Notes under the pieces: model-generated
What the model was told of the DNA's origin: nothing
The model's database searches: none
What the model saw: only the letters and a program-made list of their open reading frames with translations
Part shown: positions 1 to 64,000 of the stretch, in pieces
How positions within the stretch are numbered: position 1 is the first letter of the stretch
How the letters are laid out: each line of letters starts with the position of its first letter
Program-made: the position numbers and the translations under genes
Assembly (NCBI GenBank): GCA_030748735.1
Contig: JASMLK010000067.1
Span: 161 to 64,160, forward strand
Direction of reading: 5' to 3'
Length of the DNA stretch: 64,000 bases
Source: Myxococcota bacterium
Lineage (GTDB): Bacteria > Myxococcota_A > UBA9160 > UBA4427

Positions 1-175
1 TGATGCGAGGGCACTCAGCGCCCTGAACGTGGAAGGGCGTCGGGGCGTCTAGGTGCATTCTTCGGTCCACGTCTCGGAGGGTGAGGTCGCCGAGCGACTG
101 CGGGCGGGCGCCGCTCGCACCGCCGGAGCCTGAGCGAAGCCGGCAATGAGGTCAGCGCACGCGGCTGCGCGCAAG

Positions 176-1018
176 CTACGCCGACCGCACGCCCTTGTAC
201 GTCTCGTCGCTTTCCAGAACTGCGATCCGATGAACGACGCGGCGACCCGACGCGTCGTTCACGGCGTAGTGTTGAACGGCTTGCTGGTCCCAGAGCAACA
301 AGTCGCCCGGCTGCCAGCGATGTCGAAACGCGAACTCGGGCTTCTGCATGTGGCGAAGTAGCAAGTCGAGGAGCATCTGGGCTTCGAGCGGCCCCACGCC
401 CTGGATGAACCGCGTGTAGGTTGCGTTCACCGCGAGCCAGCGGCGCCCGGTGATTCGATGCTTGCGTACGACCGGGTGCGTGTGCATGAGGCCCTTCGCG
501 AGCGCATCGCCCACGGCCGGGCCGAGTGGTATGCCTGCTTGCCAGCCGAGTTCGTAGAGGTGTCCGTAGTCGTGAACCGCGACGAGGTCTCCGAGGAGTT
601 CCTGAAACTTCGCAGACAGTCCGTCATAGGCGTCGGCCGCGCTGACGAAAGCCGTATCGCCACCCGTCTCGGGAATGATCTCGCCGTAGAGCAGGTTCAC
701 GAGGGGCGAGTGCTCGAGAAACGACTCGTCCGTATGCCACGAATCGGCCCGGTCACCGGCCGCGCTATCGATGACGGTGATCTCGGGAACTTCGTGGGGC
801 GTGACGAATTGATCCGTCGCGTTCTTCTCCGGCACACCGAAGGCGCGCGCGATCTCCAACTGCTGCTCCGGGCGCATCTCCGGGGCCGGAAGCGAAACCA
901 CCTGGTGTTCGAAGAGCGCCTCCGTGATTGCACCGATCGTTTCGGACGTGAGGTTGCGGCTGAAGTCGATCCCTTCGATTCTGGCTCCGATGTGCGTGCC
1001 GAGTTTCCGCACCTTCAT
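176..1018 (-). CDS. TauD/TfdA-family Fe(II)/2-oxoglutarate dioxygenase
   Basis: 280-aa ORF with WHTDESF (HxD iron-ligand motif) and overall taurine-dioxygenase-like layout; high GC3. Confidence 0.85.
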   Translation of the reverse strand: MKVRKLGTHIGARIEGIDFSRNLTSETIGAITEALFEHQVVSLPAPEMRPEQQLEIARAFGVPEKNATDQFVTPHEVPEITVIDSAAGDRADSWHTDESFLEHSPLVNLLYGEIIPETGGDTAFVSAADAYDGLSAKFQELLGDLVAVHDYGHLYELGWQAGIPLGPAVGDALAKGLMHTHPVVRKHRITGRRWLAVNATYTRFIQGVGPLEAQMLLDLLLRHMQKPEFAFRHRWQPGDLLLWDQQAVQHYAVNDASGRRVVHRIAVLESDETYKGVRSA

Positions 1019-1167
1019 GGTCAGCTCTCCTCGATAATTGGTTCCACGGGAATGCGAGTTCGAGAGCGTACCGGCTAGCGTCTAGGCTGCGACTCGCCCT
1101 TTCCAGGGGCCGTCACTTCCTGGAACACTGCAAACACCCGAACGAGATCGGACCGGAGGAACCGCGC

Positions 1168-2403
1168 ATGTTCTATGGCTGGGTCATCGTCGCGGCGGTA
1201 TTCGCTGCGCAGATGTTCATGATCGGCTTCTGGACCTACGGCTTTCCCCTGCTCGTGGACCCGGTGCAGAAGGAATTCGGTGCGTCCGTCGCCGATATCC
1301 AGATGGGCCTCAGTGCGGGGGGCATTCTCGCCGCAGTGCTGGCGCCGCTGCTCGGCCCCCTCGTGGATCGCTGGTCCGCGCGCGGCATGGCCTCGATCGG
1401 GGCGGTGTTGTTGGTGACGGCGCTCGTCCTCATGTCGTTCGCGCAGGGCGTCTACGCATTCGTGGGCACGGTGGCCGTCGTGCTGACCGGTGCCAACGTG
1501 TTGCTCGGACCGATCACCGGGTCGACGCTCGTTTCGCGTTGGTTCACGACGACACGCGGGCGCGCGCTCGGCATCGCGGCGACCGGCACTTCGATTGGCG
1601 GCCTGCTCATTCCACTGCTGCTCGACAGCTTGATCGCTTCGATGGGTTGGCGCGGCAGCCTGCGCGCGCTCGCGGCGTGCGTGCTCGTATTCGTCGTGCC
1701 CCTCGTGGTGTTCGGACTGCGCGACCACCCGGGTGACAAGGGCCTGCACCCCGACGGTGCCGAAGAGCCCCCGAGCTCGGCCGATGCCGCGGCCAGCGGC
1801 CGGGTTTGGGCCGTGGGTGAAGTCGTGCGCAGCCCCGCCTACTGGTTGATCGGCTGCTGCCTGGGGATGCTCTTCATGGCATACACCGGAACCCTGGCGA
1901 ACCTGCACAAGTACGCGACCGAGCTGGGCGTCGAAGCCGCCAACGCCACGCGCCTGATCAGCATGGTTGCGATCACGGGTTTCATCGGAAAGCTCCTGTT
2001 CGGCTGGGCCGCCGACCGGATCGGCATGCGCGTGGGTCTGTGGGCCGCGATCGCACTCACGGCTCTCGGCATCGGAACCCTGTCGCTCGAGCCCGGCTAT
2101 GCCGGCATGCTCGTCGCCACAGCGTTGATGGGCCTCGCCGCCGGCGGGATGCTGCCCGTATGGAGCGGCATGATCGGCGAAGCCTTCGGCGTCGCGAGTT
2201 TCGGTCTGGTGATGGGATTGATGATGCCGATCATCACGGTCTTTGCCGCACCGGCACCGACCGTCGCGGGCCTGAGCTTCGACCAGACGCAGAGCTATAG
2301 CCTCGCGATGCAGTGCTTCGTGGGTGTCTTGATCGTGGCCGCGGCGCTCCTCGTTCCCCTGCGGCTCGACCAGAACAATGACAAGGTCGAATCGACCCCG
2401 TAG
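1168..2403 (+). CDS. MFS transporter
   Basis: 411-aa ORF that is hydrophobic throughout with about 12 predicted helices; motif LGPLVDRWSARG resembles the MFS loop 2-3 signature. Divergent from the dioxygenase gene. Confidence 0.85.
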   Translation: MFYGWVIVAAVFAAQMFMIGFWTYGFPLLVDPVQKEFGASVADIQMGLSAGGILAAVLAPLLGPLVDRWSARGMASIGAVLLVTALVLMSFAQGVYAFVGTVAVVLTGANVLLGPITGSTLVSRWFTTTRGRALGIAATGTSIGGLLIPLLLDSLIASMGWRGSLRALAACVLVFVVPLVVFGLRDHPGDKGLHPDGAEEPPSSADAAASGRVWAVGEVVRSPAYWLIGCCLGMLFMAYTGTLANLHKYATELGVEAANATRLISMVAITGFIGKLLFGWAADRIGMRVGLWAAIALTALGIGTLSLEPGYAGMLVATALMGLAAGGMLPVWSGMIGEAFGVASFGLVMGLMMPIITVFAAPAPTVAGLSFDQTQSYSLAMQCFVGVLIVAAALLVPLRLDQNNDKVESTP

Positions 2404-2467
2404 CGTGCCCCGGTCGTCTTGCGGGCCAGGTCGAGTTCATCGGGCACAGGGAGCTGTCACTCATCTC

Positions 2468-2495
2468 CAGCGAATTGACGCTTGGTAATTCGCTG
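2468..2495. promoter_or_regulatory. 9-bp perfect inverted repeat (CAGCGAATT-N10-AATTCGCTG), candidate TetR operator
   Basis: Read directly from sequence, about 80 bp upstream of the TetR start. A TTGACG hexamer lies inside it. Confidence 0.3.
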
Positions 2496-2572
2496 ACGAC
2501 TTGTACAACAAATGGACTCGATGTACCGTAAGAGCCAACACGGGGCTCCTCACGCCCCGGGGAGACGATTGG

Positions 2573-3241
2573 ATGGCCCCGATCGCGACGAGCCGGGAGC
2601 TTCCACAGCTACCCAGTCAGAAGGAGCGGGCGGAGCTGCGCAGGCGACAGCTGGTCGCAATCGCCGACGCGCTGCTCGAAGAGGGAGGCGTCGAGGCGGT
2701 TTCGATGGCGCGTGTCGCCGAGATCGCGGGGTGCGCCCGGACGCTCGTCTACCGCTACTTCCCGACGCGCGAAGAACTACTCGGCGCGGTGGTCGAGCTC
2801 TTCTACGAACGACTCGATGAGATCACCGCCGAAGCCGAGCTGGAGCAGACATCTGCCGCCGGCACCAACGGCGAGGACTCCGGCGTCGCTTTCCCGGGCA
2901 GCATCAGCGAACTCTGGGATGCGCTCTGGGAGGGAGGTCTCGGCGGCGCGGTCCTGCGCACGACGCCCTTCGTGAGCGCCGAACTTCAATCCCTCATGGA
3001 GACGATGATCGCCAGGCACGAGCGCCGCTTCTCGCAGCCGCTCGAAGCGAGCGGCCTGACTGAACAGCAGGCCAAGGTGGTCATGGATTCGCTGAACGCG
3101 AGTTTTACGAACCTGCTTCTCCGGGCCCGGCGTGGTGAGATCACGCGCGAACAAGGCATCGAGCTCTACCGCTGGCTCGCCCGTGGCTTGCTGCAAGGCA
3201 TCCGGATCAACGAGTCGACCCAATCGGGAGTGGAATCATGA
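2573..3241 (+). CDS. TetR/AcrR-family transcriptional regulator
   Basis: HTH segment VSMARVAEIAGCARTLVYRYFPTREELL. Start chosen at the ATG preceded by GGAGA; the ORF track offers an earlier TTG at 2501. Stop overlaps the next gene (ATGA). Confidence 0.85.
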   Translation: MAPIATSRELPQLPSQKERAELRRRQLVAIADALLEEGGVEAVSMARVAEIAGCARTLVYRYFPTREELLGAVVELFYERLDEITAEAELEQTSAAGTNGEDSGVAFPGSISELWDALWEGGLGGAVLRTTPFVSAELQSLMETMIARHERRFSQPLEASGLTEQQAKVVMDSLNASFTNLLLRARRGEITREQGIELYRWLARGLLQGIRINESTQSGVES

Positions 3242-4335
3242 CAGACAGCGCACAACAGAAAGTAATCGACGGCAGCGCATGGGAAGAGTTCTGCGACAGC
3301 TTGAAGGAAGCAGGCAAGCTGATCGATTCCGAAAAGGCACCCCAGGACGCCTTCAACCGGGCAGAGGGCTATCGCTACCTGACTCGCATGCTCCGGGCCG
3401 GGCTCGAGAGCTTCATCGAGTATGCGGACAAAGACTTTGCCGTGTTGCGCAGCGGCGCACACGAAACGATCAAGATGGGCGCCGACAACCCGGACAACCG
3501 ATATGAAAGTGCAGGCGTCAATCCCGCAAACGACTACCGCATCGTAGGGACACGCGGCACGGTCGACTACCTCGGGATCAGCACCGTGGCCAACCTGTAT
3601 TCCCAGGGCAAGAGCATGGTGACCACCGGCTTCCTCGACTCCCGCGACATGGAAATCTCCGAAAACGGCCGCATCGAAATCATCCTGAGCAAGAACGAAC
3701 AGCCGGGGAACTGGATTCCGATGACCGACGAGACGAACCAGGTGAACGTGCGGCAGACCTTCCAGGATCGGGTGAACGAGAAGCGCGCCGAACTGAAACT
3801 GGAACGCATCGGGGCCGAGGGCGAGCGACCCGAACCGTTCTCCGCGGACAAGTTGGTCCGCGGCCTTCAGGGCGCCACGCGTTTTCTCCGCAACACCACC
3901 GGCATGTTCGAGAACTGGGCAGAATCCTTCCTGCCGGACGAGAACACGCTGCCCCACGCGGACCAGGCCTACTGCCAGATGATCGGCGGCGATCCCAACA
4001 TCCACTACTTCCACAGCTACTGGAAGCTCGCTGACGACGAAGCTCTCGTGCTCGAAGCGGCGAAGATCCCCGAATGCCAGACCTGGAACTTCCAGCTCGA
4101 CAACTGGTGGATGGAGTCGCTCGACTACGTGAATCACACGATTCACGTCAACAAGACGACGGCGCACTACGAACCCGATGGCAGTGTGAAGGTCATCGTC
4201 TCCCACACCGACCCGGGTCATCCCAACTGGATCGAGACCGCCGGGCACAACAACGGCACCATGTGCTGGCGCTGGATCGGCGCGACCGAGCACCCGGACG
4301 TCGAGACCCGCGTCGTCAAAGCAAGCGAACTGTAG
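3238..4335 (+). CDS. conserved hypothetical protein (DUF1214-like by recollection)
   Basis: 365-aa ORF, high GC3, translationally coupled to the TetR gene. Family assignment is from memory only. Confidence 0.7.
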   Translation: MTDSAQQKVIDGSAWEEFCDSLKEAGKLIDSEKAPQDAFNRAEGYRYLTRMLRAGLESFIEYADKDFAVLRSGAHETIKMGADNPDNRYESAGVNPANDYRIVGTRGTVDYLGISTVANLYSQGKSMVTTGFLDSRDMEISENGRIEIILSKNEQPGNWIPMTDETNQVNVRQTFQDRVNEKRAELKLERIGAEGERPEPFSADKLVRGLQGATRFLRNTTGMFENWAESFLPDENTLPHADQAYCQMIGGDPNIHYFHSYWKLADDEALVLEAAKIPECQTWNFQLDNWWMESLDYVNHTIHVNKTTAHYEPDGSVKVIVSHTDPGHPNWIETAGHNNGTMCWRWIGATEHPDVETRVVKASEL

Positions 4336-4346
4336 GAACGGAACCG

Positions 4347-5501
4347 ATGAGCGAAGTCACATTCGTCGTAGAAGACCTGCTGCGCGAGGCCCAGGAGGGT
4401 GCGGGGCTCGACAACTTCGGCAACCCGCGCTTTCGCGAGGGACTCGAGGCCCTTGCGGAGATGATGGATCGCTACATCGAAGGCGACCGGCTCCGCCAGC
4501 GCCACCGCCAGAACGTGCTGGGTCGTCTGGTCACGCGCCTCCAGATCCAGGAAGCCTTTCGCAAGCATCCCGAAATCCACGACGAAAAGATCGAGCGGCC
4601 CATGATCGTCACCGGGCTCCCGCGCTCCGGTACTTCGGCGCTGTTCAATCTCCTGGACAGCGACCCGGCCGCGCGCGGGCTCTTGCTCTGGGAAATCCAT
4701 TTCCCCCAGCCGCTCGAGGGCCGGCCGTCGATGGAAGATGACCCCCGCTACCAGGCCATGAAGAAGGCGATCGCGGCCCACCGCAACCCCGAACTCGACA
4801 AGATCCACTACGCCGATGCCGACATTCCGGAGGAATGCGTTCTCATGCAGGCGTATTCCTTCGATGGCGTGAACACCGGTTGGGAGTATCTACACGAGCC
4901 CTACGCAAGCTGGTTCAAGAACCACGACCTCGACTTCATGTACGAGGAACATCGCGACCACATGAAGCTCTTGCAGTGGCAGCGCCCGGGAACGCGCTGG
5001 CTCCTCAAAGCTCCCGCCCATATGTGGGCGATCGACGAGGTCGTGAAGGTCTTCCCGGACGTCAGCATCGTGTGGGGACACCGCGAGCCGATCGGCGTCA
5101 CGGCTTCGATCTGCAGCATGACCGAGAAGATGGTCTACGCCATGAACTTCGACGGTGTGAGCAAAGAAGAACTCCGGAGCCTCGGCCCGCGGCTTCTAGA
5201 CTGGTATGCCACGTCACTCGAGCGAGGTCTTGCTGCGCGGGAGAAGATCGGCCCCGAACGCGTCATGGACTACACCTTCAAGGAGTTCATCGCGGATCCG
5301 AAGGGCGTAGTGGAGCGAATTTACGACCACTTCTCCCTCCCAATGCCGGATGCCACCCGCAAGGCCATCGAAGCTCACATCGCCAAGAACGTGAAGGGCA
5401 AGCACGGAAAACACGAGTACGACCTCGCGCACTACGGCATCAGCGAAGAGCGGGTGCGCGAGCGATACGATTTCTATCTCGAAGGTGGTTGGCTGAACTG
5501 A
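4347..5501 (+). CDS. sulfotransferase-family protein
   Basis: PAPS-binding 5'-PSB-like motif GLPRSGTSALFNLL. Start set at the MSEVTF ATG at 4347, because the ORF-track start at 4074 overlaps the upstream gene. Confidence 0.85.
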   Translation: MSEVTFVVEDLLREAQEGAGLDNFGNPRFREGLEALAEMMDRYIEGDRLRQRHRQNVLGRLVTRLQIQEAFRKHPEIHDEKIERPMIVTGLPRSGTSALFNLLDSDPAARGLLLWEIHFPQPLEGRPSMEDDPRYQAMKKAIAAHRNPELDKIHYADADIPEECVLMQAYSFDGVNTGWEYLHEPYASWFKNHDLDFMYEEHRDHMKLLQWQRPGTRWLLKAPAHMWAIDEVVKVFPDVSIVWGHREPIGVTASICSMTEKMVYAMNFDGVSKEELRSLGPRLLDWYATSLERGLAAREKIGPERVMDYTFKEFIADPKGVVERIYDHFSLPMPDATRKAIEAHIAKNVKGKHGKHEYDLAHYGISEERVRERYDFYLEGGWLN

Positions 5502-5541
5502 CCCGCCCAGCCACCCCGCAACCAGAATGAACGGAGCCCCC

Positions 5542-6459
5542 ATGCTAGAAGGCCAGCGCATCCTCGTGACCGGCGCGACCGGTCAGGTCGCCCGACCACT
5601 CGCCGAGAAGCTCAACGAGAACAACGAAGTCTGGGCCGCCGCCCGCTTCTCCGATCCTCACGCGAAGGCTGACCTCGAAGCCGCCGAGATCAGGACCGTC
5701 TATTTCTCGCTGGGCGATGAGGATCTATCGAGCCTTCCCGACGTCGACTACGTCTTCCACTGCGGCGTCAACCAGAACCCCGAGACCCCCGATCAGGGAA
5801 TCGCGCAGAACGCCGAGGGCACCGGCTTCCTGATGCAGCGCTACCGGGACGTCCGCGGCTTCCTCCACATGTCGTCGTCCGGGGTCTATCGCGTGCCGGC
5901 CAGTTCCCCCGAGCTGGTCTCGGAAGACCATACGCTCGGCGGGCATTCGGTCTACGCGCCCCACTACGCCATGAGCAAACTCGCAACCGAAGCAGTCGTG
6001 CGTTTCCAGGCTCGCGCACTCGGCATCCCTACGATCATCACCCGGCTCGACGTCGCCTACGGCTCACACGGTCATGGCGGCGTACCGATGGTCGTCTACG
6101 AATTCATGAAGCACGGCATGGCGTATACCCGCGCCGAAAGTGGCGACAGCTACTGCACGCCGATCCACGAAGACGACATCGTCGAGCAGGTGCAGAACCT
6201 GATCGCGAACGCGCAGGTCCCGGCGCCCGTCGTCAACCTCGGCGGTGACGAAGTCGTCACCGTCGAAGAGATCATCGCCTATGTCGAAGAACTGACGGGC
6301 CTCGAGATGAAGATGGAGACAGGGCCCGACGCATCGTGGGGCATGAAGGCGCTCGACAACACGAAGCGCAAGTCGCTCGCTGGCCCCTGCCGTGTGACGT
6401 GGAAGGAAGGCGTCCGCTCGGCCCTCGCAAAGCGCAGCCCCGACGCGATCATCGGCTGA
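5542..6459 (+). CDS. NAD-dependent epimerase/dehydratase (SDR) family protein
   Basis: Rossmann motif ILVTGATGQVARPL and YAxSK-like YAMSK. ATG at 5542 is preceded by GGAG; an alternative ATG lies at 5527. Confidence 0.85.
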   Translation: MLEGQRILVTGATGQVARPLAEKLNENNEVWAAARFSDPHAKADLEAAEIRTVYFSLGDEDLSSLPDVDYVFHCGVNQNPETPDQGIAQNAEGTGFLMQRYRDVRGFLHMSSSGVYRVPASSPELVSEDHTLGGHSVYAPHYAMSKLATEAVVRFQARALGIPTIITRLDVAYGSHGHGGVPMVVYEFMKHGMAYTRAESGDSYCTPIHEDDIVEQVQNLIANAQVPAPVVNLGGDEVVTVEEIIAYVEELTGLEMKMETGPDASWGMKALDNTKRKSLAGPCRVTWKEGVRSALAKRSPDAIIG

Positions 6460-6583
6460 CGGCCATGTTTCGTGAACATGAAGCGCCCGAACGCTGGGAG
6501 CTGGAAGTCGATCTGGTCTGTGCGGGATCGAGTTCTGGGGGATGGAGCGGTTTCCACCGTTTCTTCCCTACCTTCTTTGTTCC

Positions 6584-6925
6584 TCAGCGGGCTGCCAGGC
6601 TCGCAAGCGCCGCCATCTCGGCGACCGTCGATGCGTCCAGGATGTTCATGTCCTTGTCGAGCGTTTCGAACACGGGCCCGTCCCCAGCGAAGAGCGAAAA
6701 GAACACGGTCGCACCTTCGGGACCGCCGTACTCCATGTGGGCCTCACCGCCCGGGCTCATCACGTAGGTGCCGGCGGGGCGCACCTTGTGTTCCCCCTCG
6801 CTCCCGTCGTCGTTGATCACGACGATGTGCTGCTCGCCCTCGAGCACGAGGATCGCTGTGTCGGCAATGTGGCGATGGAAGTGGCAGTACGAGTTCGGCG
6901 GCCACTTGACGATCAGGTCGAGGCG
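6584..6925 (-). CDS. cupin-domain protein, 5' end uncertain or possibly truncated
   Basis: Cupin motifs HFHRH...GE and PGGEAH. No ATG/GTG/TTG start lies between the cupin core and the junction with repeat copy A. The 220-aa ORF-track extension runs through repeat sequence. Confidence 0.55.
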   Translation of the reverse strand, partial: RLDLIVKWPPNSYCHFHRHIADTAILVLEGEQHIVVINDDGSEGEHKVRPAGTYVMSPGGEAHMEYGGPEGATVFFSLFAGDGPVFETLDKDMNILDASTVAEMAALASLAAR

Positions 6926-7080
6926 ACCGGTCTCCGGTTCGGATTCGCAATCGGGTGACCGCCAACACCCAGCGGAATCGCGGCCTTTCTCGACCCGAGG
7001 TCGAGCGCGAGGCCAAAGTCTCCGCAACGTGAGACTTGGTGGCGGTGGGTGGAGTCTGGGAGGAACTCGTCTCTGGGGGT
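6926..7080. repeat. Copy A (left-truncated) of the 202-bp repeat family plus tRNA-like 3' end
   Basis: Aligns by eye to copies B/C/D from ccggtctccggttcgg onward. Ends in tggtggcggtgggtggagtct...gaactc at the position where copy D carries the tRNA-Ser 3' end. Confidence 0.8.
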
Positions 7081-7233
7081 GATTCCCTGATCTATAGGGA
7101 AAATACAGGGAATCCGACTGCACTCGAGGATTGTGCGTTGAGTTCCGCGAGCGGAAAACGCCGGGGTTCCGCGTACTTCGCCGAGAGTTCCCTAGGCTCC
7201 GGAACAGCGAACGCTGCCCGGGGAACAGGGAAC
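7081..7233. promoter_or_regulatory. Inverted-repeat module, copy 1 (GATTCCCTG-N16-CAGGGAATC, then a degenerate TTCCCT-N10-CAGCGAA / CAGGGAAC)
   Basis: Perfect 9-bp inverted repeat at 7081-7089 and 7106-7114. The second motif lies 84 bp downstream. The module sits just 3' of the ATPase gene stop. Confidence 0.45.
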
Positions 7234-7291
7234 CTGGCGCCAACAACAGGGAGGCCGCGAGTGTTCCCGCCTCGACCGCGGCCGCCCACAG

Positions 7292-10200
7292 CTACTGCTT
7301 GCCAGCTCGAAGCTGCCACCAGAGGTGGAGCAGCTCGTTGCAGACCTCCTCCGGAAGCTCGCGTGCCGCGGGGCTGGCGAGCGCGCGGGCGATGAGATCC
7401 TGTTCATCGAGCACCGGACGCGGGTCGAGGTAGCCCTCGTCCTCCAGGTAGGTCGCGAGCTTCTCGGCGGCCTTCGGACGGAAGCGTGCGAGGAGTGGGT
7501 GCTCGCGCGATTGCAGAACTTCGATCAGGCGGCGGCCATCGTATCCGAGTTCCATTGCGATGGTCGCGACAGCCTCAAGGTATCGCTCGCTGATTGCGTT
7601 GCTCTCCTCGATTGCGGTGCGGTCAACGGGTTTGCCGCGACCCTCCGACCAGGACTCGCAGAACACTTCGAGGAGCCGCGAACGGGCATCGAGTTGTCTG
7701 GCGGCCTCCGCTTCATCCTTCAGGGAAGCAGCAAGGGGAGCTTCGGTTCGAGACAGCGTCCGCCACTGGCCAACCGTCTCGATCCGACTTGCGACGAGGC
7801 GTTTCAGAACGTGTAGGTCGTCCCAGAGCAGATAAAGCAGATGCTGGCCGAGGTACGCGGGACGCGGGTCGAATGTCGGCACCTCGATGAGAGCACCGTA
7901 CTCGTCCGGGCTAAGCCCGGTGGGGTCCGGAACGCTCGGCGGCGGTGCGATGCGCAACACCTCCGCCGACGACACCGCGGCGATACCCCGGCGCAGAAGC
8001 CCGAGATCAATGACCGCTGGCGGCGAGCAGCCCTCACTCTGGAGCGCTTCTCGGATCCGGTCGACGTCGACGTTGTCGTTCGTCAGATAGAAGATCTGCC
8101 GGTTCTCCTGCTCGGAGATTCGCCCAAGGCTTCGAGCGATGAGGTCGAAGCGCGCGGGATCGCTCTGGTCCAGCGCCTCGTCGAGAAAGAGCGGCAGCGG
8201 ACTCGCCCCTTCAGCTTCTTCAGCGAAGGCGATGCGCACCGCGAGCAGGAGCTGCGCACACTCACCTCCCGAGAGCTCGTTGAGCTGTTTACCCACGCCG
8301 GTACGAGAGGAAACAGCGATGAAGCTGCCACCGACTTCGGGTTCGATTCCGAGCTCGTACTCGTGGTGCGTAAAGAGCGCGAAAAGATCTCGCGCCCGCT
8401 TCAAGACCGCCGGCAGCTGCTTCGTCTCGTGCTCGGTCTTCACCTCGTCTAGGAGGAAGTCGCCGGCCAACGCCTCCAGTCCTCGTTCGCGCTTATCGGC
8501 GAGCATCGCCAGGGCATCGTCGTGACTCGCGATCAGATCCTCGAGGGTATGCGCCTCCGATGCCTGCTTGACCTCCGCCGCGATCTCGGCCGACTCGGTG
8601 CGAGCATCGTCCGCGGCGGCAGTCTCGCTCGCGAGTCGATCGCTCTCTCGCTCGAGGTCGCTCTGATCCAGATTGGCGAGCGCCGATTCGCCGGCCTCGG
8701 AGAGCTTGCGCTCGCCAATCCCGATGCTGGTCTGTAGTCCGCCGACTTCGTTCACTAGCTCCTGGTAGCGCTCAACCTTCCCGAGCAACTGGGAGAGTCC
8801 GGCGCGGTCACCGTGCTCGAGATCCGCGTCCCGGAAGATCTTCGCAATCGCCTCCTCGCTGCTCCGCATCTTCTCCCGCGCAGACTCGAGATCGTCGCTT
8901 GCGCGGCTCTCATCCTTGCGCGAATCCACGAGCAAGCGGCTGAGCTCTTCGACCTCGTGAACCAGAGCCTTCGCTGCCTCCGGGTCCTGGGGATCCTCCT
9001 CCCCGAGCCCAACGAGCCAATTCCCGAGCTCCTCTCGCTTCGCCTCGAAGTCAAGATCCAGGGCGCCGCAGCGACCTTCGGCCGCGGCCTCGGCGTCGCG
9101 CGCTTCGCGTAAGGCAATCAGCGCTCGGGCCGTATCCACCAGCTCCGCTGCTGCCGGGACACGGTCCAGGCGAAGGCGCGCAACGAGTTCCTCACCCCGA
9201 TCGCGGACGCTCTGTTCGCGGGTCCTCGCCGTCTCCAGATCGGATTCAATGCCCGCGCGCTCGATGGACCGGTCGCGCGCCCGCATCTCAGAGGCTCGGG
9301 ACTCCGCGATCTGCTGATCGATCTCCCGGAGTCGCTCATTCACGCTCGCGACCGTCCACGAGGCGGGCGCGTCGACGTTCGGCGGAAAAGCATCCATCGC
9401 CTTCTGCTGCGCGTCGGCGCGATCGTCGCTGCTCGACAGCAGCCAGGCACTGATCGCCCAGACAAGACCAGCGCCCGTGACGCCATGGAACGCCGGGTGG
9501 AACGCGATTCCGAGCGCGAGACCGGTCGCAGCAACGACAAGACCGACGACGGTGGCGGCAACCCGCGTCAGACCACCGATGCGGATTTCCGAGCCGCCCG
9601 TGTCCGGGGCCCTGAGCCAATCCCTCAGAGCCTCTGCCGCGCGCTCCCCGAGCTGCTGCTGCTTTTTTTGCTCCACGCTGAAGTCGTGGCCAGAGAGCAG
9701 CCTGAGGCGCTGCTCCAACGCCGCCCGGCCCTGCTCTACCTCTGTCGCCTCGCGCAGATACCTGTAGAGCTCTTCATCGTCTTCAAGCGCCAGCTCGGGC
9801 GGCGCGTCCTCCGACCCGCCGACGACCCGGCTCGCGTTCACCAGCTTCTTCTTCTCTGCTGCGAGTACGCCATAGGCGGTCTCGCGTCGAAGGGCGAGCT
9901 GCGCCCACGAGTCGGCGCGCTGTCGCCAGGCTGAGAGCTCGGACGCCTCGAGTGGCTCCTCGAGGCGACTCTCGACGATCCGGTTGCGTGCGTCGCGAAG
10001 CTCTCCTTCGTGTTGCGCCACCTTCTCGTTTGCTTCCTCGAGCTTCCGCTCCGCTGTTTCCAGCCAATCGAGCTCCAGGCCGACAATCTTCCCGCACGCA
10101 GGAGGAAGCGCGTCGAGCTCGGCCGTCAAGCGTTTCTGCTGCTCTCGAAGTCCGACCAGCTCTAGCGCCGTCGCAACGTGAGCCTGTCGCACGCGTGCGT

Positions 10201-10780
10201 TCTCACCTTCGCGGATCGTCTGCTCGAGCGAATTGAGTGTTTCTTCCCGCTCGGCCAGCGCCTCCTGCTTCAGCTGTGCCTTGCGAATCGCACCCGCTGC
10301 AGCGTCGACGTCCCTGCACTCCTTTTTCGCGAACCCGCGTCCGACCCTCTCGACGGCCTGGCTCCGCGCCTCTTCGAGGCTATAGCCTCCCGCCATCTGT
10401 AGCCGGATCTGCTTGGCGATCTCGCGGCCGCTCTCAGTCCCGGAGTCCATGAGGTCGCGCACGTCGAGGAGAAAACAGTCTTGGAGATGCCTCGCCGGTA
10501 GCGGCGGAGGCGCGCACTCCACGCCCTCTCGCTGCCAGACGTGGCGCGCACCGTCGCGCTGAACCGACCACGACTCTCCGTCGAGATCGATCCGCGCGTG
10601 GGCTGTCACGGCCGAACCGGACTCGTCGCTCCAGAGTAGGGCCCGGGTCGCGCGGCAGATGCTCGACTTCCCAATCGCGTTCGGGCCGACCACGACGTGC
10701 ACGCCATCGCCGAGCTTTTCGAGCGAGTAGGACGCATCGATTCCGGGGAGACGGACGATCTCCAGCCTGCGGAACTTCAT
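7292..10780 (-). CDS. SMC/Rad50/SbcC-like AAA ATPase (YhaN/SbcE-like) with central hydrophobic hairpin and C-terminal extension
   Basis: 1162 aa. Walker A GPNAIGKS (aa 32-39), long heptad-rich E/R/A/L stretches, two hydrophobic helices at aa 403-450, ABC signature LSGGE (aa 836-840) and Walker B LFLDEA (aa 864-869). Confidence 0.85.
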   Translation of the reverse strand: MKFRRLEIVRLPGIDASYSLEKLGDGVHVVVGPNAIGKSSICRATRALLWSDESGSAVTAHARIDLDGESWSVQRDGARHVWQREGVECAPPPLPARHLQDCFLLDVRDLMDSGTESGREIAKQIRLQMAGGYSLEEARSQAVERVGRGFAKKECRDVDAAAGAIRKAQLKQEALAEREETLNSLEQTIREGENARVRQAHVATALELVGLREQQKRLTAELDALPPACGKIVGLELDWLETAERKLEEANEKVAQHEGELRDARNRIVESRLEEPLEASELSAWRQRADSWAQLALRRETAYGVLAAEKKKLVNASRVVGGSEDAPPELALEDDEELYRYLREATEVEQGRAALEQRLRLLSGHDFSVEQKKQQQLGERAAEALRDWLRAPDTGGSEIRIGGLTRVAATVVGLVVAATGLALGIAFHPAFHGVTGAGLVWAISAWLLSSSDDRADAQQKAMDAFPPNVDAPASWTVASVNERLREIDQQIAESRASEMRARDRSIERAGIESDLETARTREQSVRDRGEELVARLRLDRVPAAAELVDTARALIALREARDAEAAAEGRCGALDLDFEAKREELGNWLVGLGEEDPQDPEAAKALVHEVEELSRLLVDSRKDESRASDDLESAREKMRSSEEAIAKIFRDADLEHGDRAGLSQLLGKVERYQELVNEVGGLQTSIGIGERKLSEAGESALANLDQSDLERESDRLASETAAADDARTESAEIAAEVKQASEAHTLEDLIASHDDALAMLADKRERGLEALAGDFLLDEVKTEHETKQLPAVLKRARDLFALFTHHEYELGIEPEVGGSFIAVSSRTGVGKQLNELSGGECAQLLLAVRIAFAEEAEGASPLPLFLDEALDQSDPARFDLIARSLGRISEQENRQIFYLTNDNVDVDRIREALQSEGCSPPAVIDLGLLRRGIAAVSSAEVLRIAPPPSVPDPTGLSPDEYGALIEVPTFDPRPAYLGQHLLYLLWDDLHVLKRLVASRIETVGQWRTLSRTEAPLAASLKDEAEAARQLDARSRLLEVFCESWSEGRGKPVDRTAIEESNAISERYLEAVATIAMELGYDGRRLIEVLQSREHPLLARFRPKAAEKLATYLEDEGYLDPRPVLDEQDLIARALASPAARELPEEVCNELLHLWWQLRAGKQ

Positions 10781-12123
10781 CGCTCCGCTCCCTCACCGCG
10801 CCTTGTCGGCTCGTGCTGGTCGAGCAGGGCGCTCAGGATCGACGAACCCGCAGCCTTTAGCGCGCGCGTGATCTCCTCATCGGCAAGGGGGTCAGCAGCA
10901 TCCCGCAGGTCTTGCAGTGGAGCGAAGTTCGACGCGTCCGCCAACGTCCGGAGCCTATCCCTCGTGCGGACAATCAGCGCATCGCGCTCCGCCCCCTCAG
11001 TCTCCAGGATCAAGAGCTTTCGGGCGAGCAAGCCAGGCGGGTCGTCTCCCTTGGCAAGCTCATGTAGATCGCGGGCAAGCTCGGTCGCATTGGTGATTTT
11101 GTTCACGACCGCCGTGGTCGCGCCGACGGTTCGGGTGATGTCACTCCAGCGCCGGCCCCCAACCCACGCATCGATCGCCGCGTAGGAGCGCGTGGTACCC
11201 GTCAAGCGTACCCGCAGCGCAAGCACGCTCGGCTCGACTCCTCGGGCGTGCAGCGCGCGAATGCGCTGATCGACGCTGGCGAGAACGGAGTCCCCCAGGT
11301 CCTCGGGCTGTTGATCCGGTTCGATGGCTAGGTCAATCGTCTCCCAGCGGAGCGGCGCGTTAGAGACGTGAGTGAGCGAGGTCTCACCCTCTGCCAGATC
11401 GACAAGCCAGGGACCCCGATCACCAACCTCTTTCGGATTAAGCCCGACAAGGGAGCCAAGGTAACCAGCGCGCAGGCCCGGGTTGTCGGAGCGTGTATCA
11501 CCCAGCGACGGCTTGTGGATGTGCCCGAGCAGCCATGTGTCGATTCCAGTTCGCGCGAGCTCACCCATGGTGACCGGCGCGTAGGGCCCGCCCGATGCAT
11601 CGAGATCGCAATGCATCACGCCGATCCGGGGTACACCCGGCTGCGCGGGAGGCAGCGACGAACCGGCAAAGTCGGCGACCGGACTCGAGGTGACCTGCCG
11701 CTGCGGAAACGACCAGCCCACCACCTCGCAAACCGACCGACCTTCGCGCTCGACCGCGACACACTCCCAACGACCACCCGCGCCGACAATTCGGAAGCCC
11801 GGGATCAACCGCGCAAGTCGCGGCAGTGCCTCGACATCGTGGTTGCCTACGACGCCGAGGACCGTGACACCCTCTGCAAGCAGCTTCAACACCGCCGCTT
11901 CGAGGTGCCGGAACGCCTCGTAGCGAGCGTTCGTGCTCTCGACTACGTCACCCGCAAAGACAACGGCGCTGACATCCTGCTCGGTGGCCAGCCGAACCGC
12001 CGCCTCCAGGCCCGCAGCAGGCGTCAGACGCTGCACGGCGATGCCCCGGTCGGCCGCGTCCTCCGCAACGCCGCTCGGCCGGGTGCCGAGGTGAACGTCG
12101 CCGATCGCAAGCAGCTTGGTCAT
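10777..12123 (-). CDS. Mre11/SbcD-like metallophosphoesterase nuclease (YhaO/SbcF-like)
   Basis: 448 aa with calcineurin-like motifs GDVHLG, FAGDVV, GNHD and GHIH. ATGA overlap with the downstream ATPase gene. Confidence 0.85.
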   Translation of the reverse strand: MTKLLAIGDVHLGTRPSGVAEDAADRGIAVQRLTPAAGLEAAVRLATEQDVSAVVFAGDVVESTNARYEAFRHLEAAVLKLLAEGVTVLGVVGNHDVEALPRLARLIPGFRIVGAGGRWECVAVEREGRSVCEVVGWSFPQRQVTSSPVADFAGSSLPPAQPGVPRIGVMHCDLDASGGPYAPVTMGELARTGIDTWLLGHIHKPSLGDTRSDNPGLRAGYLGSLVGLNPKEVGDRGPWLVDLAEGETSLTHVSNAPLRWETIDLAIEPDQQPEDLGDSVLASVDQRIRALHARGVEPSVLALRVRLTGTTRSYAAIDAWVGGRRWSDITRTVGATTAVVNKITNATELARDLHELAKGDDPPGLLARKLLILETEGAERDALIVRTRDRLRTLADASNFAPLQDLRDAADPLADEEITRALKAAGSSILSALLDQHEPTRRGEGAER

Positions 12124-12130
12124 GCGAGAA

Positions 12131-12254
12131 TCCTATCGGGAAAGTACGGGGAATTCCCTCTGAACCAGGCGAGTTTGGTTCTACCTAGAATGCGATTCGC
12201 CAATGATCCCGCGGATTCAGGCACAAATTCCTTGCGACCAGGAACAGGGAATTC
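12131..12254. promoter_or_regulatory. Inverted-repeat module, copy 2 (partial motif 1, then AATTCCTTG-N10-CAGGGAATT) immediately upstream of the nuclease gene
   Basis: cgggaaagtacggggaattccc lies 10-40 nt upstream of the ATG at 12123. The second motif is 83 bp away, the same spacing as in copies 1 and 3. Confidence 0.45.
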
Positions 12255-12694
12255 GCTCGGACAACCAAGAATTTCTCAGGACCGGGGCGCAGTTGCCCGT
12301 CTGGCCCCGAGCGCGCCCCGAACAAGATGCCGACCTGACTCTGGGAATTTCATCTACGCGCGAACTCCGTGTCGCGAGGTAGCCATCGCCGGACTTGACT
12401 TTTATCAACCTTCATCAACGCGACCGACATGACTGGGAGCAATTCGAAACACGAACGCGTTCCGCTCAGTCATCGGGCGAGACCTCTGAATTGCGTCGAG
12501 GACGACAGGTTTCTCTATCTAGTTTGGCACCCGAGGGTCGCATACGCTGCCGGGGAGCCGCAGTCAGATCCGGGATGGTGCCGCCGACCTAGAAAAGCGT
12601 TGCCGACCAATGACCAAGTTCCTGTCCAGCAAGGATTGCCGATGATCTCTGCAACCGGCAGTAGCGGCCCGAGATGCCCTCGCTCCGCAAGTCA

Positions 12695-12936
12695 CTTTCG
12701 CGCGAATGAAGAGCGAACTTCAACCGCCGGACTCGGCGTCGGAGAAAAGCGCAGACTATGCCGTCACTGGACGCCCGAAATCCCGGTCTCCGGTTCCGGT
12801 ACGCGACGGCGCAACCGCCAACACCCCGCGGAATCGCGGCCTTTTCTCGGCTCGTTCCCGAGCACACGCCGAAAGTCTCTGCATGTGGAGACTTGATGGC
12901 GGTGGGTGGAGTCTCTCGCGAACTCGTCTCTGCAGT
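12695..12936. repeat. Copy B of the 202-bp repeat family plus tRNA-like 3' end
   Basis: Exactly 202 bp from ctttcgcgcgaatgaag to the base before tggcgg, the same length as copies C and D. Followed by tggcggtgggtggagtctctcgcgaactc. Confidence 0.85.
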
Positions 12937-13090
12937 GATTCCCTGTTCCATGGGGAAAGTACAGGGAAGTTCTCCAATATCTCAGTGCCCGGCCAAGGTC
13001 ACGGGCGGAATTGCCGAGCCTTTCCGCAGCCGTAACGTCGAATTCCCTGCGATCCGGAACAGGGAATTCATTTCGGTGTTCAGGGAAATC
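12937..13090. promoter_or_regulatory. Inverted-repeat module, copy 3 (GATTCCCTG-N16-CAGGGAAgt, then perfect GAATTCCCTG-N10-CAGGGAATTC)
   Basis: Perfect 10-bp inverted repeat at 13040-13049 and 13060-13069. Motif-to-motif spacing is 83 bp. Confidence 0.45.
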
Positions 13091-13246
13091 CAGGCAAGTT
13101 GGACCCGCCTCCAAGCTGCGGTGATGAAGCCAGCCGTTCTCCTCGGCGCCCCGCAATCAGGTCTCGACTGCCGGACGAATATGGAGAACAGACAGCCTCC
13201 GAATCAAAATACATACACCAATGAATGAAAGTGCTAGCGTCGCCAC

Positions 13247-13849
13247 ATGAGGCGACGAACCCAGGCCGAGCGCACCGCGGCAACCCGAGATGCGCTGATC
13301 ACGGCCACGCTCGAACTGCTGGTCGAGAGTGGCTGGGCCGGGATCACATCGGTGGCGGTCTGCTCTCGCGCGGGCCTGACACGAGGAGCCTTCGTCCACC
13401 ACTTCGACGGCCTCCCGGCACTCTTCTCCGCGGCGCTCGATTCCCGCTACGCAGCCTTGTCGGCGAAAGCCGGTGGCGGCGGTCCCCGCCCTACCTCGGT
13501 CGCCGAACTCGTGACGCAAACCTGGGAGACGATGACCGCGCTGGACTTCAAGGTGGTGATCGAAGCCTGGCTCGCGGCGGCGAACGACCCGACGCTTGGT
13601 GCCGCGATCGGTCCCGTGATCGAGCGCTTCGCGAAGCTCGTTCACCCGGATCAACGCGCAGACCTGCTCGTCGACGACGCCGCGCAGTCCTTCTTCCTGA
13701 TGGCGCGCGAGACGATGCTCGGTCTCTCACTTGGACGCGCCACCAACCGAGGACGACCGCTCGAACACGAAGCGCGCGTCCTCGAGCAGCTCGTTCGTCT
13801 CGCTGACGAACACGATGCCCGAATCGGGCAACAGGAACCGGAGCCATGA
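13247..13849 (+). CDS. TetR-family transcriptional regulator
   Basis: 200 aa with HTH ITSVAVCSRAGLTRGAFVHHF. Stop overlaps the next gene (ATGA). Confidence 0.85.
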   Translation: MRRRTQAERTAATRDALITATLELLVESGWAGITSVAVCSRAGLTRGAFVHHFDGLPALFSAALDSRYAALSAKAGGGGPRPTSVAELVTQTWETMTALDFKVVIEAWLAAANDPTLGAAIGPVIERFAKLVHPDQRADLLVDDAAQSFFLMARETMLGLSLGRATNRGRPLEHEARVLEQLVRLADEHDARIGQQEPEP

Positions 13850-16068
13850 ACACCACGCACGAACCCACTTCGACCGGCACCCGCACCGGCTACTGCGTCT
13901 GCACGATCTGCGACATCGGCTGTCAGCTTCGCGCGGTGTCCGTCAACGGACAGCTCGAGAAGATCGTCGCGCACGACTCACCTGCGGTGAAGTCGAACGT
14001 CTGCTTCAAGGGCACGGCTGCGCCCCACATCCACAATCACGCCGATCGATTGCGCGTGCCGTTGAAGCGCAAGGGCGAGCGCGGAGAGGATCGCTGGGAA
14101 GAGATCTCCTACGAGCAGGCGATGGACGAGATCGCCGAGCGGCTTCGAAGCGTCGTCGCCGAGCACGGCCCCGAGGCGCTCGCGGTTTCGACTTCGGGCT
14201 GGAACACGCAGACGACCCACGGTTTCGACCGCCGCTTCATGAACCTGCTGGGCTCGCCGAACTGGATCTCGGGCGTGTCGCTCTGCGCGGGCAACACCGC
14301 GGCGGTCAACCGCCTCACCTATGGTTGGATGCCGTTTCCCGACATCGCGAACACCGACTGCGTCGTGCTCCTCGGCCACAACCCGCGCAAGCATTCGTGG
14401 ACCCCGATCTTCAACATGATCGAAGCGGCGCGCAAACGCGGCGCGAAGACGATCGTCGTCGATCCGCGCGTTTCCGAGCAGGCCGAACACGCAACGCTGC
14501 ACCTCCAGATTCGCGCCGGCACCGACGCGGCGCTGCTGCTGGGATGGACGAAGGTCATCATCGACGAAGGGCTCTACGACAAGGATTTCGTACGCGACTG
14601 GTGTATCGGCTTCGGCGAGTTGAGCGAACGCGTCGACGAGTATCCCCTCGAACGCGTCGCCGATATCACCGGGGTCGATCCCGAATCGATCGCCGAAGCC
14701 GCGCGTATCTACGCGACGGCGGATGGCGCCGTGATTCCCTGGACGCCCATCACCGACCAGCAGCTCGACTCGACCTCCGGGATCCGTCTCCAGTCCATCC
14801 TTCGCGCCATCACGGGAAACCTCGACGTCGTCGGCGGCGAGATGCTGAGCGGTCTCCATCCCGGTTGGCGAACCGAGGCCGAACTCCAACTCCACGATGC
14901 GATCTCGCCCGAGCAACGCGCCAAACAGCTCGGCTACGACAAACACCCCGTCTACACCTATCGCACGGCCGAGATGCTGAGACCGCACATGGAACGCGTT
15001 CATGGCCAACCCTGGATCGACCAGGTGATGGGCTGCCACATGGCGAATCCCACCGAGGTATTCCGGGCCATGGCCGACGGCGATCCCTATCCCGTCAAGG
15101 CGTTCATCACGCTCGGCAACAACACGCTGCTCTCCTACCCAAACCAACACCAGATCCACCGTGCGCTGTTGAATCAGGATCTGGTCGTCGCGCACGAGAT
15201 CTTCATGACCCCGACCGCGATGCTCGCCGACTACGTGCTCCCGGGTGATGTATTCAGCGAGCGCAACCACGTCGCCGATTCGTGGGCATGGGGAAACCGG
15301 CTGACGCTCTCCGAAGCCGTGGCGAATCCGCCCGAGCAGGCCAGTTCGACGTTCCAGTTCTGGACCGACCTCGCGCGGCGGATGGGTTTCGGCGAACACT
15401 TCGAATGGAACAGCATCGAAGAACTACTCGACCATCGACTCGAGCCGTCGAGTCGCAGCTTTGCCGATTTCAGGAAGACGACGGTGATGGACCTCCCCGT
15501 GCCGAAATACCGCAAGTACCGCAAGACGGGCTTCGCGACCCCGTCGGGCAAGGTCGAGCTTTCGTCGTCGCTACTCGCGGAGCTGGGATTCGACCCGCTT
15601 CCCTATCACCGTCCGGCTCCATCGCCGACCGACGAGTACCCCTACCTCGTCTTTTCCGGTGTGCGCGAAGACCCGTTCTTCCAGACGGGACAGCGCAACG
15701 TCGGTGTGCTGCGTCGACGCTCGCCGGCGCCGAGGTTCTTCGTTCATCCCGAAGACGGCGAGAGGGAAGGGTTCGTCGAAGACGATTGGGCGCGGCTCGA
15801 AACGCCGCACGGACACGTCTATGCGAGGGTGAGCCTTCAAGCCGGAATGCGGCGCGGGCATGTGCGCGTGCCGCACGGTTGGTGGTATCCGGAGACGCGC
15901 GGAAACGTCGAGCTGGCGGGTGCATTCGTCTCTTCCGACGCCGTGCTCACCGTCGACACCGATGACCTGCTCGATCACGAACAGGGGATCCCGCACTTCA
16001 AGGGGTACCCCGGACGTCTGGTTCCCTGCGATCCCCCCGCCGGCATGTCGGCGACGACTCTCGGGTGA
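13846..16068 (+). CDS. molybdopterin-dependent oxidoreductase (formate dehydrogenase / DMSO reductase superfamily catalytic subunit)
   Basis: 740 aa with an N-terminal CxxCxxxC...C 4Fe-4S motif (CTICDIGC...VCFKG) and MGD-family length and layout. No in-frame TGA. Confidence 0.85.
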   Translation: MNTTHEPTSTGTRTGYCVCTICDIGCQLRAVSVNGQLEKIVAHDSPAVKSNVCFKGTAAPHIHNHADRLRVPLKRKGERGEDRWEEISYEQAMDEIAERLRSVVAEHGPEALAVSTSGWNTQTTHGFDRRFMNLLGSPNWISGVSLCAGNTAAVNRLTYGWMPFPDIANTDCVVLLGHNPRKHSWTPIFNMIEAARKRGAKTIVVDPRVSEQAEHATLHLQIRAGTDAALLLGWTKVIIDEGLYDKDFVRDWCIGFGELSERVDEYPLERVADITGVDPESIAEAARIYATADGAVIPWTPITDQQLDSTSGIRLQSILRAITGNLDVVGGEMLSGLHPGWRTEAELQLHDAISPEQRAKQLGYDKHPVYTYRTAEMLRPHMERVHGQPWIDQVMGCHMANPTEVFRAMADGDPYPVKAFITLGNNTLLSYPNQHQIHRALLNQDLVVAHEIFMTPTAMLADYVLPGDVFSERNHVADSWAWGNRLTLSEAVANPPEQASSTFQFWTDLARRMGFGEHFEWNSIEELLDHRLEPSSRSFADFRKTTVMDLPVPKYRKYRKTGFATPSGKVELSSSLLAELGFDPLPYHRPAPSPTDEYPYLVFSGVREDPFFQTGQRNVGVLRRRSPAPRFFVHPEDGEREGFVEDDWARLETPHGHVYARVSLQAGMRRGHVRVPHGWWYPETRGNVELAGAFVSSDAVLTVDTDDLLDHEQGIPHFKGYPGRLVPCDPPAGMSATTLG

Positions 16069-16072
16069 TGCG

Positions 16073-16276
16073 ATGACGATGCGCAGCGAGCACGATCAGC
16101 GCATTCGCGAGTTCAAGACTGCGCTGCTCGGGCGGGTCGCGAGACTTGCGATGACGACCCGGAAAACCGGCCTCGACGGCCTCGTGAAGAGCCTGCTCGC
16201 CAAGCAGGCGGGCGACTCCACCGCTCCGGACCCCGACCTCGAGCATCCCGCCGACTGGGATCGACCGATCGACTGA
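16073..16276 (+). CDS. small hypothetical protein (67 aa)
   Basis: ATG 5 nt after the oxidoreductase stop. High GC3 is consistent with coding. No recognisable motif. Confidence 0.4.
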   Translation: MTMRSEHDQRIREFKTALLGRVARLAMTTRKTGLDGLVKSLLAKQAGDSTAPDPDLEHPADWDRPID

Positions 16277-16322
16277 AGAAGCGGCCCGGCTGGCGATCCG
16301 ATCCTTCTACGGCGGCAATTTC

Positions 16323-16334
16323 GTGCATATGCAC
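16323..16334. promoter_or_regulatory. perfect 12-bp palindrome GTGCATATGCAC, candidate MarR operator
   Basis: Read directly; ends 12 nt upstream of the MarR ATG. Confidence 0.35.
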
Positions 16335-16346
16335 TAGTGTGCCCAC

Positions 16347-16787
16347 ATGGATCGAGACTGCAGCGCGTTCAAGGTTCGACGGCTGTCCCGCCAGGTGACC
16401 CAGTTCTACGACCAGGCGCTGCGAAGCGAAGGCCTGAAGTCGACCCAGTTCCATCTACTCACCGTCATTGGTGACGAGGGGCCTCTCACGATCGGCCAAC
16501 TCGCCGAGCGCGTCGGAGCCGAGCGCACCTCTGTGACGCGAGCCGTCCAGGCCATCGAGACGAGCGGCCTTGTCGAGGTTGGACCGGGGCCCGATGGACG
16601 CTCGAAGTCTGTTCGCCTCACGCGCGCGGGGCGCGCATTGCTCGATCGCGTCGATCCCATCCGCGAAAAGCAGGAGGAGGCTTTCCGTCGCGCCCTCGCT
16701 GGCGTGACCTCGAAGCGCTTCATCGACGACCTGGTTCGCGCCGCCGACCGTCTGCAAGAACTGATCGAGCAAGGCGAAGAGCACTGA
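16347..16787 (+). CDS. MarR-family transcriptional regulator
   Basis: 146 aa with a winged-helix region LTIGQLAERVGAERTSVTRAVQAIETSGLV...DGRSKSVRLT. Confidence 0.85.
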   Translation: MDRDCSAFKVRRLSRQVTQFYDQALRSEGLKSTQFHLLTVIGDEGPLTIGQLAERVGAERTSVTRAVQAIETSGLVEVGPGPDGRSKSVRLTRAGRALLDRVDPIREKQEEAFRRALAGVTSKRFIDDLVRAADRLQELIEQGEEH

Positions 16788-16831
16788 TTTGGGCGGCGCC
16801 CGTTCGTGGTCGCCAACGAGGAGATCCCCCC

Positions 16832-17566
16832 ATGGCGATGAAACTACTGACCTCCCCGACCCCCAACGGCTGGAAGGTCACGATCATGGTCGAAGAGCTG
16901 CGCGAAGCGGGCTTCGAGCTGGCCGATCTCACCGTCACACCGATCGACATCATGAAGGGCGATCAGTTCACGGAAGCCTTCACGGCCGTGAATCCCAACC
17001 AGAAGATCCCGGCCCTCGTCGACGGCGACCGCCACGTGATCGAGAGCTGCGCGATCCTTCAATACCTCGGTGAGAAGTTTCCTTCTGCATTGCTTCCGGA
17101 AGGCGATGCACGCTGGGACGTACTGCCCTGGGTGTATTGGCAGGCCGCCAACGTGGGGCCGATCTTCGGCAACAAGCTCGCCTACACGCGTTACATCACC
17201 GACGTGCCCGACGAAGCGCGCGCCCATCCCCTCGAACGCTTTGGCAAGGAAGCGCGGCGTCTCGCCGGTGTGCTGGATCACAAGCTCGAAGGGCAGCCCT
17301 TCATCTGTGGCGACGATTTCACCATCGCCGACATCGCCACCTATCCGTGGTTGCGCGGGTGGAAGTGGAGCAAAGTCGACATCACCGATCGCCCGAACGT
17401 AATGGCGTGGATCGATCGCGTGCGCGCACGGCCCGGGGTCGGCCGCGGCCTCGCCTATGGCGTCCCCGAAGATGAGATCGACCGCTGGAGCAAAGACCGA
17501 CGCGAAGGCTACGCGAAGGGAGGCGCATCGATCGCTTCGAACGATCGCCTGCGCTCGGATCTCTGA
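16832..17566 (+). CDS. glutathione S-transferase family protein (Nu/YfcG-like)
   Basis: 244 aa with N-terminal thioredoxin-like TPNGWKV...NPNQKIPALVD...ESCAILQYL. Confidence 0.85.
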   Translation: MAMKLLTSPTPNGWKVTIMVEELREAGFELADLTVTPIDIMKGDQFTEAFTAVNPNQKIPALVDGDRHVIESCAILQYLGEKFPSALLPEGDARWDVLPWVYWQAANVGPIFGNKLAYTRYITDVPDEARAHPLERFGKEARRLAGVLDHKLEGQPFICGDDFTIADIATYPWLRGWKWSKVDITDRPNVMAWIDRVRARPGVGRGLAYGVPEDEIDRWSKDRREGYAKGGASIASNDRLRSDL

Positions 17567-17661
17567 ACGATCCTCCCCTGCGTGGCACACCTATGCACCG
17601 CGAGTCGACTCGAGTCGAACGAACACGGCTCGACGAGCACCCGCCCAAGGAGCCAAGACAC

Positions 17662-18330
17662 ATGGACATCTCCCTCGACCTGACCGATCAGATCGCATGC
17701 ATTCGCATGGACGACGGCAAGAAGAATGCGATCACCCCAGCTGCCGTCGCCGATCTCGCGCAAGCCCTCGACGAGGCAGAGGCCAAGGCCAACGCACTCG
17801 TGCTCGCGGGTCGCCCGGGCTCGTTCTGCGCGGGGTTCGACCTCGCCACCATGACCGGGGGCGACCTGCGCGCAATCGGCGAACTCGGCCGGGGCGGAGG
17901 ACGCCTCGCACTGCGGCTCTACCAATACCCGAAGCCTCTCGTTGCGGCCTGCACCGGCCATGCCTTCACGATCGGGGCGCTCTGGCTCCTGGCTGCGGAT
18001 ACACGAATCGGCGAGGAGGGCCCGTTCAAGCTCGCGATGACCGAAACGAAGATGGGCATGGGCCTGCCCGCCTGGGCCTTCGAGCTGCTCGAGGCGCGAA
18101 TCGCGAATACCCACTTCGTTCCCGTCTGCACGCAGTCCAAGGCCTATGACCCGGTGGGTGCGATCGCTGCGGGCTTCCTCGACGAAGTCGTACCGCAAGG
18201 GAGAGCCGAGGCCGTCGCCCTCGAAACGGCCTCCGAACTCGCGAAGCTCGCACCGGCTGCATATACCGCAAACAAGTTGACACGACGGACCCGAAGCTTC
18301 GAGATTATGGACCGCGATCTCGGGTCCTGA
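17662..18330 (+). CDS. enoyl-CoA hydratase/isomerase (crotonase) family protein
   Basis: Motif GSFCAGFDL and crotonase-like length. Start set at the MDISL ATG. Confidence 0.8.
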   Translation: MDISLDLTDQIACIRMDDGKKNAITPAAVADLAQALDEAEAKANALVLAGRPGSFCAGFDLATMTGGDLRAIGELGRGGGRLALRLYQYPKPLVAACTGHAFTIGALWLLAADTRIGEEGPFKLAMTETKMGMGLPAWAFELLEARIANTHFVPVCTQSKAYDPVGAIAAGFLDEVVPQGRAEAVALETASELAKLAPAAYTANKLTRRTRSFEIMDRDLGS

Positions 18331-18393
18331 CGATCGTTTCGCGAAGGCGCCCGTAGAACCGTCGGCATGGTGTGCCGACCCAAAGGAGGAGCC

Positions 18394-18912
18394 ATGCCCA
18401 CTTCGTTTTATGACCTGACGATCGGCAGCTATGTCCAGATCGTCGAAGCGATCGGCGGAGTACTTCAGAAAGGCGCCGACCACTGTGCCAAAGAGGGAAT
18501 CGATCTCGCCGAAATCGTCGAGACGCGACTCGTTGGCAATATGGCCAACTTCCACTTTCAGGTAACCAGCATCACCCATCACTCGCTGGGTGCGGTCAAC
18601 GCATACAAGTCGGGCGAGTTCCGACCGCCGAGCTACGAAGACTGCGACTATGCCGCGCTCCAGGCGATGACCCAGGCGACCCTCGACGAACTGAAGGCGC
18701 AATCGCGCGACGAAATCGAATCACTCGCCGGCGGTAAGGTCGTATTCAAGATGGGGGGCAACGAGATTCCCTTCACCGCGGAGAACTTCGCGCTCTCGTT
18801 CTCTCTCCCGAACTTCTACTTCCATGCCACGACCGCCTACGACATTCTCCGAATGAAGGGCGCGCCGATCGGCAAGCTGGATTTCCTCGGCGCGATGAGG
18901 GCGGGCGCCTAG
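18394..18912 (+). CDS. DUF1993-like protein
   Basis: About 172 aa with C-terminal LPNFYFHATTAYDILRMKG, characteristic of the family as I recall it. Confidence 0.75.
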   Translation: MPTSFYDLTIGSYVQIVEAIGGVLQKGADHCAKEGIDLAEIVETRLVGNMANFHFQVTSITHHSLGAVNAYKSGEFRPPSYEDCDYAALQAMTQATLDELKAQSRDEIESLAGGKVVFKMGGNEIPFTAENFALSFSLPNFYFHATTAYDILRMKGAPIGKLDFLGAMRAGA

Positions 18913-18940
18913 CGGTACGGATCTCGAAGCGTGGACTTGA

Positions 18941-19166
18941 CTTTCGCGCGAATGAAGAGCGAATCCGGACCGCCGAACTCGCCGACCGAGAAAAGCGCCA
19001 GCAACACGATGACTTGCGGCCCGAAATCCCGGTCTCCGGTTCGGGGACGCAACCGAACAACCGCCAACACCCCACGGAATCGCGTTGTTTTCCGAGACCG
19101 TTCCCGAGCACGGGGCGGAAGTCTCCGCAACGCGGGACTAGATGGCGGAGAGAGTGGGATTCGAAC
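18941..19166. repeat. Copy C of the 202-bp repeat plus a 24-nt exact duplicate of the tRNA-Ser(GGA) 3' end (att-like)
   Basis: 18941-19142 aligns over 202 bp to copy D (roughly 80% identity by eye). 19143-19166 (tggcggagagagtgggattcgaac) is identical to 21278-21301. Confidence 0.85.
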
Positions 19167-19388
19167 TCTCAGTAGGATCTCGCGAATCTTGTGGCGAATG
19201 GAGAACACGCGAATGGGACGCACATGAATTGCGCACTCTTGGAGAGTTCGAACCGTCAGGTGCCCTTGTGCCGTCCCTGACGCCCTCGGTACCCCCATCG
19301 GGGAGCCCAGCGGAGACCGCCATTTCTCGATCAACTCGTTGACGCTCATCCACCTACCGATCTCTGATCGATCTGCTAAACGTAGGTC

Positions 19389-19598
19389 ATGCAAACGGTC
19401 ACTCTGTCTACCAAGTACCAACTCGTCATTCCGCGTGACGTGCGGCAGCGGCTGGAACTCGAGCCGGGGACGAAGCTGACGGTCGTGGAGAAGGGCGGGA
19501 TCCTCTATCTCGTCCCGGAGCGACCGATCGAGGAGATGCGGGGGATCGCTCGCGGAACGCGGAAGAAGGGACTCCGCGAGAAAAAGGATCGCCATTGA
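19389..19598 (+). CDS. vapB: AbrB/MazE/SpoVT-family antitoxin (VapB-like)
   Basis: 69 aa with swapped-hairpin motif YQLVIPRDVRQRLELEPG. 4-nt overlap with the PIN gene. Confidence 0.8.
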   Translation: MQTVTLSTKYQLVIPRDVRQRLELEPGTKLTVVEKGGILYLVPERPIEEMRGIARGTRKKGLREKKDRH

Positions 19599-19963
19599 TC
19601 CTCGTCGACTCGAGCGGCTGGATCGAGTACCTCGCGGCGCGGCCCAAGGCGGATTCCTTTGCACCGTACATTGAAGGAACGGAGCCTCTCGTCTCGAGCG
19701 CGATTCAGATCTACGAGATCTACAAGGTCGTCAGAAGAGACGTGAGTGAAGAGCGAGCGATTGCCGCGGTATCGGCGCTCCGAACGACGACGATCGAACC
19801 CCTGGCCGATACTCTGGCCCTTGAAGCCGCCGACATCGCCCTGGAATTCGGGCTCGCGATGGCGGATGCGATCATCTTCGCGACGGCTGCACGACACGAA
19901 GCCGAAATCGTGACAGGCGATGCGGACTTCGAGGGTCTGCCGAAAGTAACGCTGATCCGCTGA
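19595..19963 (+). CDS. vapC: PIN-domain ribonuclease toxin (VapC-like)
   Basis: 122 aa with MILVDSSGWIEYL and later acidic residues (ADAIIFATA...TGDADF), typical of VapC. Confidence 0.85.
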   Translation: MILVDSSGWIEYLAARPKADSFAPYIEGTEPLVSSAIQIYEIYKVVRRDVSEERAIAAVSALRTTTIEPLADTLALEAADIALEFGLAMADAIIFATAARHEAEIVTGDADFEGLPKVTLIR

Positions 19964-20008
19964 GGGATCGAAGACGCTCGGCTGGCCCGATGATCTGGAT
20001 CGAACGCT

Positions 20009-20815
20009 TCAGCTGTTCGCCCGCTCGAACTCCTCGAATCGTACCGTCAGCGCTTCACGACTGGGACGCTGAGCTGCGGCGCGGGGAAGTTCGATGCGCG
20101 TCTCGTGAATCTCCTGAAGCCCGTGCCTCAGCATCGGACCATCCGACTCCGAAAGAATCCGCTGGGGCACGACGATTCGGAAGTCGGGTTGAATACCGAG
20201 CAGATTCCGATCGAACGCGGCATGGTGGATCTTGCAGAGGCTGATGCCGTTCGAGACGACCGGCTCTCCGTCCGGATCGGAGTCGGCGACGATGTGTGCG
20301 GCGTCGAGCAACTCGGCATGCTTGAGCCGGCAGACGGCACAATGCTCCCGGTAGGCTCGCAAGACGCGTTGCCGGAACGTCTGCTGGTGTAGGCGCTGTC
20401 GGGTCGTGACGAGGCCGTACCGGCGGGTGAGATCGGGCTCAGAAACGCGATCATCCAATGAGACCCCCGTCGCGAGACTGTCGACGTCGAGCCGAAACTC
20501 CAAGCAGTCGGGAGAGTCGCCGATGACATGTACTGGCCACGCCGCTAGATACTTGCCCGGCACCGTCGCATGGAAGTAGATCAGCGGCGCGTTTGCCCGC
20601 ATCGCGTTTCGGACCCACCGGTTGTTGTGGTGATCCGGATCCGTTCCGCGGTACTTGTAGATGACCGTCCCGTCGGGCTGAAAGCCGTCGTCATACGGCC
20701 GAGGCCTGCCCGGTTTGGGTGCGACGGTGGTGAGGCTCAGTGCGCGATCGTCGAGGATGGCGGGCTTGAAGATCCCTTGCGGTCCAATCAGTCTGACCTG
20801 CTTCGCACGGAACAT
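20009..20815 (-). CDS. HNH endonuclease (HNH_2 / putative restriction endonuclease family), probably disrupted at its 5' end
   Basis: CAVC...LLDAAHI...NGISLCKIHHAAFD HNH core. The frame continues upstream to an ATG at 20926 but is broken by an in-frame TAG at 20882-20884. Confidence 0.7.
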   Translation of the reverse strand: MFRAKQVRLIGPQGIFKPAILDDRALSLTTVAPKPGRPRPYDDGFQPDGTVIYKYRGTDPDHHNNRWVRNAMRANAPLIYFHATVPGKYLAAWPVHVIGDSPDCLEFRLDVDSLATGVSLDDRVSEPDLTRRYGLVTTRQRLHQQTFRQRVLRAYREHCAVCRLKHAELLDAAHIVADSDPDGEPVVSNGISLCKIHHAAFDRNLLGIQPDFRIVVPQRILSESDGPMLRHGLQEIHETRIELPRAAAQRPSREALTVRFEEFERANS

Positions 20816-21075
20816 GAAACCATTCGCGAGAGTCTCTCGATCGAACGTCTCGCCAAAGAGCCTGGTCTGTTCCGCGAGAAACTAAAACGCGGCGGAACGA
20901 ACAGCAGAATCCAGTTCGTCGGGCATAGTCCGTTCTCGGGCTCCCGTCGCCGTCAACGTCGCTCGAGGCTCTCGAATGATCGTTTCGAACGATAGGACCA
21001 TCAAGCGCGATCCGTGGTGCGGAAATGTCGCTCGAATGCACCGATCCCTCGAAGGGGATCGACAATCGGCTCGCA

Positions 21076-21277
21076 CTTTCGCGCGAATGAAGAGCGAATC
21101 CGGACCGCCGAACTGGCCGGCAGAGAAAAGCGCCGCCAACGCGATGACTTGCGGCCTGAAAGCCGAGTCTCCGGTTCGGGAACGCAAGAGCACAACCGCC
21201 AACACCCCGCGGAATCGCGGCCTTTTCGCGGATCGTTCCCGAGCGCACGCCGAAAGTCTCTGCGCTTAGAGACCAAA
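21076..21277. repeat. Copy D of the 202-bp repeat, directly 3' of intact tRNA-Ser(GGA)
   Basis: 202 bp from ctttcgcgcgaatgaag to the base before the tRNA CCA end. Contains hairpin GTCTCT-N6-AGAGAC next to the tRNA end. Confidence 0.85.
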
Positions 21278-21365
21278 TGGCGGAGAGAGTGGGATTCGAA
21301 CCCACGGTAGGTTGCCCTACACACGCTTTCCAAGCGTGCGCCTTAAGCCACTCGGCCATCTCTCC
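21278..21365 (-). tRNA. tRNA-Ser (anticodon GGA)
   Basis: 88 nt. 5' GGAGAGA pairs with TCTCTCC, discriminator G, encoded CCA, anticodon loop TTGGAAA, long variable arm, T-loop GGTTCGAATCC. Confidence 0.9.
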
Positions 21366-21508
21366 GCGTAGGGGTCTTGCCGCCCGCCCGCCGCGCTTCC
21401 TTCTATCTACCTGCGCCGTGCCGGAGCGAACGGCGCCCGTGCCCAGGGCGCGCTCCGGGGCTAGACCAAGGAGAGCGCCTGCGGCGCTAGCCATTCGCGG
21501 CTTCGCCG

Positions 21509-21602
<94 letters not shown>

Positions 21603-21913
21603 GCAGCGGCAGACCATAACGAAAACACGGGCATACGGCGGTTCGGGCGGGGCGGATTTCTGGCGATTTCCCGCCCAGAAGCCCCAACCTCGGCGGCGAG
21701 AACCGCCGGCCGCCAGCTCCCAGCCGGGTGTGGGCAAGCTGACAGGTAGATAGAAGGACGAACCCCGGCCCTCAGCACCAGAGGAGCGCCCGCGCGGCCC
21801 AGCCAGTGCGCCACGCGCACTTGCGCAAATCAGAGCGCCTGCGGCCCAAGCGGTCGCGGCGCGCGCTGGGAAAAGGGAGGACGCCTGTGGCCAAGCCATT
21901 CCGCGCCCCGCGC

Positions 21914-22007
<94 letters not shown>

Positions 22008-22149
22008 GGCGGGCTAGCGCGAAGACCGGGGCTTTTCGCCGCCCGGGCTCGCGATCACGGGCGAATCCTAGCGAGCATTTCGGCCCCGTCTCGTCTGCGA
22101 CCGCCTCTTTGTGGTTCCGCCCGGGGCGCTGTGCTTCTCTACCGCCACC

Positions 22150-23427
22150 ATGTTGGACCCCAAGACCCTCACCGACCGGCGCGACGAGATCGCGCACAGC
22201 TGCAAGGCGCGCGGCATCGACGTCGACCTCGACGCGATCGCGCGCGTGCACCGCGACCACAACCTGCTCGTGACCGAGCTCGGCGACGTCAATCGCCAAC
22301 GCAACGAGCACCAGAAGTCGGGCAAGCGCAAGATGGACCCCGAAGAGCGCGAGGCCCACACCGCCGAGGGGCGCCGCTTCAAGGAGCAGGTCGCCACGAT
22401 CGAAGCGCGCCTGCGCGAGAGCGAGTCGGTCCTCACCGCGGCGCTGCGGCGGCTACCCAACTTCCTCCATCCCGAAAGCCCGATCGGCGGCGAAGAAGAC
22501 TTCCGCGAGATCAGCCGCTCGGGCGAGATCCCGAAGTTCGACTTCGAGCCGAAGAACCACCTTCAGCTCTGCGAAGACCTCGACCTCGTCGACTTCGAAC
22601 GCGCGGCCAGGGTGGCGGGTTCGAAGTGGTACTACCTGAAGAACGAAGCCGCGCTGCTCGACATCGCGCTGCAACGCTTCGCCCTCGACATCCTGATGGA
22701 AGAGGGCTTCACGCCCGTCACCACGCCCGACGTCGCGCGGCCCGACATCGTCGAAGGCCTCGGCTTCAACCCGCGCGGTGAAGAGACGCAGATCTACACG
22801 CTCGAGAACGCCGACCTCTGCCTGGTGGGCACCGCGGAGATCACCCTCGGTGGCATGTACGCGGACACGATCTTCGACGAAGACGACCTGCCGATCAAAC
22901 TCGCGGGTGTTTCCCACTGCTTCCGCACCGAAGCCGGTGCTGCGGGCCGCGAAAGCAAGGGGCTCTATCGCGTTCATCAATTCACCAAGACGGAGATGTT
23001 CGTCTTCACGACGCCCGAACAATCCGAAGCCCAGCACGATGAATTGCTGCGCATCGAAAAGCGGGTCTTCGACGCACTCGAAATCCCCTACCGCGTGATC
23101 GACATCGCGACCGGCGACCTCGGTGCGCCCGCCTACCGCAAGTTCGACCTCGAAGCCTGGATGCCCGGGCGCGGCGAAAGCGGGGAGTGGGGCGAGATCA
23201 CGAGCACGTCGAACTGCACCGACTTCCAGGCACGCCGTTTGAAGCTCCGCTTCAAGCGCAAGGGCAGCAAGAAGAACGAGATGCTCCACACGCTGAATGG
23301 CACCGCGATCTCGAACGCGCGCGCGATCCTCTCGCTGCTCGAAGTCCATCAGCAGAAAGACGGCAGCGTTCGCATCCCCGAAGCGCTGCAACCCTACATG
23401 GGACGAGAGCAGATTGGCCCCCGCTGA
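22150..23427 (+). CDS. serS: seryl-tRNA synthetase
   Basis: N-terminal coiled-coil arm and class II motifs (FRTEAG, GLYRVHQFTKTEMF, NGTAIS...R). Start at the MLDPK ATG. Confidence 0.95.
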   Translation: MLDPKTLTDRRDEIAHSCKARGIDVDLDAIARVHRDHNLLVTELGDVNRQRNEHQKSGKRKMDPEEREAHTAEGRRFKEQVATIEARLRESESVLTAALRRLPNFLHPESPIGGEEDFREISRSGEIPKFDFEPKNHLQLCEDLDLVDFERAARVAGSKWYYLKNEAALLDIALQRFALDILMEEGFTPVTTPDVARPDIVEGLGFNPRGEETQIYTLENADLCLVGTAEITLGGMYADTIFDEDDLPIKLAGVSHCFRTEAGAAGRESKGLYRVHQFTKTEMFVFTTPEQSEAQHDELLRIEKRVFDALEIPYRVIDIATGDLGAPAYRKFDLEAWMPGRGESGEWGEITSTSNCTDFQARRLKLRFKRKGSKKNEMLHTLNGTAISNARAILSLLEVHQQKDGSVRIPEALQPYMGREQIGPR

Positions 23428-25342
23428 CGCGCTGGTTCTCGGCACGGCGGGCCACATCGATCACGGCAAGACGAGCTTGATCCGGGCGCTCACCGGCGTC
23501 GACACCGATCGCCTGCCCGAAGAGAAGGCGCGCGGCATCACGATCGACCTGGGCTTCGCGGCCCTCGACCTCGAAGACGACCTGCGCGTCGCGATCGTCG
23601 ACGTGCCGGGGCACGAGAAGCTCGTGCGCACCATGGTTTCGGGCGCGGCGGGCATCGACCTGGTCATGTTGGTCGTCGCCGCCGACGAAGGCGTCATGCC
23701 GCAGACTCGCGAACACGTCGCCATCTGCGAGCTACTCGGCATCGAAACCGGGCTCGTGGCGATCACGAAGAGCGACCTCGCCGACGAAGAGGTCGTGGAA
23801 CTCGCGCAGGAAGAGATCGCCGACCTGCTCTCGGATACCGCTCTCGCCGACGTGTCGATGGTGCCCGTTTCATCAGAAACCGGTGAGGGGATCGATCGGC
23901 TGCGGGAAGAACTCGCGAAGCTCGTGCGCGAAACGCGGCCGCGAACACCGCGCTTCGGACCGAGCCGCCTTTCGATCGACCGCGCGTTCGCGATGAAGGG
24001 CTTCGGCACCGTGGTGACGGGGACGTTGCTCGGGGGTCGACTCGATAGTGGTGCGAACGTCGAAGTGCACCCGCGCGGCTCGAAGGCCCGTGTGCGGGGC
24101 TTGCAGTCGCACGGCGAAGCGCGTGATCGCGTCGAACCCGGTGCGCGTTGCGCCGTCAACCTGCAGGGCGTGGAAGTCGCGGATGTGTCGCGCGGCGACG
24201 TGATCGGCCGGCCGGACGCGATCATTTCGACCCAGACCCTCGACGTGGAATTGCTCTGGCTACCCGGCGCCCCCGCCGCGGAAGGCACCGTGTCGATCGA
24301 GTTCTTGAGCGGCACCGCCGAACGGCGCGCACGACTCGCCCCGATCGGAGACGACGAATTCACTCCGGGCGCAAAATCGTTCGCACGCATTCACATCGAC
24401 GGCGACCCGGTGCCGCTGGTGGTCGGCGACCGCTTCATCGCGCGGGGTTTCGCGCGGCTCGAAGGCTCGGGGGCGACGCTCGGCGGCGGGGTGATCCTCG
24501 ACGTGGCTCCACCGCACCGACGCAGAAGCGATCCCGACCTGGTGCGCGAACTCACGGTGCTCGCCGCCGGCGAACTCCGCAGCGCCGTGCGCGAACGCGT
24601 CATCCGCACCGGCATGAGTGGGGCGGCCGAGAAGGACATCGCACTCGAAGTCGGTCTCGAGACCCACCAACTCCGGGGCGAACTCGCTGCGCTCGAAAGC
24701 GAGGGATGCGTGGTGAAAGCAGGCAGTGGCCGCTGGCTCGGCGAGCCGGTCGTCGCCCGCATGGAAGCGCGACTGCTCGAAGTACTCGACGAATTCCACC
24801 GCACCGAACCCCTGCGTCCCGGGATGAGCCGCAGCACGCTGCGCGGTCAACTTCCCGACAACGTGCGCGCCGAAGGCGCTGAACTCGCGATCAAGCGTCT
24901 CGAAGACAAGAACGAGGTTTGCGTCGGGGGCGAATACGCCTGGCGCAGCAGCTTCTCACCCACCCTCGACGCGGCGAGTGAAGCCCTGGTGGCGACGCTT
25001 CGCGAACAAGCCAGCGACGCAGGGCTCGAACCCCCTTCACTCAAGGACTGGGCCGAACGTCTCGACACGAGCGTCGAGACGCTGCGCGACCTCATGGCCT
25101 ATCTCGAACGCGGCGGCGAGATCGTACGCGCACCCGGAGACCTCTTCTTCTCGAGCGCGGCCATCGATGCACTGAAGGGGCGCGTGGCCGATCACTTCGC
25201 GCAAACCGAAGAACTCGACACCCAGACCTACAAAGACATCATCGGAACGAGTCGCCGCACCGCGATGCCGTTGATGGAGCTGCTCGACGACCTGCACGTG
25301 ACACGCCGCGTGGGTGACGTGCGCGTCGCGCGCAAGGCTTGA
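23414..25342 (+). CDS. selB: selenocysteine-specific translation elongation factor
   Basis: G-domain GTAGHIDHGKTSL, DVPGHEK, TKSD, followed by EF-Tu-like domains and a long winged-helix-type C-terminus (about 640 aa). No in-frame ATG near the G-domain; start proposed at an in-frame TTG overlapping the serS end by 14 nt. Confidence 0.8.
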   Translation: MAPADALVLGTAGHIDHGKTSLIRALTGVDTDRLPEEKARGITIDLGFAALDLEDDLRVAIVDVPGHEKLVRTMVSGAAGIDLVMLVVAADEGVMPQTREHVAICELLGIETGLVAITKSDLADEEVVELAQEEIADLLSDTALADVSMVPVSSETGEGIDRLREELAKLVRETRPRTPRFGPSRLSIDRAFAMKGFGTVVTGTLLGGRLDSGANVEVHPRGSKARVRGLQSHGEARDRVEPGARCAVNLQGVEVADVSRGDVIGRPDAIISTQTLDVELLWLPGAPAAEGTVSIEFLSGTAERRARLAPIGDDEFTPGAKSFARIHIDGDPVPLVVGDRFIARGFARLEGSGATLGGGVILDVAPPHRRRSDPDLVRELTVLAAGELRSAVRERVIRTGMSGAAEKDIALEVGLETHQLRGELAALESEGCVVKAGSGRWLGEPVVARMEARLLEVLDEFHRTEPLRPGMSRSTLRGQLPDNVRAEGAELAIKRLEDKNEVCVGGEYAWRSSFSPTLDAASEALVATLREQASDAGLEPPSLKDWAERLDTSVETLRDLMAYLERGGEIVRAPGDLFFSSAAIDALKGRVADHFAQTEELDTQTYKDIIGTSRRTAMPLMELLDDLHVTRRVGDVRVARKA

Positions 25343-25351
25343 GCGGCAAGC

Positions 25352-27205
25352 TCAGGAAGTCGCACTCGGAGGCGAGGGGGCGACCCTGGTGGGCTTCACG
25401 TCGCGCACCCGGGGGCCGCTCGAATCCGAAAGCGAAGCCACCTCGAAGCCTCGCCGTTCGAGCGGTTCGAGAAAGCTGCGAATCTCACCGCGCGGGTCGG
25501 GGCGACAGATCAGCACCGTGTCGGCTTCGAGGGTTTCGATCGCTTCGGGGGCAATCGTGTAGAGCCCCCACAGCCGCTCACCCTGGAGCAGGCTCACCGA
25601 TTCCGCGATCGCAACGAGGTTGGCGTTCGCGAGGTCGGTGCACTTGAAGAGCTGCGAAGTTTCTTCGCCTGCGCCGTAGAGTACGACGCGGCGGTGCTCG
25701 CGATTCCAGCGTGCAACGAGTTCGCGGACTCGTTGGATCATCGCTCCACGCTCGAATGCAGCGCGCTCGCGATCGACCGCCGAAGTCGTCGAGCCCCGCG
25801 CCACGTCGCCATCGCCATACAACGTGACGACTTCGATCCCCATGCCTTCGAGATAGACGAGGTGAGCGGCGATCTCATCCTGATTCGCGGCGGAAGAGAT
25901 CAGCACGACGTCAGGCCGAAGACTCGGGATCTCGCTCGGCGCGACCACTTCCAGACCCCACTGCCGCTCACCCTGCAGGCCGGGAGAACGGTCGGCAATC
26001 CCGACGACGTGGGCATCGCGAAGCGAAGTCAGCTTGAAGAGCGCAACGGTGTGCTCGCCAGCCCCATAGACCAGGACACGCTTCCGGTCGCGCCTCCATT
26101 CATCCACCAGCGAAGCGATCTTCGGTCGCAGATATTCCGGCGTGTAATCCGCCACGTACTTCTGCCAGGTCGCCGGCCGGGAGAAGTGCGGACGATTGCG
26201 CATGCGCCCGCTGCTCCGTGCGCGTTCGCGCTTGCGGCGCATGTACTCGGCTACGGGTTCCTGTAGAAGCGCGCGCCGCGTTGGAGTCCATTCGTCGGGC
26301 TCGGCGATGAACGCCTGTGCGGCGTCATCGCCGAAGTGCATGAACGCCGCGCTGCGCACGAAGTGGGGAACGAGGTCGCTGTTGCATTCGCTTTCGAGCA
26401 GTCGCGCGATGCGGCGGATCTTTTCCTGCTGCCCGCGACGGTCGGCCTGGCGCTTCAACGCATAGGAGGTGAAGTCGACTCGCTTGGCATGACACGGACC
26501 CGGCACGTAGTAGAGACCGTGGCGAAAGGCGACCGCGAGGCCGAGATACCAGTCCGACATCTCTTCGAGCTCGGGGATCAACCCGCCGGCGTCGAGCAGG
26601 GCGTCGCGACGGAAGATCGCACCGCGGGCTTCGAGGATGTCGCCATAGAGTGCGTCGGAAAGCGCGTCGGGTGGGTAGAGGCCGGCGTGTGGAGGCAGGG
26701 ATGGCGTGCGCTCGAGAATCTCCCGCCCCTGCGTCACGGTGACGAAGTCGCCGTAGGAAAGACCGGCCTCGCGATTGGCTTCGAGGGCGGCCATGTGGTG
26801 CTCGAAGAAGCCGGGTAGCACGAAGTCGTCCGCAGAAAGTCCGTAGACGTACTCGCCCCGCGCCTCGGCGAAACCCCTGTTGGTCGCCAATGGCGTGCCC
26901 TGGTTGTGTGGGCTGCGAATCACGCGAACGCTTGGGTGGGTGCGTGCGTAGCGTTCGACTTCGGCCGCGCCGTCGTCCGTCGACGCGTCGTCGACGACCA
27001 CGACTTCGTCCGGCGGTCGGCTCTGACGCAAGACGGATTCGATGGCCGTGAGTACGACGTCCGCGTGGTTGTAGAGCGGAATCACCACTGAAAGCGTTGC
27101 GCGCAATGGGTTGGGGTTGCTCTCCACGGGCCCTCGTGCGTCTACTTGAGCAGCGTCGTGATGTAACGCGAGAGCCCGACGCTCGTTACGGGCTCGCGGT
27201 TGCAA
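25352..27205 (-). CDS. family 2 glycosyltransferase fused to two small Rossmann-like (PglD_N / C-methyltransferase-C-like) modules
   Basis: GT-A signature SVVIPLYNH...VVVVDDASTDD...ADD. Two C-terminal repeats start RVLVYGAGEHT and RVVLYGAGEET. The ATG at 27205 overlaps the upstream gene by 64 nt; a GTG near 27145 is an alternative. Confidence 0.8.
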   Translation of the reverse strand: MQPRARNERRALALHHDAAQVDARGPVESNPNPLRATLSVVIPLYNHADVVLTAIESVLRQSRPPDEVVVVDDASTDDGAAEVERYARTHPSVRVIRSPHNQGTPLATNRGFAEARGEYVYGLSADDFVLPGFFEHHMAALEANREAGLSYGDFVTVTQGREILERTPSLPPHAGLYPPDALSDALYGDILEARGAIFRRDALLDAGGLIPELEEMSDWYLGLAVAFRHGLYYVPGPCHAKRVDFTSYALKRQADRRGQQEKIRRIARLLESECNSDLVPHFVRSAAFMHFGDDAAQAFIAEPDEWTPTRRALLQEPVAEYMRRKRERARSSGRMRNRPHFSRPATWQKYVADYTPEYLRPKIASLVDEWRRDRKRVLVYGAGEHTVALFKLTSLRDAHVVGIADRSPGLQGERQWGLEVVAPSEIPSLRPDVVLISSAANQDEIAAHLVYLEGMGIEVVTLYGDGDVARGSTTSAVDRERAAFERGAMIQRVRELVARWNREHRRVVLYGAGEETSQLFKCTDLANANLVAIAESVSLLQGERLWGLYTIAPEAIETLEADTVLICRPDPRGEIRSFLEPLERRGFEVASLSDSSGPRVRDVKPTRVAPSPPSATS

Positions 27206-28707
27206 ACGATCTGAACGTCGATCGCGGCCGCCGTACTTCCCACGAAGGCCGCGAGGTCGACGGGCATGCCACCGCCCACGCAGAGCGCCGCCAGCGACAA
27301 GAAGGCGTCGCCTGCACCGATGCGATCCACCACCCGCGTCGAGAGTGCCGGAACCTGAACCGTCTGGCCGCTTGGGCGATCGCTCATCCAGACGCCAGCC
27401 GTCCCCATCGTGACCGCAACGTTCTTTGCCGAGACACGCTCGCCCACGGCTTCGGCCACCTCTTCCACCGGGCTCGACCGGTCGTGGGCGGCCAGGCGAA
27501 GTTCGGGTTCGTTGAGCGAGACCAGGTCGGCGCGCTCATAGCGATTGATGACGTGGAAGCCGCGGTTGCCACTGTTGATCTGGGTATTGACCGCGAGGAA
27601 GCGCGAATGCTCGCAGAGCGTTTCGACCATGGGTTCGGAGATGAAGCCGTTGCCGAAGTCGGGCACCACGACGACGTCGTACGCCGGAAGATGGGTGGCC
27701 AGCCACTGCCGGGCGCGGTCTCCCATCTCGGGGTCGTGATCGTCACCGTCGCGTAAGTAGATTTCGAACAGGCGATTGAAGTCCGAATCGACGAAGCGGC
27801 GCTTCACGAGTGTGGGCGACGACGTCGAGCGGAAGAAGACCGGTTCGACCGTCTTGCCGAGACGGCCACGGATGAACGCTTCACTCCCGTCGGCTTCGCC
27901 GATCCCCGTTGCCAGGGTGACGTTGTCGCAGAACTCGCCGAGGTGGTTCGCGACTGCGATCGCGCCCCCTGCGAACTGCTCGGCCGACTGAAACGAAACG
28001 GCCAGACCGCCGCCCTTGCCCGGACGACCGAGCGGCGTGGTGTAGTGGTACTCGTCGATGATCGCATCGCCCACGACGAGCACCTTGAGCCCTCGCAGCG
28101 AACGCAACCGCTCGATGATGTAGCGGTCGCTGTACTGCACCGCGAAACCGCGCAGGTAGTCCCGGACGTCTTCGGGGAAGACATCGAAGTGTTCGTTCAA
28201 CAAACTCGACGAGCTGAAGGTGATCTCTTCGGTGAAGTGGAGTCGCCCGCCCAGGGCCGCGACGGCTTCGTGTTCGGGCCTGGGGATCTCACCTTCGCCG
28301 GCACCGCCAAGGCCCTCGACGTAGACGTCCGGTTCGACGGCGCGGATGACATCGACGCCGCTCGTTCCTTCGTGGATCCCGACCCCGTTCACGCATTCGA
28401 GCGCCGACAACGCCTCGGCGCGCAATGCTTCGCCGAAGACGGGGCGACCCGGTCCCTTGTCGACGAACTCGTCGGCGATCACCGAAACCAACAATACGTC
28501 TGCTTCGCGACGCGCGCGCTGCAGGTGACGGATGTGACCCATGTGGAGGAGATCGAAGGTGCCATGACAGAGCGCAACAGTGCGGCCCGCGTCCCGCGCT
28601 CGTTCTGCGGCACGCGCGAGTTGCTCGACACCCGAGACCGTCGCGCCTTCCATCCCTTCGCTCCTCGACGAAAGCGCGCCGCTGCGAACAGCGACGCGCA
28701 ACTTCAT
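27142..28707 (-). CDS. bifunctional cytidylyl/adenylyltransferase (N-terminal) and PfkB sugar kinase (C-terminal), reverse domain order to HldE
   Basis: HxGH motif CHGTFDLLHMGHIRHL at the N-terminus. PfkB motifs VLVVGDAIIDEY and DRIGAGDAF at the C-terminus. Confidence 0.8.
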   Translation of the reverse strand: MKLRVAVRSGALSSRSEGMEGATVSGVEQLARAAERARDAGRTVALCHGTFDLLHMGHIRHLQRARREADVLLVSVIADEFVDKGPGRPVFGEALRAEALSALECVNGVGIHEGTSGVDVIRAVEPDVYVEGLGGAGEGEIPRPEHEAVAALGGRLHFTEEITFSSSSLLNEHFDVFPEDVRDYLRGFAVQYSDRYIIERLRSLRGLKVLVVGDAIIDEYHYTTPLGRPGKGGGLAVSFQSAEQFAGGAIAVANHLGEFCDNVTLATGIGEADGSEAFIRGRLGKTVEPVFFRSTSSPTLVKRRFVDSDFNRLFEIYLRDGDDHDPEMGDRARQWLATHLPAYDVVVVPDFGNGFISEPMVETLCEHSRFLAVNTQINSGNRGFHVINRYERADLVSLNEPELRLAAHDRSSPVEEVAEAVGERVSAKNVAVTMGTAGVWMSDRPSGQTVQVPALSTRVVDRIGAGDAFLSLAALCVGGGMPVDLAAFVGSTAAAIDVQIVCNREPVTSVGLSRYITTLLK

Positions 28708-28962
28708 CGCAGAACATCGGAAGATTCCGTTCAGGCTTGAGCAGCATCGCGGGCAACCCGGCGTGTTTCATGAGGGAATCACGAGCCCCGTCGACGGCGA
28801 CGCACACCTTTCGCGTGCGAGAACAGCGGATGCAATCGAGATCGACTGCCGAGTCCGTCCCAAGTGGATTATTGCGCTCGTTGCGCTCAAGTCGGCCCGT
28901 GTGTTGCCGAGTTCTGAAGCACCTCGAATCCCACCCGCGCTCGTTCTGGCGATCGGCACCCA

Positions 28963-30168
28963 TTGAAAGAGAGCGACCCGCAGCGCGAACCTCGCGACAT
29001 CGAACCCGCGATCCGCACCTGGTCATGCCATCTATGCGGCGAGGGTTCGGTCATGCCGGTCCCGGGGTTCTCGCAACTGAAACGCGTCACCTCGGACTGC
29101 AGACCGTGGCGAAGCGGCGGGGCACTCGGCGTTTGTCGCACGTGCGCCGCAGTGGTGAAGCGCATCGACAAGGCGTGGGAGCGCGAAGTCGAGGAGATCT
29201 ATTCCGGCTACGACATCTTCCACCAGGCCGAAGGGAACGAACAGCTCGTCTACTCAGGTGACGAGGGGGACGCGAGCTATCGCTCGGACCCGCTGGTCGA
29301 GCGCATTGGCGGGCTACTCCCTCTCCCCGAGCGAGGTCGTCTGCTCGACATCGGTTGCGGCAAGGGAGCGTTTCTCGGAGCCTGGGCGCGAAGACGCCCG
29401 GGATGGACACTCGAGGGACACGAAGTCGAAGCGGATACGCGCGCGGTCGTCGAAGCGATCCCGGGCGTTGCGCGGATGCACAGCGGACGACTCGAAGCCA
29501 TCGAGGGCGAGTTCGACCTCGTGTCGATGGTGCACGTACTCGAACACATCGCGAACCCGATCGAAACCCTTCACCAGGTGCGAGAACGCGTGACGGACGA
29601 GGGCTGGTTGTTCGTGGAGGTCCCGCACTTCGTCGAACGGGCCTTCGACCTGCTCGTCGCCGACCACTGCAGCCACCTCACCCCCGAATCTCTCGACCGG
29701 GTGGTGGCACGGGCAGGCTTCGAAGCAGTGTCGGTCAGCGATTCCTGGAATGCGAAAGAGGTCAGCGGCGTATTTCGTCCGGTACCGGAAGGAAAGCCCA
29801 GGACGCTGGAGGCAGGGGGCTTTCCCGACGCGTTCTTCTCGGTTGCGCGCGCGTTGGCCTGGCTCGAAGGCACGCTGTCGCTTGCCGACCGCATGCGCAG
29901 CCGCACGAGCTTCGGTGTGTTCGGTACCTCGATCGGTGCGACGTGGCTCGCGAGTTCGGTCGCGCGTCCGGTCGACTTCTTCGTGGACGAAGACCCGAAC
30001 CGCCAGGGACGACAGCATCTCGGCCGACCGGTCCTCGCGCCGAGCGAAGTGCGGGAAGACTCGACCGTCTTCATGTGCCTGCCCCACTCACAGGCGAGTC
30101 ATGTGAGTGAGCGGCTTACACCACCGAAGAACGCCTGGAAGCCCCTGCTACCACCGGCGCCGCTCTAG
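28963..30168 (+). CDS. class I SAM-dependent methyltransferase with N-terminal Cys4 zinc ribbon and C-terminal Rossmann-like module (sugar C-methyltransferase-like layout)
   Basis: CHLCGEG...CRTCAA, SAM motif LLDIGCGKGAF, and a C-terminal FGVFGTSIGATWL...FFVDEDPNRQGRQHLGRPV module. Confidence 0.8.
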   Translation: MKESDPQREPRDIEPAIRTWSCHLCGEGSVMPVPGFSQLKRVTSDCRPWRSGGALGVCRTCAAVVKRIDKAWEREVEEIYSGYDIFHQAEGNEQLVYSGDEGDASYRSDPLVERIGGLLPLPERGRLLDIGCGKGAFLGAWARRRPGWTLEGHEVEADTRAVVEAIPGVARMHSGRLEAIEGEFDLVSMVHVLEHIANPIETLHQVRERVTDEGWLFVEVPHFVERAFDLLVADHCSHLTPESLDRVVARAGFEAVSVSDSWNAKEVSGVFRPVPEGKPRTLEAGGFPDAFFSVARALAWLEGTLSLADRMRSRTSFGVFGTSIGATWLASSVARPVDFFVDEDPNRQGRQHLGRPVLAPSEVREDSTVFMCLPHSQASHVSERLTPPKNAWKPLLPPAPL

Positions 30169-31712
30169 CGTTCTATCGAGCCGAGCTTCGAGAGCTTTGC
30201 GCGGACGTGGCGCTGCAGATCTGCGGGTGTCGTGGGTGGGCGGATCAGACACTGAGCGCATTCGGCCGGCAGGTTGCGCCCGGTAAGAAGCTTCTTGCGA
30301 AGATCGCGGTAGGACTTCTGGTTCAACACCCGAGCGAGGCCCGTCTTGGCTGATAGCTGGCCCATCACCTCACCTCGCTGGCAGCACGAATAGACTTCGC
30401 CTTTCGGGTCGGTGTAGGTCTGGGTCCAGGGCGAGTCGCATAGACGCGTGAGCCCTTCGGCCAGGGTGTCGCCCGCCTGGTCGGCCATCGCGAAAGATCC
30501 CTGAATACCCTGACGCTTGACCCGCGCACCTTCGCTACCCCCACTGCGCCCCCGTGTGTGGAGATAGAGCTCACGCGCGTCGAGATAGCGCTCGACTCCA
30601 GCAGCCACGAGTCCCTTCTCGATCTCGTCGTAGGCGCTCGAACAGACGAGGATGACGTCGCGCTTCGAAGTCGAACGCGTGCCACGCTCGCGCATGTAGT
30701 CCTCGAAGGCGATCACCTGCGCCCCGTCCACTTCACCCCCTCGGCTACTGTCGAGAAAGGCCGCGAAGTCGAGGCCGTCGCGGGGCTGGATCTGCTGCGC
30801 GATGTAGCGGCCGGGTTCACCGCTGCCGTAGACGTAGATGCGATCTTCACTCGATAGATCGTCGATGCTCGCGAGGTAGTGCCCGTTGTCGAGCACGCGT
30901 GTTCGACCGGTGATGTCGACGACTCGGCGCATGATGCGACCGTGGTCCTGGATCTTGAGCGCAACACCGAGCGACTTCGCGAGCGCGAGCGCACGCTCGA
31001 TCTCTTCGGCCGCCTTCAGGAAGTCGGCTTCGGCGAGATCACAGACGTGAAGCGATTCTCCATTCGCACCATCGAAATAGCCCACCGAGTTGAAGTTCAC
31101 CTGCTTGATGCTGCAGCTCGCCGCCATCGCGACGAACTCACGCAGACCGAACACGACCTCACGAGTGAGGACACCGGTCCAGATCATTCGCGGTACTGGC
31201 CTCCCGGCCACGAGGGCCGCGGCCTGGATACGCTGGCAGTCGTAGACAATGGTGCGGACATCGACGCTCTTGCGCACGCGCCGCAGGGTCGCCTGGTCGA
31301 CCGAGTCGATGCTCACCTGGATCTCTTCGAAGCGAGAAAGGACGTCGAATTCGCGCTCGCTGAGAACACGCGAGAAGTTCGAAACGATGGTGAGCGCGAC
31401 CCCGCGATCCATCAGCCTTTCGCAGACGTCTTCCCAGCCTGCGACCATGGTGGTCTCGCCGTAGTAGCCGATGCTCGCGTGCTTTACGCCGTTGCGGTCG
31501 ATGTAGCCGAGGATTTCGTCGAGCTGCCAGTCGGCGGTCTCGGCGTGGAAGCCGTCTTCGTGCGAACCTTGCGGACAGTAGACGCAGCGCAGGTTGCAGC
31601 GGTTGGTGAAGTTGAACTCGATGCTCTCGACCGGGCCTTCGAGCCGGAGTAGCGGTTCGAGGGCGTCGCGTTTCGTCGGACGCGTCGGGAGGTCAAGGCT
31701 GGGTTGCGACAT
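30165..31712 (-). CDS. radical SAM protein with internal Rossmann-like module and Cys-rich (SPASM-like) C-terminus
   Basis: CNLRCVYC (CxxxCxxC), module RIYVYGSGEPGRY, and C-terminal CDSPW...SCCQRG...ECAQC. Start set at the MSQPSL ATG. Confidence 0.8.
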   Translation of the reverse strand: MSQPSLDLPTRPTKRDALEPLLRLEGPVESIEFNFTNRCNLRCVYCPQGSHEDGFHAETADWQLDEILGYIDRNGVKHASIGYYGETTMVAGWEDVCERLMDRGVALTIVSNFSRVLSEREFDVLSRFEEIQVSIDSVDQATLRRVRKSVDVRTIVYDCQRIQAAALVAGRPVPRMIWTGVLTREVVFGLREFVAMAASCSIKQVNFNSVGYFDGANGESLHVCDLAEADFLKAAEEIERALALAKSLGVALKIQDHGRIMRRVVDITGRTRVLDNGHYLASIDDLSSEDRIYVYGSGEPGRYIAQQIQPRDGLDFAAFLDSSRGGEVDGAQVIAFEDYMRERGTRSTSKRDVILVCSSAYDEIEKGLVAAGVERYLDARELYLHTRGRSGGSEGARVKRQGIQGSFAMADQAGDTLAEGLTRLCDSPWTQTYTDPKGEVYSCCQRGEVMGQLSAKTGLARVLNQKSYRDLRKKLLTGRNLPAECAQCLIRPPTTPADLQRHVRAKLSKLGSIER

Positions 31713-32793
31713 GCGGTCGGTCTCCGGTGCGGGTCGCTGCGGGCGGCTTCTCGAGCGCTCGGTAGTCGCGTTGTATGCATGCGAGCACACGGGCGCTTTC
31801 GCGCTCGCACTGCTGGAAGCGGGCTTCCGCGGCGCTGTCGAGTGGGCCTGCATGGAGGCGGATCGGGAGCTCCACGTATTCACGATGAAGGGCGTCGGTC
31901 GCTCGGCGCATCCAGGCCGCGATTCGCTTCGTTCCCGATTCGCGATTCGGGGTCACGAGGTGGGCGCGGCTCTCGAGTGTATTCGTCATCTCGCAGGCCG
32001 CAATCTCGTCGCTGTCACGTACGACGTGGATATCGCTTCGGTTTGCCACTGCGGCGGCGACGAAGCGGCCGTCGATCGTTTCGGGTATCGCGGTGTCCCA
32101 GTTCGTGGGACGAACCACGAGCGGATGCAGGTGGAAGGCGCGTACGAGCATCTCTTGCTTGCCTGCCCGCCAATAGAGTTGTGAGGGCCAACTCGACGTC
32201 CGGTCCTCCCGCCACAGGAGGTTTTCGCTGTAGGGGTGGAGGTTGTCGAGCATGCAGGCCATCAGATCGCGATGGCTGATCGAAAGCGACGCGTCGTCGC
32301 CCTGTTCGGTGTAGTTGGAAAGCTCGCCGAGGAAGGCCGACTTGCTCGCACGGGGCGAGGCCATCATGACCGCACGGGCGCCTTGTTTCACGATCTCGTG
32401 CATTCGCGCGAAGCTGCCATCGCTCCAGATGGCGTCGGGGGAGAGCACGACCAGGGCTTCGTCCCGCTCGCGCGCAATGCGGATGGCCCGCTGATGGCAG
32501 GCACTCAGCACTTCGTAGGGGCTGCTCGCGTTGGCGATCGACTCGGAGCCGATGTCGTGAAAGATGACGCGCGCGAAGGTCTCGAGGGTCGAGAATGCGG
32601 GCGTAGCGCGCAGCATGCTCTGCGATGCATGGGTGGCGTAGATGTGGAAGGTGACTTCCGCGTCTTCGGCGAGTGCAGGCAGATTGCCAGGTGACAGATT
32701 CGTGGGCAGCGTGACGTCTGCCATGAGTCGCGTGAAGGCACCGCCATAGACGACGCTCACGAAGCCGTATCGAATACGTCCTGCTTCTCGCAC
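31693..32793 (-). CDS. hypothetical protein (possibly glycosyltransferase-like)
   Basis: 366-aa ORF with high GC3 in operon context. No motif I can name. Confidence 0.6.
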   Translation of the reverse strand: MREAGRIRYGFVSVVYGGAFTRLMADVTLPTNLSPGNLPALAEDAEVTFHIYATHASQSMLRATPAFSTLETFARVIFHDIGSESIANASSPYEVLSACHQRAIRIARERDEALVVLSPDAIWSDGSFARMHEIVKQGARAVMMASPRASKSAFLGELSNYTEQGDDASLSISHRDLMACMLDNLHPYSENLLWREDRTSSWPSQLYWRAGKQEMLVRAFHLHPLVVRPTNWDTAIPETIDGRFVAAAVANRSDIHVVRDSDEIAACEMTNTLESRAHLVTPNRESGTKRIAAWMRRATDALHREYVELPIRLHAGPLDSAAEARFQQCERESARVLACIQRDYRALEKPPAATRTGDRPHVATQP

Positions 32794-33048
32794 GTGATCT
32801 CCGAATCGCGGGCAGTCTGCTCACACACACCCGCGTGCAACAGACATGCAGCAAGGCATCTCGAATCGGAAACACGCCGGAAGCGCTTTAGCGCTATTTG
32901 CGCAGCATTCCGCTCCTGCGGGACCTCGGCGCACGCGAAGAAACGAAGCTCGAATCGCGAGTTCCGTTCGATTGTGCTCATCTGTTGCTCAAGCCGCACC
33001 GCAACCTTCCGATCCTATGCGACAGCAGCCGTATAAGGGACGAGCCAG

Positions 33049-34749
33049 ATGGGTGTCGCAGCACGCTATTGGGATTTCTATGACCGCTATGTGGTCACCG
33101 TTCGCCGCGATCCCGAGTATCCCGTCAACCGCTACTACGCCCACCTTCTCGACCCCTTTCTCACCAAGTGGGCCCATGACTTCGGCCTTTCGCCGAATGC
33201 GGTGACGACACTCGGCTTGTTCGCCGGGTTGGGCTGCGCTGTGGCGCTGTTGAATGGATCTTTTCTCGCTGCAGCGGCCCTGCTGCAACTCCATCACCTG
33301 CTCGACGGCGCGGACGGGAACCTCGCGCGGCTAACGGACCGGTGTACCGAGAGCGGTGCTCGCTACGACCAGTGGAGCGATCGCACGACGCGCATTGCAG
33401 TCTTCGGCGCGCTCGCCTGGGCGGCTCCGGTTTCGAGCACCTGGGCGCTGGCCTTCCTCACCATTCTCGTTCTCGACCACATCGTGGTTCACGCGTTCAT
33501 TCTGCCCTTCATGTCGACCGTCAGCTTGAAGCGCGCGCGCTGGAAGGCGTGGTTTCTCGATCGTGGGCTGATCCCGGGCTTCGACCACTTCACCCTGTTC
33601 TTTCTCGTCAGCGCCTGCGCGGTGGTCGGGCGACTCGATCTCGCCATCTATTTTGGCACCAGTTTGAAGGCCCTCGATGTTGGCTACCGGCTGTGGGAGT
33701 GCTTGAAGTCGGCACCGCGATTCGAAGACCTCGAGGAAATCAATCGCACCGCGAAGCCCGTTGACTTCTGGACCGTCGACTTCGACTACTGGTTTTCGAC
33801 TCGCCTGGTATCGCTGGTTCGAAGCGGGCCCATCACCCCCGACCACCTCACCTACGCTTCGTTTTCGAGTGGCCTCCTGGGCGCAACCGTCCTGCTGCTG
33901 GGACCCGCTCAGTGGAGCACGCTGGTCGTCGCGGCGCTGCTGTTCCAGACGGCCTACATCCTCGATTGCGCGGACGGACAGCTCGCGCGGGTACGGGAAG
34001 AGTACTCGCGCCATGGCTGGCGTCTGGATCTCTACAGCGACCGCATCACCGAGACCGTGATTCTCTTGAGCACGACCGCGTACGTGGCGCGAGAGAACGC
34101 GGCGCTCTGGGGGCTGGGCTTCGCGACGCTCGGGGCCACGACATTGCTCCAGTACGCGCGCATTCACGAGTTGATGAATGCCGCGTCGTTCAACGCGCGT
34201 GTGCCCGAAGACTTCGACGCCACGGGCCACTCGCCGCAGTCCGCTCTGCGTGAGCCACTGGCGCGCTTCGAAGCGCGGCGACGAAAGTTCCGCCTTGGCT
34301 TCTTGAACGTGGGCAACTTCTACTGCTTGAACTTCCTGTGCTTCGTGGCCGGCGCACCAACGGCGTTCCTGGTGGCGCTTCTGGTGCTCGCTCTCGCAGC
34401 GACCGTCTATCTCGTCTGCCAGAGCACGGTTCGCCAAGACGAACTCTTGCGGGGCCTCGCACAGGTCGAGCAGGCGGGGCACAGCGCGGTGCTCTTCGGT
34501 GCCGGTAAGGGGGCGGCGCAGTTCATGACCAGTTTCCAGAACCGGGGAATCCAACTCGCCTGCGTGTGTGATAACAACAGCGCACGTTGGGGCGACCGCT
34601 TCTTCGGAGTCCCGATCGAAGACCCGAGCACGATCGCACGTGACGCTGGCGGGGTGACGGTGTTCATCGCATCCGAATGGGCGGGCGAGATCCGCTCGCA
34701 GCTCGTCGGCTACGGCATTCCCGACGAGCACATCACTTCGCTCTACTGA
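33049..34749 (+). CDS. tandem CDP-alcohol phosphatidyltransferase-domain membrane protein with C-terminal Rossmann-like module
   Basis: Two copies of the DG(x)2AR(x)n G(x)3D(x)3D signature (DGADGNLARL...GARYDQWSDR and DCADGQLARV...GWRLDLYSDR), many TM helices, and a C-terminal AVLFGAGKGAAQF module. Confidence 0.8.
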   Translation: MGVAARYWDFYDRYVVTVRRDPEYPVNRYYAHLLDPFLTKWAHDFGLSPNAVTTLGLFAGLGCAVALLNGSFLAAAALLQLHHLLDGADGNLARLTDRCTESGARYDQWSDRTTRIAVFGALAWAAPVSSTWALAFLTILVLDHIVVHAFILPFMSTVSLKRARWKAWFLDRGLIPGFDHFTLFFLVSACAVVGRLDLAIYFGTSLKALDVGYRLWECLKSAPRFEDLEEINRTAKPVDFWTVDFDYWFSTRLVSLVRSGPITPDHLTYASFSSGLLGATVLLLGPAQWSTLVVAALLFQTAYILDCADGQLARVREEYSRHGWRLDLYSDRITETVILLSTTAYVARENAALWGLGFATLGATTLLQYARIHELMNAASFNARVPEDFDATGHSPQSALREPLARFEARRRKFRLGFLNVGNFYCLNFLCFVAGAPTAFLVALLVLALAATVYLVCQSTVRQDELLRGLAQVEQAGHSAVLFGAGKGAAQFMTSFQNRGIQLACVCDNNSARWGDRFFGVPIEDPSTIARDAGGVTVFIASEWAGEIRSQLVGYGIPDEHITSLY

Positions 34750-34779
34750 AAGCGCCGTCGGTCGGGCTCACAGCCAGAG

Positions 34780-35871
34780 TCAAGAGATGGCAGCGTGGGG
34801 GGATGCGTCGCCAACACGCTTCTGCCTCGCCGAGAACGCGGAAACGAAGCGGTGGTATTCGCGCTCGAGTTCTTCGTTGCTCGAGATGTCGAGCACGGTG
34901 AAGCGGTCGCCCCGGATGCGGCGTGCTGCGTTCATCAACGACGCGAAGTCGTGGGTCGCCCCGACGAGGCGCATGAAGTCCACCTGCAAGCCCAGGGTGC
35001 GGACCAGCGACCACAACGAGCGATCGCCTCGGTCGTGGAGCCAGACCACGAACGGAGCGATCGAACCGACCAGCAGCCCGTGCGCGAAGCGCCCGGGGCG
35101 TGCGCGGTTGATCGCGTGGGCGATCAAGTGCTCCGCTCCACTACAGGGTCGACTGTCACCGCTGATGTACATCGCGAGGCCCGAAAGCACGATCGCGTCG
35201 ATGTAGCGCTCGAAGAAGATGTCGTCTCGCAGGTTCGGGGGTGCACCCAGAACGTTCTGCACGGCACTGCGAGACATGATCCTCGCAAGCGCGTTTGGCG
35301 TTGCGCGCCCGCGCTCGATCGCGAGATCCCAGTCCAGCACTGCTGCTCGGTTCGAGAGCACGTCTCCGATCCCACTCACCAGGGCGGCGTGGGGTGCGCG
35401 TTCGAGCACACCTCGATCGATCAGCGTTGCGAGCGGGGGAGTCGTGGAGTGGCTCGCCATCTGGTCGTCGTCGCCACGCAAGATGGCGATCGGCGAAGCG
35501 ATCCCGTCGTTCGAAATGATCGTCGGCACAGCGAGATAGGGCGCACCGAGTCTGCAGGCGTGGTACTTCGCGAGATCGAGAACGCACCCGCCCCCGACAC
35601 CGACCACAAGTACGTCACTGGCATCACCTTCGTTGCTTTCGGCCAGGCTGCGATGCTGGGCGAGTGTGTTGTCGATGTCGTCCAACACCTCGACACGACG
35701 CCCCCGCACACGGCTGGCCAGCACCAGCGCCACTTCTTTCGACCACGTCTGCCCCGTGATGACCCGCACCCGAGAAACCTCGAGCCCCAAACGCACGCAC
35801 ACCGCGTCGAAGTCGAGCGTATCGATGCAGACGGTTTCGAGGGCAAACGGGAAGCTCGTCGCTCGCATCAA
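34780..35871 (-). CDS. glycerol-1-phosphate dehydrogenase-like (AraM/EgsA, iron-ADH/DHQS superfamily) enzyme
   Basis: GVGGGCVLDLAK, PTIISNDGIASP, GIGDVLS, SGAEHLIAH and HGLLVG match the G1PDH motif pattern as I recall it. Confidence 0.6.
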   Translation of the reverse strand: MMRATSFPFALETVCIDTLDFDAVCVRLGLEVSRVRVITGQTWSKEVALVLASRVRGRRVEVLDDIDNTLAQHRSLAESNEGDASDVLVVGVGGGCVLDLAKYHACRLGAPYLAVPTIISNDGIASPIAILRGDDDQMASHSTTPPLATLIDRGVLERAPHAALVSGIGDVLSNRAAVLDWDLAIERGRATPNALARIMSRSAVQNVLGAPPNLRDDIFFERYIDAIVLSGLAMYISGDSRPCSGAEHLIAHAINRARPGRFAHGLLVGSIAPFVVWLHDRGDRSLWSLVRTLGLQVDFMRLVGATHDFASLMNAARRIRGDRFTVLDISSNEELEREYHRFVSAFSARQKRVGDASPHAAIS

Positions 35872-36416
35872 GGGACCTCGGAACGGATGCGGTCGAGGAT
35901 CGCGCTCGTGCTGACCCCCTCGGTATAGGGAAGGAAGCGCAGCTCGATCTCGTGGCGTTCGAGGAAGCGGGGCGTCACGCGGATCTGTTCCATGTAGGAA
36001 TCCGCGGCCCAGTCGTCGCCGTGAACCACGATGTCGACATCGTGCTCCAGCATGGCGCGACGGTTGTCGTAGTCACCGATCACGAAGGCGTGGTCGACGC
36101 AGCGAAGCGCGCTCACGATCGCGAGGCGGTCGTCCTCGTTGTGAATCGGCCGGCGCTTGTAGGACGACACCATGTCGTCGCCGTTGATCGCCACCACGAG
36201 CCGATCGCCACATGCGCGTGCACGCTCGAGGAAGGCGAGGTGACCGCGGTGAAAGAGGTCGAAGACGCCGATCACATAGACGGTCGTTTCGGCTGCTGGT
36301 CGTGCGCGTGTATCGCGCGCAGGCCGAGCCTCGGTTCGCCGCCCCGGCGTTCCGCTCGTTCCCGCTCGCCCCGCGTCCACGACGCCATCCATCGGCACAC
36401 CCGCTCGGTTCATCAT
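35868..36416 (-). CDS. TagD-like glycerol-phosphate cytidylyltransferase
   Basis: VIGVFDLFHRGHLAFLERA (HxGH) and a RCVDHAFV region. The N-terminal 40 or so aa are low-complexity, so the start is uncertain. Confidence 0.75.
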   Translation of the reverse strand: MMNRAGVPMDGVVDAGRAGTSGTPGRRTEARPARDTRARPAAETTVYVIGVFDLFHRGHLAFLERARACGDRLVVAINGDDMVSSYKRRPIHNEDDRLAIVSALRCVDHAFVIGDYDNRRAMLEHDVDIVVHGDDWAADSYMEQIRVTPRFLERHEIELRFLPYTEGVSTSAILDRIRSEVP

Positions 36417-36422
36417 TCGCCG

Positions 36423-37493
36423 CTACACGAACCCGAGGTTGTCACGGTCAGCCTCGAGATAGTCGAGCAGGAGCCGGTTCTTGGGGTTCGCGACACAATG
36501 ATTGTTGCAGTCGACGGAGGGGTTGATCGCGAAGAAGCGCTCCTTGTTCTCGTACCAGAAATCCTTGAAGCGCTGCTGCTTGATCGAGCCGAGGCAGCCA
36601 TTGTCGAGGTTGTAGGCCTTGTCCTGGCAGGCGTACACGTTCAGGTCGGCCCCGATCACCATCAGCATCTGGAGATAAGGGCACCAGCTGTAGTCCTTCT
36701 CGAATTTGTTCTCGAGATAGTGGTACGCGTCGTTCACTTCGAAGTTCTCGTCTTCGAAGTCTTCCTTCGCCTTCTGGATCTCGGCCTTCGCGGCGGAGTA
36801 GAACTCCTCGTGATAGCGGTTCGACTCAGCACCGTCGTTGCTCGTGATACAGGGCGACATCTTGACGCTCGCCACACCGATGTCTCGCATCCGCTTCGTG
36901 AAGTCGTAGATGTGCGGGGCGTTGTTCTTGTCGATGATGTAGCTGACACCCAACACGCAGCGACCGCCGAGCTTCTGGAACGTCTCCATGTTGCCGATCA
37001 CCCGGGCGAATTCCGTCTGCTTCACGCCGCGATACCGGGCGTAGCTCTGAGCGTCCCACCCATCGATCGAAACGCGTAGCCAGGTGGCATACTCGGAGAA
37101 CACTTCGGCGACTTCCCCCGTGAGGCGCGCGCCGTTCGTGAGAGACGCAAAGGACATGCGGCTCGCCGCCAGAGCCTTTGCGGCCTGAAGGAGGTGCTTG
37201 TAGTGGAAGGGATCGCCGCCTCCACTGAACGTCACTGCACGCACGCCCATCTCGTCGAGGTCGTCGATGATCTCGAGCATCTTTTCGAGGGGAATCGAGT
37301 CGCGGGTCACCATGTCCTGGCCGAGCTGCAGATCGTCGGCCTTGTAGGCGCAGTACCAGCACGAATGCGCGCACACGTTCGTGGGCTTGATGCGCACGTG
37401 GACGGGCGGGAGAATTTCGGAGTTCTCGCGCGGCAGCGAGTCGATCTTCTCCTTGTAGTGGAACGCTTTCAGCTTCGTGTACTTGAGACCCAT
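36423..37493 (-). CDS. radical SAM protein
   Basis: CAHSCWYC (CxxxCxxC) and GGGDP. Start set at the MGLKYT ATG. Confidence 0.8.
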   Translation of the reverse strand: MGLKYTKLKAFHYKEKIDSLPRENSEILPPVHVRIKPTNVCAHSCWYCAYKADDLQLGQDMVTRDSIPLEKMLEIIDDLDEMGVRAVTFSGGGDPFHYKHLLQAAKALAASRMSFASLTNGARLTGEVAEVFSEYATWLRVSIDGWDAQSYARYRGVKQTEFARVIGNMETFQKLGGRCVLGVSYIIDKNNAPHIYDFTKRMRDIGVASVKMSPCITSNDGAESNRYHEEFYSAAKAEIQKAKEDFEDENFEVNDAYHYLENKFEKDYSWCPYLQMLMVIGADLNVYACQDKAYNLDNGCLGSIKQQRFKDFWYENKERFFAINPSVDCNNHCVANPKNRLLLDYLEADRDNLGFV

Positions 37494-37554
37494 GATGGTT
37501 TCCTCGTGCTCGAACGTGTGGTCAGGCTGGCGATCGAAAAGCAGGCTTCGAACG

Positions 37555-38157
37555 TCAGTCCTCGAAGTAGATGAACTCGTAGTCGCCCGTGTAGCCGAAG
37601 GTGTCAAAGGCGAACCGCCACTCTTCGGGCCGCAGGAACGATTCGCAGGTGAGCGCCCAACACTGCAGGTTGAAGAGCTCGGCCTCATCGCGATAACTCT
37701 CGACCAGGACGAACTTCTGCTTGCCTACGCGTTCGATTTCGCCGAGCGCGGACGAAAGTTCGGGAAGGGTGAGGTTGTGCAGCGTGCCGACGCTGATCAC
37801 CAGATCGAAGGCGTCGTCTACGAAGGGGTAGGGGTCCTGGGCGCGTTGCAGGAAGCACTTCGAGCGGATTTCGACGGGCACCTCTTCGAGCGCGTGCTCG
37901 GAGACGTCGCATCCCACGACCTCCGCGTCTTCGAGCAACTTGTCGAGTTCGTACAGCAGGTGCGCCTTGCCACATCCCATGTCGAGAATGCGCGCGCCGC
38001 GTTGCGGCAAGGCGTATTCCTCGATGATCCGTTCGGCGACGGGCTTCCAGCGTCCGTCGTAGCGATAGCCCCCATAGCCGAAGCGACGGTCGCCATCCCA
38101 ATAGTCGAAGCCGTATTCGCGCGCGACCTTCATGCACGCAACCTTGTCGTCGTTCAT
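37555..38157 (-). CDS. class I SAM-dependent methyltransferase
   Basis: ARILDMGCGKAHLL. Start chosen at the ATG forming an ATGA overlap with the transketolase C-subunit stop; longer starts at 38223 and 38283 are possible. Confidence 0.75.
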   Translation of the reverse strand: MNDDKVACMKVAREYGFDYWDGDRRFGYGGYRYDGRWKPVAERIIEEYALPQRGARILDMGCGKAHLLYELDKLLEDAEVVGCDVSEHALEEVPVEIRSKCFLQRAQDPYPFVDDAFDLVISVGTLHNLTLPELSSALGEIERVGKQKFVLVESYRDEAELFNLQCWALTCESFLRPEEWRFAFDTFGYTGDYEFIYFED

Positions 38158-39197
38158 CCGGGCAAGGCAGTCCCTCTTTGTCCCTGTGTGGAGGGGTGTG
38201 ATGAGATCATTCGGCTCTGCCATTTGCCATCTCCCTTGCGTTGCATCGTGCCGAGACCCGCCACCGTGCGAGCGCTGCCACACAACTCGGCGACTGTTGC
38301 TTCGACGCGTTCCGCGGTAACCCCGAAGTCTTCGAGTTGCGAAGCCTGCGAGCCGTATCGCGTGGGATAGGCGTCGGGCAGGCCGATACGACGAAAATGC
38401 TTCGGGGTCGTGAAGCCCGCTTCGGCGATGAACTCCGCGACCGCACTTCCGAGCCCGCCGATGAGCGAGTGTTCTTCCACGCTCACGACAACGGGAACCG
38501 CTGCGATTCGTGCTTCGAGCGCGTCGAGATCGAGGGGTTTGACGGTTGGCAGGTGGAGTACCCCGGCGTCGATGCCTCGCTGGGCAAGACGCTTCGCGGC
38601 TTCGAGCGCAATGCGCGGACCGATCCCCGTCGTCACGATCACGGCGTCCGCACCTTCGCGCAGCGACACCGCCCGACCGATCTCGAAGGGGGCTTCCGGG
38701 TCGGTCACCACCGGGTCGTATCCCTTGGCGAGGCGGATGTAGATCGGCCCGTCGTGGTCGACACTCACGCGCATGAACTGCCGCATCTCTTCGGCGTCCG
38801 CGGGGGCCACGATCGTCATGTTGGGAAGGGCGCGCATGATGGCGAGGTCTTCGGTGGCTTCATGGGTGGGACCCAGCGGCGCATAGACGAGCCCACCACC
38901 GTTGCCGATCAAGCGAACCGGCAGATTCGCGTGGCACACGTCCATTGCGACCTGTTCGAACGAGCGCCGGGTCAGGAAGGTCGCGATCGTGTTCGCGTAG
39001 ACCACAGCACCTTCCATCGCGAGCCCGGCCGCCATCCCCACGAGGTTCATCTCGCTGATGCCTTCCATGTAGAAGCGGTCCGGCAGTTCGCTCTGCATTT
39101 CTGCAAGGGTTCCATGCCCGAGGTCCGAGCCCATGAAGACCACGCGCTCGTCGTGACGCGCGAGCTCGTGAACCATCTGAAGACACATCTTTCTCAT
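38154..39197 (-). CDS. transketolase-family protein, C-terminal (pyrimidine-binding) subunit
   Basis: FYMEGISEMNLVGMAAGLA...GPTHEATEDLAIMRALPNM. ATGA overlap with the N-subunit gene. Confidence 0.85.
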   Translation of the reverse strand: MRKMCLQMVHELARHDERVVFMGSDLGHGTLAEMQSELPDRFYMEGISEMNLVGMAAGLAMEGAVVYANTIATFLTRRSFEQVAMDVCHANLPVRLIGNGGGLVYAPLGPTHEATEDLAIMRALPNMTIVAPADAEEMRQFMRVSVDHDGPIYIRLAKGYDPVVTDPEAPFEIGRAVSLREGADAVIVTTGIGPRIALEAAKRLAQRGIDAGVLHLPTVKPLDLDALEARIAAVPVVVSVEEHSLIGGLGSAVAEFIAEAGFTTPKHFRRIGLPDAYPTRYGSQASQLEDFGVTAERVEATVAELCGSARTVAGLGTMQRKGDGKWQSRMISSHPSTQGQRGTALPG

Positions 39198-40054
39198 CGA
39201 TAGGAGCCCAATGCAGCGCGGTAGCCCGCGATTTCGTCGTCGTTCATGCCGCTCTTGTGGTGGTAGGCGGTGTTGAACTCGGCTTCGGGGATCCCCTTGC
39301 CCTTGACCGTATGCGCGATCACGACGTTCGGACGTCGGCCATCGAAAGGCAGCGCGTTGAAGGTGGCGCGCAAGCCGCGCACGTCGTGCCCGTCGACTTC
39401 CTGGACCGCACAGCCGAAGCTTCGCCACTTGTCCGCAAACGGTTCGAGGTCCTGGACTTCGCGCGTGGTCCCGTAGGACTGGCACTTGTTGTAGTCGACC
39501 ACGAAGGTGAGGTTCGAAAGGCCGTGCTTGCCGGCGCTCATCGCAGCTTCCCACACCGAACCCTCGTTGCATTCACCGTCGCCGAGGACCACGACGACAC
39601 GATGCTTCGAGTTCGTCCTCATGCCGTGGAGCGCCATTCCGGCGCCAATCGATGCACCATGGCCGAGGCTTCCCGTCGAGGCTTCGACACCGGGCACCTT
39701 CTTGTGGTCGGGATGCCCGCCCAGGATGCCGTCCGGCGCACAAAACTTCGCGAGTTCGTCGCGCGGAAAGAAGCCCTTGTCGGCCAGCACGACGTAGAGG
39801 GCCAGGCAGCCATGGCCCTTGCTCAAGATGAAGCGATCGCGGCCGCTCCAGTCCGGACGTGCCGCGTCGTAGCGGAGGATGTCGTCATAGAGAACGCGGA
39901 TGATCTCGATCAGCGAAAACGTCGAGCCGAGATGTCCCCGGCGACTGCTTTCGAAGATCTCGAGCACGTCCTCGCGCAGTGCTTTGCTTCGCGTGTCGAG
40001 TGGCGTGGCGAGTCCGCGCCAGTCGACGGCGTTGGGTCGGCGCTGTAGATCCAT
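39194..40054 (-). CDS. transketolase-family protein, N-terminal (ThDP-binding) subunit
   Basis: GHLGSTFS, SKGHG, GSLGHG and GDGECNEG ThDP motifs. Start at the MDLQRR ATG. Confidence 0.85.
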   Translation of the reverse strand: MDLQRRPNAVDWRGLATPLDTRSKALREDVLEIFESSRRGHLGSTFSLIEIIRVLYDDILRYDAARPDWSGRDRFILSKGHGCLALYVVLADKGFFPRDELAKFCAPDGILGGHPDHKKVPGVEASTGSLGHGASIGAGMALHGMRTNSKHRVVVVLGDGECNEGSVWEAAMSAGKHGLSNLTFVVDYNKCQSYGTTREVQDLEPFADKWRSFGCAVQEVDGHDVRGLRATFNALPFDGRRPNVVIAHTVKGKGIPEAEFNTAYHHKSGMNDDEIAGYRAALGSYR

Positions 40055-40061
40055 CGTTGAT

Positions 40062-41159
40062 TCAACTCCGGGATTCGGCGGCATGGGGAAAGCGTTGGAC
40101 GGATGCGATGCCCGTTTCGAGCATCTGCCTGGCCTGATCGAGCTGGTCCTCGAGGAGGCTCTCGTCGGGGCCAAGGAGACAACGTGCGTGGTCGCGCCTT
40201 GCGCGATGTTCCGCGACGAACTCGTTCAGCAGAATCGTCGACCACTTGAGCGCGTGAAGGGGAAATACGATCGGGACGCGCCATGCGATGTCGTCACCAC
40301 ACGAATGTCGACTGCACATCTCGCCGAAGAAGCGGGCTCGAAACGCGTCATCGAGATCGAAGCCCGGATGCAGCAGGAAGTCGCTCACCAGCTTTGCGGG
40401 ATCGTCCCAGCCGAAGTGCTCGAAATCGAGAAAGGCGATCGAGCCGTCGAGGCTTCGGCGCGCGTTGTGAAAGCCGAAGTCCGATGGACTCAGCGTGGCA
40501 GTTCGCTCGCCGAGCGTTGCCCCGCACGTCTCACCGCGTAGGGCCATCAGGTCCTGTGCCCGTTCGATCATCGAATCGACGCCCGGCTCCAGCTCCGCTT
40601 CGAGAAACTCGCGAAGGCGCGCGTGTACGGGCGAGATCACGGGGTCTGCGGCGAGACGAAGGCCGCCGAGCCGGCGGCGCAGGTGTTCGAAGGCCGCTTC
40701 TACCGAGAGGCACGCCTCGGAAGCGTGTCCGAGCGCCCTGCTCGCGGGCTCGTGCTTGCAGCGATCGAGCTCGACCAGGAAGTCCACCGCCACATCGATG
40801 TCGGCCTCGACGATGCCGTCACGCGAGAGCGGAAAGCCCTCGACGTAGCGGAGCACCGAGTAGCCCCCACCCGGATCGGTAAGAACCGGCTCGGGAATCG
40901 CGCGGATCCCATGCCGCCACATGAAGCGAAGTGCGGCGAACTCGCGACCCCGACGTTCATCGCGTGAGTCGTCGGCCCCTTCGGGATAGATCTTTGCGAC
41001 GTAGCTCCCACCACCCGCACACTCCAGGCGATAGACACGCGCGTTGCGACCGCCGCGAAGCGGCTCGAGAGACACCACCCCACCGTCGCCAATGCGCGAA
41101 AGCCCCGGTGAGAGAAGCGCGTAGTCGTACTCGATCGTCGAAGGCGCCGCGGAACTCAT
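40062..41159 (-). CDS. aminoglycoside/choline-kinase-like phosphotransferase (APH family)
   Basis: Brenner-like SPSDFGFHN and DFEHFGWDD motifs. ATGA overlap with the upstream gene. Confidence 0.75.
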   Translation of the reverse strand: MSSAAPSTIEYDYALLSPGLSRIGDGGVVSLEPLRGGRNARVYRLECAGGGSYVAKIYPEGADDSRDERRGREFAALRFMWRHGIRAIPEPVLTDPGGGYSVLRYVEGFPLSRDGIVEADIDVAVDFLVELDRCKHEPASRALGHASEACLSVEAAFEHLRRRLGGLRLAADPVISPVHARLREFLEAELEPGVDSMIERAQDLMALRGETCGATLGERTATLSPSDFGFHNARRSLDGSIAFLDFEHFGWDDPAKLVSDFLLHPGFDLDDAFRARFFGEMCSRHSCGDDIAWRVPIVFPLHALKWSTILLNEFVAEHRARRDHARCLLGPDESLLEDQLDQARQMLETGIASVQRFPHAAESRS

Positions 41160-42184
41160 GTCACTGCGAGCTCCTGCATTCGACGGATGTTGTAGTAGCG
41201 CGTCGCGTCCATGGGGTCGGGGACCTGGCCGGCCTCGAAGGCGTCGACGAGGCTCTTCACCGCATCTTCGACGGTTCGCTTCGCCTCGAAGCCGAGTACG
41301 TCGCGGATCTTCTGCGAGTTGATGTGGTACGAACGATCGTCGTCGCTCGGGACGCGTTCGATCTCGATTGCCGGATCGTCTACGACCCGGCGCACGAGCT
41401 CCGCAATCTCGTCGACCGGCAGGTTCTGGTAGCCGGCGTTGAAGGCTTCGCCGTCGATCTTGTCGCCGGGGGCTTCGAGGAGCGCCAGGTAGGTGTCTAC
41501 CATGTCGTCGATGTGGATGTTGGGCCGCAGCTGCCCGCCACCGAAGATCTTGATGCGACGATTCGCGATCGCATGGGCGGTGAGGATGTTGACCACCACA
41601 TCGAGGCGCAGACGCGGTGCGTAGCCACACACCGTGGCGGGCCGCAGAATGACGCGCTCCATTGCGCGCGCACCTGCGTGGTCGAGAAGCATGTGCTCGC
41701 AGTCGAGCTTGAAACGCGAATAGTCGGTCAGCGGCAGCGGGTTGGCGTCTTCGCGAACATCCGGTCGTTCTTGAACACCGTAGATGCTCGACGAACTCGC
41801 GTATACGAAGCGGCGCACGTCCGCCGCGACCGCTGCATCGAGTAGCGGCGTGAAGGCGTCCCGGTTGATAGACGTACCGAGCTGCGGGGCGAGGTCGAAA
41901 CTCGGATCGTTCGAAATACAGGCGAGGTGGAGCACCGCATCCTGGCCCTCGAGTTCCTTGCCGAGCCCTTCGGCGTTGCGGATGTCGAGTTCCACGAGCG
42001 AGAGGTTCGGATGACTTCTGACGCTCTCGAGCACTTCACGTCCGTACCAGAAGAGATCCACCACCTTGACCCGGTAGCCCTCCTGCAAGAGGCGCGGCAC
42101 GAGGGCGCTGCCCACGTAGCCGCCACCACCGGTGATCAGGACACGCTCGAGGCCATTGGGATTCGAACAGCTGGTGTCGCTCAT
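41156..42184 (-). CDS. NAD-dependent epimerase/dehydratase (SDR)
   Basis: VLITGGGGYVGSAL and YxxxK-like YSRFK. Confidence 0.85.
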   Translation of the reverse strand: MSDTSCSNPNGLERVLITGGGGYVGSALVPRLLQEGYRVKVVDLFWYGREVLESVRSHPNLSLVELDIRNAEGLGKELEGQDAVLHLACISNDPSFDLAPQLGTSINRDAFTPLLDAAVAADVRRFVYASSSSIYGVQERPDVREDANPLPLTDYSRFKLDCEHMLLDHAGARAMERVILRPATVCGYAPRLRLDVVVNILTAHAIANRRIKIFGGGQLRPNIHIDDMVDTYLALLEAPGDKIDGEAFNAGYQNLPVDEIAELVRRVVDDPAIEIERVPSDDDRSYHINSQKIRDVLGFEAKRTVEDAVKSLVDAFEAGQVPDPMDATRYYNIRRMQELAVT

Positions 42185-43221
42185 TGCGTAGAGGTCTCCT
42201 GGGCAGCGAACTCCGGGTCGGTGGCTCGCGCACGCGCTTCTTCGGCGTACTGCAGCTGCGTCCAGAGTTCGGGAATGGTGTTCGCGTGACTGCCGCGCAC
42301 GTAGTGTCCGCGCCCGCCGTCGGCGACCGAGCGGATCAACAAGGTCTTCAACGGGCGGAAGTAGTACGCCGGCTCGTCGGGCGAAGGTTCGACGGAGTGC
42401 GGCTGTGGAACCGGCATCAAGTCGCAGACCAGTGAGTCGAAGTCGGCGATGCGTCCACCCGCCTGGTGGGCGACGTTACGCGCCATCGCGAGCGCCTTCA
42501 GAAAGACTTCCGGGGCCATGACGGCACAACCGAACGTCCCGACGACGCCACCTTCGAGGTTCTCGACCACCGAGGCGAAACGAAGGAAGTCGTGGTAGCT
42601 CGCGGCTCCCCACGCGGCCCCGTCGCAATTCGGGTGCTCGTAGACGATGTCGTAGCCGATGCCCACGTGGACGGTGACCGGAATGCCGAGGCGGTACGCA
42701 GCCGCGAGCAAGCTCGCTTCCCTCCTCGGAAAATCCCCTTCGGCGATCAGCTGCCCCGCCGTTTCGCCGAGCCCCGCGTTACGGCTCGCGGCAAGCTTGG
42801 CGATCTCGTTGATCTCACCCGTCTCACGCCAGAGTCCGAATTGACCACTTCGCAGATAGGTTTGAACGTCTTCGGTGGATGCGCCGGCGAGTGCGAATTC
42901 GTAGTCGTGGATCAGCCCCGCGCCGTTGAGCGCAATGCAGGAGACGAACCCCCGCTCCATCAAGTCGATCAGGTAGGCCTGAACACCAGCGCGAATCACA
43001 TGCCCGCCGAGCATCAGGATCACCGACGCCTCGCGAGCGCGAGCATCGAGCATTGCAGCGGCAACGTCGCGAAGCGCTGGCGTGCGCATCTCGACGGCGT
43101 CGAGCTTGCGCCTCCCGTCCAGGCCGAGCTTGTGTTCGCGTGCCGCGAGGGGAAGAACGCGCAAGCGCGAACGATCGAAGGGCGCAACACCCGGCTCGCG
43201 AAGTTTGGTCTGCGTTTCCAT
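42181..43221 (-). CDS. conserved hypothetical protein, possibly deoxyhypusine-synthase-like (DHS-like NAD-binding fold)
   Basis: 346-aa ORF. LMLGGHVIRAGVQAYLIDLMERGFVSCIALNGAGLIHD resembles the DHS family pattern from memory only. Confidence 0.6.
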   Translation of the reverse strand: METQTKLREPGVAPFDRSRLRVLPLAAREHKLGLDGRRKLDAVEMRTPALRDVAAAMLDARAREASVILMLGGHVIRAGVQAYLIDLMERGFVSCIALNGAGLIHDYEFALAGASTEDVQTYLRSGQFGLWRETGEINEIAKLAASRNAGLGETAGQLIAEGDFPRREASLLAAAYRLGIPVTVHVGIGYDIVYEHPNCDGAAWGAASYHDFLRFASVVENLEGGVVGTFGCAVMAPEVFLKALAMARNVAHQAGGRIADFDSLVCDLMPVPQPHSVEPSPDEPAYYFRPLKTLLIRSVADGGRGHYVRGSHANTIPELWTQLQYAEEARARATDPEFAAQETSTQ

Positions 43222-43238
43222 GTGCAGGTCTCCTCGCG

Positions 43239-44492
43239 CTACTTCAAGAGCGAATCGATCTGGCGAAAGACCGATGTCGTTTCGGGCGCTTCATCTGCGG
43301 GCACGGTCATCGCTGCACTGCGTGCGACGTTGCCGAGAAACCCCATCGCTCTGGGTCCGAGGCCCAGGGCCAATGCAGCACTCGCGTAAGCGACGAACGC
43401 CTCGCGTCCACCGCTCGCGTCGACCTGGTTCACCGGGTTCACGGGAAAGGCCGGGATTTCGACCCGAACGCCACGGGTGCGATCGCGCACCGCGGCTGCA
43501 CCGCTGGTTCGCAGCGCAATCGTTTCGTCGAATACGGAAGCGACAGCAGAACCCAGAGATTCGTCGCAGATCATCAGATCGGGGCCAACGTCGTGCCAGC
43601 CATCGGCGGCGACCGCGTCGTTGCCCACGAGGTCGACGGCGAGGACACGTGCGCAAGCGCGAATGCGGCGACGATCGGCCGGCGCGAGCAAACGCGCTTC
43701 GCGGCTGGCCACGATTGCGAGGTCGCATTCCTCGATGTCGGCCGAAGACGCAACCGTGAGCTGGTCGCACAGGCCTTCGAGCACGCGCGCGACACCATCC
43801 GCACCGACGATGCAGACGCGAAGTTCGCGAAGCCGCCTCAATGCAGAAACGAGTGCGTCTCCGCCCGTTTCGGCGCGCACCGTCGCAAGGAAGTCACGCG
43901 TCCGCTCGTCGAATGTGTCGGTATGGCGGTTGATCAACGCCGATGCACTGTGGAGTTCGGTGTCACTCAGGACCATCCGCCCACCCACGGCCGCTACCGC
44001 TTCCTGCTCGCTGTCGATCGCTCCGTTTCGATCTCTCGGGCCGCTTCCCGCCACCATGCCCTTCATGAACACGGCGGGACGCAAGAGCTTGATGGTCTCG
44101 ACCGCCGTGGGCCATTCGTTGACGCACACCGTGTCGACGCACTCGAGCGCGGCCAGCGCTTCAGCGCGGGTCTGCGCGTCGAAGGCAGGGCGGTGGGGGC
44201 CCTTGTTGACGAAGTGATCCGGCGTGAGGGTCACGACGAGGTGATCACCGAGTCGTCGCGCCTCTGCGAGGTGTCGAATGTGCCCGATGTGCAGCAGGTC
44301 GAAGACACCATGGCAGTGCACCAGGCGCCGGGTTCGCACCTCGCGACACGCGAGTTCGTGGGCGAATTCGTGAAGGCTCTTGATCTTCGACGCGCGCTTT
44401 CGGTTGCGTCGCAGATCGCGCCAGCGAAAGATGCTCCGAGCAGGTCGCGACGGATCGAAGCGACCCGGAGGCGGCGTGGTTGCTTGCGTCAT
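43239..44492 (-). CDS. cytidylyl/adenylyltransferase fused to a degenerate PfkB-like domain (paralogue of 27142-28707)
   Basis: CHGVFDLLHIGHIRHL at the N-terminus. The C-terminal motif DASGGREAF stands where PfkB kinases have DTxGAGDAF. Confidence 0.75.
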   Translation of the reverse strand: MTQATTPPPGRFDPSRPARSIFRWRDLRRNRKRASKIKSLHEFAHELACREVRTRRLVHCHGVFDLLHIGHIRHLAEARRLGDHLVVTLTPDHFVNKGPHRPAFDAQTRAEALAALECVDTVCVNEWPTAVETIKLLRPAVFMKGMVAGSGPRDRNGAIDSEQEAVAAVGGRMVLSDTELHSASALINRHTDTFDERTRDFLATVRAETGGDALVSALRRLRELRVCIVGADGVARVLEGLCDQLTVASSADIEECDLAIVASREARLLAPADRRRIRACARVLAVDLVGNDAVAADGWHDVGPDLMICDESLGSAVASVFDETIALRTSGAAAVRDRTRGVRVEIPAFPVNPVNQVDASGGREAFVAYASAALALGLGPRAMGFLGNVARSAAMTVPADEAPETTSVFRQIDSLLK

Positions 44493-45232
44493 GTGTTCGG
44501 CGCGTCCCAGGAAACGGGAGGCGGCTCGGGGTCTTCGTCTCGCTTACGATTGCCGAGACGCACCCAGCCACCCGGTTCCGCCTGGACGCGCCGCTCGCTG
44601 TCCGGGCGGGACGTGTTTGCAGACTGAGCGTCGCTCCGGGCGATCTCGGCCATGCAACAGGTCGTCAAGATGTGGTTGAAGATCAGGTGCATGTCTTCGA
44701 CGAGGCCGTAGGCGCCCGGTGGCGAGGCCACGTGAATGGACACGTCGGCCGCGCGTCGCAGTGCGCCCCCATCGAAACCCGAGATTCCGATCACCTCTGC
44801 TCGCGCACGCTTCGCGCACGCCACCGCGCGCACGATGTTCGGCGAATCGCCGCTGGCCGAAAACGCCATCAAGACGTCGTCGCGTGTGATCACGCCTTCG
44901 AGCTGGGCCGAAAAGACCTCCTCGTACGAAATGTCGTTGGCCACGGCCGTCGTGATCGCAGCATTGTCGGAAAGACACTGAACGTCGAAACCCGGATGCC
45001 CGCGCCTGCGCAGCCCCACGCCCATGTCGGTGCACAGATGAGCGGCCGTCGCGGCACTTCCCCCGTTGCCGATCACGAAGATCCGAGCGCGTCGCTTGCG
45101 CGCGCGATCGAGGGTCGCGATCACGCGCTCGATCGCGAGCGGGTCGATCGCTTCGAGGGCGCGGGTCAGATCAGCGACGTAACGCTCGACGATTTCTCGG
45201 GCCCCATTGGGAGTCACGGTTTTCCTCCGCAC
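44489..45232 (-). CDS. gmhA: SIS-domain sedoheptulose-7-phosphate isomerase-like protein
   Basis: IFVIGNGGSAATAAHL and FSASGDSPNIV, typical of GmhA/DiaA. The symbol is tentative. Confidence 0.75.
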   Translation of the reverse strand: MRRKTVTPNGAREIVERYVADLTRALEAIDPLAIERVIATLDRARKRRARIFVIGNGGSAATAAHLCTDMGVGLRRRGHPGFDVQCLSDNAAITTAVANDISYEEVFSAQLEGVITRDDVLMAFSASGDSPNIVRAVACAKRARAEVIGISGFDGGALRRAADVSIHVASPPGAYGLVEDMHLIFNHILTTCCMAEIARSDAQSANTSRPDSERRVQAEPGGWVRLGNRKRDEDPEPPPVSWDAPNT

Positions 45233-45400
45233 ACGCCGGCGATGAATGAGCCGGCTCTGCGGGGATTCGTAACGACCACAGCAATGCGCAACTTGAGTGG
45301 GATCGGAATGATTCCGCTGGGATAGAAGTCGCGAATGCGACCTCCTGCGTACGCATCTCGTGCCGGCGGGAGCGGTCGGCGGTTGCTGAAGAGAATCGAC

Positions 45401-46153
45401 CTATCGGGTGCGAGGACCTGCGGCGACCGACCATACGTAGTGCGACATCGGCCCGAAGCCCGTGTGGAGCACTTCGTCGTTCATCCCGAACATGAAGACG
45501 TTTTCGAACCGCGCCTGCATGGTTTCTCGTAGCTCATCGAAGCTCTTGAGATTGATATGGTGAATCTTGCTCTGCGCTGAGGCGTAGTCGGCGGCGGTGA
45601 TGTTCGGTGTGCCCGTCACCATCACTCCACCCGGTTCGAGGCAAGCCATCAGGTTGTCGAGAAAGCACTCTTCGCGTTCGGGTTCGATGTGTTCGATCAC
45701 GTCGACCCAGTAGATGGCGTCGAAGGTCTGGGCGGTCGGCGCTTCGTTGAAATCGTGCAGGCCGTAGGTGACGTTCGTGAGATGCGAAAGCCGTTCGGCG
45801 TTTCCGTCGAGCTGACGTTGGTCCCAGTCGACCGCGTGAACGTGACCGACCGACTGGGCCACGAGCGGAAGCCCGAGGGCGTCGCCACAGCCCACTTCGA
45901 GCACGCGTTGTTTCCCGGCGAGCATCTTCGCGCAGAACTTGTAGCGGCCGAGCACGAAGGCCAGATGCCTGGGGTCGTTGCGCAGATCATCAGACGCCCA
46001 GGGGCCGAGCGTGATGCCATCGCTTTCGATCCGCGAACCCATCGCGGCTTCGTAGGCCTCGCGGGCGTTCACCGACGCGGATCCGGGTGCGTCACTCATC
46101 GACATCGCGCTTCTCCTGCCTGGTCGGACGCGCATCAGTGCGCACAGACACAC
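45401..46153 (-). CDS. class I SAM-dependent methyltransferase
   Basis: RVLEVGCGDALGL. Start uncertain (the MSMSD ATG at 46105 is plausible). Confidence 0.75.
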   Translation of the reverse strand: MCLCALMRVRPGRRSAMSMSDAPGSASVNAREAYEAAMGSRIESDGITLGPWASDDLRNDPRHLAFVLGRYKFCAKMLAGKQRVLEVGCGDALGLPLVAQSVGHVHAVDWDQRQLDGNAERLSHLTNVTYGLHDFNEAPTAQTFDAIYWVDVIEHIEPEREECFLDNLMACLEPGGVMVTGTPNITAADYASAQSKIHHINLKSFDELRETMQARFENVFMFGMNDEVLHTGFGPMSHYVWSVAAGPRTR

Positions 46154-46171
46154 GCAGGCGATCGGCAGGGC

Positions 46172-47728
46172 CTAGGGCGACCTGTAGGTCGTGACTTCGC
46201 TTTTGGCCGAAGCAGGCTTGGCAATCGGGCCCGCAACGCGTTCTCGCAGTTGATCCCAGTGGCGAACGGTTTCGACCGACGCATCGCCCGACGCACCTCC
46301 CGTCGGATCGAACAGGTAGCGCTCGACCTCGGCGGGGAAGTCCGGGCCGAGAAGAAACTCGCGAAGATCATCGACGAAGTGCGTGCAGCCGAGCGCCCGA
46401 ACGCGCGCCGCCTTCGCCGCGCGATCGTCTTCGAAGTAGACGCGCCCTTCGTGGATGCCCGTGCGAGACGGGTCGACGACCTTCTGCTCGATCAACCACT
46501 GCATTGCCCTGGCGCGCAGGTCGACCGCTTCGCCACGCGCAGGAAAGCGCGTCTTGTGACTCACGATGCGCAGCTCGACGCCACGCGCGTGGAGAGTGCG
46601 AAGGGTTTCGAGGGCGCCGGGGAATGGGCGTGCTTCAGCGAGCCGCGTGCCGTACGCGACCGCCTGAAGCTCGGTCCATGCGTCGTCGAGCCCCGCTTCG
46701 AACATGGCGTCACGAACGGCTCGCTTCGCGCGCGGTGTCCGCGAGTCGATGTAGCCGCGCTCACTCGCGAGGGTGTGAAAGAGCTCGTCGTAGCAGACGA
46801 GGGTGTTGTCGAGGTCGATCCCGAGGACTGGACGTGGGTGCTCGCTCTGCTTGCGAGCCGACAGCTTTTCGAACCTGGGCTGCAACCGATCGCAGTATGC
46901 ACCCACCGCCTCGCGCCACGGACGCAGCGGTGCAATGCGCTCCGAAGAAAGAACGGTCTCGACGTTCTTGCGCGCAACCGCGGGGAAGCGCTCGTGACTC
47001 ACCGGCACCAGGTCGACGTCGAGCTCGAGGCGAGACACCACCTCGCACATCAATTCGTAGAGCGAGGCCCACCCATCGTTGGCGACGTGATACACACCGG
47101 GCGAGAGCCCGGCATCGATGATCCAACGCATTTCGGCAGCCACGTCGCGGCTGTACGAAGGCGTGGTGATGACGTCGTGTGAGATTTCGAGGCGTCGTTC
47201 GCCGTTTCGAATGCGCTCGAGCATCCGCTCGACGAACTGGTTTTCACGAGTCGACTCACCGAACAGGACCGAGAAGCGAAAGACATAGCCGTGGGGCGTG
47301 CCGGCCTGCACGAACGCATCGCCCAGCGCTTTCGTGTAGCCGTACATGTTGATCGGGCGGAGCGGCTCCGACTCTACGCAGCTGCGCCCGCGCACCGTAC
47401 CGAAGACCGCGTCGCTGCTCGCGTGCGCGAGAACGAAACCGCGCTCGCGCGACAGTTCAGCGAGTCGCCAGGGAAGCAGGGCGTTGATCGCTCGCGCGCG
47501 TTCGGGCTCGCGCGCGCAGGCATCGATGCCCGAGAAGGCCACCGCGTTCACCACGACATCGGGAGCCACGTGGTCCACCCAGTGCTGCAGTTCGACCGGG
47601 TTCTCGGCATCGAAGTCGCGACGGCTCATCCCGACGACTTCGTAAGAATGCGAGAACGCCCGCTCGACCGCGGTCCCGAGTTTCCCCGTCGATCCCAATA
47701 GCAGGAGTCTTCTCGTAGGCGATTCCAT
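46172..47728 (-). CDS. RmlD-like NAD(P)-dependent sugar reductase fused to a HAD-superfamily phosphatase-like domain
   Basis: LLLLGSTGKLG Rossmann motif at the N-terminus and DLDNT (DxDxT) HAD motif I in the C-terminal half. Confidence 0.75.
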   Translation of the reverse strand: MESPTRRLLLLGSTGKLGTAVERAFSHSYEVVGMSRRDFDAENPVELQHWVDHVAPDVVVNAVAFSGIDACAREPERARAINALLPWRLAELSRERGFVLAHASSDAVFGTVRGRSCVESEPLRPINMYGYTKALGDAFVQAGTPHGYVFRFSVLFGESTRENQFVERMLERIRNGERRLEISHDVITTPSYSRDVAAEMRWIIDAGLSPGVYHVANDGWASLYELMCEVVSRLELDVDLVPVSHERFPAVARKNVETVLSSERIAPLRPWREAVGAYCDRLQPRFEKLSARKQSEHPRPVLGIDLDNTLVCYDELFHTLASERGYIDSRTPRAKRAVRDAMFEAGLDDAWTELQAVAYGTRLAEARPFPGALETLRTLHARGVELRIVSHKTRFPARGEAVDLRARAMQWLIEQKVVDPSRTGIHEGRVYFEDDRAAKAARVRALGCTHFVDDLREFLLGPDFPAEVERYLFDPTGGASGDASVETVRHWDQLRERVAGPIAKPASAKSEVTTYRSP

Positions 47729-47857
47729 CGGCCCTCCACGCAGCGTCCTGTTCGTCGTGCGCACCCTCACCGATTCGCCTCCGATCGCATCACGCTTGAG
47801 CAGGAAACGCGCGACAGCGCTGGAATCAGAACGCTTTCACATCCGAAAGGGGGGTGA

Positions 47858-49951
47858 ATGACCACGGAAATTCAGCCCGAGCGGAAAACGCCGCCTTCTC
47901 TTCAACAAGTTGCGTATGCGATCGACCGATTGGGCTTTCGTTCACGCGCAACCTCACTCACCAACCTGGGGAATTCCTTGGCCTTCAATCCGCGTTCGAA
48001 TCTCGGCAAGAACCTGCCCCGCCTGCGGCGCAAGGACGCGGACCTCGCACGGCGTGTGGAAGAAGCGGGAGACGACGGGTTCGAACTGATCACCAGCCGC
48101 AATGGCACGACGACCGTCGCGGTCAAGGGGATTCAGCTCGCGTCCGCCTACGATCCGAGGCGCGAAGCCGCTCGCGTGGTCGACGAGGTGCTGGAAGAGA
48201 AGCCCGACCTGATCGTGTCGATCGGCTTCGGACTCGGCCATCACATCGAGGCCATCCGCGAGCGAAGCGCTGCACCGGTGATCATCTACGAACCCTGCGA
48301 AGCGAGAATGCGGGGCGCGCTGTGTGCGCGCAGTGCGCTCACGCTCTTCGGTGACCGCCAGATCGACGTGGCCTCGACGCCCGACTGGCTCTTTCACCGC
48401 CTGGAAGCCCGCTATCTGCCGGGGCTTCGGGTCCAGGTCTACATCCACCCGCCGTTGTTGGAGCTCGCACCCGACACGGTGCGCGAGGCAGTCTCGCAGA
48501 TCTCTCGCGCCAAGGACTACGTCGACATCTCCGTGGGTACGCGCGTGCGTGACCTGAAGGTCTGGAGCGGCGTCACGATGCAGAACGCCGGACTCATCAT
48601 GCAGAACCCGAGCGTGAAGGAACTCTTCGGCAAGTTCCAGGGCGTTCCCGCCGTCGTGGTTTCCGCAGGACCCTCTCTCGACAAACAACTCGACACGCTC
48701 GCCCGCTACCGGGATCGGGTGCTGGTGATCTGCATCGGGCAGGCGTTGGGGGCTTTGCGCACGGCGGGCATCGAACCCGATCTCGTGCACGTCCTCGAGA
48801 GCCAGGACGTCGCTCATCAGCTTTCACGCGTCGGGACGAGCGACAATGTCAACCTGGTGGTCACCAACGACGTCGCACCGAGCCTGTTCGAAGTGCCGGT
48901 GCGCAGTCGTTTCGTCGCGACGCCTGGGGGCGACAAGGTCGGGCGATGGATCGCCAGCTCGCTCGACCGCGAGGGTTGGGTGTTCGGCGGGAGCACCGTT
49001 GCACACGGAGCGGTCTCGCTCGCCTGCGCGCTCGGAGCGAACCCGATCATGTTGATCGGTCAAGACCTCGCCTACACGGATGGACGCCACTATGCCAAGG
49101 GGTCCGCCTATGACGACGTCGAGATCGAGTTCAGCGAAGACGGCTATACCGAAATCGACTCGCGCGGGCGCGCCGAACGACTCGGCGGCCTCGAAACCTA
49201 TGTGCCCCGACGCAACCGTGTCGTATGGGTCGACGGTTGGCATGGAGAACAGGTCCCCACCTCACCCGCATACGCGGGCTTCATCGACGGTTACCGCGCG
49301 CTCGGGGTCGGTTGTGCGTTGCATGGAAGTGAAGTCGTGAACTGCACGGAGGGCGGTGCTCGCATCGAAGGCCTGGGGCATCTCGCCTTCGAAGAAGCGC
49401 TCGAACGCTGTGCGGTCGATTCGATCGACGCCGGCTCGCTCATCACCGAAGCATACGACGCGTACGAAGCACCGGACGCCAGGGCGTTTTCGAGCAGCAT
49501 TTCTCGCTCTCGTCGCATCCTGAACAAACTCGATGCGACAGCGAGCAAGGGCATCAAGCGCTGTCGCGAGACGCTACGCGAACTTCCGCGCGCGCACGCT
49601 CCCCAGAGAAAGATCGATCTCTTGAAACGACTGGGGCGGACCGAGAAAGACGTTCAGACGCTACTGCTCGAGATGCCGTGGATCGACGCCGTCGTTCAAC
49701 CCGAGGTCAACGCATCGTCGGCCGAGATCCGGCGCGATGGCAGCCTCGAAGCCACCCCTGAACAGGCGATAAAAGAAGCACGCTTTCTCTTCGAAGCGAC
49801 CCAGAAGGGCGTCGATCGCGCCACACGATTGCTGACCTTCTGCGCCGAATCCGTCGCGGGAAAGCGCGACTTTTCGCAGGATCACGAACCCGAGGTCCAG
49901 GCCGAGCGCGACGCCGCCATGCAGCTCTCAGGTGGGCAGGCTCCCGGGTAG
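47858..49951 (+). CDS. motility-associated-factor (Maf, DUF115/MptE-like) glycosyltransferase family protein
   Basis: 697 aa with core VVVSAGPSLDKQL...VICIGQAL and Maf-like length. ATG preceded by GGGGGG. Confidence 0.7.
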   Translation: MTTEIQPERKTPPSLQQVAYAIDRLGFRSRATSLTNLGNSLAFNPRSNLGKNLPRLRRKDADLARRVEEAGDDGFELITSRNGTTTVAVKGIQLASAYDPRREAARVVDEVLEEKPDLIVSIGFGLGHHIEAIRERSAAPVIIYEPCEARMRGALCARSALTLFGDRQIDVASTPDWLFHRLEARYLPGLRVQVYIHPPLLELAPDTVREAVSQISRAKDYVDISVGTRVRDLKVWSGVTMQNAGLIMQNPSVKELFGKFQGVPAVVVSAGPSLDKQLDTLARYRDRVLVICIGQALGALRTAGIEPDLVHVLESQDVAHQLSRVGTSDNVNLVVTNDVAPSLFEVPVRSRFVATPGGDKVGRWIASSLDREGWVFGGSTVAHGAVSLACALGANPIMLIGQDLAYTDGRHYAKGSAYDDVEIEFSEDGYTEIDSRGRAERLGGLETYVPRRNRVVWVDGWHGEQVPTSPAYAGFIDGYRALGVGCALHGSEVVNCTEGGARIEGLGHLAFEEALERCAVDSIDAGSLITEAYDAYEAPDARAFSSSISRSRRILNKLDATASKGIKRCRETLRELPRAHAPQRKIDLLKRLGRTEKDVQTLLLEMPWIDAVVQPEVNASSAEIRRDGSLEATPEQAIKEARFLFEATQKGVDRATRLLTFCAESVAGKRDFSQDHEPEVQAERDAAMQLSGGQAPG

Positions 49952-51142
49952 GCCGCGCCAGCGCGTGCGCGTTGCCTTGCGTTGCACCGCGAGCCCCTGC
50001 TGGATCCAGCTGTCGATCTCCGCCACGCGCTTGTGCACGGTGTGTTCCTTGAGGGTGCGTGCCTGACCCGCTGCGGCGATCTCCGCGCGTTCGTCTTCGT
50101 GCTCGAGCAGGTAGCGAAGCTTGTCACACGCGTCGGCGAGGCCACTGAAGGTGACGACTTCCCGGCCGTCTTCGAACAGATCGGGCAGATTGGCGCCGCG
50201 GTCCGTGAGTAGGCAGGTCCCCACCCCTGTCGCCTCGAACATTCGCCGATTGCCCACATAGCCTCCGGCGCTGTCGCAGTGCACGTCGAGGGTCACGCGA
50301 GAGCGTTGCAGCAACTCGAAGTAGTCGATGCCGAACTGCGGATCGTGAACGCGCGTGTTTGCGCTTCCACCGAGTCGCGGCCCTCCCCGCCGGATTCGAC
50401 CGTTGGCGTTCAGCTGCCGCGCATAGACATCGAGCAGACCATCTTCGAGCAACCGGGCGAGATACCGCTCGCGCCGTGCATGGTCGGCGCGCTTTCCCGT
50501 CGTGCCGAGAAAAGTGGCGCCGCAGAGCGAAGCGGGGTCGAGTTTCGACGGCGCCGGCAGTTCGCACAACACCGACGGATCGAATGCGTCGTACACGAGA
50601 TTCGGCGTCAGTCCAGCCTTGCGACACGCGTTCGCGAGGGCGGGAGAAGAAACGAAGAGCAAGTCTGCACGCGCGAGTTCGCGAAGCACCGTGGGCGTGG
50701 GATTGCAGGACCCCTGCTGGATGACCAGCAGGTCGATGCTCGGCACCTGCTTCTTGATCGTCAATCGAAGCGGCGCAGGCAGGCTCTCGAAGCCCTGCAG
50801 GAAGAGGACTTCGGGTTTGTAGTCGAGGATCTGCTGCAGCAGGATCTGGCTCTTCCAGTTCTGCTCGTCGACCTCGATACCGCGTTCCCAGGCCCAGGTA
50901 CGCTGCAGGGGTTCGAGGTCGCAGAGCACCTGGCGTACGTCGTGCCCGCGCGACTTCATCGCACGCAGGAATGCCTCACCGCAGCCAACCTTCCGCTCGA
51001 GCCAACTGCGCTGTTGTTCGCTGTAGGACGCGCAGCGAAGCCCTTCGTCGTCGCGGTAGAGAAGCGAGCCGGCATCCTCGACACCACAGGACGACACCCG
51101 CATCACGCGATAGTTGCGATGGCGAAGAGGTGAATCAGCCAT
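49928..51142 (-). CDS. CgeB-like glycosyltransferase-family protein
   Basis: C-terminal RMFEATGVGTCLLTD...AAGQARTLKEHT resembles the CgeB/Glyco_trans_1_2 family. Start set at the MADSPL ATG. Confidence 0.65.
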   Translation of the reverse strand: MADSPLRHRNYRVMRVSSCGVEDAGSLLYRDDEGLRCASYSEQQRSWLERKVGCGEAFLRAMKSRGHDVRQVLCDLEPLQRTWAWERGIEVDEQNWKSQILLQQILDYKPEVLFLQGFESLPAPLRLTIKKQVPSIDLLVIQQGSCNPTPTVLRELARADLLFVSSPALANACRKAGLTPNLVYDAFDPSVLCELPAPSKLDPASLCGATFLGTTGKRADHARRERYLARLLEDGLLDVYARQLNANGRIRRGGPRLGGSANTRVHDPQFGIDYFELLQRSRVTLDVHCDSAGGYVGNRRMFEATGVGTCLLTDRGANLPDLFEDGREVVTFSGLADACDKLRYLLEHEDERAEIAAAGQARTLKEHTVHKRVAEIDSWIQQGLAVQRKATRTRWRGLPGSLPT

Positions 51143-51496
51143 CGGCGCGGTCCGCCGGGCGGGCGGCGGGGGGATGCTGGGTTCGGCGCTTGCGTTGCTG
51201 CATGTCCGAAGACCTCGAAGCGGGGAGCGGCGCACGAACGCCGCAGGCCCCCGGGCTCTCAGTTCGACGCAACTCGAGTGCAACTTGAGCGCAACGTCGC
51301 AGGGGCAGGCGAACGCCCGTTCGACAGCGAGAAAGAAACGAAGGGCGTGTCGGGCGGATCCATCCAGAGCGACCCACGCGACTACTCACACCCGACCTCA
51401 CCGCCCACGTCTCAAGCACGTTCGAACACTTCCGATGACATGGGAGTGCCCCCCGGCAGGACATCCACGCGGGAACGCGTGCGCAGGGGGGAACGA

Positions 51497-51645
51497 ATGC
51501 GAATCCTGGTGACCGGAGGCGCCGGCTAAATCGGCACCCGCCTTTCCAGGTCGCTCGTGCGAGCCATCGGGTGCGGGTACTCGACGCGCTGCTCTACGGC
51601 GGGCAGGGGCTACGTCCCGAAGTCGACTTGTGCCGCGGCGACCTC
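51497..51645 (+). pseudogene. relic of an SDR epimerase/dehydratase gene (nonsense plus frameshift, truncated)
   Basis: A strong RBS precedes ATG CGA ATC CTG GTG ACC GGA GGC GCC GGC TAA, i.e. MRILVTGGAG-stop where Y/F of GGAG[FY]IG is expected. VRVLDALLYGG...CRGDL continues in another frame and stops at the convergent gene. Confidence 0.6.
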
Positions 51646-53593
51646 AACGGGCTGCTAGCCCGGAGCTGGAAACGAAGCGATCGGCTGCGTGACGCACCAG
51701 ACGCAGGGCGTCTCGTCTCGGACGGAACGGCGCGCGCTCGAGACCCCGTCCACTTGCTTCGAGCAGGAACCAGTAGAAGCTCTCGAGGCCCGCGTGCTCG
51801 CTCAGGGTCGACGCACCTCCGAACCGCGCGTTGCATTCCACCATGCGCACCCGACCGTCCGGCGTTTCGATCGCCTGCAAGGTGCCGTGTCCGAACAGGT
51901 CGACGCAGTGTGCGACTTCCTCGCAGATCTTCGCGAGCGAAGGGGCGTCGACCACGGTCGTCACCTGCGACTCGCCGGCCACGACCGTGTCCCGCGTTCG
52001 GCACACGGTGCCGTGGACCTGGCCCGAACGGTCGCGATACAGATCGACGCTGTACTCGCATCCGCGAACGAAGGGTTGAAAGATCGGCGTGTCGAGCTCT
52101 ACGGCGAGGTCATCCGTCCGCAAGGTGGGGATGTCGCAGTGGACACCGCGCGAACCACTTCCGAAGCGATCCTTTACGACCCAGGTGGTCGAATCGGCGA
52201 GATCTTCGATTCGTTCGGCGGTGGGGATCGCCGGAAGCCCGCTCCGTTCGAGATGCCGCGCGAACTCGAGCTTGTCGAGACAGCGCCCGACGCAGTCCGC
52301 ACTGCTGACCATCACTTCGATCCCCGCGGCAGCGAGTTCGTCCCGCGCGGACGCAAACCACGCGAGTTCGCCGTCGCGCGTGGGAATCACGTAGCCGATG
52401 CCGTTGCGATGGCAGTGATCGATCAGGCTGGACACTCCCGCCTGCTCGAAGGGCGGTGACACCCAGAAGGTGTCGACGAAGTGCCGGCCGAGAGCTTCGG
52501 CATTGCTGTCGGCTCCGTGGATCCGCGCTCCGGGATCGAACTTCGCCAGTGCACGCTTTGCGCATTCGACCAGCGGTACCTTGCGGGAGACGCTCGTGAT
52601 CATCACATCCCGTGCGCAGCCCGCGGGCCCGTGGGCATTGGCGCGACGGGTTTTCCGTTGCGCCTTTTCGTAGGCGATGATCTCGCCAATCCCCGTCTCG
52701 AGGGTGGTGCCGGGAACGAAGCCTGTTTGCGCGCGCAACCTGCTCGTGTCGGCGGCCGCAGCCTCGTAGGCGATGTCGCTGTCGACTCGTCGCGCAACGA
52801 GTTCGGGGAAGTAACGCTCGAGGATCGCCACGACGTCGGCCACGGTTCGCGGTGATCCCGTGGCGAGGTTCACCACCCCCCGCGCGTCACTCACCGCGAG
52901 TTCGATCAGTCCCTTCGCCACGTCTCGGGCGAACACGTAGTCGAAGCAACCTTCTTCGCGGAACACGTCGATCGCCTCACCTTCGAGCGCGCTGCGCACC
53001 CAGCGAGAGATGACGTCCCTCGAACCGAGTCCGTAGCTACGATAGATGCGAGCCGATACCGAGCGGAACGCGGTCGACGGGTCTTCCTCGAGGAACGCCA
53101 GCTCGAGTTCGTGGTGATGCTTCGCGGAACCACAGAGGTTGCGCGGCCGGATCGGATCGTCTTCACACAGGCAGACGGGTTCGGCACCGGGCACATCACG
53201 GGTGTAGAGCCCACTGTCGTAGACCAGATAGCTCGAAGCAAAGACGACCCGTTCGAGCCCCTCCACCTCACGCATGCAGTCGATCAGGTGATGGCTCAAG
53301 GCGATGTTGTTGTGGTGGCCTTCATCCCAGAACGCCGGCGTTTCCACCGAACGTTCGAAACTCGCCGCGAGGTGGAAGTAGATCTCGGGGGCGAAGGCCT
53401 GGAGTTCCTTCGCAGTGATGTGGTTGAGGTCGCCGCGTCGGTACGCCACCGCGGCCGGGAAGCTCTCGGGGCGGGGTTCGAGATCCCCAACCCAGATCCG
53501 CGCACCTTGCTGGTGGAGAAGCGAAACGAGTTCGCGCCCGATGACGCCCGCACCCCCGCTGATGAAGACGCGCTTTCCCGCGAATGCACTCAT
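51644..53593 (-). CDS. NAD-dependent epimerase/dehydratase fused to an ATP-grasp domain
   Basis: VFISGGAGVIGREL at the N-terminus. The C-terminal half has ATP-grasp features (WVVKDRFGSGSRG...ECNARFGG). Confidence 0.8.
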   Translation of the reverse strand: MSAFAGKRVFISGGAGVIGRELVSLLHQQGARIWVGDLEPRPESFPAAVAYRRGDLNHITAKELQAFAPEIYFHLAASFERSVETPAFWDEGHHNNIALSHHLIDCMREVEGLERVVFASSYLVYDSGLYTRDVPGAEPVCLCEDDPIRPRNLCGSAKHHHELELAFLEEDPSTAFRSVSARIYRSYGLGSRDVISRWVRSALEGEAIDVFREEGCFDYVFARDVAKGLIELAVSDARGVVNLATGSPRTVADVVAILERYFPELVARRVDSDIAYEAAAADTSRLRAQTGFVPGTTLETGIGEIIAYEKAQRKTRRANAHGPAGCARDVMITSVSRKVPLVECAKRALAKFDPGARIHGADSNAEALGRHFVDTFWVSPPFEQAGVSSLIDHCHRNGIGYVIPTRDGELAWFASARDELAAAGIEVMVSSADCVGRCLDKLEFARHLERSGLPAIPTAERIEDLADSTTWVVKDRFGSGSRGVHCDIPTLRTDDLAVELDTPIFQPFVRGCEYSVDLYRDRSGQVHGTVCRTRDTVVAGESQVTTVVDAPSLAKICEEVAHCVDLFGHGTLQAIETPDGRVRMVECNARFGGASTLSEHAGLESFYWFLLEASGRGLERAPFRPRRDALRLVRHAADRFVSSSGLAAR

Positions 53594-54471
53594 TGGGCGA
53601 GGGTTCCGCGGTACTGCGAAAGGGGCCGCAAGCCATCGATTGGATCGGCTCGCCACTGTCGCTCCTCGCGTTCATACAACGTCGGTGCCTTGAGCCCCTC
53701 ACCGTCGGCCCGCAGCGCAATGCGCGTGTCGTGGATGACGTTGGCCATCGGTTCGGGGGTCCAGCAGTGCCCGACCGCGTACTCGTCCCCCGTGCCATCG
53801 AGATCGATGTGGAACTCGATCATCTCGGCACCATGGCGGTGAACTGCGCGATGGATCACGCCGGGTTCGACGGTGTGATCCGACCAGCCGACACGCAGTG
53901 CCATGTCTTCGAACTCGTTGGCGAGCGAACGCAGCGGCGTCAATGCGGCGAGGTTCGCATCGCCAGGCGTGGTGGGATAGCCCGACACGCAGTGAAGCAA
54001 GGTGAGGTTGCGACAGTCGGCGTCGTACAAGATGCGGACGGCATCGCGCACCTCTTGCAGATCCGCCATGCCGGTCGAGAGCACGATGGGCTTGCGGGTC
54101 GCGGCACAGCGACGCAGAAGGTCGGGCCACGAAAGTTCGTAAGAGGCGATCTTCAAGAAGTCGACATAGGGCTCGAGAATGTCGACCGCCTCGAGGTAGA
54201 AGGGGGTGCAGCTGAACTCGATCGCGCGTTCCTGCGCCCGCTGCGCGAGGTCGGGAAGGAACGAAACGGGCAGTTCCCATGCACGCCGTTTCCGGTGCGC
54301 GGCACTGGTGGCGAGAATCTCCGGTGCGAACAGCTCGTCGATCTTGAAGAGCTGGAACTTCACGCCATCGCAGCCGATGTCCGCCGCGCGATCGATGAAC
54401 TCGAGCGCCCGCGATAGATCGGCGCTGTGATTGCTCGACACCTCGGCGATGAACTTCGGAAAGCGTCGCAT
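53590..54471 (-). CDS. NeuB-family sugar-acid (nonulosonate-type) synthase-like protein, TIM-barrel domain only
   Basis: FIAEVSSNHSADL...GCDGVKFQ...KIASYE...STGMA...HCVSGYP. It is about 293 aa and has no recognisable C-terminal SAF domain. Confidence 0.7.
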   Translation of the reverse strand: MRRFPKFIAEVSSNHSADLSRALEFIDRAADIGCDGVKFQLFKIDELFAPEILATSAAHRKRRAWELPVSFLPDLAQRAQERAIEFSCTPFYLEAVDILEPYVDFLKIASYELSWPDLLRRCAATRKPIVLSTGMADLQEVRDAVRILYDADCRNLTLLHCVSGYPTTPGDANLAALTPLRSLANEFEDMALRVGWSDHTVEPGVIHRAVHRHGAEMIEFHIDLDGTGDEYAVGHCWTPEPMANVIHDTRIALRADGEGLKAPTLYEREERQWRADPIDGLRPLSQYRGTLAQ

Positions 54472-54510
54472 GGTTCCCCCCCGTGGAGGCGGGAATCGCT
54501 TCCCACCTGC

Positions 54511-54545
54511 GTTTCGATCCGAAATGCTCTGTTTCGAATCGAAAC
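54511..54545. promoter_or_regulatory. two adjacent 15-bp palindromic sites (GTTTCGAtCCGAAAt and perfect GTTTCGA-A-TCGAAAC), 20 bp centre to centre
   Basis: Read directly. They lie 40-75 bp upstream of the NeuB-like start and just downstream of the nuoN stop. Confidence 0.35.
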
Positions 54546-54612
54546 GTATTCGCTGCAAAACGGAGGGGTGTAGCGGGTAGTGCAATTCACATGCCCTGCT
54601 GAACGAATTCCG

Positions 54613-56118
54613 TCAGGGCAAGGCGACGCGGCGAACGATTTCGAGCAGGTCGATCGGAAGCAAGCCGCCAGCGGGCTGGACGCCGAACGCCACGGTGGCC
54701 ACCGCACAAACGAGAAGTGCGATGGTGGCCGGCAGGGGAGTGCCGGGCGTGAGCCCGCCGTGACTGCGAAGCATGTACATCGCAATCGCCACGCGCAGAT
54801 ACGCTGCGAAGAGCACGACGGTCGCTGCGCCGGTGACGAGCGCCAGGACCACGTTCTCACTCGCGATCATCACCTGCATGGCATAGAGGCGACTGATGAA
54901 GCCCGCCGTTCCGGGAAGCGCGGCCAGGCCCAGCAGGAAGAGCGCGAATGATGCGGCGAGAATCGGTGCCCGTTCCGCGAGGCCCGCGAATTCGCCCAGC
55001 TGCACCCCACCGCTGCGCTCCCGGGTGAGTACGCTGAGCACGCCGAAGGCGCCGAGCTGCATCACGACGAATGTCGCGATCTCGAGGGCCGCAGCCGACG
55101 AACTCGCCTGCGCTTCCACGGACAACACGCCGAGAATCAGACCCGCATGAACCACCGCGCCATGGGCGAGTACCCGCTTCACGCTCGACTGGAAGAGCGC
55201 AGACACACTTCCGATCGCCATGCTCAACATTGCGAAGGCGACGAGCACCTTGTCGATCCCGGGAAGCACCGACGAGTCGAGACCTGGCCCCAGACGCAGC
55301 AACGCAAACGCGACGACTCCAACGAGGCCCGTGCTCGCCCATGAAGCCGCCAACGGCGATGCGCCATCACACACGTTCGGCAACCAGTGATGAAACGGCG
55401 CCGCACCGAGTCGCGTCAACATGCCGACCCAGACGAGCGCGGTCCCGGCAGCTACGAGCTTCGCTCCCGCTTCCCCGGCACCCCCGATCGTCGCGAAGTC
55501 GACGACCGCGAGATCTCCACGTGCGCCGTAGAGGAGCGCGATGCCGTAGAGCGTGATCGCACTCGCGAAGCCCAGGACGAGCAAGAGCCGCGTCCCCGCT
55601 TCGAGGCTTCGCTCGCGATCGCGTTCGAGGGACACCAGCGCGATCGCGGGCAAGGTCGCAAGCTCGATCGCAAAGAACAGGCTCACGAAGTTGCCCGCAC
55701 ACACGGTCGTCACGCATCCCGTGAGCGACAACAGAAGAAGCGGATAGAACTCGCCTCGCTGGACACCGCTTTCCTTTGGCGCAGAGATCGCAAACAAGAG
55801 CACGATCAGCGCCGCACTACAGAGCAGCATCATCGCGAAGTTCGAAACCGGATCGACGACCAGCATCGCCCCCCACGCCTTCACCACACGGTCGCCGAAG
55901 AAGAGGTTGAAGCCGGCAATCACCAGAGCAAAGGAGACGAACGCGCCCGCCACGACGGCGAGAAGGGAGCGGTGAACCCACGCCATGCGACTGCTGGCCT
56001 CGCGTGAGGCCGGGCCGTGCATCGCCGCGTCGACGAGCACCGTCACGATGCTCCCCGCGGCAAGCAGCCCGGGAGGCCCCAACGCTTCGAAAGCGGCCAT
56101 CGTATTCGTCATGGCCAA
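54613..56118 (-). CDS. nuoN: NADH-quinone oxidoreductase subunit N-like antiporter subunit
   Basis: 501 aa, about 14 TM helices, last gene of the A-H-J-K-L-M-N order. Confidence 0.8.
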   Translation of the reverse strand: MAMTNTMAAFEALGPPGLLAAGSIVTVLVDAAMHGPASREASSRMAWVHRSLLAVVAGAFVSFALVIAGFNLFFGDRVVKAWGAMLVVDPVSNFAMMLLCSAALIVLLFAISAPKESGVQRGEFYPLLLLSLTGCVTTVCAGNFVSLFFAIELATLPAIALVSLERDRERSLEAGTRLLLVLGFASAITLYGIALLYGARGDLAVVDFATIGGAGEAGAKLVAAGTALVWVGMLTRLGAAPFHHWLPNVCDGASPLAASWASTGLVGVVAFALLRLGPGLDSSVLPGIDKVLVAFAMLSMAIGSVSALFQSSVKRVLAHGAVVHAGLILGVLSVEAQASSSAAALEIATFVVMQLGAFGVLSVLTRERSGGVQLGEFAGLAERAPILAASFALFLLGLAALPGTAGFISRLYAMQVMIASENVVLALVTGAATVVLFAAYLRVAIAMYMLRSHGGLTPGTPLPATIALLVCAVATVAFGVQPAGGLLPIDLLEIVRRVALP

Positions 56119-57743
56119 CGATCTGCCCGAGCGAGGTTCGCTTCTGCGAGCGCCGACGTATCACCCTGCCGCGCCTGCTCGACCTCGAACAGCAGGAGGC
56201 TCACCGGCGGTTCGACTCGGCGAAGGATCGGGTTCGGATACACGCCGATCCACAACATCGGAACGATCAGGAGCAGGACGACGATGCGTTCACGCCACCC
56301 GAAGTCGATCAGACCGCGGTTTTCGGGTTTTTCGAGGGGGCCGAGCAGCACGCGCCCCACGACGAACCAGAGTGTGCCCGCGACCAGGACGAGGCCCACG
56401 AGAGCAAGCGCGAACCACCCCAGACCCATCGGCAGAGTCCCCAGCATGACGAGGAAGCTGCCCACGAAGCCACTCGTGCCGGGCACGCTCGCCTGGGCGA
56501 GCAACACGACTGCGAACAGACCTGCGGCGATCGGCATGGGTTTCGCGAGACCGCCGTACTCGTCGAGGACATGGGTTTCGCGACGCTCGATCAAGAAGCC
56601 GAACATGATGAAGAGAGCCGCAATCGTGAGCCCATGACTCAACATGTGGATCACTGCGCCCACCACGGCGTGATGCTGCAGGGTGAAGATGCCCAGCACG
56701 ATGAAACCCATGTGGGCAAGCGACAGACACCCGAGAAAGCGCTTCACGTCGGTCTGTGCCACACACAGGAGTCCGGCCGCGATCAAGCCGAAGACCGCCA
56801 ATCCGCTGAGCCATTCCACGGCTTCACTCGCGGCCGTTGGAAACAGCGGCAACGCCACGCGAAGAAACACATAGATGCCGAGCTTCAGTACCGACGCAGC
56901 GACGATCACGCTTCCTGCTGTGGAGGCGTCCTTCTGCGCGGCGTTGTACCAGCTGTGGAAGGGAAGCAGGGGGATCTTGATCGCGAAAGCGAAGACGAAC
57001 GCGGCGAAGAGCACTTGCTGTGTCTTCCACCAGACATCGGTGCCATGGAGGGGAATCTCGGTTTCGAGTAGCGCCAACCCCGGCAAGTCGCCGAGGGTGA
57101 CGAGGTCGAAGTTCGCCAGGCCCGACTGATCGAAGTTCAGCTGGAAGACGACCAGCGATGCGACCAGGAGCAACATCGAACTCGCCAGGCCGAAGAGCAG
57201 GTAGCGGGTCGCCGTCTGCAGCCCGGTCGACCCCCCGAAGCGACCCATCAAGAAGAAGCTCGAGATCAGCGTGAGTTCCCAGAAGAAGTAGAGCTGGATC
57301 CAGTTGAGCGACAACAGTGCGCCGATCACGCCGGTTTCGAGGAACAAGAGAAGCACCGAGTAACTGCGCAGGGGATGCTCGACTTCCTTCCACGACGCGA
57401 GAAGCGCAATCGGCGCGATGAAGGTCGTCAGCAGCACGAGTACGAGACTGATGCCATCGACTCCGACGAAGTAGTGGATGCCGAACTCGGGGATCCAACT
57501 CGCGCGCTCGACCCACTGATACCCGATCTCCATCGGATCAAAGCCACGCCAGAGAACCACCGCAGCGAGTACGAAGTTCGCCGCGCCACTCGTGAGCGCG
57601 ATCGCGCGCCAGACCCACCCAGGAACACCGGCCGAACGAAAGACCGACGTCGCAACGATGCGAAACGCCAGCAAGCCGAGTGCCGTGAAGAGCGGCAAGA
57701 AGATGATCGCGCTGAGCAGATGCGTTTCGAGTAGCGACGTCAC
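56109..57743 (-). CDS. nuoM: NADH-quinone oxidoreductase subunit M-like antiporter subunit
   Basis: 544 aa, polytopic, position between L and N. ATGA overlap with nuoL. Confidence 0.8.
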   Translation of the reverse strand: MTSLLETHLLSAIIFLPLFTALGLLAFRIVATSVFRSAGVPGWVWRAIALTSGAANFVLAAVVLWRGFDPMEIGYQWVERASWIPEFGIHYFVGVDGISLVLVLLTTFIAPIALLASWKEVEHPLRSYSVLLLFLETGVIGALLSLNWIQLYFFWELTLISSFFLMGRFGGSTGLQTATRYLLFGLASSMLLLVASLVVFQLNFDQSGLANFDLVTLGDLPGLALLETEIPLHGTDVWWKTQQVLFAAFVFAFAIKIPLLPFHSWYNAAQKDASTAGSVIVAASVLKLGIYVFLRVALPLFPTAASEAVEWLSGLAVFGLIAAGLLCVAQTDVKRFLGCLSLAHMGFIVLGIFTLQHHAVVGAVIHMLSHGLTIAALFIMFGFLIERRETHVLDEYGGLAKPMPIAAGLFAVVLLAQASVPGTSGFVGSFLVMLGTLPMGLGWFALALVGLVLVAGTLWFVVGRVLLGPLEKPENRGLIDFGWRERIVVLLLIVPMLWIGVYPNPILRRVEPPVSLLLFEVEQARQGDTSALAEANLARADRWP

Positions 57744-59755
57744 GGCAGCACCGCCGCGAGTAGCGCCATTGCCCCCAACAAGGCGAAGAGCAGCGATACG
57801 TCCGGAAGCCCGCGCTCGGCGCGGCGCAGCCCCGTCAGGAACGTGCGTCCCAGATTTGCCCCCTGCACGCCGATCCGCCGCCGCACCTTCTCGAGAATCG
57901 CGCCCACACTGAGGTCGAGCCAGAAGCGGGAAAGTGCGCCGAGCGGCCGCCCCACGGCGCGGTCGACGCGCTCCGCGGCCCGCCGCCCTGCCAACACGTT
58001 CTGGACCGGGGCCAGACGACGATTCAATCGGGTGCGAGCCCGCGGAAACCGTACGAAGAAGAGATAGGTCGTCGAAAAGCCCACGAGGGTGACGAGTAGA
58101 GAAGCGAAGACGAGCTGCCAGCGCACCGAGGCTTCGATGCCGGCGCCCGCGACCTCAGTGAATTCCAGCGCGAGAAATTGAGTCAGGCTGTCCGACCCTT
58201 CGACGCCACCCTGGAGCAGGTCTCCCCAGATCTGCGCAGGGTTCATCGCGGCCCCCAGAATCGACACGAAGGCCAGCCCATATAGAGGAAGCATGAAGGA
58301 CAGCGGTGGGTCGTTGAATTCACCGCGAAAACCGAGGGGCGTGCGAATCGATCCCCAGAAGACGTCGATCAAGAAGCGCGAGATCGCCCAGCTCACGAGG
58401 CCCGTTCCGATGAGACCCATCGCGTAGAGGAGCCCCGCACCGGGCATCCCACCGCTTTCGAACGGTGCGGCGAGCGCCTGTTCGCGCGACAAGAAGAAGC
58501 CGGGAGAGAACACGCCGATCAAGGCCATCAGGTGCGTGAGAATCAAGCGCACGTTGAGACCGCCCATCCGGCGGATGTCCCGTTCACCGTCGAGGGTGTG
58601 GATCACCGACCCGGCACAGAGCACGAGGAGGGTGAAGACGATCAACGTCATGCCGATCTGGAAGACCGCAGCGCTATACGCGCCGCTTCCCACTGCGATG
58701 AAGGCGATCGCGAACTGGCTGATCGCAGCAGCCACCAGGATCGCGATCAAGTCCCGCTGTGCAAGCGCGATCGCCGCCCCCGCAATCGCCGACACACCGC
58801 CCACCCATGCCAGTACGGTCCCCGTCATGGGGCTGGCGTCGATCAAGAAAGACAGCCGGCAGCAGAGAACGACGCCCATCGAGGCATTGATCAACCCCAT
58901 CGCGGCCGCGGGCGCGGGGGCACGCGCGATACCCGCCGCTGCGATCGTGAAAGGAAACTGTGCCGCGCGGCCGATGGCCGCGAGTGCCACCGCTGCGGCA
59001 ACCAGCGCCATGGTTTGAACTTCCGCCCCAAATGGCAGCGTGATCTGCGCACGGCCGAGGCTGGGAAGGCTCTCTCGAATCGCACCGAAGTCGAGGGCGT
59101 GGGGACCCGTGCTTGCGAGCGACCAGAAGAGCACCACGACTGCGAGCACCAGGGCTGCGTCGATCACCAGGCTTGTCACGATGCTTCGGGTTGCGGCGCG
59201 GCGGCTCCCTTCTTCCGAGTACCAGAACCCGACGAGCCACGCCGTCCCCACACCGCCACCGATCCAGCCCGCCAACAGGAGCAGCAGGTTGTCGGCGAAG
59301 ATGAAGACGAGAGACGAAGAGAAGGCGAGGCCGAGAAAGACGAAGAAGCGCTGATAGCCGGCATCAGCTCGTGCATCGAGCTCCATGATGGCGAGCCCAG
59401 AGGCGAAGACCGCCAGCGCAACGGCGATGAACAGAATGCCGAACACGGCCGAAAGCGAGTCGAAACGAAAGATCAACTCTGCGTCGAAGACCGCGTCCCC
59501 CACGCCAACACCGATCCAGCTCCAGACTGCGTCACGTATGACCCGCGCATCGCGGTCGAGTTCGATGAGCTCGACGAAGGCCGAAACGACGAACACGAAC
59601 GCCAGGACGAGCGGAACGAGGGTCAGACCTACGACCCACACGCGCCGCACCGGCTTGCGAGCAAAGAACAAAGCCACGGCCTGCACGATGACGGCGGCCA
59701 GCGGCAGACCCACGATCCACCTCACGACGGGAGCGGCTGCAGCGTCTTCGATCAC
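57740..59755 (-). CDS. nuoL: NADH-quinone oxidoreductase subunit L-like antiporter subunit
   Basis: 671 aa. Its length and C-terminal extension are consistent with NuoL. Confidence 0.8.
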   Translation of the reverse strand: MIEDAAAAPVVRWIVGLPLAAVIVQAVALFFARKPVRRVWVVGLTLVPLVLAFVFVVSAFVELIELDRDARVIRDAVWSWIGVGVGDAVFDAELIFRFDSLSAVFGILFIAVALAVFASGLAIMELDARADAGYQRFFVFLGLAFSSSLVFIFADNLLLLLAGWIGGGVGTAWLVGFWYSEEGSRRAATRSIVTSLVIDAALVLAVVVLFWSLASTGPHALDFGAIRESLPSLGRAQITLPFGAEVQTMALVAAAVALAAIGRAAQFPFTIAAAGIARAPAPAAAMGLINASMGVVLCCRLSFLIDASPMTGTVLAWVGGVSAIAGAAIALAQRDLIAILVAAAISQFAIAFIAVGSGAYSAAVFQIGMTLIVFTLLVLCAGSVIHTLDGERDIRRMGGLNVRLILTHLMALIGVFSPGFFLSREQALAAPFESGGMPGAGLLYAMGLIGTGLVSWAISRFLIDVFWGSIRTPLGFRGEFNDPPLSFMLPLYGLAFVSILGAAMNPAQIWGDLLQGGVEGSDSLTQFLALEFTEVAGAGIEASVRWQLVFASLLVTLVGFSTTYLFFVRFPRARTRLNRRLAPVQNVLAGRRAAERVDRAVGRPLGALSRFWLDLSVGAILEKVRRRIGVQGANLGRTFLTGLRRAERGLPDVSLLFALLGAMALLAAVLP

Positions 59756-59783
59756 GAAACACCCATGAGGGCGCGACCGCGAA

Positions 59784-60104
59784 CTACCACGGGACCGGCC
59801 CCCCCTTGCGGGCCGCCGTTCGTGCCCTTGCGATCAAGAGCGATGCGGTCACCACCGTCTGTGCAGCGAGAAGGATCACCGCCGACACGCCGAAGCCCTG
59901 GCCCGTCGCTCCCGCTCCCGCTGCCGCGAGTGCGTGCCGCAGATCGAAACCCACGAGGGCGAGCACGCCCGCAGAAACCATCAACTGCAAACTCGTCATC
60001 ATGGCGAGCGAACTGCGACGGGCGAAGACGCCCGCGACCCCGACTCCGAAGAGCAGGGGCGAGAGCCACGAAATCACTCCGAGTGCGAAGCCCGGATCGA
60101 TCAT
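59784..60104 (-). CDS. nuoK: NADH-quinone oxidoreductase subunit K-like protein
   Basis: 106 aa, three TM helices. ARRSSLAMMTSLQLMVSAG aligns to the canonical RRN..L.S.ELM.NA region. Confidence 0.8.
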   Translation of the reverse strand: MIDPGFALGVISWLSPLLFGVGVAGVFARRSSLAMMTSLQLMVSAGVLALVGFDLRHALAAAGAGATGQGFGVSAVILLAAQTVVTASLLIARARTAARKGGPVPW

Positions 60105-60637
60105 TCTTCGAGCCTCCCTTTGACGAGAAAGCCCGCTGTCACCGTCACGGAGAGCAGAATCAGCCCCGCAAGGAGCGTCGTCACCCCATGATCTGCAACG
60201 ACGACCCGCCCCACCTCGGCAAAGCCCGCCGTGTGAGATGCGATCCGTTCACCCTTGTCGAATTCAGGCAGAAGTGCAGCTTCGGTAAACCAGACCGCCG
60301 AAGCCATGAACGCTCCGCCGCCGATGCCGAGCACGATCAACAACCAGTGGGATGGCGCGCTCTTGTCCGCACTCGCCTCCGGGGTTGAGACCTCAGAGCC
60401 CGGATCCAGCGCCCCAACGAAATAAAACAAGACGAGCCCCTGCCCCGCAGTCACCAGCAGTTGCGCGAGGGCGATGCTCGTCGCTCCGAGCACCGCGAAC
60501 AACGTGGCGAGCAGTCCAGACGAGATCAGAAGCAGCGCCGTGCGCATCCGCTCGCCCCAGCTGGTTGCCACCGCGAGTGCCCCAGACACGAGAACGAGGA
60601 GAGCGAGTACGACCAGGACGATGGATTCGAAGATCAT
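60101..60637 (-). CDS. nuoJ: NADH-quinone oxidoreductase subunit J-like protein
   Basis: About 178 aa. Start at the ATG forming an ATGA overlap with the nuoH stop. Hydrophobic profile and position fit NuoJ. Confidence 0.75.
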   Translation of the reverse strand: MIFESIVLVVLALLVLVSGALAVATSWGERMRTALLLISSGLLATLFAVLGATSIALAQLLVTAGQGLVLFYFVGALDPGSEVSTPEASADKSAPSHWLLIVLGIGGGAFMASAVWFTEAALLPEFDKGERIASHTAGFAEVGRVVVADHGVTTLLAGLILLSVTVTAGFLVKGRLEE

Positions 60638-61776
60638 CGCAGCACCAGAGCGCCGCCGAACCACTGCGCGGTCACGAAGACGTTCAACAGCGCGAGGGGG
60701 ATCGCGTAGCGCCAGCAGAGCCCGAGTGCGCGTTCGAACGTGAGTGCATCGAGCCTTCGCTGAAGCGGGTCGAGGGCGAGCGTCACCAGCATCAACTTGG
60801 TGACGAACACCGCGATGTGGATGCCCATGCAGAGGATCGTCGCGAGGCCCACGCCGAAGTACGGCGAGATGAAGCCGATGATCGTGTCAGCGGGAGCGAA
60901 GGGAATTGCGCCACCACCGAGGAAGAGCGCCACGAACCATGCGGCCACCACGAGCGCGGTCGCGTCTCGCCCGCAATCGACGAGGAAGGCTTCGACACCG
61001 TCGCGAGGCGGCGATGACGCTTCGTCGGAATTGTCGGGCACGAGTTCGTTGCCGGGCCGCGGTATCGCAAGGGCACAGATGACGAACACCACGAACGAGA
61101 CCGGTTGCAAGAAGACACCCCATGCCGGCAACTCGAGCCGTTGCAGCGCGGGAAGTGCAGGGCCGAAGAAGTGTCCGATGTGAAGAGAGCTGTCCTGCGC
61201 GAGCGCGATCGCGAGGGGGTCGATGTCACCGAACACGATCGCGAGCGCGGCCACCGAGAAACCGGCGGCGGCGGAGAACGACGCCGTCATCACGCCAAAG
61301 CGAACGCGAAGGGCGGGGTCGGGGAGCAGGGTGGTCGCGCCGTAGAGGCCGACGAGCATGGAAACCACGAGCCACGCGAGCCCACCGTCGAGCCGAACTG
61401 CCACCAACGCGAATTCGCTCTGCGGGAACTGGTAGTGAACACCGAGTGGGACGAGCGAAAGCGCGAGCAGTGGTGCAACGAAGACGGCGAACGCAGCAGC
61501 AAAGCGGCCCGCACGTTGCAGACGCGTCCCTTCGCCGACCACGATCAATCGGTCGAGTGAAGTCGCGAGAGGTTCGATCAAGCCGACCACGGGATGTCGA
61601 GCGAACGGCCCCTCGACGCGTGGCGCGCTGTGCCCCAACAAGCGACGACGCAACGGCACGAGAAGCGAGACGAGGGCGACTGCTTCGACTGCGCCTCCGA
61701 GCAGCATGCGTTTCCCTCTCGTGTATCGATGCAGCGCGCGTTCACCGGCACCGCGATCGCGGCAACCGCCGATCAA
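60634..61776 (-). CDS. nuoH: divergent NADH-quinone oxidoreductase subunit H-like protein
   Basis: C-terminus TFERALGLCWRYAIPLALLNVFVTA parallels the canonical RYDQ.M.FGWK..LPL.L.NLLVTA. The rest is strongly diverged. Confidence 0.65.
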   Translation of the reverse strand: MIGGCRDRGAGERALHRYTRGKRMLLGGAVEAVALVSLLVPLRRRLLGHSAPRVEGPFARHPVVGLIEPLATSLDRLIVVGEGTRLQRAGRFAAAFAVFVAPLLALSLVPLGVHYQFPQSEFALVAVRLDGGLAWLVVSMLVGLYGATTLLPDPALRVRFGVMTASFSAAAGFSVAALAIVFGDIDPLAIALAQDSSLHIGHFFGPALPALQRLELPAWGVFLQPVSFVVFVICALAIPRPGNELVPDNSDEASSPPRDGVEAFLVDCGRDATALVVAAWFVALFLGGGAIPFAPADTIIGFISPYFGVGLATILCMGIHIAVFVTKLMLVTLALDPLQRRLDALTFERALGLCWRYAIPLALLNVFVTAQWFGGALVLR

Positions 61777-62216
61777 TCCACCGCGGCGTCAGCTTTGGAC
61801 GAAGTCGTGGAGCCTTCAGCCAGTGAAGAGCCTTCAGCCAGTGAAGAGCCATCGGCCAGTGAAGAGCCATCGGCGAAAGAAGTCCCGCGAGCCCATGAAT
61901 AGAAGATCGCGACCATCAGGCAGAACCCCACGCCCAGCATCACCATCGTCCCCGTGAGCCCCGTCTCACCGGCCGACGCGCCCCACAGGTAGAAATAGAA
62001 GGAGCCCACATGGAGGACGAAACCCACGATCGCCACCACGAAGTGACGCCCCGTGGTGCTTCGCGAGGGGTCCGCCGCCGTCGCGGGTGCGCCTTCGCCA
62101 GCTTCCGCTTCGCCCACGAAGCGTCGGTGAAGAAGACCCGCAAAGCCGCGTAAGCCGAGCGCGAACACGAGCGCGATGGCGAGCAGACCAAAGGCCGTAG
62201 CAACTGGCTCGAGCAT
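61773..62216 (-). CDS. nuoA: divergent NADH-quinone oxidoreductase subunit A-like protein with repetitive C-terminal tail
   Basis: About 147 aa, three TM helices, first gene of the cluster. Start set at the MLEPVATAF ATG. The assignment rests mainly on size, topology and position. Confidence 0.55.
   Translation of the reverse strand: MLEPVATAFGLLAIALVFALGLRGFAGLLHRRFVGEAEAGEGAPATAADPSRSTTGRHFVVAIVGFVLHVGSFYFYLWGASAGETGLTGTMVMLGVGFCLMVAIFYSWARGTSFADGSSLADGSSLAEGSSLAEGSTTSSKADAAVD
61810..61881. repeat. 18-bp tandem repeat x4 (gagccttcagccagtgaa type) inside the nuoA-like 3' end
   Basis: Units at 61810, 61828, 61846 and 61864, the last degenerate. They encode a hexapeptide array, (S/F)-(L/A)-(A/D)-(E/D)-G-S, at the protein C-terminus. 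Confidence 0.9.
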
Positions 62217-62457
62217 CGCTTCCCTCCCTGCCTCGGTCCCCGGATCCGGGGCAGCATTCCACTGCGCAAGTTCGCAAGTTCGCAAACTGGCAAATCGCGC
62301 GTTTCGGCTGGGGGGTCGATTCGCTCGTAGAACAGCGAACCCGTTGTGGTCAAAGTAGAAGGGTGGTGACGTCGGCGCAACAGACTGTTGCATGCTGACT
62401 GTACCTCCAACCCATCTTCGCTTCGGGTTGCTGGGCGCGGTCCGCTAAATTGCCGCG

Positions 62458-63465
62458 ATGGGGATTCCGGTCGGTGTGTTGGGAGGGGGGAGTTTCGGGA
62501 CCTGTCTCGCGCTCCTCTGCGCCCAGCACGGCGATGTCACGCTCTGGACTCGCCACGAAGACGTCGTCGAGTCGATCCACACGCATCACCGCAACCCTCG
62601 CCATCTACGCGAAGCCGAGATCCCCGAAAACGTTCGGGCGACCACCGATCTCGCCGCCGCGGTGAAGGACAAGGAGCTGCTCGTCTGCGCCGTGCCGAGC
62701 CACGCGCTGCGCGACGTCATGGCCAGGGCTGTCCCCCACCTCGCCGAGGGAGCGATCGTCCTTTCGGCGGTCAAGGGAATCGAATGCGAAACCGGCATGA
62801 CGATGCACCAGGTGCTCGAGGACGTGCTCCCGCGCACCCACCACGCACGCATCGCCGTCCTTTCGGGGCCTTCGTTCGCCAGCGAGATCGCGCAACGCAA
62901 GCCCACCGTCGTCACCATCGCCTGCGAAGAAGAAACCTACGCGATCTCGGTGCAGGCGACGCTGTCGTGCCCCTGGTTTCGTTGTTACACGAGCACCGAC
63001 GTGATGGGAGTCGAACTGGGCGGAGCGCTCAAGAACGTGATCGCCATCGCGGTCGGGATGTGTGACGGACAGGAAGCCGGCCACAACACCCGAGCAGCGA
63101 TCATGACCCGCGGGCTCACGGAGATTACGCGCCTGGGCATCCGCATGGGCGCAGACCCGACGACCTTCCTCGGTCTTTCGGGGATGGGCGACTTGATCCT
63201 GACCTGCACCGGTGACCTTTCCCGCAATCGTCACGTCGGGTTCGAGCTGGGTCGCGGGCGTTCACTCGACGAAATTCTCGGCGAAATGGATGAAGTCGCC
63301 GAAGGGGTGCGGACGACGCGTGCAGCCTGCCGCCTCGCCGATCGCTTGAACATCGACATGCCGATCGCCCGCGGCGTTGCCGAAGTGCTCGATGGTGTTC
63401 GCACACCCGCTGAAGCCGGGGCGCTCTTGATGTCGCGACAACTCAAGGCAGAATTCACCAGATGA
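62458..63465 (+). CDS. gpsA: NAD(P)H-dependent glycerol-3-phosphate dehydrogenase
   Basis: VGVLGGGSFGTCLA Rossmann motif, GALKNVIAIA, and typical 335-aa length. Confidence 0.9.
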   Translation: MGIPVGVLGGGSFGTCLALLCAQHGDVTLWTRHEDVVESIHTHHRNPRHLREAEIPENVRATTDLAAAVKDKELLVCAVPSHALRDVMARAVPHLAEGAIVLSAVKGIECETGMTMHQVLEDVLPRTHHARIAVLSGPSFASEIAQRKPTVVTIACEEETYAISVQATLSCPWFRCYTSTDVMGVELGGALKNVIAIAVGMCDGQEAGHNTRAAIMTRGLTEITRLGIRMGADPTTFLGLSGMGDLILTCTGDLSRNRHVGFELGRGRSLDEILGEMDEVAEGVRTTRAACRLADRLNIDMPIARGVAEVLDGVRTPAEAGALLMSRQLKAEFTR

Positions 63466-64000
63466 AAACCCTTCGGCGCGAAAACCCGGGGCTCTGCTAC
63501 CGCAAAGTCGTCGCGATGCTCGGATTGGCGTGGGTCGCACTTTCGAATCCGGGTTGTGCGAGCAACGTCGCGGAACGCGACTTCTACGATCACAAAGAAA
63601 CGACGACGCTTCTGCGAAGCCACCTCGAAGACGGAAAACCGATCGACCGCGGCTTTCAGCACCCGATCTCGATCAGCGAAGAGCGCTTGCGTCGCATCCT
63701 CGCGACCGTGCGCGTACGCGTCGATGCACGCTTTCGGGATCCCGTCGAAAAGCCCGCGATCGCGGCCGACCTCGTGCCCAGGGTGGCCCGAGCATTGAGC
63801 GAGTCACTCGAGCAAGCCGACTCGAGTGAAGAAGTCGCACTGCTCGCCGTATACAAGTCGCGTCACCTGGGTCTGTTCAGCGAACGCAGACTCACGAGCT
63901 TCGTCGCGTACGTGAAGGACGATCTTCTCACCATCGCGCTGAACCGGGTCGATTGGAATCTTTCGCATCTGCGCACCGGTTCGCAGAACCGCAAGCAACT
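63462..64000 (+). CDS. putative lipoprotein (partial, runs off the window)
   Basis: ATG overlaps the gpsA stop (ATGA). I translated the frame and found it open to position 64000. Signal peptide with lipobox-like LSNPGC. Absent from the ORF track because it has no stop in the window. Confidence 0.6.
   Translation, partial: MKTLRRENPGLCYRKVVAMLGLAWVALSNPGCASNVAERDFYDHKETTTLLRSHLEDGKPIDRGFQHPISISEERLRRILATVRVRVDARFRDPVEKPAIAADLVPRVARALSESLEQADSSEEVALLAVYKSRHLGLFSERRLTSFVAYVKDDLLTIALNRVDWNLSHLRTGSQNRKQ

Follow-up and report, generated by a model that had tools for sequence, protein, structure and literature searches.

The window, by which we mean the whole 64-kb stretch of DNA that was analyzed, holds on its minus strand a pair of overlapping genes, placed between two direct repeats. 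The open reading frames at 10777-12123 (448 aa) and 7292-10780 (1162 aa) share four nucleotides, ATGA, and their coordinates agree with the coupled nuclease and ATPase genes of the original prediction. The 3' side of the ATPase gene displays only a hairpin and the first repeat, with no yhaM-type gene. The features of the pair are as follows.

10777..12123, minus strand: nuclease gene, 448 aa; Mre11/SbcD-fold metallophosphoesterase of the YhaO/SbcF type
7292..10780, minus strand: ATPase gene, 1162 aa; split ABC head of SMC/Rad50 type, long coiled coil
10777..10780, minus strand: ATGA start/stop overlap of the two genes, from the ORF coordinates; found likewise in the Listeria yhaO/yhaN-type pair
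7253..7283, minus strand: GC-rich hairpin, likely a terminator, directly past the ATPase stop codon

The hairpin adopts the form GGCCGCG-N17-CGCGGCC, followed by TCCCTGTTGTTGG. A simple terminator scan did not call it; it lies within the block of sequence common to the relatives and is kept in two of them (L004 and L008).

The two subunits

The nuclease matches the Pfam Metallophos profile with 34.6 bits against a cutoff of 21.5, and 32 homologues all retain its metal-binding and catalytic residues (D9, H11, D59, N94, H95, H171, H201 and H203). Foldseek searches with its AF2 model (pLDDT 84.5) return Mre11/SbcD structures for all top matches, with E about 1e-12 and a probability of 1.0. The NCBIfam SbcD and Mre11 models (TIGR00619 sbcd, NF008206 and the Mre11 equivalogs) score only 15-24 bits at cutoffs of 77-550, TIGR00619 reaching 21 bits at a cutoff of 77.65. 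By fold and motifs, the 448-aa protein is a Mre11/SbcD-fold nuclease with a predicted activity.

The ATPase has a split ABC head formed by residues 1-150 and 790-930, in which the Walker A residues G32 and K38, the signature S837 and the Walker B residue D867 are invariant among the aligned homologues. The Rad50 head matches 3qf7 by sequence (E 1.4e-6), and the AF2 model (pLDDT 83) matches SMC5/6, condensin and Rad50 in Foldseek. Pfam AAA_27 (PF13514) is barely above its cutoff (23.9 bits, cutoff 22), with a match of the N-terminal 52 aa to profile positions 1-53 of 206, and SMC_N stays below cutoff. A hydrophobic hairpin at residues ~403-450 occupies the middle of the coiled coil, where a zinc hook would be. 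All 34 aligned homologues carry one or two hydrophobic 19-mers at residues ~395-470, and a CxxC zinc hook at the apex is present in none of the 34. It follows from the sequence that the coiled-coil apex would be a hairpin inserted in the membrane, taking the place of a zinc hook. The additional helical domain at the C-terminus, about 260 aa (residues ~958-1159), gave no match.

Comparison with known nuclease-ATPase systems

Among described systems, the pair stands nearest to YhaN/YhaO (SbcE/SbcF) of Bacillus subtilis and other Firmicutes, in line with the original prediction and now supported by comparison with a Listeria operon and by the hook-less hydrophobic centre. To our knowledge, these are the least understood bacterial relatives of Rad50/Mre11 and have so far been described only in Firmicutes. 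SbcE lacks a hook, carries a unique central domain whose first half is hydrophobic, and plays a part in double-strand-break repair and competence (PMC2811018). As in that system, an adjacent SbcD-like nuclease gene (yhaO there) stands upstream of the ATPase gene with a start/stop overlap, the ATPase has no CxxC and a hydrophobic centre (aa 403-450 here, aa 431-467 in Listeria), and its N-terminus gives a marginal AAA_27 match (52 aa). The Listeria reference is a full-length AAA_27 protein of 907 aa (profile positions 1-204, 80 bits), encoded between yhaO-like and yhaM-like genes. BLASTP aligns our ATPase with this YhaN-type protein only at the C-terminal head (E 1e-6) and the P-loop, and the likeness consists of the head regions (27% over 111 aa) plus the architecture. 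The nuclease and the Listeria YhaO-type protein share 25% identity over 270 aa (E 3e-21).

There are also distinct differences. The ATPase described here is about 255 aa longer, through its conserved C-terminal helical domain, whereas the Listeria YhaN-type protein ends about 18 aa past the head. A yhaM-type exoribonuclease gene is missing downstream, although that gene may be a feature of the Firmicutes operon which need not define the protein pair. The hosts are Gram-negative bacteria and members of other phyla, and the present pair lies within a tRNA-linked insertion hotspot. With the same hook-less apex and an added conserved C-terminal domain, the pair belongs to a predicted sister clade of SbcE/SbcF.

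This clade is large and spread over many phyla, Gram-negative hosts included; the nuclease family comprises 696 clusters at 50% identity (E<=1e-30). The order of nuclease gene, then ATPase gene holds in 76 of 86 loci, and this self-contained two-gene module has no conserved third partner across the 86. The locus places the SbcE/SbcF architecture outside the Firmicutes, and the purpose of a membrane-tethered DNA-end nuclease becomes testable in new hosts.

SbcCD/Mre11-Rad50 resembles the pair in the nuclease-plus-capping-domain fold, the split ABC head with a long antiparallel coiled coil, and the two-gene operon, but differs by its zinc hook in place of the hydrophobic apex; the NCBIfam SbcD and Mre11 models fall far below cutoff on our nuclease. 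An SMC- or ABC-type ATPase is also paired with a nuclease in Lamassu (LmuB), Wadjet (JetC) and Gabija (GajA), and JetC and LmuB chains appear at lower rank in the Foldseek list of the ATPase. Unlike these systems, the pair has no kleisin, JetD, LmuA or LmuC partner, and its nuclease is Mre11-fold. PADLOC matches LmuB, GajA and mad3 to the ATPase over a ~35-residue P-loop region only, with E 2.5e-5 or weaker, and PADLOC-DB v2 gives no match to the nuclease. The absence of a system match from PADLOC bears out the view that the pair matches no named defence system.

Repeats at a tRNA-Ser flank

The repeat family is represented by four copies in the window, A to D. Copy A covers 6927-7112 and runs on to 7232; copy B covers 12783-12968, runs on to 13087 and reaches left to 12694. 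The two were predicted to bracket the pair in direct orientation, and they do so with 76-88% identity. Their host part is F, the conserved ~200-nt 3' flank of tRNA-Ser genes.

6584..6943, minus strand: cupin gene remnant, fused to F at a microhomology
6927..7045, plus strand: copy A host part; truncated F, about 113 of ~200 nt, with tRNA tip
7046..7232, plus strand: copy A phage-type arm; TGGGTGGAGTC..GAACTCGTCTCTG, then CAGGGAA/TTCCCTG boxes
12128..12254, plus strand: third, partial phage-type arm; both box modules, without tRNA tip or F
12694..12902, plus strand: copy B host part; full-length F and tRNA 3' tip (12897-12902)
12903..13087, plus strand: copy B phage-type arm; six CAGGGAA-type boxes
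18940..19190, plus strand: copy C; F and about 41 nt of the tRNA-Ser 3' end
21075..21365, minus strand: copy D, anchor of the array; F immediately 3' of the intact tRNA-Ser(gga)

The tRNA 3' tip of copy A is TGGCGG (7040-7045), and the repeat of copy D (21075-21311) abuts a real tRNA-Ser(gga) gene at 21278-21365 on the minus strand. Five other copies, taken from three or more genomes, align with the arm of copy A, as do two IMG/VR viral contigs, L213 and L207, which are either free phage genomes or prophage ends; in the viral contigs, the phage-type arm adjoins ParB-methylase and terminase genes. The boxes are clearly enriched: CAGGGAA is observed 14 times against 5.4 expected, with 10 of the 14 between 7083 and 13087, and TTCCCTG-N16-CAGGGAA twice against 0.10 expected. 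The third arm consists of inverted-repeat sub-modules at 12128-12156 and 12226-12254, spaced by ~100 nt as in the other copies. It begins 5 nt ahead of the start codon of the nuclease gene, confirming the partial module proposed on the 5' leader, and stands in place of the upstream sequence common to the relatives.

Among 42 aligned copies of F, about half end in a phage-type arm and the rest in a real or partial tRNA-Ser. We read repeats A and B as junction scars that combine the host flank F, the tRNA 3' tip and the phage arm; they record an integration history and are not the sites by which the pair moves. Their likeness to known tRNA integration scars (attL/attR, island accretion) lies in direct repeats that hold the tRNA 3' end, an array starting at an intact tRNA-Ser beside serS, an arm with repeated 7-bp boxes common to viral contigs, and accessory genes as cargo. 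In contrast to such scars, the repeated unit reaches about 200 nt past the tRNA into its flank, no integrase is found in any unit examined, and some units (tRNA tip-F, 233-290 nt apart) are directly tandem with no cargo. Multiple copies of F and cargo-less tandem units are not expected from simple integration at one tRNA.

The original prediction took A and B for the ends of a cassette specific to the pair, which would be moved by site-specific or homologous recombination. The direct bracketing agrees with this, as do the even tighter direct bracket formed by the arm modules at 7079-7232 and 12128-12254 and the resemblance of the arm boxes to recombinase arm-type sites. However, repeats of the same family bracket unrelated segments and occur in >60 other contigs without the pair; they are largely dispersed, with no preferential association to it. 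Repeats directly flank the pair in none of the relatives, the block shared with them ends inside the brackets of the window, and the contigs of four sequencing runs display no deletion or circle joints, although contigs hide rare forms. An integron-type or repeat-defined cassette would have the same repeats around the same cargo elsewhere and a linked recombinase, neither of which was found, the 64-kb window included for the recombinase. We consider this explanation highly improbable and the pair most likely acquired, sitting between phage attachment-site scars in a tRNA-Ser insertion hotspot of a marine myxobacterial genome. As a caution for annotation, direct repeats around a gene pair may be the scars of another element, not cassette ends.

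At the left border, the cupin gene has lost its 5' end, as originally noted. It lacks the first ~38 codons compared with intact orthologues of 159 aa (L020) and 153 aa (L049), and its homology ends at 6943, 17 nt inside the repeat, where cupin and F join within an imperfect microhomology of ~16 nt. The statement that genes outside the brackets are ordinary metabolism stands only in part. Much of the cargo is metabolic, but the segment between B and C is itself bracketed by repeats, with content unrelated to the pair, and that between C and D holds a toxin-antitoxin pair (PIN/MazE) and a nuclease of the HNH type (HNH_2).

Relatives, mobility and possible role

Close relatives with 81-86% aa identity carry the pair in five different contexts and not at a conserved core locus. 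Homology among them covers the operon only, with margins of about 12-35 nt on the upstream side and 55-125 nt on the downstream side. The acquired cassette of the original prediction thus survives as an acquired, movable module, but not with A and B as its ends. The argument from differing contexts is weakened by the poor synteny of these genomes, which extends even to ordinary genes.

The 83%-identical relative L004 offers a greater level of detail. Here, terminase and ParB-methylase genes are followed by a 15-kb slot that contains the pair and ends in an arm-tRNA tip-F junction like those of the window, beyond which lie porin and LysR genes. Positions 1-2677 of L004 (terminase, DUF5681, ParB-methylase) are collinear with the viral contigs L213 and L207, and positions 18010-18099 match their arm; the slot between terminase and arm spans 1.4-3 kb in these contigs. 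One repeat copy in L004 lies 4.4 kb downstream of the pair. The neighbours of the pair there are a DUF429 gene and a gene for a 1130-aa AAA_11/AAA_12 helicase with DUF559 and MTES_1575 nuclease-type domains. The same helicase gene adjoins the pair in L007, and in L008 a decayed arm remnant of ~70 nt follows directly after the pair. An integrase and an attL end were seen in no locus examined. A prophage origin in the window is inferred from the relatives, since no integrase or recombinase, attL or phage gene is left in its 64 kb.

Several phages encode Rad50/Mre11 homologues, and the location inside a prophage-like element in L004 could point at a recombination nuclease of the phage itself, acting in its replication or recombination like T4 gp46/gp47 or T5 D12/D13. 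Against this, the related viral contigs have only the short slot and lack the pair, which is absent from IMG/VR viral contigs and phage records except for probable Listeria host fragments, and hundreds of chromosomal loci carry it without phage genes. We also know of no membrane anchor in phage gp46/47-type proteins. The chance that the pair serves the phage in this way appears very slim.

Instead, we favor as the probable explanation a membrane-tethered Mre11/Rad50-type complex of the SbcE/SbcF class, carried as mobile cargo, with the repeats as integration scars. Judging from fold and motifs, a dimeric metallophosphoesterase nuclease would be seated on the ATP-driven heads of the SMC-like ATPase. 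By analogy with SbcCD and SbcE/SbcF, such a complex would bind and cut DNA ends or hairpins near the inner membrane in an ATP-dependent manner. In this lineage the pair would travel as cargo, as suggested by its att-site-proximal slot in a prophage-like element beside the tRNA-Ser flank in L004. The window would have kept only the cargo and the junction scars, each composed of F, tRNA tip and phage arm and lying among further such junctions that are arrayed downstream of tRNA-Ser(gga). The rest of the copy A flank and the start of the cupin gene could have been lost together through a microhomology-mediated deletion or a secondary-site event.

The function of such a complex might also lie in dedicated anti-phage or anti-plasmid defence or prophage exclusion, by cutting incoming linear foreign DNA at the membrane. 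This possibility, which we hold to be doubtful though worth weighing, fits the prophage cargo slot of L004 beside the DUF429 and helicase-nuclease-type genes, the L004-type helicase next to the pair in L007, and the varying context among close relatives. It also agrees with the behavior of B. subtilis SbcE, which collects at the pole where competent cells take in DNA (PMC2811018). However, PADLOC matches stay at P-loop level for the ATPase and are lacking for the nuclease, and the pair is absent from IMG/VR viral contigs and phage records beyond the Listeria fragments mentioned. Its immediate surroundings, taken as two genes to either side in ~65 species, consist of ordinary housekeeping or metabolic genes and are not enriched in mobile-element or defence families, and shared neighbour clusters indicate a locus conserved within several genera.

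A broader version would make the whole widespread, unnamed SbcE/SbcF-like clade an innate inner-membrane barrier to incoming linear DNA, used by temperate phages of marine Myxococcota as exclusion cargo; we regard this as unlikely. The prophage cargo slot, together with the many toxin-antitoxin and nuclease genes of the tRNA-Ser hotspot, nevertheless gives a concrete reason to test exclusion and defence alongside repair. In favor of a defence role, the tRNA-Ser/F hotspot holds PIN/MazE and HNH_2 in the window, an OLD-family AAA_15-TOPRIM gene, Phd/PIN, Fic and a PLD-helicase with DUF3427 in other MAGs, and PIN, Fic and UvrD in metagenome contigs. Much of the cargo of this hotspot is metabolic, which speaks against a dedicated defence role.

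The gene pair and its two proteins

ORF calls place two genes on the minus strand, overlapping through a shared ATGA:

10777-12123, minus strand: nuclease gene, 448 aa
7292-10780, minus strand: ATPase gene, 1162 aa

The 448-aa nuclease lies above the Pfam Metallophos cutoff in a profile search, and its Mre11-type metal and catalytic residues are all invariant among 32 homologues. Its AlphaFold model (pLDDT 84.5) has solely Mre11/SbcD nuclease-plus-capping structures as its top Foldseek hits; its scores against the NCBIfam SbcD and Mre11 models fall far under their cutoffs. In the ATPase, the Walker A, signature and Walker B motifs are invariant in the homologue alignment, Rad50 is matched by sequence in the C-terminal head, and the AlphaFold model (pLDDT 83) shows a long coiled coil attached to a head of the SMC/Rad50 type. 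At its apex (aa ~403-450) the coil forms a hydrophobic hairpin in 34/34 aligned homologues, down to 25% identity, and none of these carries a CxxC hook there. C-terminal to the head follows a helical domain of ~260 aa, conserved clade-wide, for which a PDB sequence search gave no match.

The hook-less hydrophobic apex is as described for B. subtilis SbcE (YhaN), which has a hook-less, hydrophobic central domain, acts in double-strand-break repair and competence, and is partnered by the SbcD-like YhaO/SbcF (Krishnamurthy et al., PMC2811018). A record deposited as 'UNVERIFIED_ORG Listeria phage' (L216, GenBank OR846761.1) allows for a direct comparison, as it holds three consecutive genes in a yhaO-yhaN-yhaM arrangement:

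Gene 1, 411 aa: Metallophos match
Gene 2, 907 aa: full-length AAA_27 match
Gene 3, 328 aa: HD/OB domains

The window nuclease matches the 411-aa protein with 25% identity over 270 aa (E 3e-21), and the ATPase aligns with the 907-aa protein in the C-terminal head and P-loop only. Like the window ATPase, the Listeria protein has a hydrophobic hairpin (aa 431-467) without CxxC. It stops right past the head, whereas the window ATPase carries the additional C-terminal domain, and the yhaM partner of the Listeria operon is missing from the window pair. These features mark the pair as a divergent member of the SbcE/SbcF class that carries an extra C-terminal domain and lacks a yhaM partner, and the original prediction of YhaN/YhaO as the closest described relatives agrees with the nuclease match and the common hook-less hairpin. 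We take an operon of the yhaO-yhaN-yhaM type to be typical of the Listeria chromosome; the record is probably host DNA, not phage.

Our preferred reading of the pair is a DNA-end processing complex tethered to the membrane. The fold and motifs of the proteins, their architecture and the order of the genes show its SbcE/SbcF class; the processing activity and the membrane localisation of the complex are what we infer.

Composite repeats around the pair

The predicted bracketing of the overlapping genes by direct repeats is confirmed by the ORFs and the repeat alignment. Four copies of the repeat family are present, each with all or part of a ~200-nt sequence, here called F:

6927-7232: composite repeat A, left of the pair, in direct orientation to B (F at 6927-7039)
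12694-13087: composite repeat B, right of the pair, in direct orientation to A (F at 12694-12896)
18940-19190: copy C (F at 18940-19140)
21075-21311: copy D, which runs on its right into the 3' end of the intact tRNA-Ser(gga) (F at 21075-21277)
21278-21365: intact tRNA-Ser(gga) gene

A and B are 76-88% identical. The motif TTCCCTG-N16-CAGGGAA occurs twice in the window (0.10 expected), and 10 of the 14 CAGGGAA heptamers fall within 7083-13087. As anticipated for the 5' side of the operon, both box modules recur a third time at 12128-12254, again ~100 nt apart, and this copy directly adjoins the start codon of the nuclease gene. At the left border the cupin ORF has indeed lost its 5' end: orthologues in two related Myxococcota genomes have 159 and 153 aa, and their homology to the window ends at 6943, ~38 codons into the gene. 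Where the two meet, cupin codons and a conserved box of the repeat share an imperfect 16-nt microhomology.

In window + orientation the composite repeat consists of F, a tRNA tip and an arm. The tip comprises the last tRNA bases, TGGCGG on the window + strand. The arm reads TGGGTGGAGTC..GAACTCGTCTCTG, followed by six CAGGGAA/TTCCCTG boxes with variable spacers, and is conserved across six copies from at least three genomes; the copy at the operon start lacks both tip and F. In several Myxococcota MAGs, and on metagenome contigs, F forms the immediate 3' flank of tRNA-Ser genes (gct, cga, gga). It occurs in >60 contigs. The sequence is multi-copy in marine and sediment Myxococcota, with copies on L010-L017 and L150-L206. 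Of 42 aligned F copies, roughly half bear the phage-type arm; in the rest F adjoins a tRNA-Ser end, real or partial.

On two viral contigs from IMG/VR, L213 and L207, the arm and the arm core are present without F, 1.4-3 kb from ParB-N6/N4-methylase and large-terminase genes. They represent a phage family of marine Myxococcota in which the six-box attachment-site arm stands beside these genes, with a cargo slot ranging from 1.4 kb to 15 kb; the L213 slot holds an IS (rve). The regions concerned are:

L213 6657-6866
L207 99-420
L004, a contig with relatives of the pair, 1-2677 and 17830-18105

We set aside a reading of the boxes as operators of the neighbouring TetR gene, since in other genomes they accompany the tip and F, and viral contigs carry them too.

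F contains the inverted boxes CCGAACCG/CGGTTCGG and GAGAC/GTCTC, and also a hairpin resembling a terminator (CCCGCG-GAAT-CGCGGG+TTTTC), which lies opposite to the tRNA strand. Rfam gave no match for the repeats at gathering or permissive thresholds. RNAalifold of 16 and of 42 copies yielded invariant helices only; in a hand-drawn fold 91.6% of cells pair, with a single covarying pair. F may encode a small RNA, act as a site of protein binding or recombination, or combine the two roles. A coding reading was set aside in view of indels and box-like conservation, and a tRNA-like minihelix for the degenerate tRNA piece was rejected as the upstream complement is missing in the F-bearing contigs L016 and L206.

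On other contigs tip-F units also follow one another directly in tandem, at 233-290 nt spacing and without intervening genes:

L171 2464-2831
L155 156-537
L206 2131-2482
L016 27-528

Simple integration at one tRNA duplicates the core only, not 200 nt of downstream flank. The four F copies in the window and the tandem units are thus unaccounted for by such an event.

A and B themselves are two arm-tRNA tip-F junctions. The whole 64-kb window contains no phage gene or recombinase. Contigs of four seawater runs, which cannot reveal rare forms, held no deletion or circle joints at the repeats. Base composition gave no island signal (GC 0.59-0.70, first 30 kb profiled), and simple promoter and terminator scans of the locus were uninformative.

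Relatives of the pair and their contexts

On metagenome contigs, relatives whose proteins are 81-86% identical stand in five differing contexts. Their DNA homology to the window is limited to 7168/7236-12135, and the common block is the operon with ~12-35 nt upstream and the downstream hairpin. The argument from differing contexts is tempered by poor synteny at this divergence even for the window's ordinary genes. The proposal that A and B are the ends of the pair's own cassette finds no support in this block, reduced to the operon alone, nor in the spread of F over many contigs. The repeats are probably scars of integration history.

L004, whose ATPase is 83% identical to that of the window, offers a greater level of detail. 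It begins with terminase, DUF5681 and ParB-methylase genes (1-2677) collinear with L213/L207 at 50-60% amino acid identity. The viral arm is matched at 18010-18099, followed by F and then host genes (porin, LysR). The 15 kb from methylase to arm hold DUF429, an AAA_11/12-DUF559 helicase, the pair, a 547-aa unknown and a DnaJ-domain gene. With phage genes on one side and the arm/F end on the other, the pair in L004 appears to occupy, as cargo, the slot next to the attachment site of a prophage-like element, with arm-tRNA tip-F as a putative attR-type junction. L008, another contig carrying the pair, retains a decayed arm remnant of ~70 nt directly after it, which suggests that the link between this pair lineage and the arm is old.

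The pair is acquired. In this lineage it would move as cargo of a tRNA-Ser-associated prophage-like element, as seen in L004 and as we infer for the window.

A ~1120-aa AAA_11/AAA_12 helicase with DUF559 and MTES_1575 nuclease-type domains adjoins the pair in two otherwise differing contexts, and may work together with it or travel along as cargo:

L004 5112-8504, minus strand
L007 4239-7583, plus strand

On L001 a 116-aa ORF (8089-8439, minus strand), 490 nt upstream of the pair, matches integrase N-terminal domains below threshold (DUF6538 23.3 bits, Arm-DNA-bind_3 17.5 bits) and may be an integrase remnant; no copies were found elsewhere.

At E<=1e-30 the nuclease has 696 relatives, counted as representatives of 50%-identity clusters. 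We surveyed 86 loci from Myxococcota, Alpha- and Gammaproteobacteria, Binatia, Planctomycetota, Gemmatimonadota and others. An ATPase gene of ~1160 aa lies 3' of the nuclease gene in 76, that is, in every locus where ORF calls and contig ends leave it visible, and no third gene recurs in more than 5 of the 86. The two nearest genes on each side encode HAD hydrolases, prolyl-tRNA synthetase, an ammonium transporter, peptidases and Crp regulators, with a few PIN and helicase genes; integrases and transposases are absent from the frequent neighbour families. Neighbours are common to members within some genera, and haloarchaeal megaplasmids carry distant relatives. The pair was not found in real phage records or IMG/VR. 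At family level it looks like a self-contained chromosomal module and no defence-island resident.

A tRNA-Ser-anchored insertion hotspot

Further repeat intervals of the window hold other genes, with PIN/MazE and HNH_2 right downstream of tRNA-Ser(gga):

B to C: TetR, molybdopterin oxidoreductase, MarR, GST, enoyl-CoA hydratase, DUF1993
C to D: PIN/MazE toxin-antitoxin pair, HNH_2 nuclease
19595-19963, plus strand: PIN-domain toxin, MazE-type antitoxin gene adjacent
20009-20815, minus strand: HNH_2 endonuclease, 268 aa

Beside F in other MAGs we found an OLD-family AAA_15-TOPRIM nuclease, Phd/PIN pairs, Fic, and Lhr-like and PLD-ResIII-DUF3427 helicases, at:

L016 783-2603 and 3271-5394
L013 908-4009
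L011 272-2438

On metagenome contigs the company is mixed, with PIN, rve_3 and Fic foremost, plus metabolic genes. This variety of genes between F copies indicates that the locus is an insertion hotspot anchored at tRNA-Ser, whose accessory cargo is heterogeneous and includes the pair as one item.

Such local company is the sole support for a defence or exclusion role of the pair, a live minority reading that we consider rather unlikely, given the ordinary contexts family-wide and the lack of profile matches. PADLOC profiles matched the ATPase at P-loop level only and the nuclease not at all, in line with the earlier view that it belongs to no named defence system, and a literature search on SbcCD-like defence systems, PF13514 and COG4717 found nothing relevant.

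The tRNA-Ser genes gga, gct and tga stand in tandem directly beside serS (21278-25342), with two core genes to their right:

22111-23427: serS
23297-25342: selB-type elongation factor gene

Further right, ~27000-54000 is occupied by a large sugar/nonulosonic-acid-type biosynthesis cluster (NeuB, CTP_transf_like, radical SAM/SPASM, MptE-like, transketolase halves, several epimerases and methyltransferases), after which comes a proton-antiporter/NADH-dehydrogenase-type operon.

What the first reader, a model, noticed from the sequence alone, without database searches (positions are those of the whole stretch)
6926..21365. Four direct copies of a 202-bp repeat, each ending in a tRNA 3'-end-like sequence: serial accretion at tRNA-Ser(GGA)?
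Copies B (12695), C (18941) and D (21076) each measure exactly 202 bp from ctttcgcgcgaatgaag to the base before TGGCGG. Copy A is truncated on the left. Copy D abuts the intact tRNA-Ser(GGA). Copy C is followed by a perfect 24-nt duplicate of the tRNA 3' end (19143-19166 equals 21278-21301). Copies A and B are followed by a diverged tRNA-like end. All four copies keep a hairpin next to the tRNA end with compensatory changes (GTCTCT/AGAGAC, GTCTC/GAGAC, AGTCTCC/GGGACT). The copies split 14 kb into three segments: the ATPase/nuclease pair, a metabolic block, and the vapBC+HNH islet. This looks like tandem islands stacked at a tRNA gene. Two things are atypical: the duplicated unit of about 226 bp is far longer than usual att cores, and no integrase is present. 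C versus D identity is roughly 80% by eye.
Basis: partly seen in the sequence, partly recalled or inferred. Interest (0 to 1): 0.65.

Follow-up and report, generated by a model that had tools for sequence, protein, structure and literature searches.

The report
Repeat-bounded gene cassettes stacked at tRNA-Ser
Three blocks of accessory genes sit one behind another downstream of a serine tRNA gene, each bounded by the same ~200-base non-coding repeat that follows a tRNA-like end; this repeat family marks variable, integrase-less gene arrays at serine tRNA genes in many uncultured marine Myxococcota.

Summary
Copies B, C and D are each 202 bp. Copy A is a 113-bp stump. Copy D abuts tRNA-Ser(GGA), and C follows a perfect 24-nt copy of the tRNA 3' end.

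The repeat is not local. I found 87 copies in 67 loci (window, marine Myxococcota genome bins, metagenome contigs). Nearly every copy directly follows ...CCGCCA. That end belongs either to an intact tRNA-Ser (GGA, GCT or CGA) or to one of a few conserved pseudo-tRNA ends. Copies on one contig always share orientation and lie 0.2-6.5 kb apart.

Cargo between copies is mostly toxin-antitoxin and defence genes, plus ordinary enzymes. No working recombinase lies beside any array; relatives show only an intact serine recombinase 5 kb from one unit (L091) and a decayed one (L021).

Close relatives carry different cargo at the same tRNA, and one has no repeat at all. One PIN toxin gene sits 29-30 nt behind the repeat in six contigs with three different left-hand contexts.

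Best reading: cassettes or islets accreted by site-specific recombination at the tRNA-Ser 3' end, with junctions retained and recombinases lost or acting in trans. The repeat is non-coding, matches no Rfam family and contains terminator-like hairpins on both strands. The mechanism is inferred, not shown. An integron-like platform is not excluded.

The parts
21278..21365 (-). Intact tRNA-Ser(GGA), the anchor of the array. tRNA-Ser(GCT) at 21513-21602 and tRNA-Ser(TGA) at 21918-22007 lie upstream and have no unit behind them.
21076..21277 (-). Unit D (202 bp), directly after the tRNA CCA end. It has a post-CCA hairpin, a CGCG hairpin, conserved blocks and the tail TTCGCGCGAAAG.
19169..21075 (.). 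Block 3 cargo: HNH_2 nuclease 20009-20815 (-), vapB (MazE/AbrB type) 19389-19598 (+), vapC (PIN) 19595-19963 (+). A remnant of a unit tail (ATTCGC repeats) lies at about 19169-19250.
19143..19168 (-). C-type pseudo-tRNA end (GAGTTCGAATCCCACTCTCTCCGCCA). 24 nt are identical to the tRNA-Ser(GGA) 3' end. It is a hybrid of the family's C-type core on the left and the resident tRNA sequence on the right.
18941..19142 (-). Unit C (202 bp).
13132..18940 (+). Block 2 cargo: TetR 13247-13849, molybdopterin oxidoreductase 13846-16068, MarR 16347-16787, GST 16832-17566, enoyl-CoA hydratase 17593-18330, DUF1993 18367-18912.
12897..13131 (-). A/B-type left module of junction B: TTCCCTG/CAGGGAA repeats (palindrome at 13043-13066), then CAGAGACGAGTTCGC..AGACTCCACCCACCGCCA (12897-12914).
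12695..12896 (-). Unit B (202 bp).
7292..12254 (-). Block 1 cargo: calcineurin-like phosphoesterase 10777-12123 and a 1162-aa SMC/AAA_27-type ATPase 7292-10780 (an SbcCD-like pair). Further TTCCCTG-type motifs lie at 12128-12254, just upstream of the operon.
   Evidence: the same two-gene architecture is cargo in L024
7040..7236 (-). A/B-type left module of junction A, with the pseudo-tRNA end at 7040-7057.
6927..7039 (-). Unit A, truncated after the GAACCGGAGAC block and fused to a cupin-like ORF that lacks its 5' end (6584 to about 6926, - strand). This looks like a deletion scar at the outer edge of the array.

Best explanation
The region is a tRNA-anchored flexible island. Three gene blocks lie one behind another downstream of tRNA-Ser(GGA). 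Each junction is composite. It consists of a tRNA-Ser-3'-like end (...CCGCCA) followed by a non-coding unit of about 200 nt. In junctions A and B the end is preceded by a module of about 205 nt with TTCCCTG repeats.

I read unit plus pseudo-tRNA end as the two halves of an attachment site carried by small integrative elements or cassettes. Recombination with the 3' end of tRNA-Ser, or with a resident junction, would put the incoming unit next to the tRNA. It would also push older blocks outward, so D is the youngest block and A the oldest.

The recombinase is not in the blocks. It either acts in trans or was lost, as in cis-mobilizable elements. Relatives hold an intact large serine recombinase (L091) and a decayed one (L021) in such blocks. 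The unit also carries terminator-like hairpins on both strands that would insulate neighbouring blocks.

Shown here: the repeat family, its strict adjacency to tRNA-Ser-like ends, its uniform orientation, variable occupancy in relatives, the same cassette behind different left contexts, similarity breakpoints at CCGCCA, and the non-coding nature of the unit. Inferred: site-specific recombination itself, the order of arrival, and the identity of the enzyme.
For: 1. Profile searches find 87 unit copies in 67 loci. About 15 follow an intact tRNA-Ser (GGA, GCT or CGA). The rest follow conserved pseudo-tRNA ends of four types. Only about 5, which are 5'-truncated or atypical, lack CCGCCA.
2. In all 16 multi-copy contigs the copies share one orientation. 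Spacing is 0.2-6.5 kb with a median of about 1.1 kb, and cargo-less tandems exist.
3. Occupancy differs among relatives. L081 (SerRS 94% identical) has tRNA + unit + Phd/PIN + C-type end + unit. L083/L091 has unit plus an island of more than 5 kb with a serine recombinase. L086 has tRNA-Ser(GGA) without any unit.
4. One PIN toxin gene (84-96% aa identity) lies 29-30 nt behind a unit in six contigs. The left context is a true tRNA in 2, A/B type in 3 and type 5 in 1. Identity of the left part and identity of the unit are uncoupled.
5. The unit of L063, which follows an A/B end, is 95% identical to the unit of L049, which follows a true tRNA-Ser(GCT). The similarity breaks at CCGCCA.
6. Hybrid cores occur. 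C-type ends carry the resident tRNA's acceptor sequence in the window and L047, a partial switch in L058, and the ancestral form in L081 and L038.
7. vapB or Phd plus a C-type end are linked in the window, L058 and L081.
8. Serine recombinase genes, one of them decayed, lie in family arrays: L021 3-776 (truncated) and L091 8091-9743.
9. The unit is non-coding: no 3-base periodicity and stops in all frames.
10. The concept of accretion followed by loss of integration genes is established for CIMEs (PMC5704250). Stacked partial tRNAs with remnants are described for tycheposons (10.1101/2020.12.28.424599).
Against: No recombinase gene lies in the 14 kb or was detected elsewhere in the window by motif and profile search, and Pfam scans of about 200 cargo ORFs in other loci returned only IS481-like transposases and the few serine recombinases. 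No excised, circular or empty-site joint was seen in the source metagenomes, though only unitigs were available. The A/B-type end shares only CCGCCA and a loose T-arm likeness with tRNA-Ser, so it is not a displaced copy of the target as the classical model predicts. Similarity breakpoints also occur at the outer edges of the junction modules (L044/L050, L059/L069). Homologous recombination between conserved junctions could produce that pattern. Block G+C content equals that of the flanks. Serine recombinases normally use short sites without arms, so the long conserved junction is unexplained if they are the enzyme.
Confidence: 0.55

Rival explanations
1. An integron-like, dedicated cassette platform. 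The unit would be an attC-like site recognised as a folded single strand, the tRNA-Ser 3' end would play the part of attI, and a single recombinase encoded elsewhere in the genome would insert and excise cassettes.
For: Cassettes are small (median spacing about 1.1 kb), lack recombinases and are rich in toxin-antitoxin pairs, as in chromosomal integrons. The unit holds two nested, conserved inverted pairs (CCGAACC/GGTTCGG and GGAGAC/GTCTC) around a variable, covarying central hairpin. This is an R-box / L-box / variable-stem layout. Cells are 88% paired against 37-49% in slid controls, and many G-U pairs favour the sense strand. The first gene behind a unit points towards it in 28 of 43 cases. 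Arrays without a neighbouring integrase are known as CALINs (PMC4889954).
Against: The conserved pairs never vary, so the structure is untested by covariation except in two hairpins. The sequences do not fit RYYYAAC / GTTRRRY. Cassette boundaries lie about 20-25 nt beyond the GTTCGG box, not within it. The junction is 260-420 nt, against 57-141 nt for attC. Multi-gene blocks up to 6.5 kb occur, in both orientations. No IntI-like gene was seen.
Confidence: 0.15
2. The unit is primarily a functional transcript or insulator: a 3' trailer RNA of tRNA-Ser or a bidirectional terminator module. Arrays would then arise because conserved copies serve as anchors for homologous recombination that swaps the genes between them, with no site-specific recombination.
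For: There is a sense terminator-like hairpin with covariation followed by TTTTCTCT, and an antisense hairpin CCGCGGAATCGCGG followed by CTTTTC. The sense strand folds better than the antisense strand (-64 against -53 kcal/mol). Similarity between copies is mosaic, with breakpoints at several module edges. Block composition is native.
Against: The unit is absent behind the other two tRNA-Ser genes of this window and behind tRNA-Ser(GGA) in relative L086, so it is not an intrinsic trailer. Homologous exchange does not explain why every internal copy is preceded by a tRNA-like 3' end, nor the cargo-less tandem copies. There is no Rfam match and no RNA data.
Confidence: 0.17
3. Local tandem duplication of the tRNA-Ser(GGA) 3' end plus its trailer, followed by unrelated insertions between the copies.
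For: tRNA-Ser genes are themselves tandem here, 235-405 bp apart. Cargo-less tandem units have a similar period of 200-325 bp. B, C and D share a lineage-specific tail.
Against: The window's copies are no closer to each other (71-84%) than to copies in other genomes (L005 75-82%). The A/B ends are a different, widely shared module. The same cassette plus unit occurs in other genomes behind other contexts.
Confidence: 0.05

Closest known systems
Tandem accretion of integrative elements and cis-mobilizable elements (CIMEs), e.g. ICESt1/ICESt3-related islands (review PMC5704250)
   Same: Several blocks sit at one tRNA-type target, separated by retained att sites. The blocks lack integration and transfer genes. 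Newer elements are thought to integrate at the regenerated target.
   Different: Here the retained junction is 260-420 nt and conserved across many genomes. The blocks are very small and often hold a single toxin-antitoxin pair. No autonomous helper element with the same junction was found. The A/B core is not a copy of the target tRNA.
Tycheposon islands of marine Prochlorococcus (10.1101/2020.12.28.424599)
   Same: These are marine hosts with flexible islands seeded at tRNA genes (tRNA-Ser among those labelled). Stacked elements are separated by partial tRNAs, and degenerate remnants are present.
   Different: Tycheposons are defined by integrase and replication hallmark genes and att sites of about 40 nt. 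The present arrays have neither hallmark and add a long conserved arm. The host phylum is also different.
Chromosomal integrons and CALINs (PMC4889954)
   Same: Arrays of promoter-poor small cassettes with many toxin-antitoxin genes, bounded by structured imperfect-palindrome repeats in one orientation, sometimes with no integrase nearby.
   Different: The sequence motifs do not fit the attC consensus. The repeats are 2-4 times longer. Each repeat is fused to a tRNA-like end. The array starts at a tRNA gene rather than at intI/attI. Multi-gene blocks are common.
tRNA 3' external transcribed spacer RNAs (e.g. 3'ETS-leuZ of E. coli; from my own knowledge, not checked here)
   Same: A conserved, possibly structured sequence lies immediately 3' of a tRNA and would be co-transcribed with it.
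   Different: Those are single-copy host features, not repeated with pseudo-tRNA ends and not bounding variable genes.

Membership tests
Classical tRNA-integrated genomic island (Islander-type definition, PMC4383910) | Intact tRNA gene at one end | tested here: met
   tRNA-Ser(GGA) at 21278-21365 scores 61 bits against Rfam tRNA.
Classical tRNA-integrated genomic island (Islander-type definition, PMC4383910) | Displaced 3' fragment of the same tRNA as a direct repeat at the far end | tested here: inconclusive
   Met for block 3 (24 of 24 nt at 19143-19166). Not met for blocks 1 and 2, whose ends share only CCGCCA and a loose T-arm likeness.
Classical tRNA-integrated genomic island (Islander-type definition, PMC4383910) | Integrase gene inside the island | tested here: not met
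   None was found in 6926-21365 or elsewhere in the window.
CIME / accretion array | attL- and attR-like sites retained while integration and transfer genes are lost | tested here: met
   Junction modules lie at all four boundaries and there is no recombinase. A decayed serine recombinase sits in the related array L021.
CIME / accretion array | Excision or mobilisation by the integrase of a related autonomous element | not testable with these tools
   No autonomous element with the same junction was found. No excision joints appear in the unitig data.
Integron / CALIN | attC sites of 57-141 nt with RYYYAAC ... GTTRRRY core sites, and cassette boundaries within GTT | tested here: not met
   The boxes are TCCGAAC and GTTCGGA (one or two positions off the consensus). 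Cargo starts about 20-25 nt beyond them. The junction is 260-420 nt. The IntegronFinder model was not available.
Integron / CALIN | Folded-strand structure (R box, L box, variable terminal stem) | tested here: inconclusive
   A nested layout is predicted and 88% of cells are paired, but the boxes are invariant. Covariation occurs only in helices 2 and 6.
Integron / CALIN | Integron integrase (IntI) adjacent to the array (not required for a CALIN) | tested here: not met
   SerRS and SelB flank the tRNA side. No tyrosine recombinase was detected in any locus beside an array.
Tycheposon | Hallmark integrase plus replication module within an element flanked by partial tRNAs | tested here: not met
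   Neither hallmark is present in the three blocks.
Any curated RNA family (Rfam 15) | Match at or above the gathering score | tested here: not met
   Only the three tRNAs match. A relaxed scan of junction B gives nothing better than E = 2.2.

The most novel reading that the evidence does not exclude
Marine Myxococcota may possess a previously undescribed cassette-capture system that works like an integron but is anchored on tRNA-Ser genes. A trans-encoded recombinase would recognise a composite site of about 250-400 nt (a tRNA-Ser-3'-mimicking core plus a structured arm). It would insert, stack and shuffle promoter-insulated cassettes carrying toxin-antitoxin, defence and metabolic genes.
Probability: 0.15. 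Interest if true: 0.85.

Novelty: new variant of a known kind. Interest (0 to 1): 0.55.

Why it matters
If the junctions are real recombination sites, they define a simple sequence tag: ...CCGCCA plus the CGCGATTCCGCGGGGTKTTGGCGG core. That tag locates the flexible, defence-rich part of genomes in a poorly known, uncultured marine lineage. It also points to a recombinase with tRNA-Ser specificity that acts on integrase-less cargo. That would add a third model, beside integrons and tycheposons, for how small gene cassettes are collected at one chromosomal address. Even in the ordinary reading (decayed stacked islands), the family gives dozens of natural before-and-after comparisons for studying island turnover. 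It also explains why assemblies of these genomes break at tRNA-Ser loci.

Tried and rejected
**Protein-coding unit.** Rejected: there is no codon periodicity, and stops occur in every frame in many copies.

**Known RNA family.** No Rfam hit at gathering or relaxed thresholds.

**Default RNAalifold on the full alignment.** It gave almost no structure. A RIBOSUM run on trimmed columns gave a nested structure, but most helices are invariant and so untestable.

**Sigma-70 promoter in the junction.** None was found.

**Phage attP.** The unit is absent from IMG/VR. The single first hit, L019, was a chance match. The TTCCCTG module does occur in three 'viral' contigs. There it flanks prophage remnants and is not followed by the unit.

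**Recombinase hunt.**
- Motif regexes, seven Pfam scans of about 200 cargo ORFs and jackhmmer with a tyrosine and a serine recombinase were run.
- They found only IS481-like transposases and three related large serine recombinases (L078, L021, L083/L091).
- The IS481-like elements have their own 26-bp inverted repeats, so they are ordinary insertion sequences.
- Extending the L083 island to L091 showed a DUF2924 + serine recombinase + ParB-methylase + DUF5681 + broken terminase module, but no second junction within 15 kb. This did not settle the enzyme.

**Excision or empty-site evidence in reads.** Only Logan unitigs of DNA runs exist. Depth is even and there are no informative joints. The listed joints are cross-matches among tRNA genes. 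No RNA runs exist.

**Foreign composition of the blocks.** Not seen.

**Synteny of the left flank with relatives.** None was found, so the true outer boundary of the variable region is unknown.


Full report
**1. Observation**

The window (64% G+C) carries three tRNA-Ser genes on the minus strand:
- GGA at 21278-21365
- GCT at 21513-21602
- TGA at 21918-22007

Seryl-tRNA synthetase and SelB follow on the plus strand.

The string CTTTCGCGCGAATGAAG occurs exactly at 12695, 18941 and 21076. TGGCGG begins at 12897, 19143 and 21278.

Copy A (6927-7039) keeps only the 113 nt nearest the tRNA-like end. C is 84% identical to D and 71% to B. The 25-nt core of the repeat occurs four times in 64 kb, only in these copies, against 0.01 expected.

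Copy C is preceded by 26 nt that match the tRNA 3' end with one mismatch, so 24 nt are perfect. Copies A and B are preceded by an identical 18-mer, AGACTCCACCCACCGCCA.

One caveat applies. In the two seawater metagenomes that hold this genome at about 10x, the unitigs end inside the repeats. All blocks are present at even depth, but their order rests on the original assembly.

**2. The three blocks**

| Block | Coordinates | Content |
|---|---|---|
| 1 | 7292-12123, minus strand | Calcineurin-like phosphoesterase plus a 1162-aa SMC/AAA_27 ATPase (SbcCD-like pair); no PADLOC match |
| 2 | 13247-18912, plus strand | TetR, molybdopterin oxidoreductase, MarR, GST, enoyl-CoA hydratase, DUF1993 |
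| 3 | 19389-20815 | vapBC pair and an HNH_2 nuclease |

No recombinase is present. The G+C content of the blocks equals that of the flanks.

**3. The repeat is a family, not a local duplication**

A scan of one genome per species found the core in Myxococcota genome bins. A metagenome scan added 54 contigs, mostly marine. A profile of the unit finds 87 copies in 67 loci.

Printing the 70 nt upstream of every copy shows that nearly all follow ...CCGCCA. About 15 distinct copies follow an intact tRNA-Ser:
- GGA in the window, L005, L045 and L081
- GCT in eight or more contigs
- CGA in L038, L040 and L051

The rest follow one of a few conserved pseudo-tRNA ends:
- The commonest (about 30 copies, including A and B) is ...CCAGAGACGAGTTCGCnnnAGACTCCCCCCACCGCCA.
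- The type of copy C is ...GTACTGAGAGTTCGAATyCyACTnnCTCCGCCA.
- Two further types exist.

Only about five copies, which are 5'-truncated or atypical, lack the end.

In all 16 contigs with more than one copy, the copies share orientation. Spacing runs from about 200 bp (tandem copies with no cargo) to 6.5 kb, with a median near 1.1 kb. Many copies lie at contig ends, as expected of a repeat that breaks assemblies.

**4. Anatomy of the junction**

The unit has a variable 5' third. This begins with a hairpin that shows real compensatory change across the family: 4 of 5 pairs have double changes. The 3' two-thirds are strongly conserved and consist of these blocks:
- GAAAA..CGCGATTCCGCGGGGTKTTGGCGGT
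- CCGAACCRGAGAC
- TTTnTCTCTGT..GGyGGTTCGG
- a tail of ATTCGC repeats, after which similarity stops sharply

The unit is non-coding and matches no Rfam family.

RIBOSUM-weighted RNAalifold predicts nested pairings: CCGCCA:UGGCGG, the CGCG hairpin, CCGAACC:GGUUCGG and GAGAC:GUCUC. On the alignment, 88% of cells pair, against 37-49% when partners are slid. However, these helices are invariant. Only the post-CCA hairpin and a central variable hairpin covary.

The central hairpin is followed by TTTTCTCT. On the other strand, the CGCG hairpin is followed by CTTTTC. Both look like intrinsic terminators.

The A/B ends are the tip of a separate module of about 205 nt. It has three direct ATTCCCTG motifs and two inverted ones, including the palindrome ATTCCCTG-N10-CAGGGAAT. 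It has sharp outer boundaries. In the window it spans 12915-13131 and 7058-7236.

The same module, without a unit behind it, occurs in three IMG/VR contigs. There it flanks prophage remnants: ParB-methylase, DUF5681, large terminase and, in L078, DUF2924 plus a large serine recombinase. A shorter form of the motif abuts the start of DUF5681 genes.

**5. Evidence that the blocks turn over**

*(a) Relatives found through SerRS.*

| Locus | SerRS identity | State at tRNA-Ser(GGA) |
|---|---|---|
| L081 | 94% | Same three tRNAs, then unit + Phd/PIN + C-type end + degenerate unit |
| L083/L091 | 86% | One unit, then an island with a PDC-S19 candidate defence gene, DUF2130, a ParB-like gene, a serine recombinase with DUF2924 and a broken terminase |
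| L086 | 81% | tRNA-Ser(GGA) followed by tRNA-Arg, with no unit |

The unit is therefore acquired. It is not an intrinsic trailer of the tRNA.

*(b) One cassette behind several contexts.* The same PIN toxin gene (84-96% aa identity) lies 29-30 nt behind a unit in six contigs. The left context is a true tRNA-Ser(GGA) in two, the A/B module in three and a fifth type in one. Left-part identity and unit identity are uncoupled; for example L020/L012 are 89% against 61%.

*(c) Breakpoint at CCGCCA.* The unit of L063, behind an A/B end, is 95% identical to the unit of L049, behind a true tRNA-Ser(GCT). The similarity begins at CCGCCA.

*(d) Hybrid cores.* C-type cores are hybrids. In the window and L047 the right half carries the resident tRNA's acceptor sequence. 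L058 switches later. L081 and L038 keep the ancestral form. Site-specific exchange or conversion within the core would leave this pattern.

*(e) Cargo.* Toxin-antitoxin genes dominate (PIN x5, Gp49/HigB x4, Fic, Phd). There are also defence genes: a BREX fragment beside the L016 array, PDC-S19 and HNH. An SbcCD-like pair like that of block 1 is cargo in L024. Ordinary enzymes make up the rest.

**6. Recombinase**

None sits beside the arrays. Motif searches, Pfam scans of about 200 ORFs and jackhmmer found only two things. The first is IS481-like insertion sequences with their own inverted repeats. The second is three related large serine recombinases: L078, a truncated one in L021 about 2 kb from an A/B module, and L091 in the island behind the L005 unit.

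These make a serine recombinase a candidate. But such enzymes normally need only short sites, and the L091 island shows no second junction within 15 kb. The enzyme remains unknown.

**7. Interpretation**

The best-supported reading (confidence about 0.55) is serial accretion. Small elements or cassettes carry, as the two halves of their attachment site, a pseudo-tRNA end and the unit. Recombination at the tRNA-Ser 3' end puts the incoming unit next to the tRNA and displaces older blocks outward. Recombinase genes have been lost or act in trans.

This matches the CIME/accretion scheme (PMC5704250) and the stacked partial-tRNA islands of tycheposons (10.1101/2020.12.28.424599). It differs in four ways:
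- the junction is long and conserved
- the blocks are very small
- hallmark genes are absent across the whole family
- the commonest core is not a copy of the target tRNA

Three rivals remain:
- An integron-like platform with folded attC-like sites (0.15). It is attractive because of the cassette size, the toxin-antitoxin content and the nested inverted boxes. The core motifs, site length and boundary positions do not fit attC, and the boxes show no covariation.
- A functional trailer RNA or terminator module whose conserved copies merely serve as anchors for homologous exchange (0.17). This would explain the mosaic breakpoints at module edges. It would not explain the tRNA-like end before every internal copy, nor the absence of the unit in L086.
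- Local tandem duplication (0.05). The cross-genome relationships argue against it.

**8. Verdict**

The feature is a member of a widespread and, as far as I could find, undescribed family of junction repeats (four literature searches). These repeats mark integrase-less cassette arrays at tRNA-Ser genes in marine Myxococcota. I rate it a new variant of a known kind, of moderate interest. The interest would be high if a dedicated trans-acting recombinase is found.

Noticed in passing
window 22111-25342: Seryl-tRNA synthetase is followed directly by the selenocysteine elongation factor SelB. The ORFs overlap as listed, and the called genes in relatives overlap by about 13 nt. Both sit next to the three tRNA-Ser genes. 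ARAGORN found no tRNA-Sec in the 64 kb. The SerRS-SelB pairing is conserved in relatives L082-L087.
   Followed up: partly
window 7292-12123 (-) and L024 3223-7964: A phosphoesterase (448 aa) and an SMC/AAA_27 ATPase (1162 aa) have overlapping stop and start codons, forming an SbcCD-like pair. It has no PADLOC match. The same two-gene architecture recurs as cargo in metagenome contig L024 (25% aa identity for the phosphoesterase). It may be an uncatalogued defence pair.
   Followed up: partly
window 12128-12254; L075 about 6411; L077 about 1115; L079 about 5036: The TTCCCTG / CAGGGAA motif of the A/B module also lies just upstream of the phosphoesterase start codon in the window. It also directly abuts the ATG of DUF5681 (small-terminase-like) genes in phage-like contigs. 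It looks like a protein-binding operator or promoter element shared by mobile elements of this lineage.
   Followed up: partly
L020 6387-7600; L037, L060, L056, L066 left of the A/B module: An IS481-like insertion sequence has 26-bp inverted repeats (GTGTGCCAAAAGTCGGCCGA...). In four other contigs its end abuts the outer edge of the A/B module, which suggests a preferred insertion point there.
   Followed up: partly
window 6584-6926 (-): A cupin-like ORF has no plausible start codon and runs straight out of the truncated copy A. This looks like a deletion that removed the outer half of copy A and the 5' end of the gene.
   Followed up: partly
L086 99-9814: In a relative with 81% identical SerRS, tRNA-Ser(GGA) is separated from tRNA-Ser(GCT) and tRNA-Ser(TGA) by a 9-kb two-partner-secretion / CHAT-domain block. 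It is followed by tRNA-Arg(GCG) with no unit. The tRNA-Ser cluster itself is therefore a rearrangement hot spot.
   Followed up: no
L091 4133-9743; L078/L088: A compact module occurs in two circularly permuted orders in different contigs. It comprises ParB-like DNA methylase, DUF5681, large terminase (broken in L091), DUF2924 and a large serine recombinase. It may be a small phage satellite of these Myxococcota.
   Followed up: partly
window 21366-21512 and 21603-21917: The trailers of tRNA-Ser(GCT) and tRNA-Ser(TGA) share their own 64-nt repeat, a hairpin CCATTCGCGGCGAAGCCGCGAATGG. It is unrelated to the 202-bp unit.
   Followed up: no

Follow-up and report, generated by a model that had tools for sequence, protein, structure and literature searches.

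The stretch of DNA analyzed here (the window, 64,000 nucleotides) comes from a flagellated marine Myxococcota bacterium. Between positions 33049 and 36416 of the window, three open reading frames, each with a coding-type GC3 of 0.79-0.80, are present where they had originally been predicted and belong to the families named then, namely CDP-alcohol phosphotransferases, enzymes similar to glycerol-1-phosphate dehydrogenase (G1PDH) and TagD-like cytidylyltransferases. These genes and the neighbors discussed below are as follows:

33049..34749, plus strand: fused double class-I CDP-alcohol phosphotransferase (566 aa), with domain A (residues ~1-225), domain B (residues ~226-470) and a C-terminal Rossmann-like module, C2185-like/PglD_N-like (residues ~475-566)
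34780..35871, minus strand: G1PDH-family (Fe-ADH_2) oxidoreductase (363 aa), the last gene of a long minus-strand operon
35866..35871, minus strand: stop/start overlap TTGATG from the cytidylyltransferase to the dehydrogenase gene, read from the sequence
35868..36416, minus strand: cytidylyltransferase of the TagD/ECT/CCT (HxGH) class (182 aa)
36423..37688, minus strand: radical SAM/SPASM enzyme (PF04055, 72.6 bits), directly upstream of the cytidylyltransferase gene
40062..41159, minus strand: APH/choline-kinase-type phosphotransferase (PF01636, 2e-9), in the operon of the dehydrogenase
47858..54585: Maf/MptE-like transferase (PF01973, 129 bits), GT1-like protein (PF13524), SDR-ATP-grasp fusion (ATP-grasp families) and NeuB-like synthase (PF03102, 178 bits)

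The transferase and dehydrogenase genes, previously described as back-to-back, do adjoin each other, but the arrangement is convergent, with 30 nt from stop to stop. The translational coupling through ATGA that had been proposed for the dehydrogenase and cytidylyltransferase genes is not what the junction, cccTTGATGcga, contains: it reads TGATG/TTGA, and the overlap between the TGA stop and the dehydrogenase start amounts to 1 nt if translation begins at the ATG (35868), or to 4 nt if it begins at the TTG (35871). In the sister genome G103, the two genes are separated by ~17 nt. The 522-aa open reading frame listed for the APH-type kinase overlaps the upstream epimerase gene.

The dehydrogenase is, as anticipated, a member of the G1PDH/AraM family rather than a glycerol dehydrogenase (GldA) or a 3-dehydroquinate synthase (DHQS). 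Its best NCBIfam match is the G1PDH model NF002022 (174.7 bits, 2.5e-51), compared with 51 bits (9.5e-14) for the GldA family; PF13685 was matched with 85 bits (cut-off 28), and the profile searches returned no match to the DHQS family. Among PDB entries, 3ce9 (2.6e-37) and the G1PDH entries (4e-32 for M. jannaschii and 2e-30) were recovered with higher significance than GldA (~1e-9 to 1e-11 at best). The metal ligands (D170, H248 and H264) and the nucleotide loop GGG..D (G93-G95 and D99) are retained, and the motifs SNDGIASP, DW and SGAEHL align with those of the M. jannaschii G1PDH. Thus, placement by profile favors G1PDH over GldA and DHQS, but the score remains under the equivalog cut-off (413) and, in the phylogenetic tree, the protein falls into a clade of its own (15 sequences, support 100) with a long stem; 30 of the 90 family-conserved columns are altered. 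The view that G1PDH is rare in bacteria is overstated, given that EgsA/AraM homologues occur across many bacterial phyla (PMC5059525).

The separate, long-branch, sub-cut-off clade with its altered columns is compatible with a dehydrogenase substrate different from dihydroxyacetone phosphate (DHAP): either a keto-phosphate of larger size, for instance one formed by a transketolase, that would lead to a CDP-alditol, or dihydroxyacetone, reduced to glycerol and then converted by a kinase to glycerol-2-phosphate and on to CDP-2-glycerol, as in pneumococcal Gtp1-3. The logic of the Gtp pathway is that of a reductase, a phosphotransferase and a cytidylyltransferase. The Gtp genes are named in PMC1391919. 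The split transketolase and the APH-type kinase encoded in the operon, both conserved in G103, would also fit these routes, but the active-site motifs (SNDGIASP, GD..SN..A..DW and SRP.SG.EHL) match archaeal G1PDH and the simplest substrate is DHAP, so that we regard a different substrate as quite unlikely.

The cytidylyltransferase is indeed of the TagD/ECT type (PF01467, 71.7 bits; ECT, 2.3e-25), aligns end-to-end with B. subtilis TagD (1coz, 1.4e-18 to 5e-19) and contains the motifs FHRGH (HxGH), GDDW and YTEGVSTS, preceded by a low-complexity N-terminal extension of ~40 aa; its score against the TagD equivalog TIGR01518 is 68.8 bits, under the cut-off of 165.4. Where TagD has RTEGISTS, KQKK and Trp, the protein has YTEGVSTS, YKRR and Tyr, respectively, along with a 9-aa insert relative to TagD-type relatives. 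Given that these substitutions affect the positions of TagD K44/K46, W74 and R113, which we take to be substrate contacts, a changed substrate is possible.

The third protein contains, as had been claimed, two complete CDP-alcohol phosphotransferase signatures (D-x2-DG-x2-AR-x8-G-x3-D-x3-D), DGADGNLAR...G...D...D from residue ~86 and DCADGQLAR...G...D...D from residue ~306, both invariant across 11 orthologues, and PF01066 aligns to it in two stretches. The halves A and B share 30% identity. The AF2 model (pLDDT 77.8) consists of ~6 helices per half and an alpha/beta tail. Model and hydropathy would be compatible with the ~6 transmembrane helices expected per catalytic domain (6 + 6), but several helices of half B are weakly hydrophobic. 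In Foldseek searches, the top matches of the protein are AF2299, DIPPS and PIPS; for the tail, similarity to Rex, VioB-N and 2g6t was detected. AF2299 and DIPPS are the nearest relatives both by sequence and by fold; these enzymes process no lipids, and AF2299 holds the glycerol of CDP-glycerol (PMC4634129). The top NCBIfam matches are the inositol-phosphate-accepting AIP synthase, PIP synthase and DIPPS, the score against the IPCT/DIPPS equivalog NF041135 being 71 bits, under the cut-off of 580. The Rossmann-like tail is common to other tailoring enzymes of the island. Its probable function is to bind an acceptor that carries a nucleotide, or else to anchor the enzyme to the glycosylation apparatus. 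One orthologue is annotated in public databases as 'phosphatidylglycerophosphate synthase'.

The whole block is retained in G103 with 56-70% identity. Of the 401 genomes sampled from the phylum, the same 2, and no others, carry the dehydrogenase orthologue and the fused transferase, and the fused form is restricted to a small number of marine Myxococcota. The two genes are adjacent or on one contig in at least six lineages, as indicated by consecutive accessions (MCP5042653/4 and MFT5442330/1) and by matching contig sizes (83011, 29552 and 10638), so the arrangement is not due to chance. Together with the block shared with G103, this linkage bears out the proposal of a conserved functional unit within a glycan locus. 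The best-conserved protein of the locus is the radical SAM/SPASM enzyme (83% identity to G103), whereas the APH-type kinase, a possible supplier of a phospho-alcohol, is 47% identical to its counterpart.

The A and B halves are encoded elsewhere as separate genes (L018; representatives P0136-P0149). In a Halanaerobiales pseudaminic acid (Pse) locus, separate A and B genes flank a cytidylyltransferase gene, and single A-type transferases are 43-53% identical to residues 1-226 of the fused protein. Of 12 metagenomic loci with an A-type transferase, 10 have a cytidylyltransferase next to it; the exceptions are L107, a fragment of 1 kb, and L099, a Pse locus in which no cytidylyltransferase was detected. 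These metagenomic loci carry PseB/C/F/G/I and Maf, with FliD in L103, and a TagF-like enzyme is present in related flagellin islands. The adjoining cytidylyltransferases represent two unrelated folds, and that of L103 qualifies as a genuine TagD equivalog, with 195.6 bits against TIGR01518 (cut-off 165.4). The double transferase is a fusion, described here for the first time, of two paralogues that are typically encoded separately in flagellin/Pse islands. Given that class-I CDP-alcohol phosphotransferases are described in the literature as homodimers, the fusion most likely locks an A-B heterodimer.

Pse islands with A-type transferases contain HAD phosphatases. They lack a G1PDH-like gene, and accordingly glycerol-1-phosphate (G1P) is not intrinsic to this transferase family. 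Trios of an NTP_transferase, a G1PDH-like enzyme and a CDP-OH transferase were found in Streptomyces, Micromonospora and two MAG loci; the combination of G1PDH, nucleotidyltransferase and CDP-alcohol transferase was confirmed in six actinobacterial-type loci, and P0128 is an NTP_transferase-G1PDH fusion protein. Judging from these gene arrangements, the Myxococcota trio may be viewed as a variant of a module that recurs widely among bacteria with a cytidylyltransferase of another fold.

The context genes point to a glycan locus of nonulosonate/flagellin type. Among these genes there is a partial match to PseD, the NeuB-like synthase scores 156 bits against NeuB (cut-off 400) and 151 bits against PseI (cut-off 340), and the ATP-grasp half of the SDR-ATP-grasp fusion is ~40% identical to the ATP-grasp protein encoded beside A-type transferases in Pse islands. 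The DegT, Polysacc_synt_2 and CTP_transf_3 families were not detected among the locus genes scanned; the island is without PseB/C/F/G-type genes, and its glycan is therefore something other than canonical pseudaminic acid. An RmlD-like protein of the locus has a fused HAD domain. No flagellar genes are located within the window itself, and the genome encodes five flagellins.

This context bears on two alternatives. First, instead of decorating a glycan, the trio could produce an osmolyte, a soluble phosphodiester of the kind known from Archaeoglobus and Aquifex (diglycerol phosphate or glycerophospho-inositol). The host is marine, the closest characterized relatives of the transferase, DIPPS and AF2299, use soluble substrates (PMC4634129), and CDP-glycerol-dependent glycerophosphoinositol synthesis is on record together with an A. 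fulgidus cytidylyltransferase that prefers Gro1P (PMC8262930). However, the trio forms part of a conserved glycan island that also encodes a Maf-like protein, a NeuB-like protein and glycosyltransferases, the split homologues lie in Pse/flagellin islands beside FliD, Maf and TagF-like enzymes, the C-terminal module is one that tailoring enzymes have in common, and no inositol-phosphate synthase (MIPS family) was detected among the locus genes scanned; an osmolyte thus appears very unlikely. Second, given that most class-I CDP-alcohol phosphotransferases are lipid synthases, and in line with the public annotation of the orthologue mentioned above, the trio could use G1P for an archaeal-type lipid or for the head group of a membrane lipid. 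We consider this highly improbable: GGGPS/PcrB (PF01884) was not found in the whole assembly, which is 94.8% complete and in which control profiles were detected, seven other CDP-OH transferase loci are available for lipid synthesis, the nearest relatives of the transferase are non-lipid enzymes, the genes lie in a glycan island, and they occur in very few genomes of the phylum (2 of 401). Thus, the original view that an ether-lipid role is unlikely, which noted that no GGGPS is present, holds for the entire assembly.

We favor, with about an even chance of being correct, a scenario in which the trio is a module for phospho-alcohol, most likely glycerophosphate, decoration in a Maf/NeuB-type glycan island, probably acting on flagellin. 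Under this scenario, the G1PDH-family enzyme would reduce DHAP with NAD(P)H to sn-glycerol-1-phosphate, the divergent TagD-like enzyme would convert this product and CTP to CDP-glycerol, and the membrane protein, a covalent A-B pair with both catalytic signatures intact, would act at the cytoplasmic face, using CDP-glycerol as the donor of a glycerophosphate that is attached to a hydroxyl of a soluble acceptor while CMP is released. Candidates for this acceptor are a sugar linked to a nucleotide, an intermediate of nonulosonate type and the protein-bound glycan. The activated glycerol phosphate would probably be of the "archaeal" mirror-image form, a stereochemistry that we infer from the family of the dehydrogenase. 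The original prediction of CDP-glycerol formation and glycerol-phosphate transfer is therefore upheld with respect to the enzyme families and the conserved unit, but both soluble enzymes score well below the equivalog cut-offs. Furthermore, the APH-type kinase, split transketolase, radical SAM enzyme and methyltransferases encoded in the operon could build a different phospho-alcohol.

These same operon genes enter into another alternative, in which G1P is the acceptor rather than the donor: the cytidylyltransferase would activate another phospho-alcohol, which could come from the APH-type kinase and may have been modified by the transketolase, radical SAM enzyme and methyltransferase. Coupling to G1P would then fall to one of the transferase domains, followed by trimming of the product by a HAD phosphatase. 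Attack of a polyol phosphate on a CDP-alcohol is the reaction of PgsA, PIP synthase and DIPPS, and the inositol-phosphate acceptors of the top NCBIfam matches, the kinase in the same operon, the HAD enzymes of the Pse islands and of the RmlD-like fusion here, and the divergence of the cytidylyltransferase from TagD at putative substrate positions are all consistent with such a reaction. Conversely, the cytidylyltransferase gene overlaps that of the dehydrogenase, G1PDH-like enzymes are directly linked to a nucleotidyltransferase in the actinobacterial-type trios and in the P0128 fusion, and a true TagD adjoins the A-type transferase in L103; on balance, a role of G1P as the acceptor seems unlikely.

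The proposed glycerophosphate decoration resembles several known systems in part. The Maf/NulO flagellin glycosylation islands share with this locus a Maf-like protein and a NeuB-type synthase, next to the five flagellin genes of the genome, but a complete Pse or Leg pathway was not found in the locus and the NeuB score is under the cut-off. In the flagellin type A modification of Clostridioides difficile, FtaABCD make a CDP-activated small molecule, methylate it and move it as a phosphodiester onto a flagellin-linked sugar (bioRxiv 10.64898/2026.02.12.704994); the transfer of a CDP-activated group as a phosphodiester and the location in a flagellin glycosylation locus are similar, whereas the donor is CDP-(N-methyl)threonine and FtaD is TagF-like, without the class-I signature. 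In Geobacillus thermoglucosidans DSM 2542, a tagD-pgs pair was identified in a flagellin glycosylation island by comparative genomics only and was tentatively linked by the authors to phospholipid modification (PMC5109656). Likened by description, this pair also combines a TagD-type cytidylyltransferase with an adjoining class-I transferase in a Pse-type flagellin island, but the transferase is single-domain and there is no G1PDH. In the TagD/TagF route to wall teichoic acid, a small HxGH cytidylyltransferase similarly makes the CDP-alcohol for placing glycerophosphate on a glycan. Here, in contrast, the transferase is a membrane-embedded class-I enzyme without the TagF fold, the cytidylyltransferase is under the TagD cut-off, and its linked dehydrogenase is of the G1PDH type instead of GpsA, implying the opposite enantiomer. 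The dehydrogenase shares family, metal ligands and signature motifs with archaeal EgsA and Bacillus subtilis AraM but differs in its sub-cut-off score, its separate clade and the lack of linkage to GGGPS/PcrB or ether-lipid genes.

The Streptomyces/Micromonospora trios, with a LicC/IPCT-like NTP_transferase, follow the same three-step logic, often include two transferase paralogues and occur in envelope-glycan contexts (TagA/WecG adjoins in L041). They differ in the cytidylyltransferase fold, the clade of the dehydrogenase, the separate transferases, only ~30% identical to those described here, and the location outside Maf/NeuB islands. The best sequence and fold matches of the transferase, IPCT/DIPPS and AF2299 of A. 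fulgidus, which function in the di-myo-inositol phosphate, glycerophosphoinositol and diglycerol phosphate pathways, are likewise class-I enzymes that combine soluble CDP-alcohol donors (CDP-glycerol) with soluble acceptors and are physically coupled to a cytidylyltransferase. However, these are one-domain homodimers fused to a nucleotidyltransferase-like domain that make osmolytes, whereas the Myxococcota protein comprises two different transferase domains and a Rossmann-like tail and is encoded inside a glycan island.

Three genes with a coding-type GC3 of 0.79-0.80 occupy the region 33049-36416:

33049-34749, + strand: fused CDP-alcohol phosphotransferase, polytopic, 566 aa, with two complete class-I signatures
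34780-35871, - strand: Fe-ADH_2 protein, 363 aa (the dehydrogenase)
35868-36416, - strand: HxGH cytidylyltransferase, 182 aa

The transferase and dehydrogenase genes are convergent, with their stops 30 nt apart. At the cytidylyltransferase/dehydrogenase junction, cccTTGATGcga, the genes do overlap, in keeping with the coupling stated in the original prediction, by 1 nt when read as TGATG or by 4 nt when read as TTGA, but the ATGA named there is not present. When 32600-36600 was scanned for promoters and terminators, no signal rose above background. The N-terminal ~40 residues of the cytidylyltransferase ORF (36291-36416, - strand) form a low-complexity stretch, rich in Arg, Ala, Thr and Gly, which is absent in the sister genome of the same genus (G103) and in metagenomic homologues; the real start may lie further downstream than annotated.

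The placement of the dehydrogenase in the sn-glycerol-1-phosphate dehydrogenase family (G1PDH; EgsA/AraM), rather than with DHQS-like cyclases or ordinary GldA, held in the profile comparison. The top NCBIfam model is the G1PDH equivalog NF002022 (2.5e-51, 174.7 bits, far under the 413-bit cut-off), whereas the glycerol dehydrogenase model gives 51 bits. Among PDB sequences, the best scores belong to 3ce9 (2.6e-37) and the G1PDHs of M. jannaschii (4e-32) and P. calidifontis (2e-30), with true glycerol dehydrogenases reaching about 1e-7 to 1e-11 at most; these much lower scores rule out an ordinary glycerol dehydrogenase. A DHQS-like sugar cyclase is likewise ruled out, no DHQS model among the NCBIfam profiles having matched. 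Active-site comparison by motif and column conservation showed that the GGG..D loop, the Asp/His/His metal ligands, SNDGIASP, GD..SN..A..DW and SRP.SG.EHL are all kept, as are 60 of the 90 columns conserved among other homologues. In a FastTree phylogeny of 131 homologues, which lacks named archaeal EgsA or AraM sequences and shows separation from actinobacterial-type homologues only, the protein groups with 14 close relatives in a separate, long-stemmed clade (support 100), whose neighbour is a large group with members from Streptomyces and Micromonospora. Trios of NTP_transferase, G1PDH-like and CDP-OH transferase genes are present in Micromonospora, three Streptomyces genomes, an unclassified MAG and an Actinomycetota MAG, where the trio adjoins TagA/WecG. 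Furthermore, a 590-aa protein from an ENA metagenome (P0128) naturally combines an NTP_transferase/MobA-like and a G1PDH-like domain in one chain, an architecture that would tie G1P formation directly to nucleotidyl activation.

The alignment of the cytidylyltransferase with B. subtilis TagD spans the whole of TagD (5e-19), and human ECT is a further match; the predicted TagD likeness thus stands at this level, but the TagD equivalog model gives only 68.8 bits, short of its cut-off of 165.4. Where TagD-type relatives have KQKK, Trp and RTxxISTS, the enzyme reads YKRR, Tyr and YTEGVSTS, and it contains a 9-aa insert. The changed positions, which we take to be substrate contacts in TagD, would fit an enantiomer switch, but do not prove it.

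The fused transferase carries the signatures DGADGNLAR-x8-G-x3-D-x3-D and DCADGQLAR-x8-G-x3-D-x3-D, both of the complete class-I type and invariant in 11 fused orthologues, and PF01066 matches in two stretches, in full agreement with the double CDP-alcohol phosphotransferase that had been proposed. The two halves (A and B) are 30% identical to each other and are followed by a C-terminal, Rossmann-like module of ~90 aa with a weak Methyltransf_14 match, for which the precomputed domains of homologues list PF22674 ('C2185-like N-terminal'). An AF2 model built from 11 sequences (pLDDT 77.8, pTM 0.61) consists of two helical bundles and an alpha/beta tail; MAFFT alignment A2, which placed B-type proteins partly over half A, was left out of folding. 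In Foldseek, AF2299 was the top match, followed by DIPPS and PIP synthases, and the tail matched Rex, 2g6t and the N-terminal domain of VioB. Neither AF2299 nor DIPPS acts on lipids, and AF2299 accommodates the glycerol moiety of CDP-glycerol (PMC4634129). Members of the family form homodimers in which each protomer has six TM helices (PMC4634129), from which we infer that the fusion probably locks in an A-B heterodimer.

Fused proteins are rare and split ones plentiful. Besides the query, 12 relatives were found in 5.8 billion clusters, 10 of them full length and the named ones all from Myxococcota MAGs; in a full HMMER search across 1.84 billion representatives, a single full-length fused representative was recovered, together with numerous split relatives. 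The A-type split proteins (200-240 aa) span residues 1-225 of the fused transferase and the B-type proteins (320-355 aa) residues 225-566. In a Halanaerobiales MAG (JANWJZ010000014.1, 6132-8557), separate genes for a B-type protein (346 aa, including the C-terminal module) and an A-type protein (218 aa) lie around a MobA/IspD-like nucleotidyltransferase, in a complete pseudaminic acid (Pse) locus that encodes PseB, PseC, PseG, PseI with a SAF domain and PseF, as well as an ATP-grasp enzyme, a HAD phosphatase and an Asn-synthase-like protein.

A metagenome scan with a single protein query yielded no matches; an alignment-based rescan identified 12 loci with single A-type transferases, 43-53% identical to residues 1-226. 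In 10 of these, a cytidylyltransferase is encoded within ~2 kb of the A-type gene, MobA/IspD-like in L098, L100 and L106 and TagD-like in L101-L105, L108 and L109; of the remaining two, L107 is a 1-kb fragment, and L099, a Pse locus, showed no detectable cytidylyltransferase. The loci usually continue with an ATP-grasp enzyme (~40% identical to the ATP-grasp half of the window protein), a HAD phosphatase and Pse genes, and Maf is also found; none of the 12 contains a G1PDH-like gene. Two of them, L103 (2252-18659) and L100 (1402-17418), are flagellin glycosylation islands that share Maf, a TagF-like glycerophosphotransferase, the A-type CDP-alcohol transferase, a cytidylyltransferase, an ATP-grasp enzyme, a HAD phosphatase and Pse genes, so that two kinds of CDP-alcohol-using transferase occur within one island. 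L103 additionally encodes FliD and a TylF-like methyltransferase, which, like its TagF-like protein, bears a C2185-like N-terminal module. With 195.6 bits, the cytidylyltransferase of L103 qualifies as a true TagD equivalog (its L100 counterpart is MobA/IspD-like), so the A-type family in this locus likely uses CDP-glycerol as donor. In Geobacillus, a flagellin island with a tagD-pgs pair has been described before, and the authors guessed at a lipid modification (PMC5109656); our literature search found no paper joining a CDP-alcohol phosphatidyltransferase with pseudaminic acid. The occurrence of the A/B pair with a cytidylyltransferase in many Pse flagellin islands suggests that flagellar sugars carry a phosphodiester modification that has gone unrecognised and that, if real, would affect antigenicity and filament properties.

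The trio belongs to a glycan island (~25.3 to 54.6 kb of the window) with Maf/MptE-like, NeuB-like, GmhA-like and RmlD-HAD genes, two nucleotidyltransferase-PfkB fusions, two radical SAM enzymes, several methyltransferases and a split transketolase. The NeuB-like synthase scores under its cut-off and has no SAF domain. PseB/C/G/F-type genes are absent from the island, which excludes canonical pseudaminic acid as its sugar. The assembly encodes five flagellins and seven other CDP-OH transferase loci; the predicted lack of GGGPS extends to the whole assembly, where no PcrB/GGGPS was found, and for lack of it we reject an ether-lipid role. Together with the island context, this absence makes an osmolyte or lipid role of the trio less likely. 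Either of the two soluble enzymes, dehydrogenase or cytidylyltransferase, may have shifted to a different substrate; room for this is left by the operon's kinase, transketolase, radical SAM enzyme and methyltransferase. The kinase lies in a 522-aa ORF (40062-41630, - strand) whose overlap with the epimerase gene upstream is ~470 nt; from ~41159 downward it encodes an APH/choline-kinase-type phosphotransferase (PF01636, 2e-9), of which G103 has a paralogous second copy. The protein at 42181-43221 (- strand) matches the NCBIfam 'GSU2086 family' above cut-off (356.7 vs 250 bits), with a faint deoxyhypusine-synthase likeness, and an Aminicenantes MAG (L084) encodes a 43%-identical relative at a distance of ~8 kb from a CDP-OH transferase.

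Among the 401 sampled genomes of the phylum, full-length transferase and dehydrogenase orthologues were both found only in the present genome and G103. The G103 contig is syntenic with the window between the serS/selB and nuo/gpsA genes and retains the transferase (61% identity), dehydrogenase (56%), cytidylyltransferase (70%), radical SAM/SPASM enzyme (83%), methyltransferase, split transketolase, APH-type kinase, epimerase, GSU2086-family protein, Maf-like protein, GT1-like protein, SDR-ATP-grasp fusion and NeuB-like synthase. The radical SAM/SPASM enzyme (36423-37688, - strand), whose gene directly precedes that of the cytidylyltransferase, shows the highest conservation of all island proteins between the two genomes, exceeding SerS (79%). 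The gene set of 25352-32793 (GT2 fusion, Methyltransf_23, twitch-type radical SAM and a 366-aa unknown protein) was not found in the G103 island, nor was a GmhA-like match. The island therefore has a variable arm beside selB. Contexts of metagenomic orthologues were inferred from consecutive accessions, matching contig sizes, genome searches and related-locus searches: in other MAGs, transferase and dehydrogenase accessions are consecutive (MCP5042653/4; MFT5442330/1) or come from contigs of equal size (83011, 29552, 10638).

The most economical reading, for which we see roughly an even chance, is a three-step route in which the dehydrogenase would reduce DHAP to G1P, the TagD-derived enzyme with changed substrate positions would activate G1P to CDP-glycerol, and the fused transferase would move glycerophosphate onto a soluble or glycan acceptor; G1P might instead serve as the acceptor rather than the donor. 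More tentatively, and with the balance tilted against it, the fused class-I heterodimer would put G1P from CDP-1-glycerol onto a nonulosonate-type flagellin glycan. To our knowledge, no class-I CDP-alcohol phosphotransferase is so far known to act in protein-glycan tailoring and no member of the family to be heteromeric, so that the enzyme would be the first on both counts. Glycerophosphate in bacterial glycans is usually attributed either to TagD/TagF-type enzymes, which use the sn-3 enantiomer, or to phosphatidylglycerol head-group transfer; G1PDH-fed CDP-glycerol combined with lipid-synthase-type membrane transferases would be a third way of decorating surface glycans, with the "archaeal" enantiomer. 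CDP-1-glycerol has been considered likely absent from bacteria (PMC8262930), and a bacterial CDP-sn-1-glycerol pathway, if confirmed, would be noteworthy in this light. The fused transferase is also a natural single-chain construct for studying the cooperation of two CDP-alcohol phosphotransferase protomers. The three-step logic is already known from TagD/TagF and IPCT/DIPPS, and the G1PDH-linked trio recurs in bacteria; what sets the present case apart is the TagD-derived cytidylyltransferase, the Maf/NeuB-type island setting and the fused A-B transferase from a lineage tied to flagellin/nonulosonate islands.
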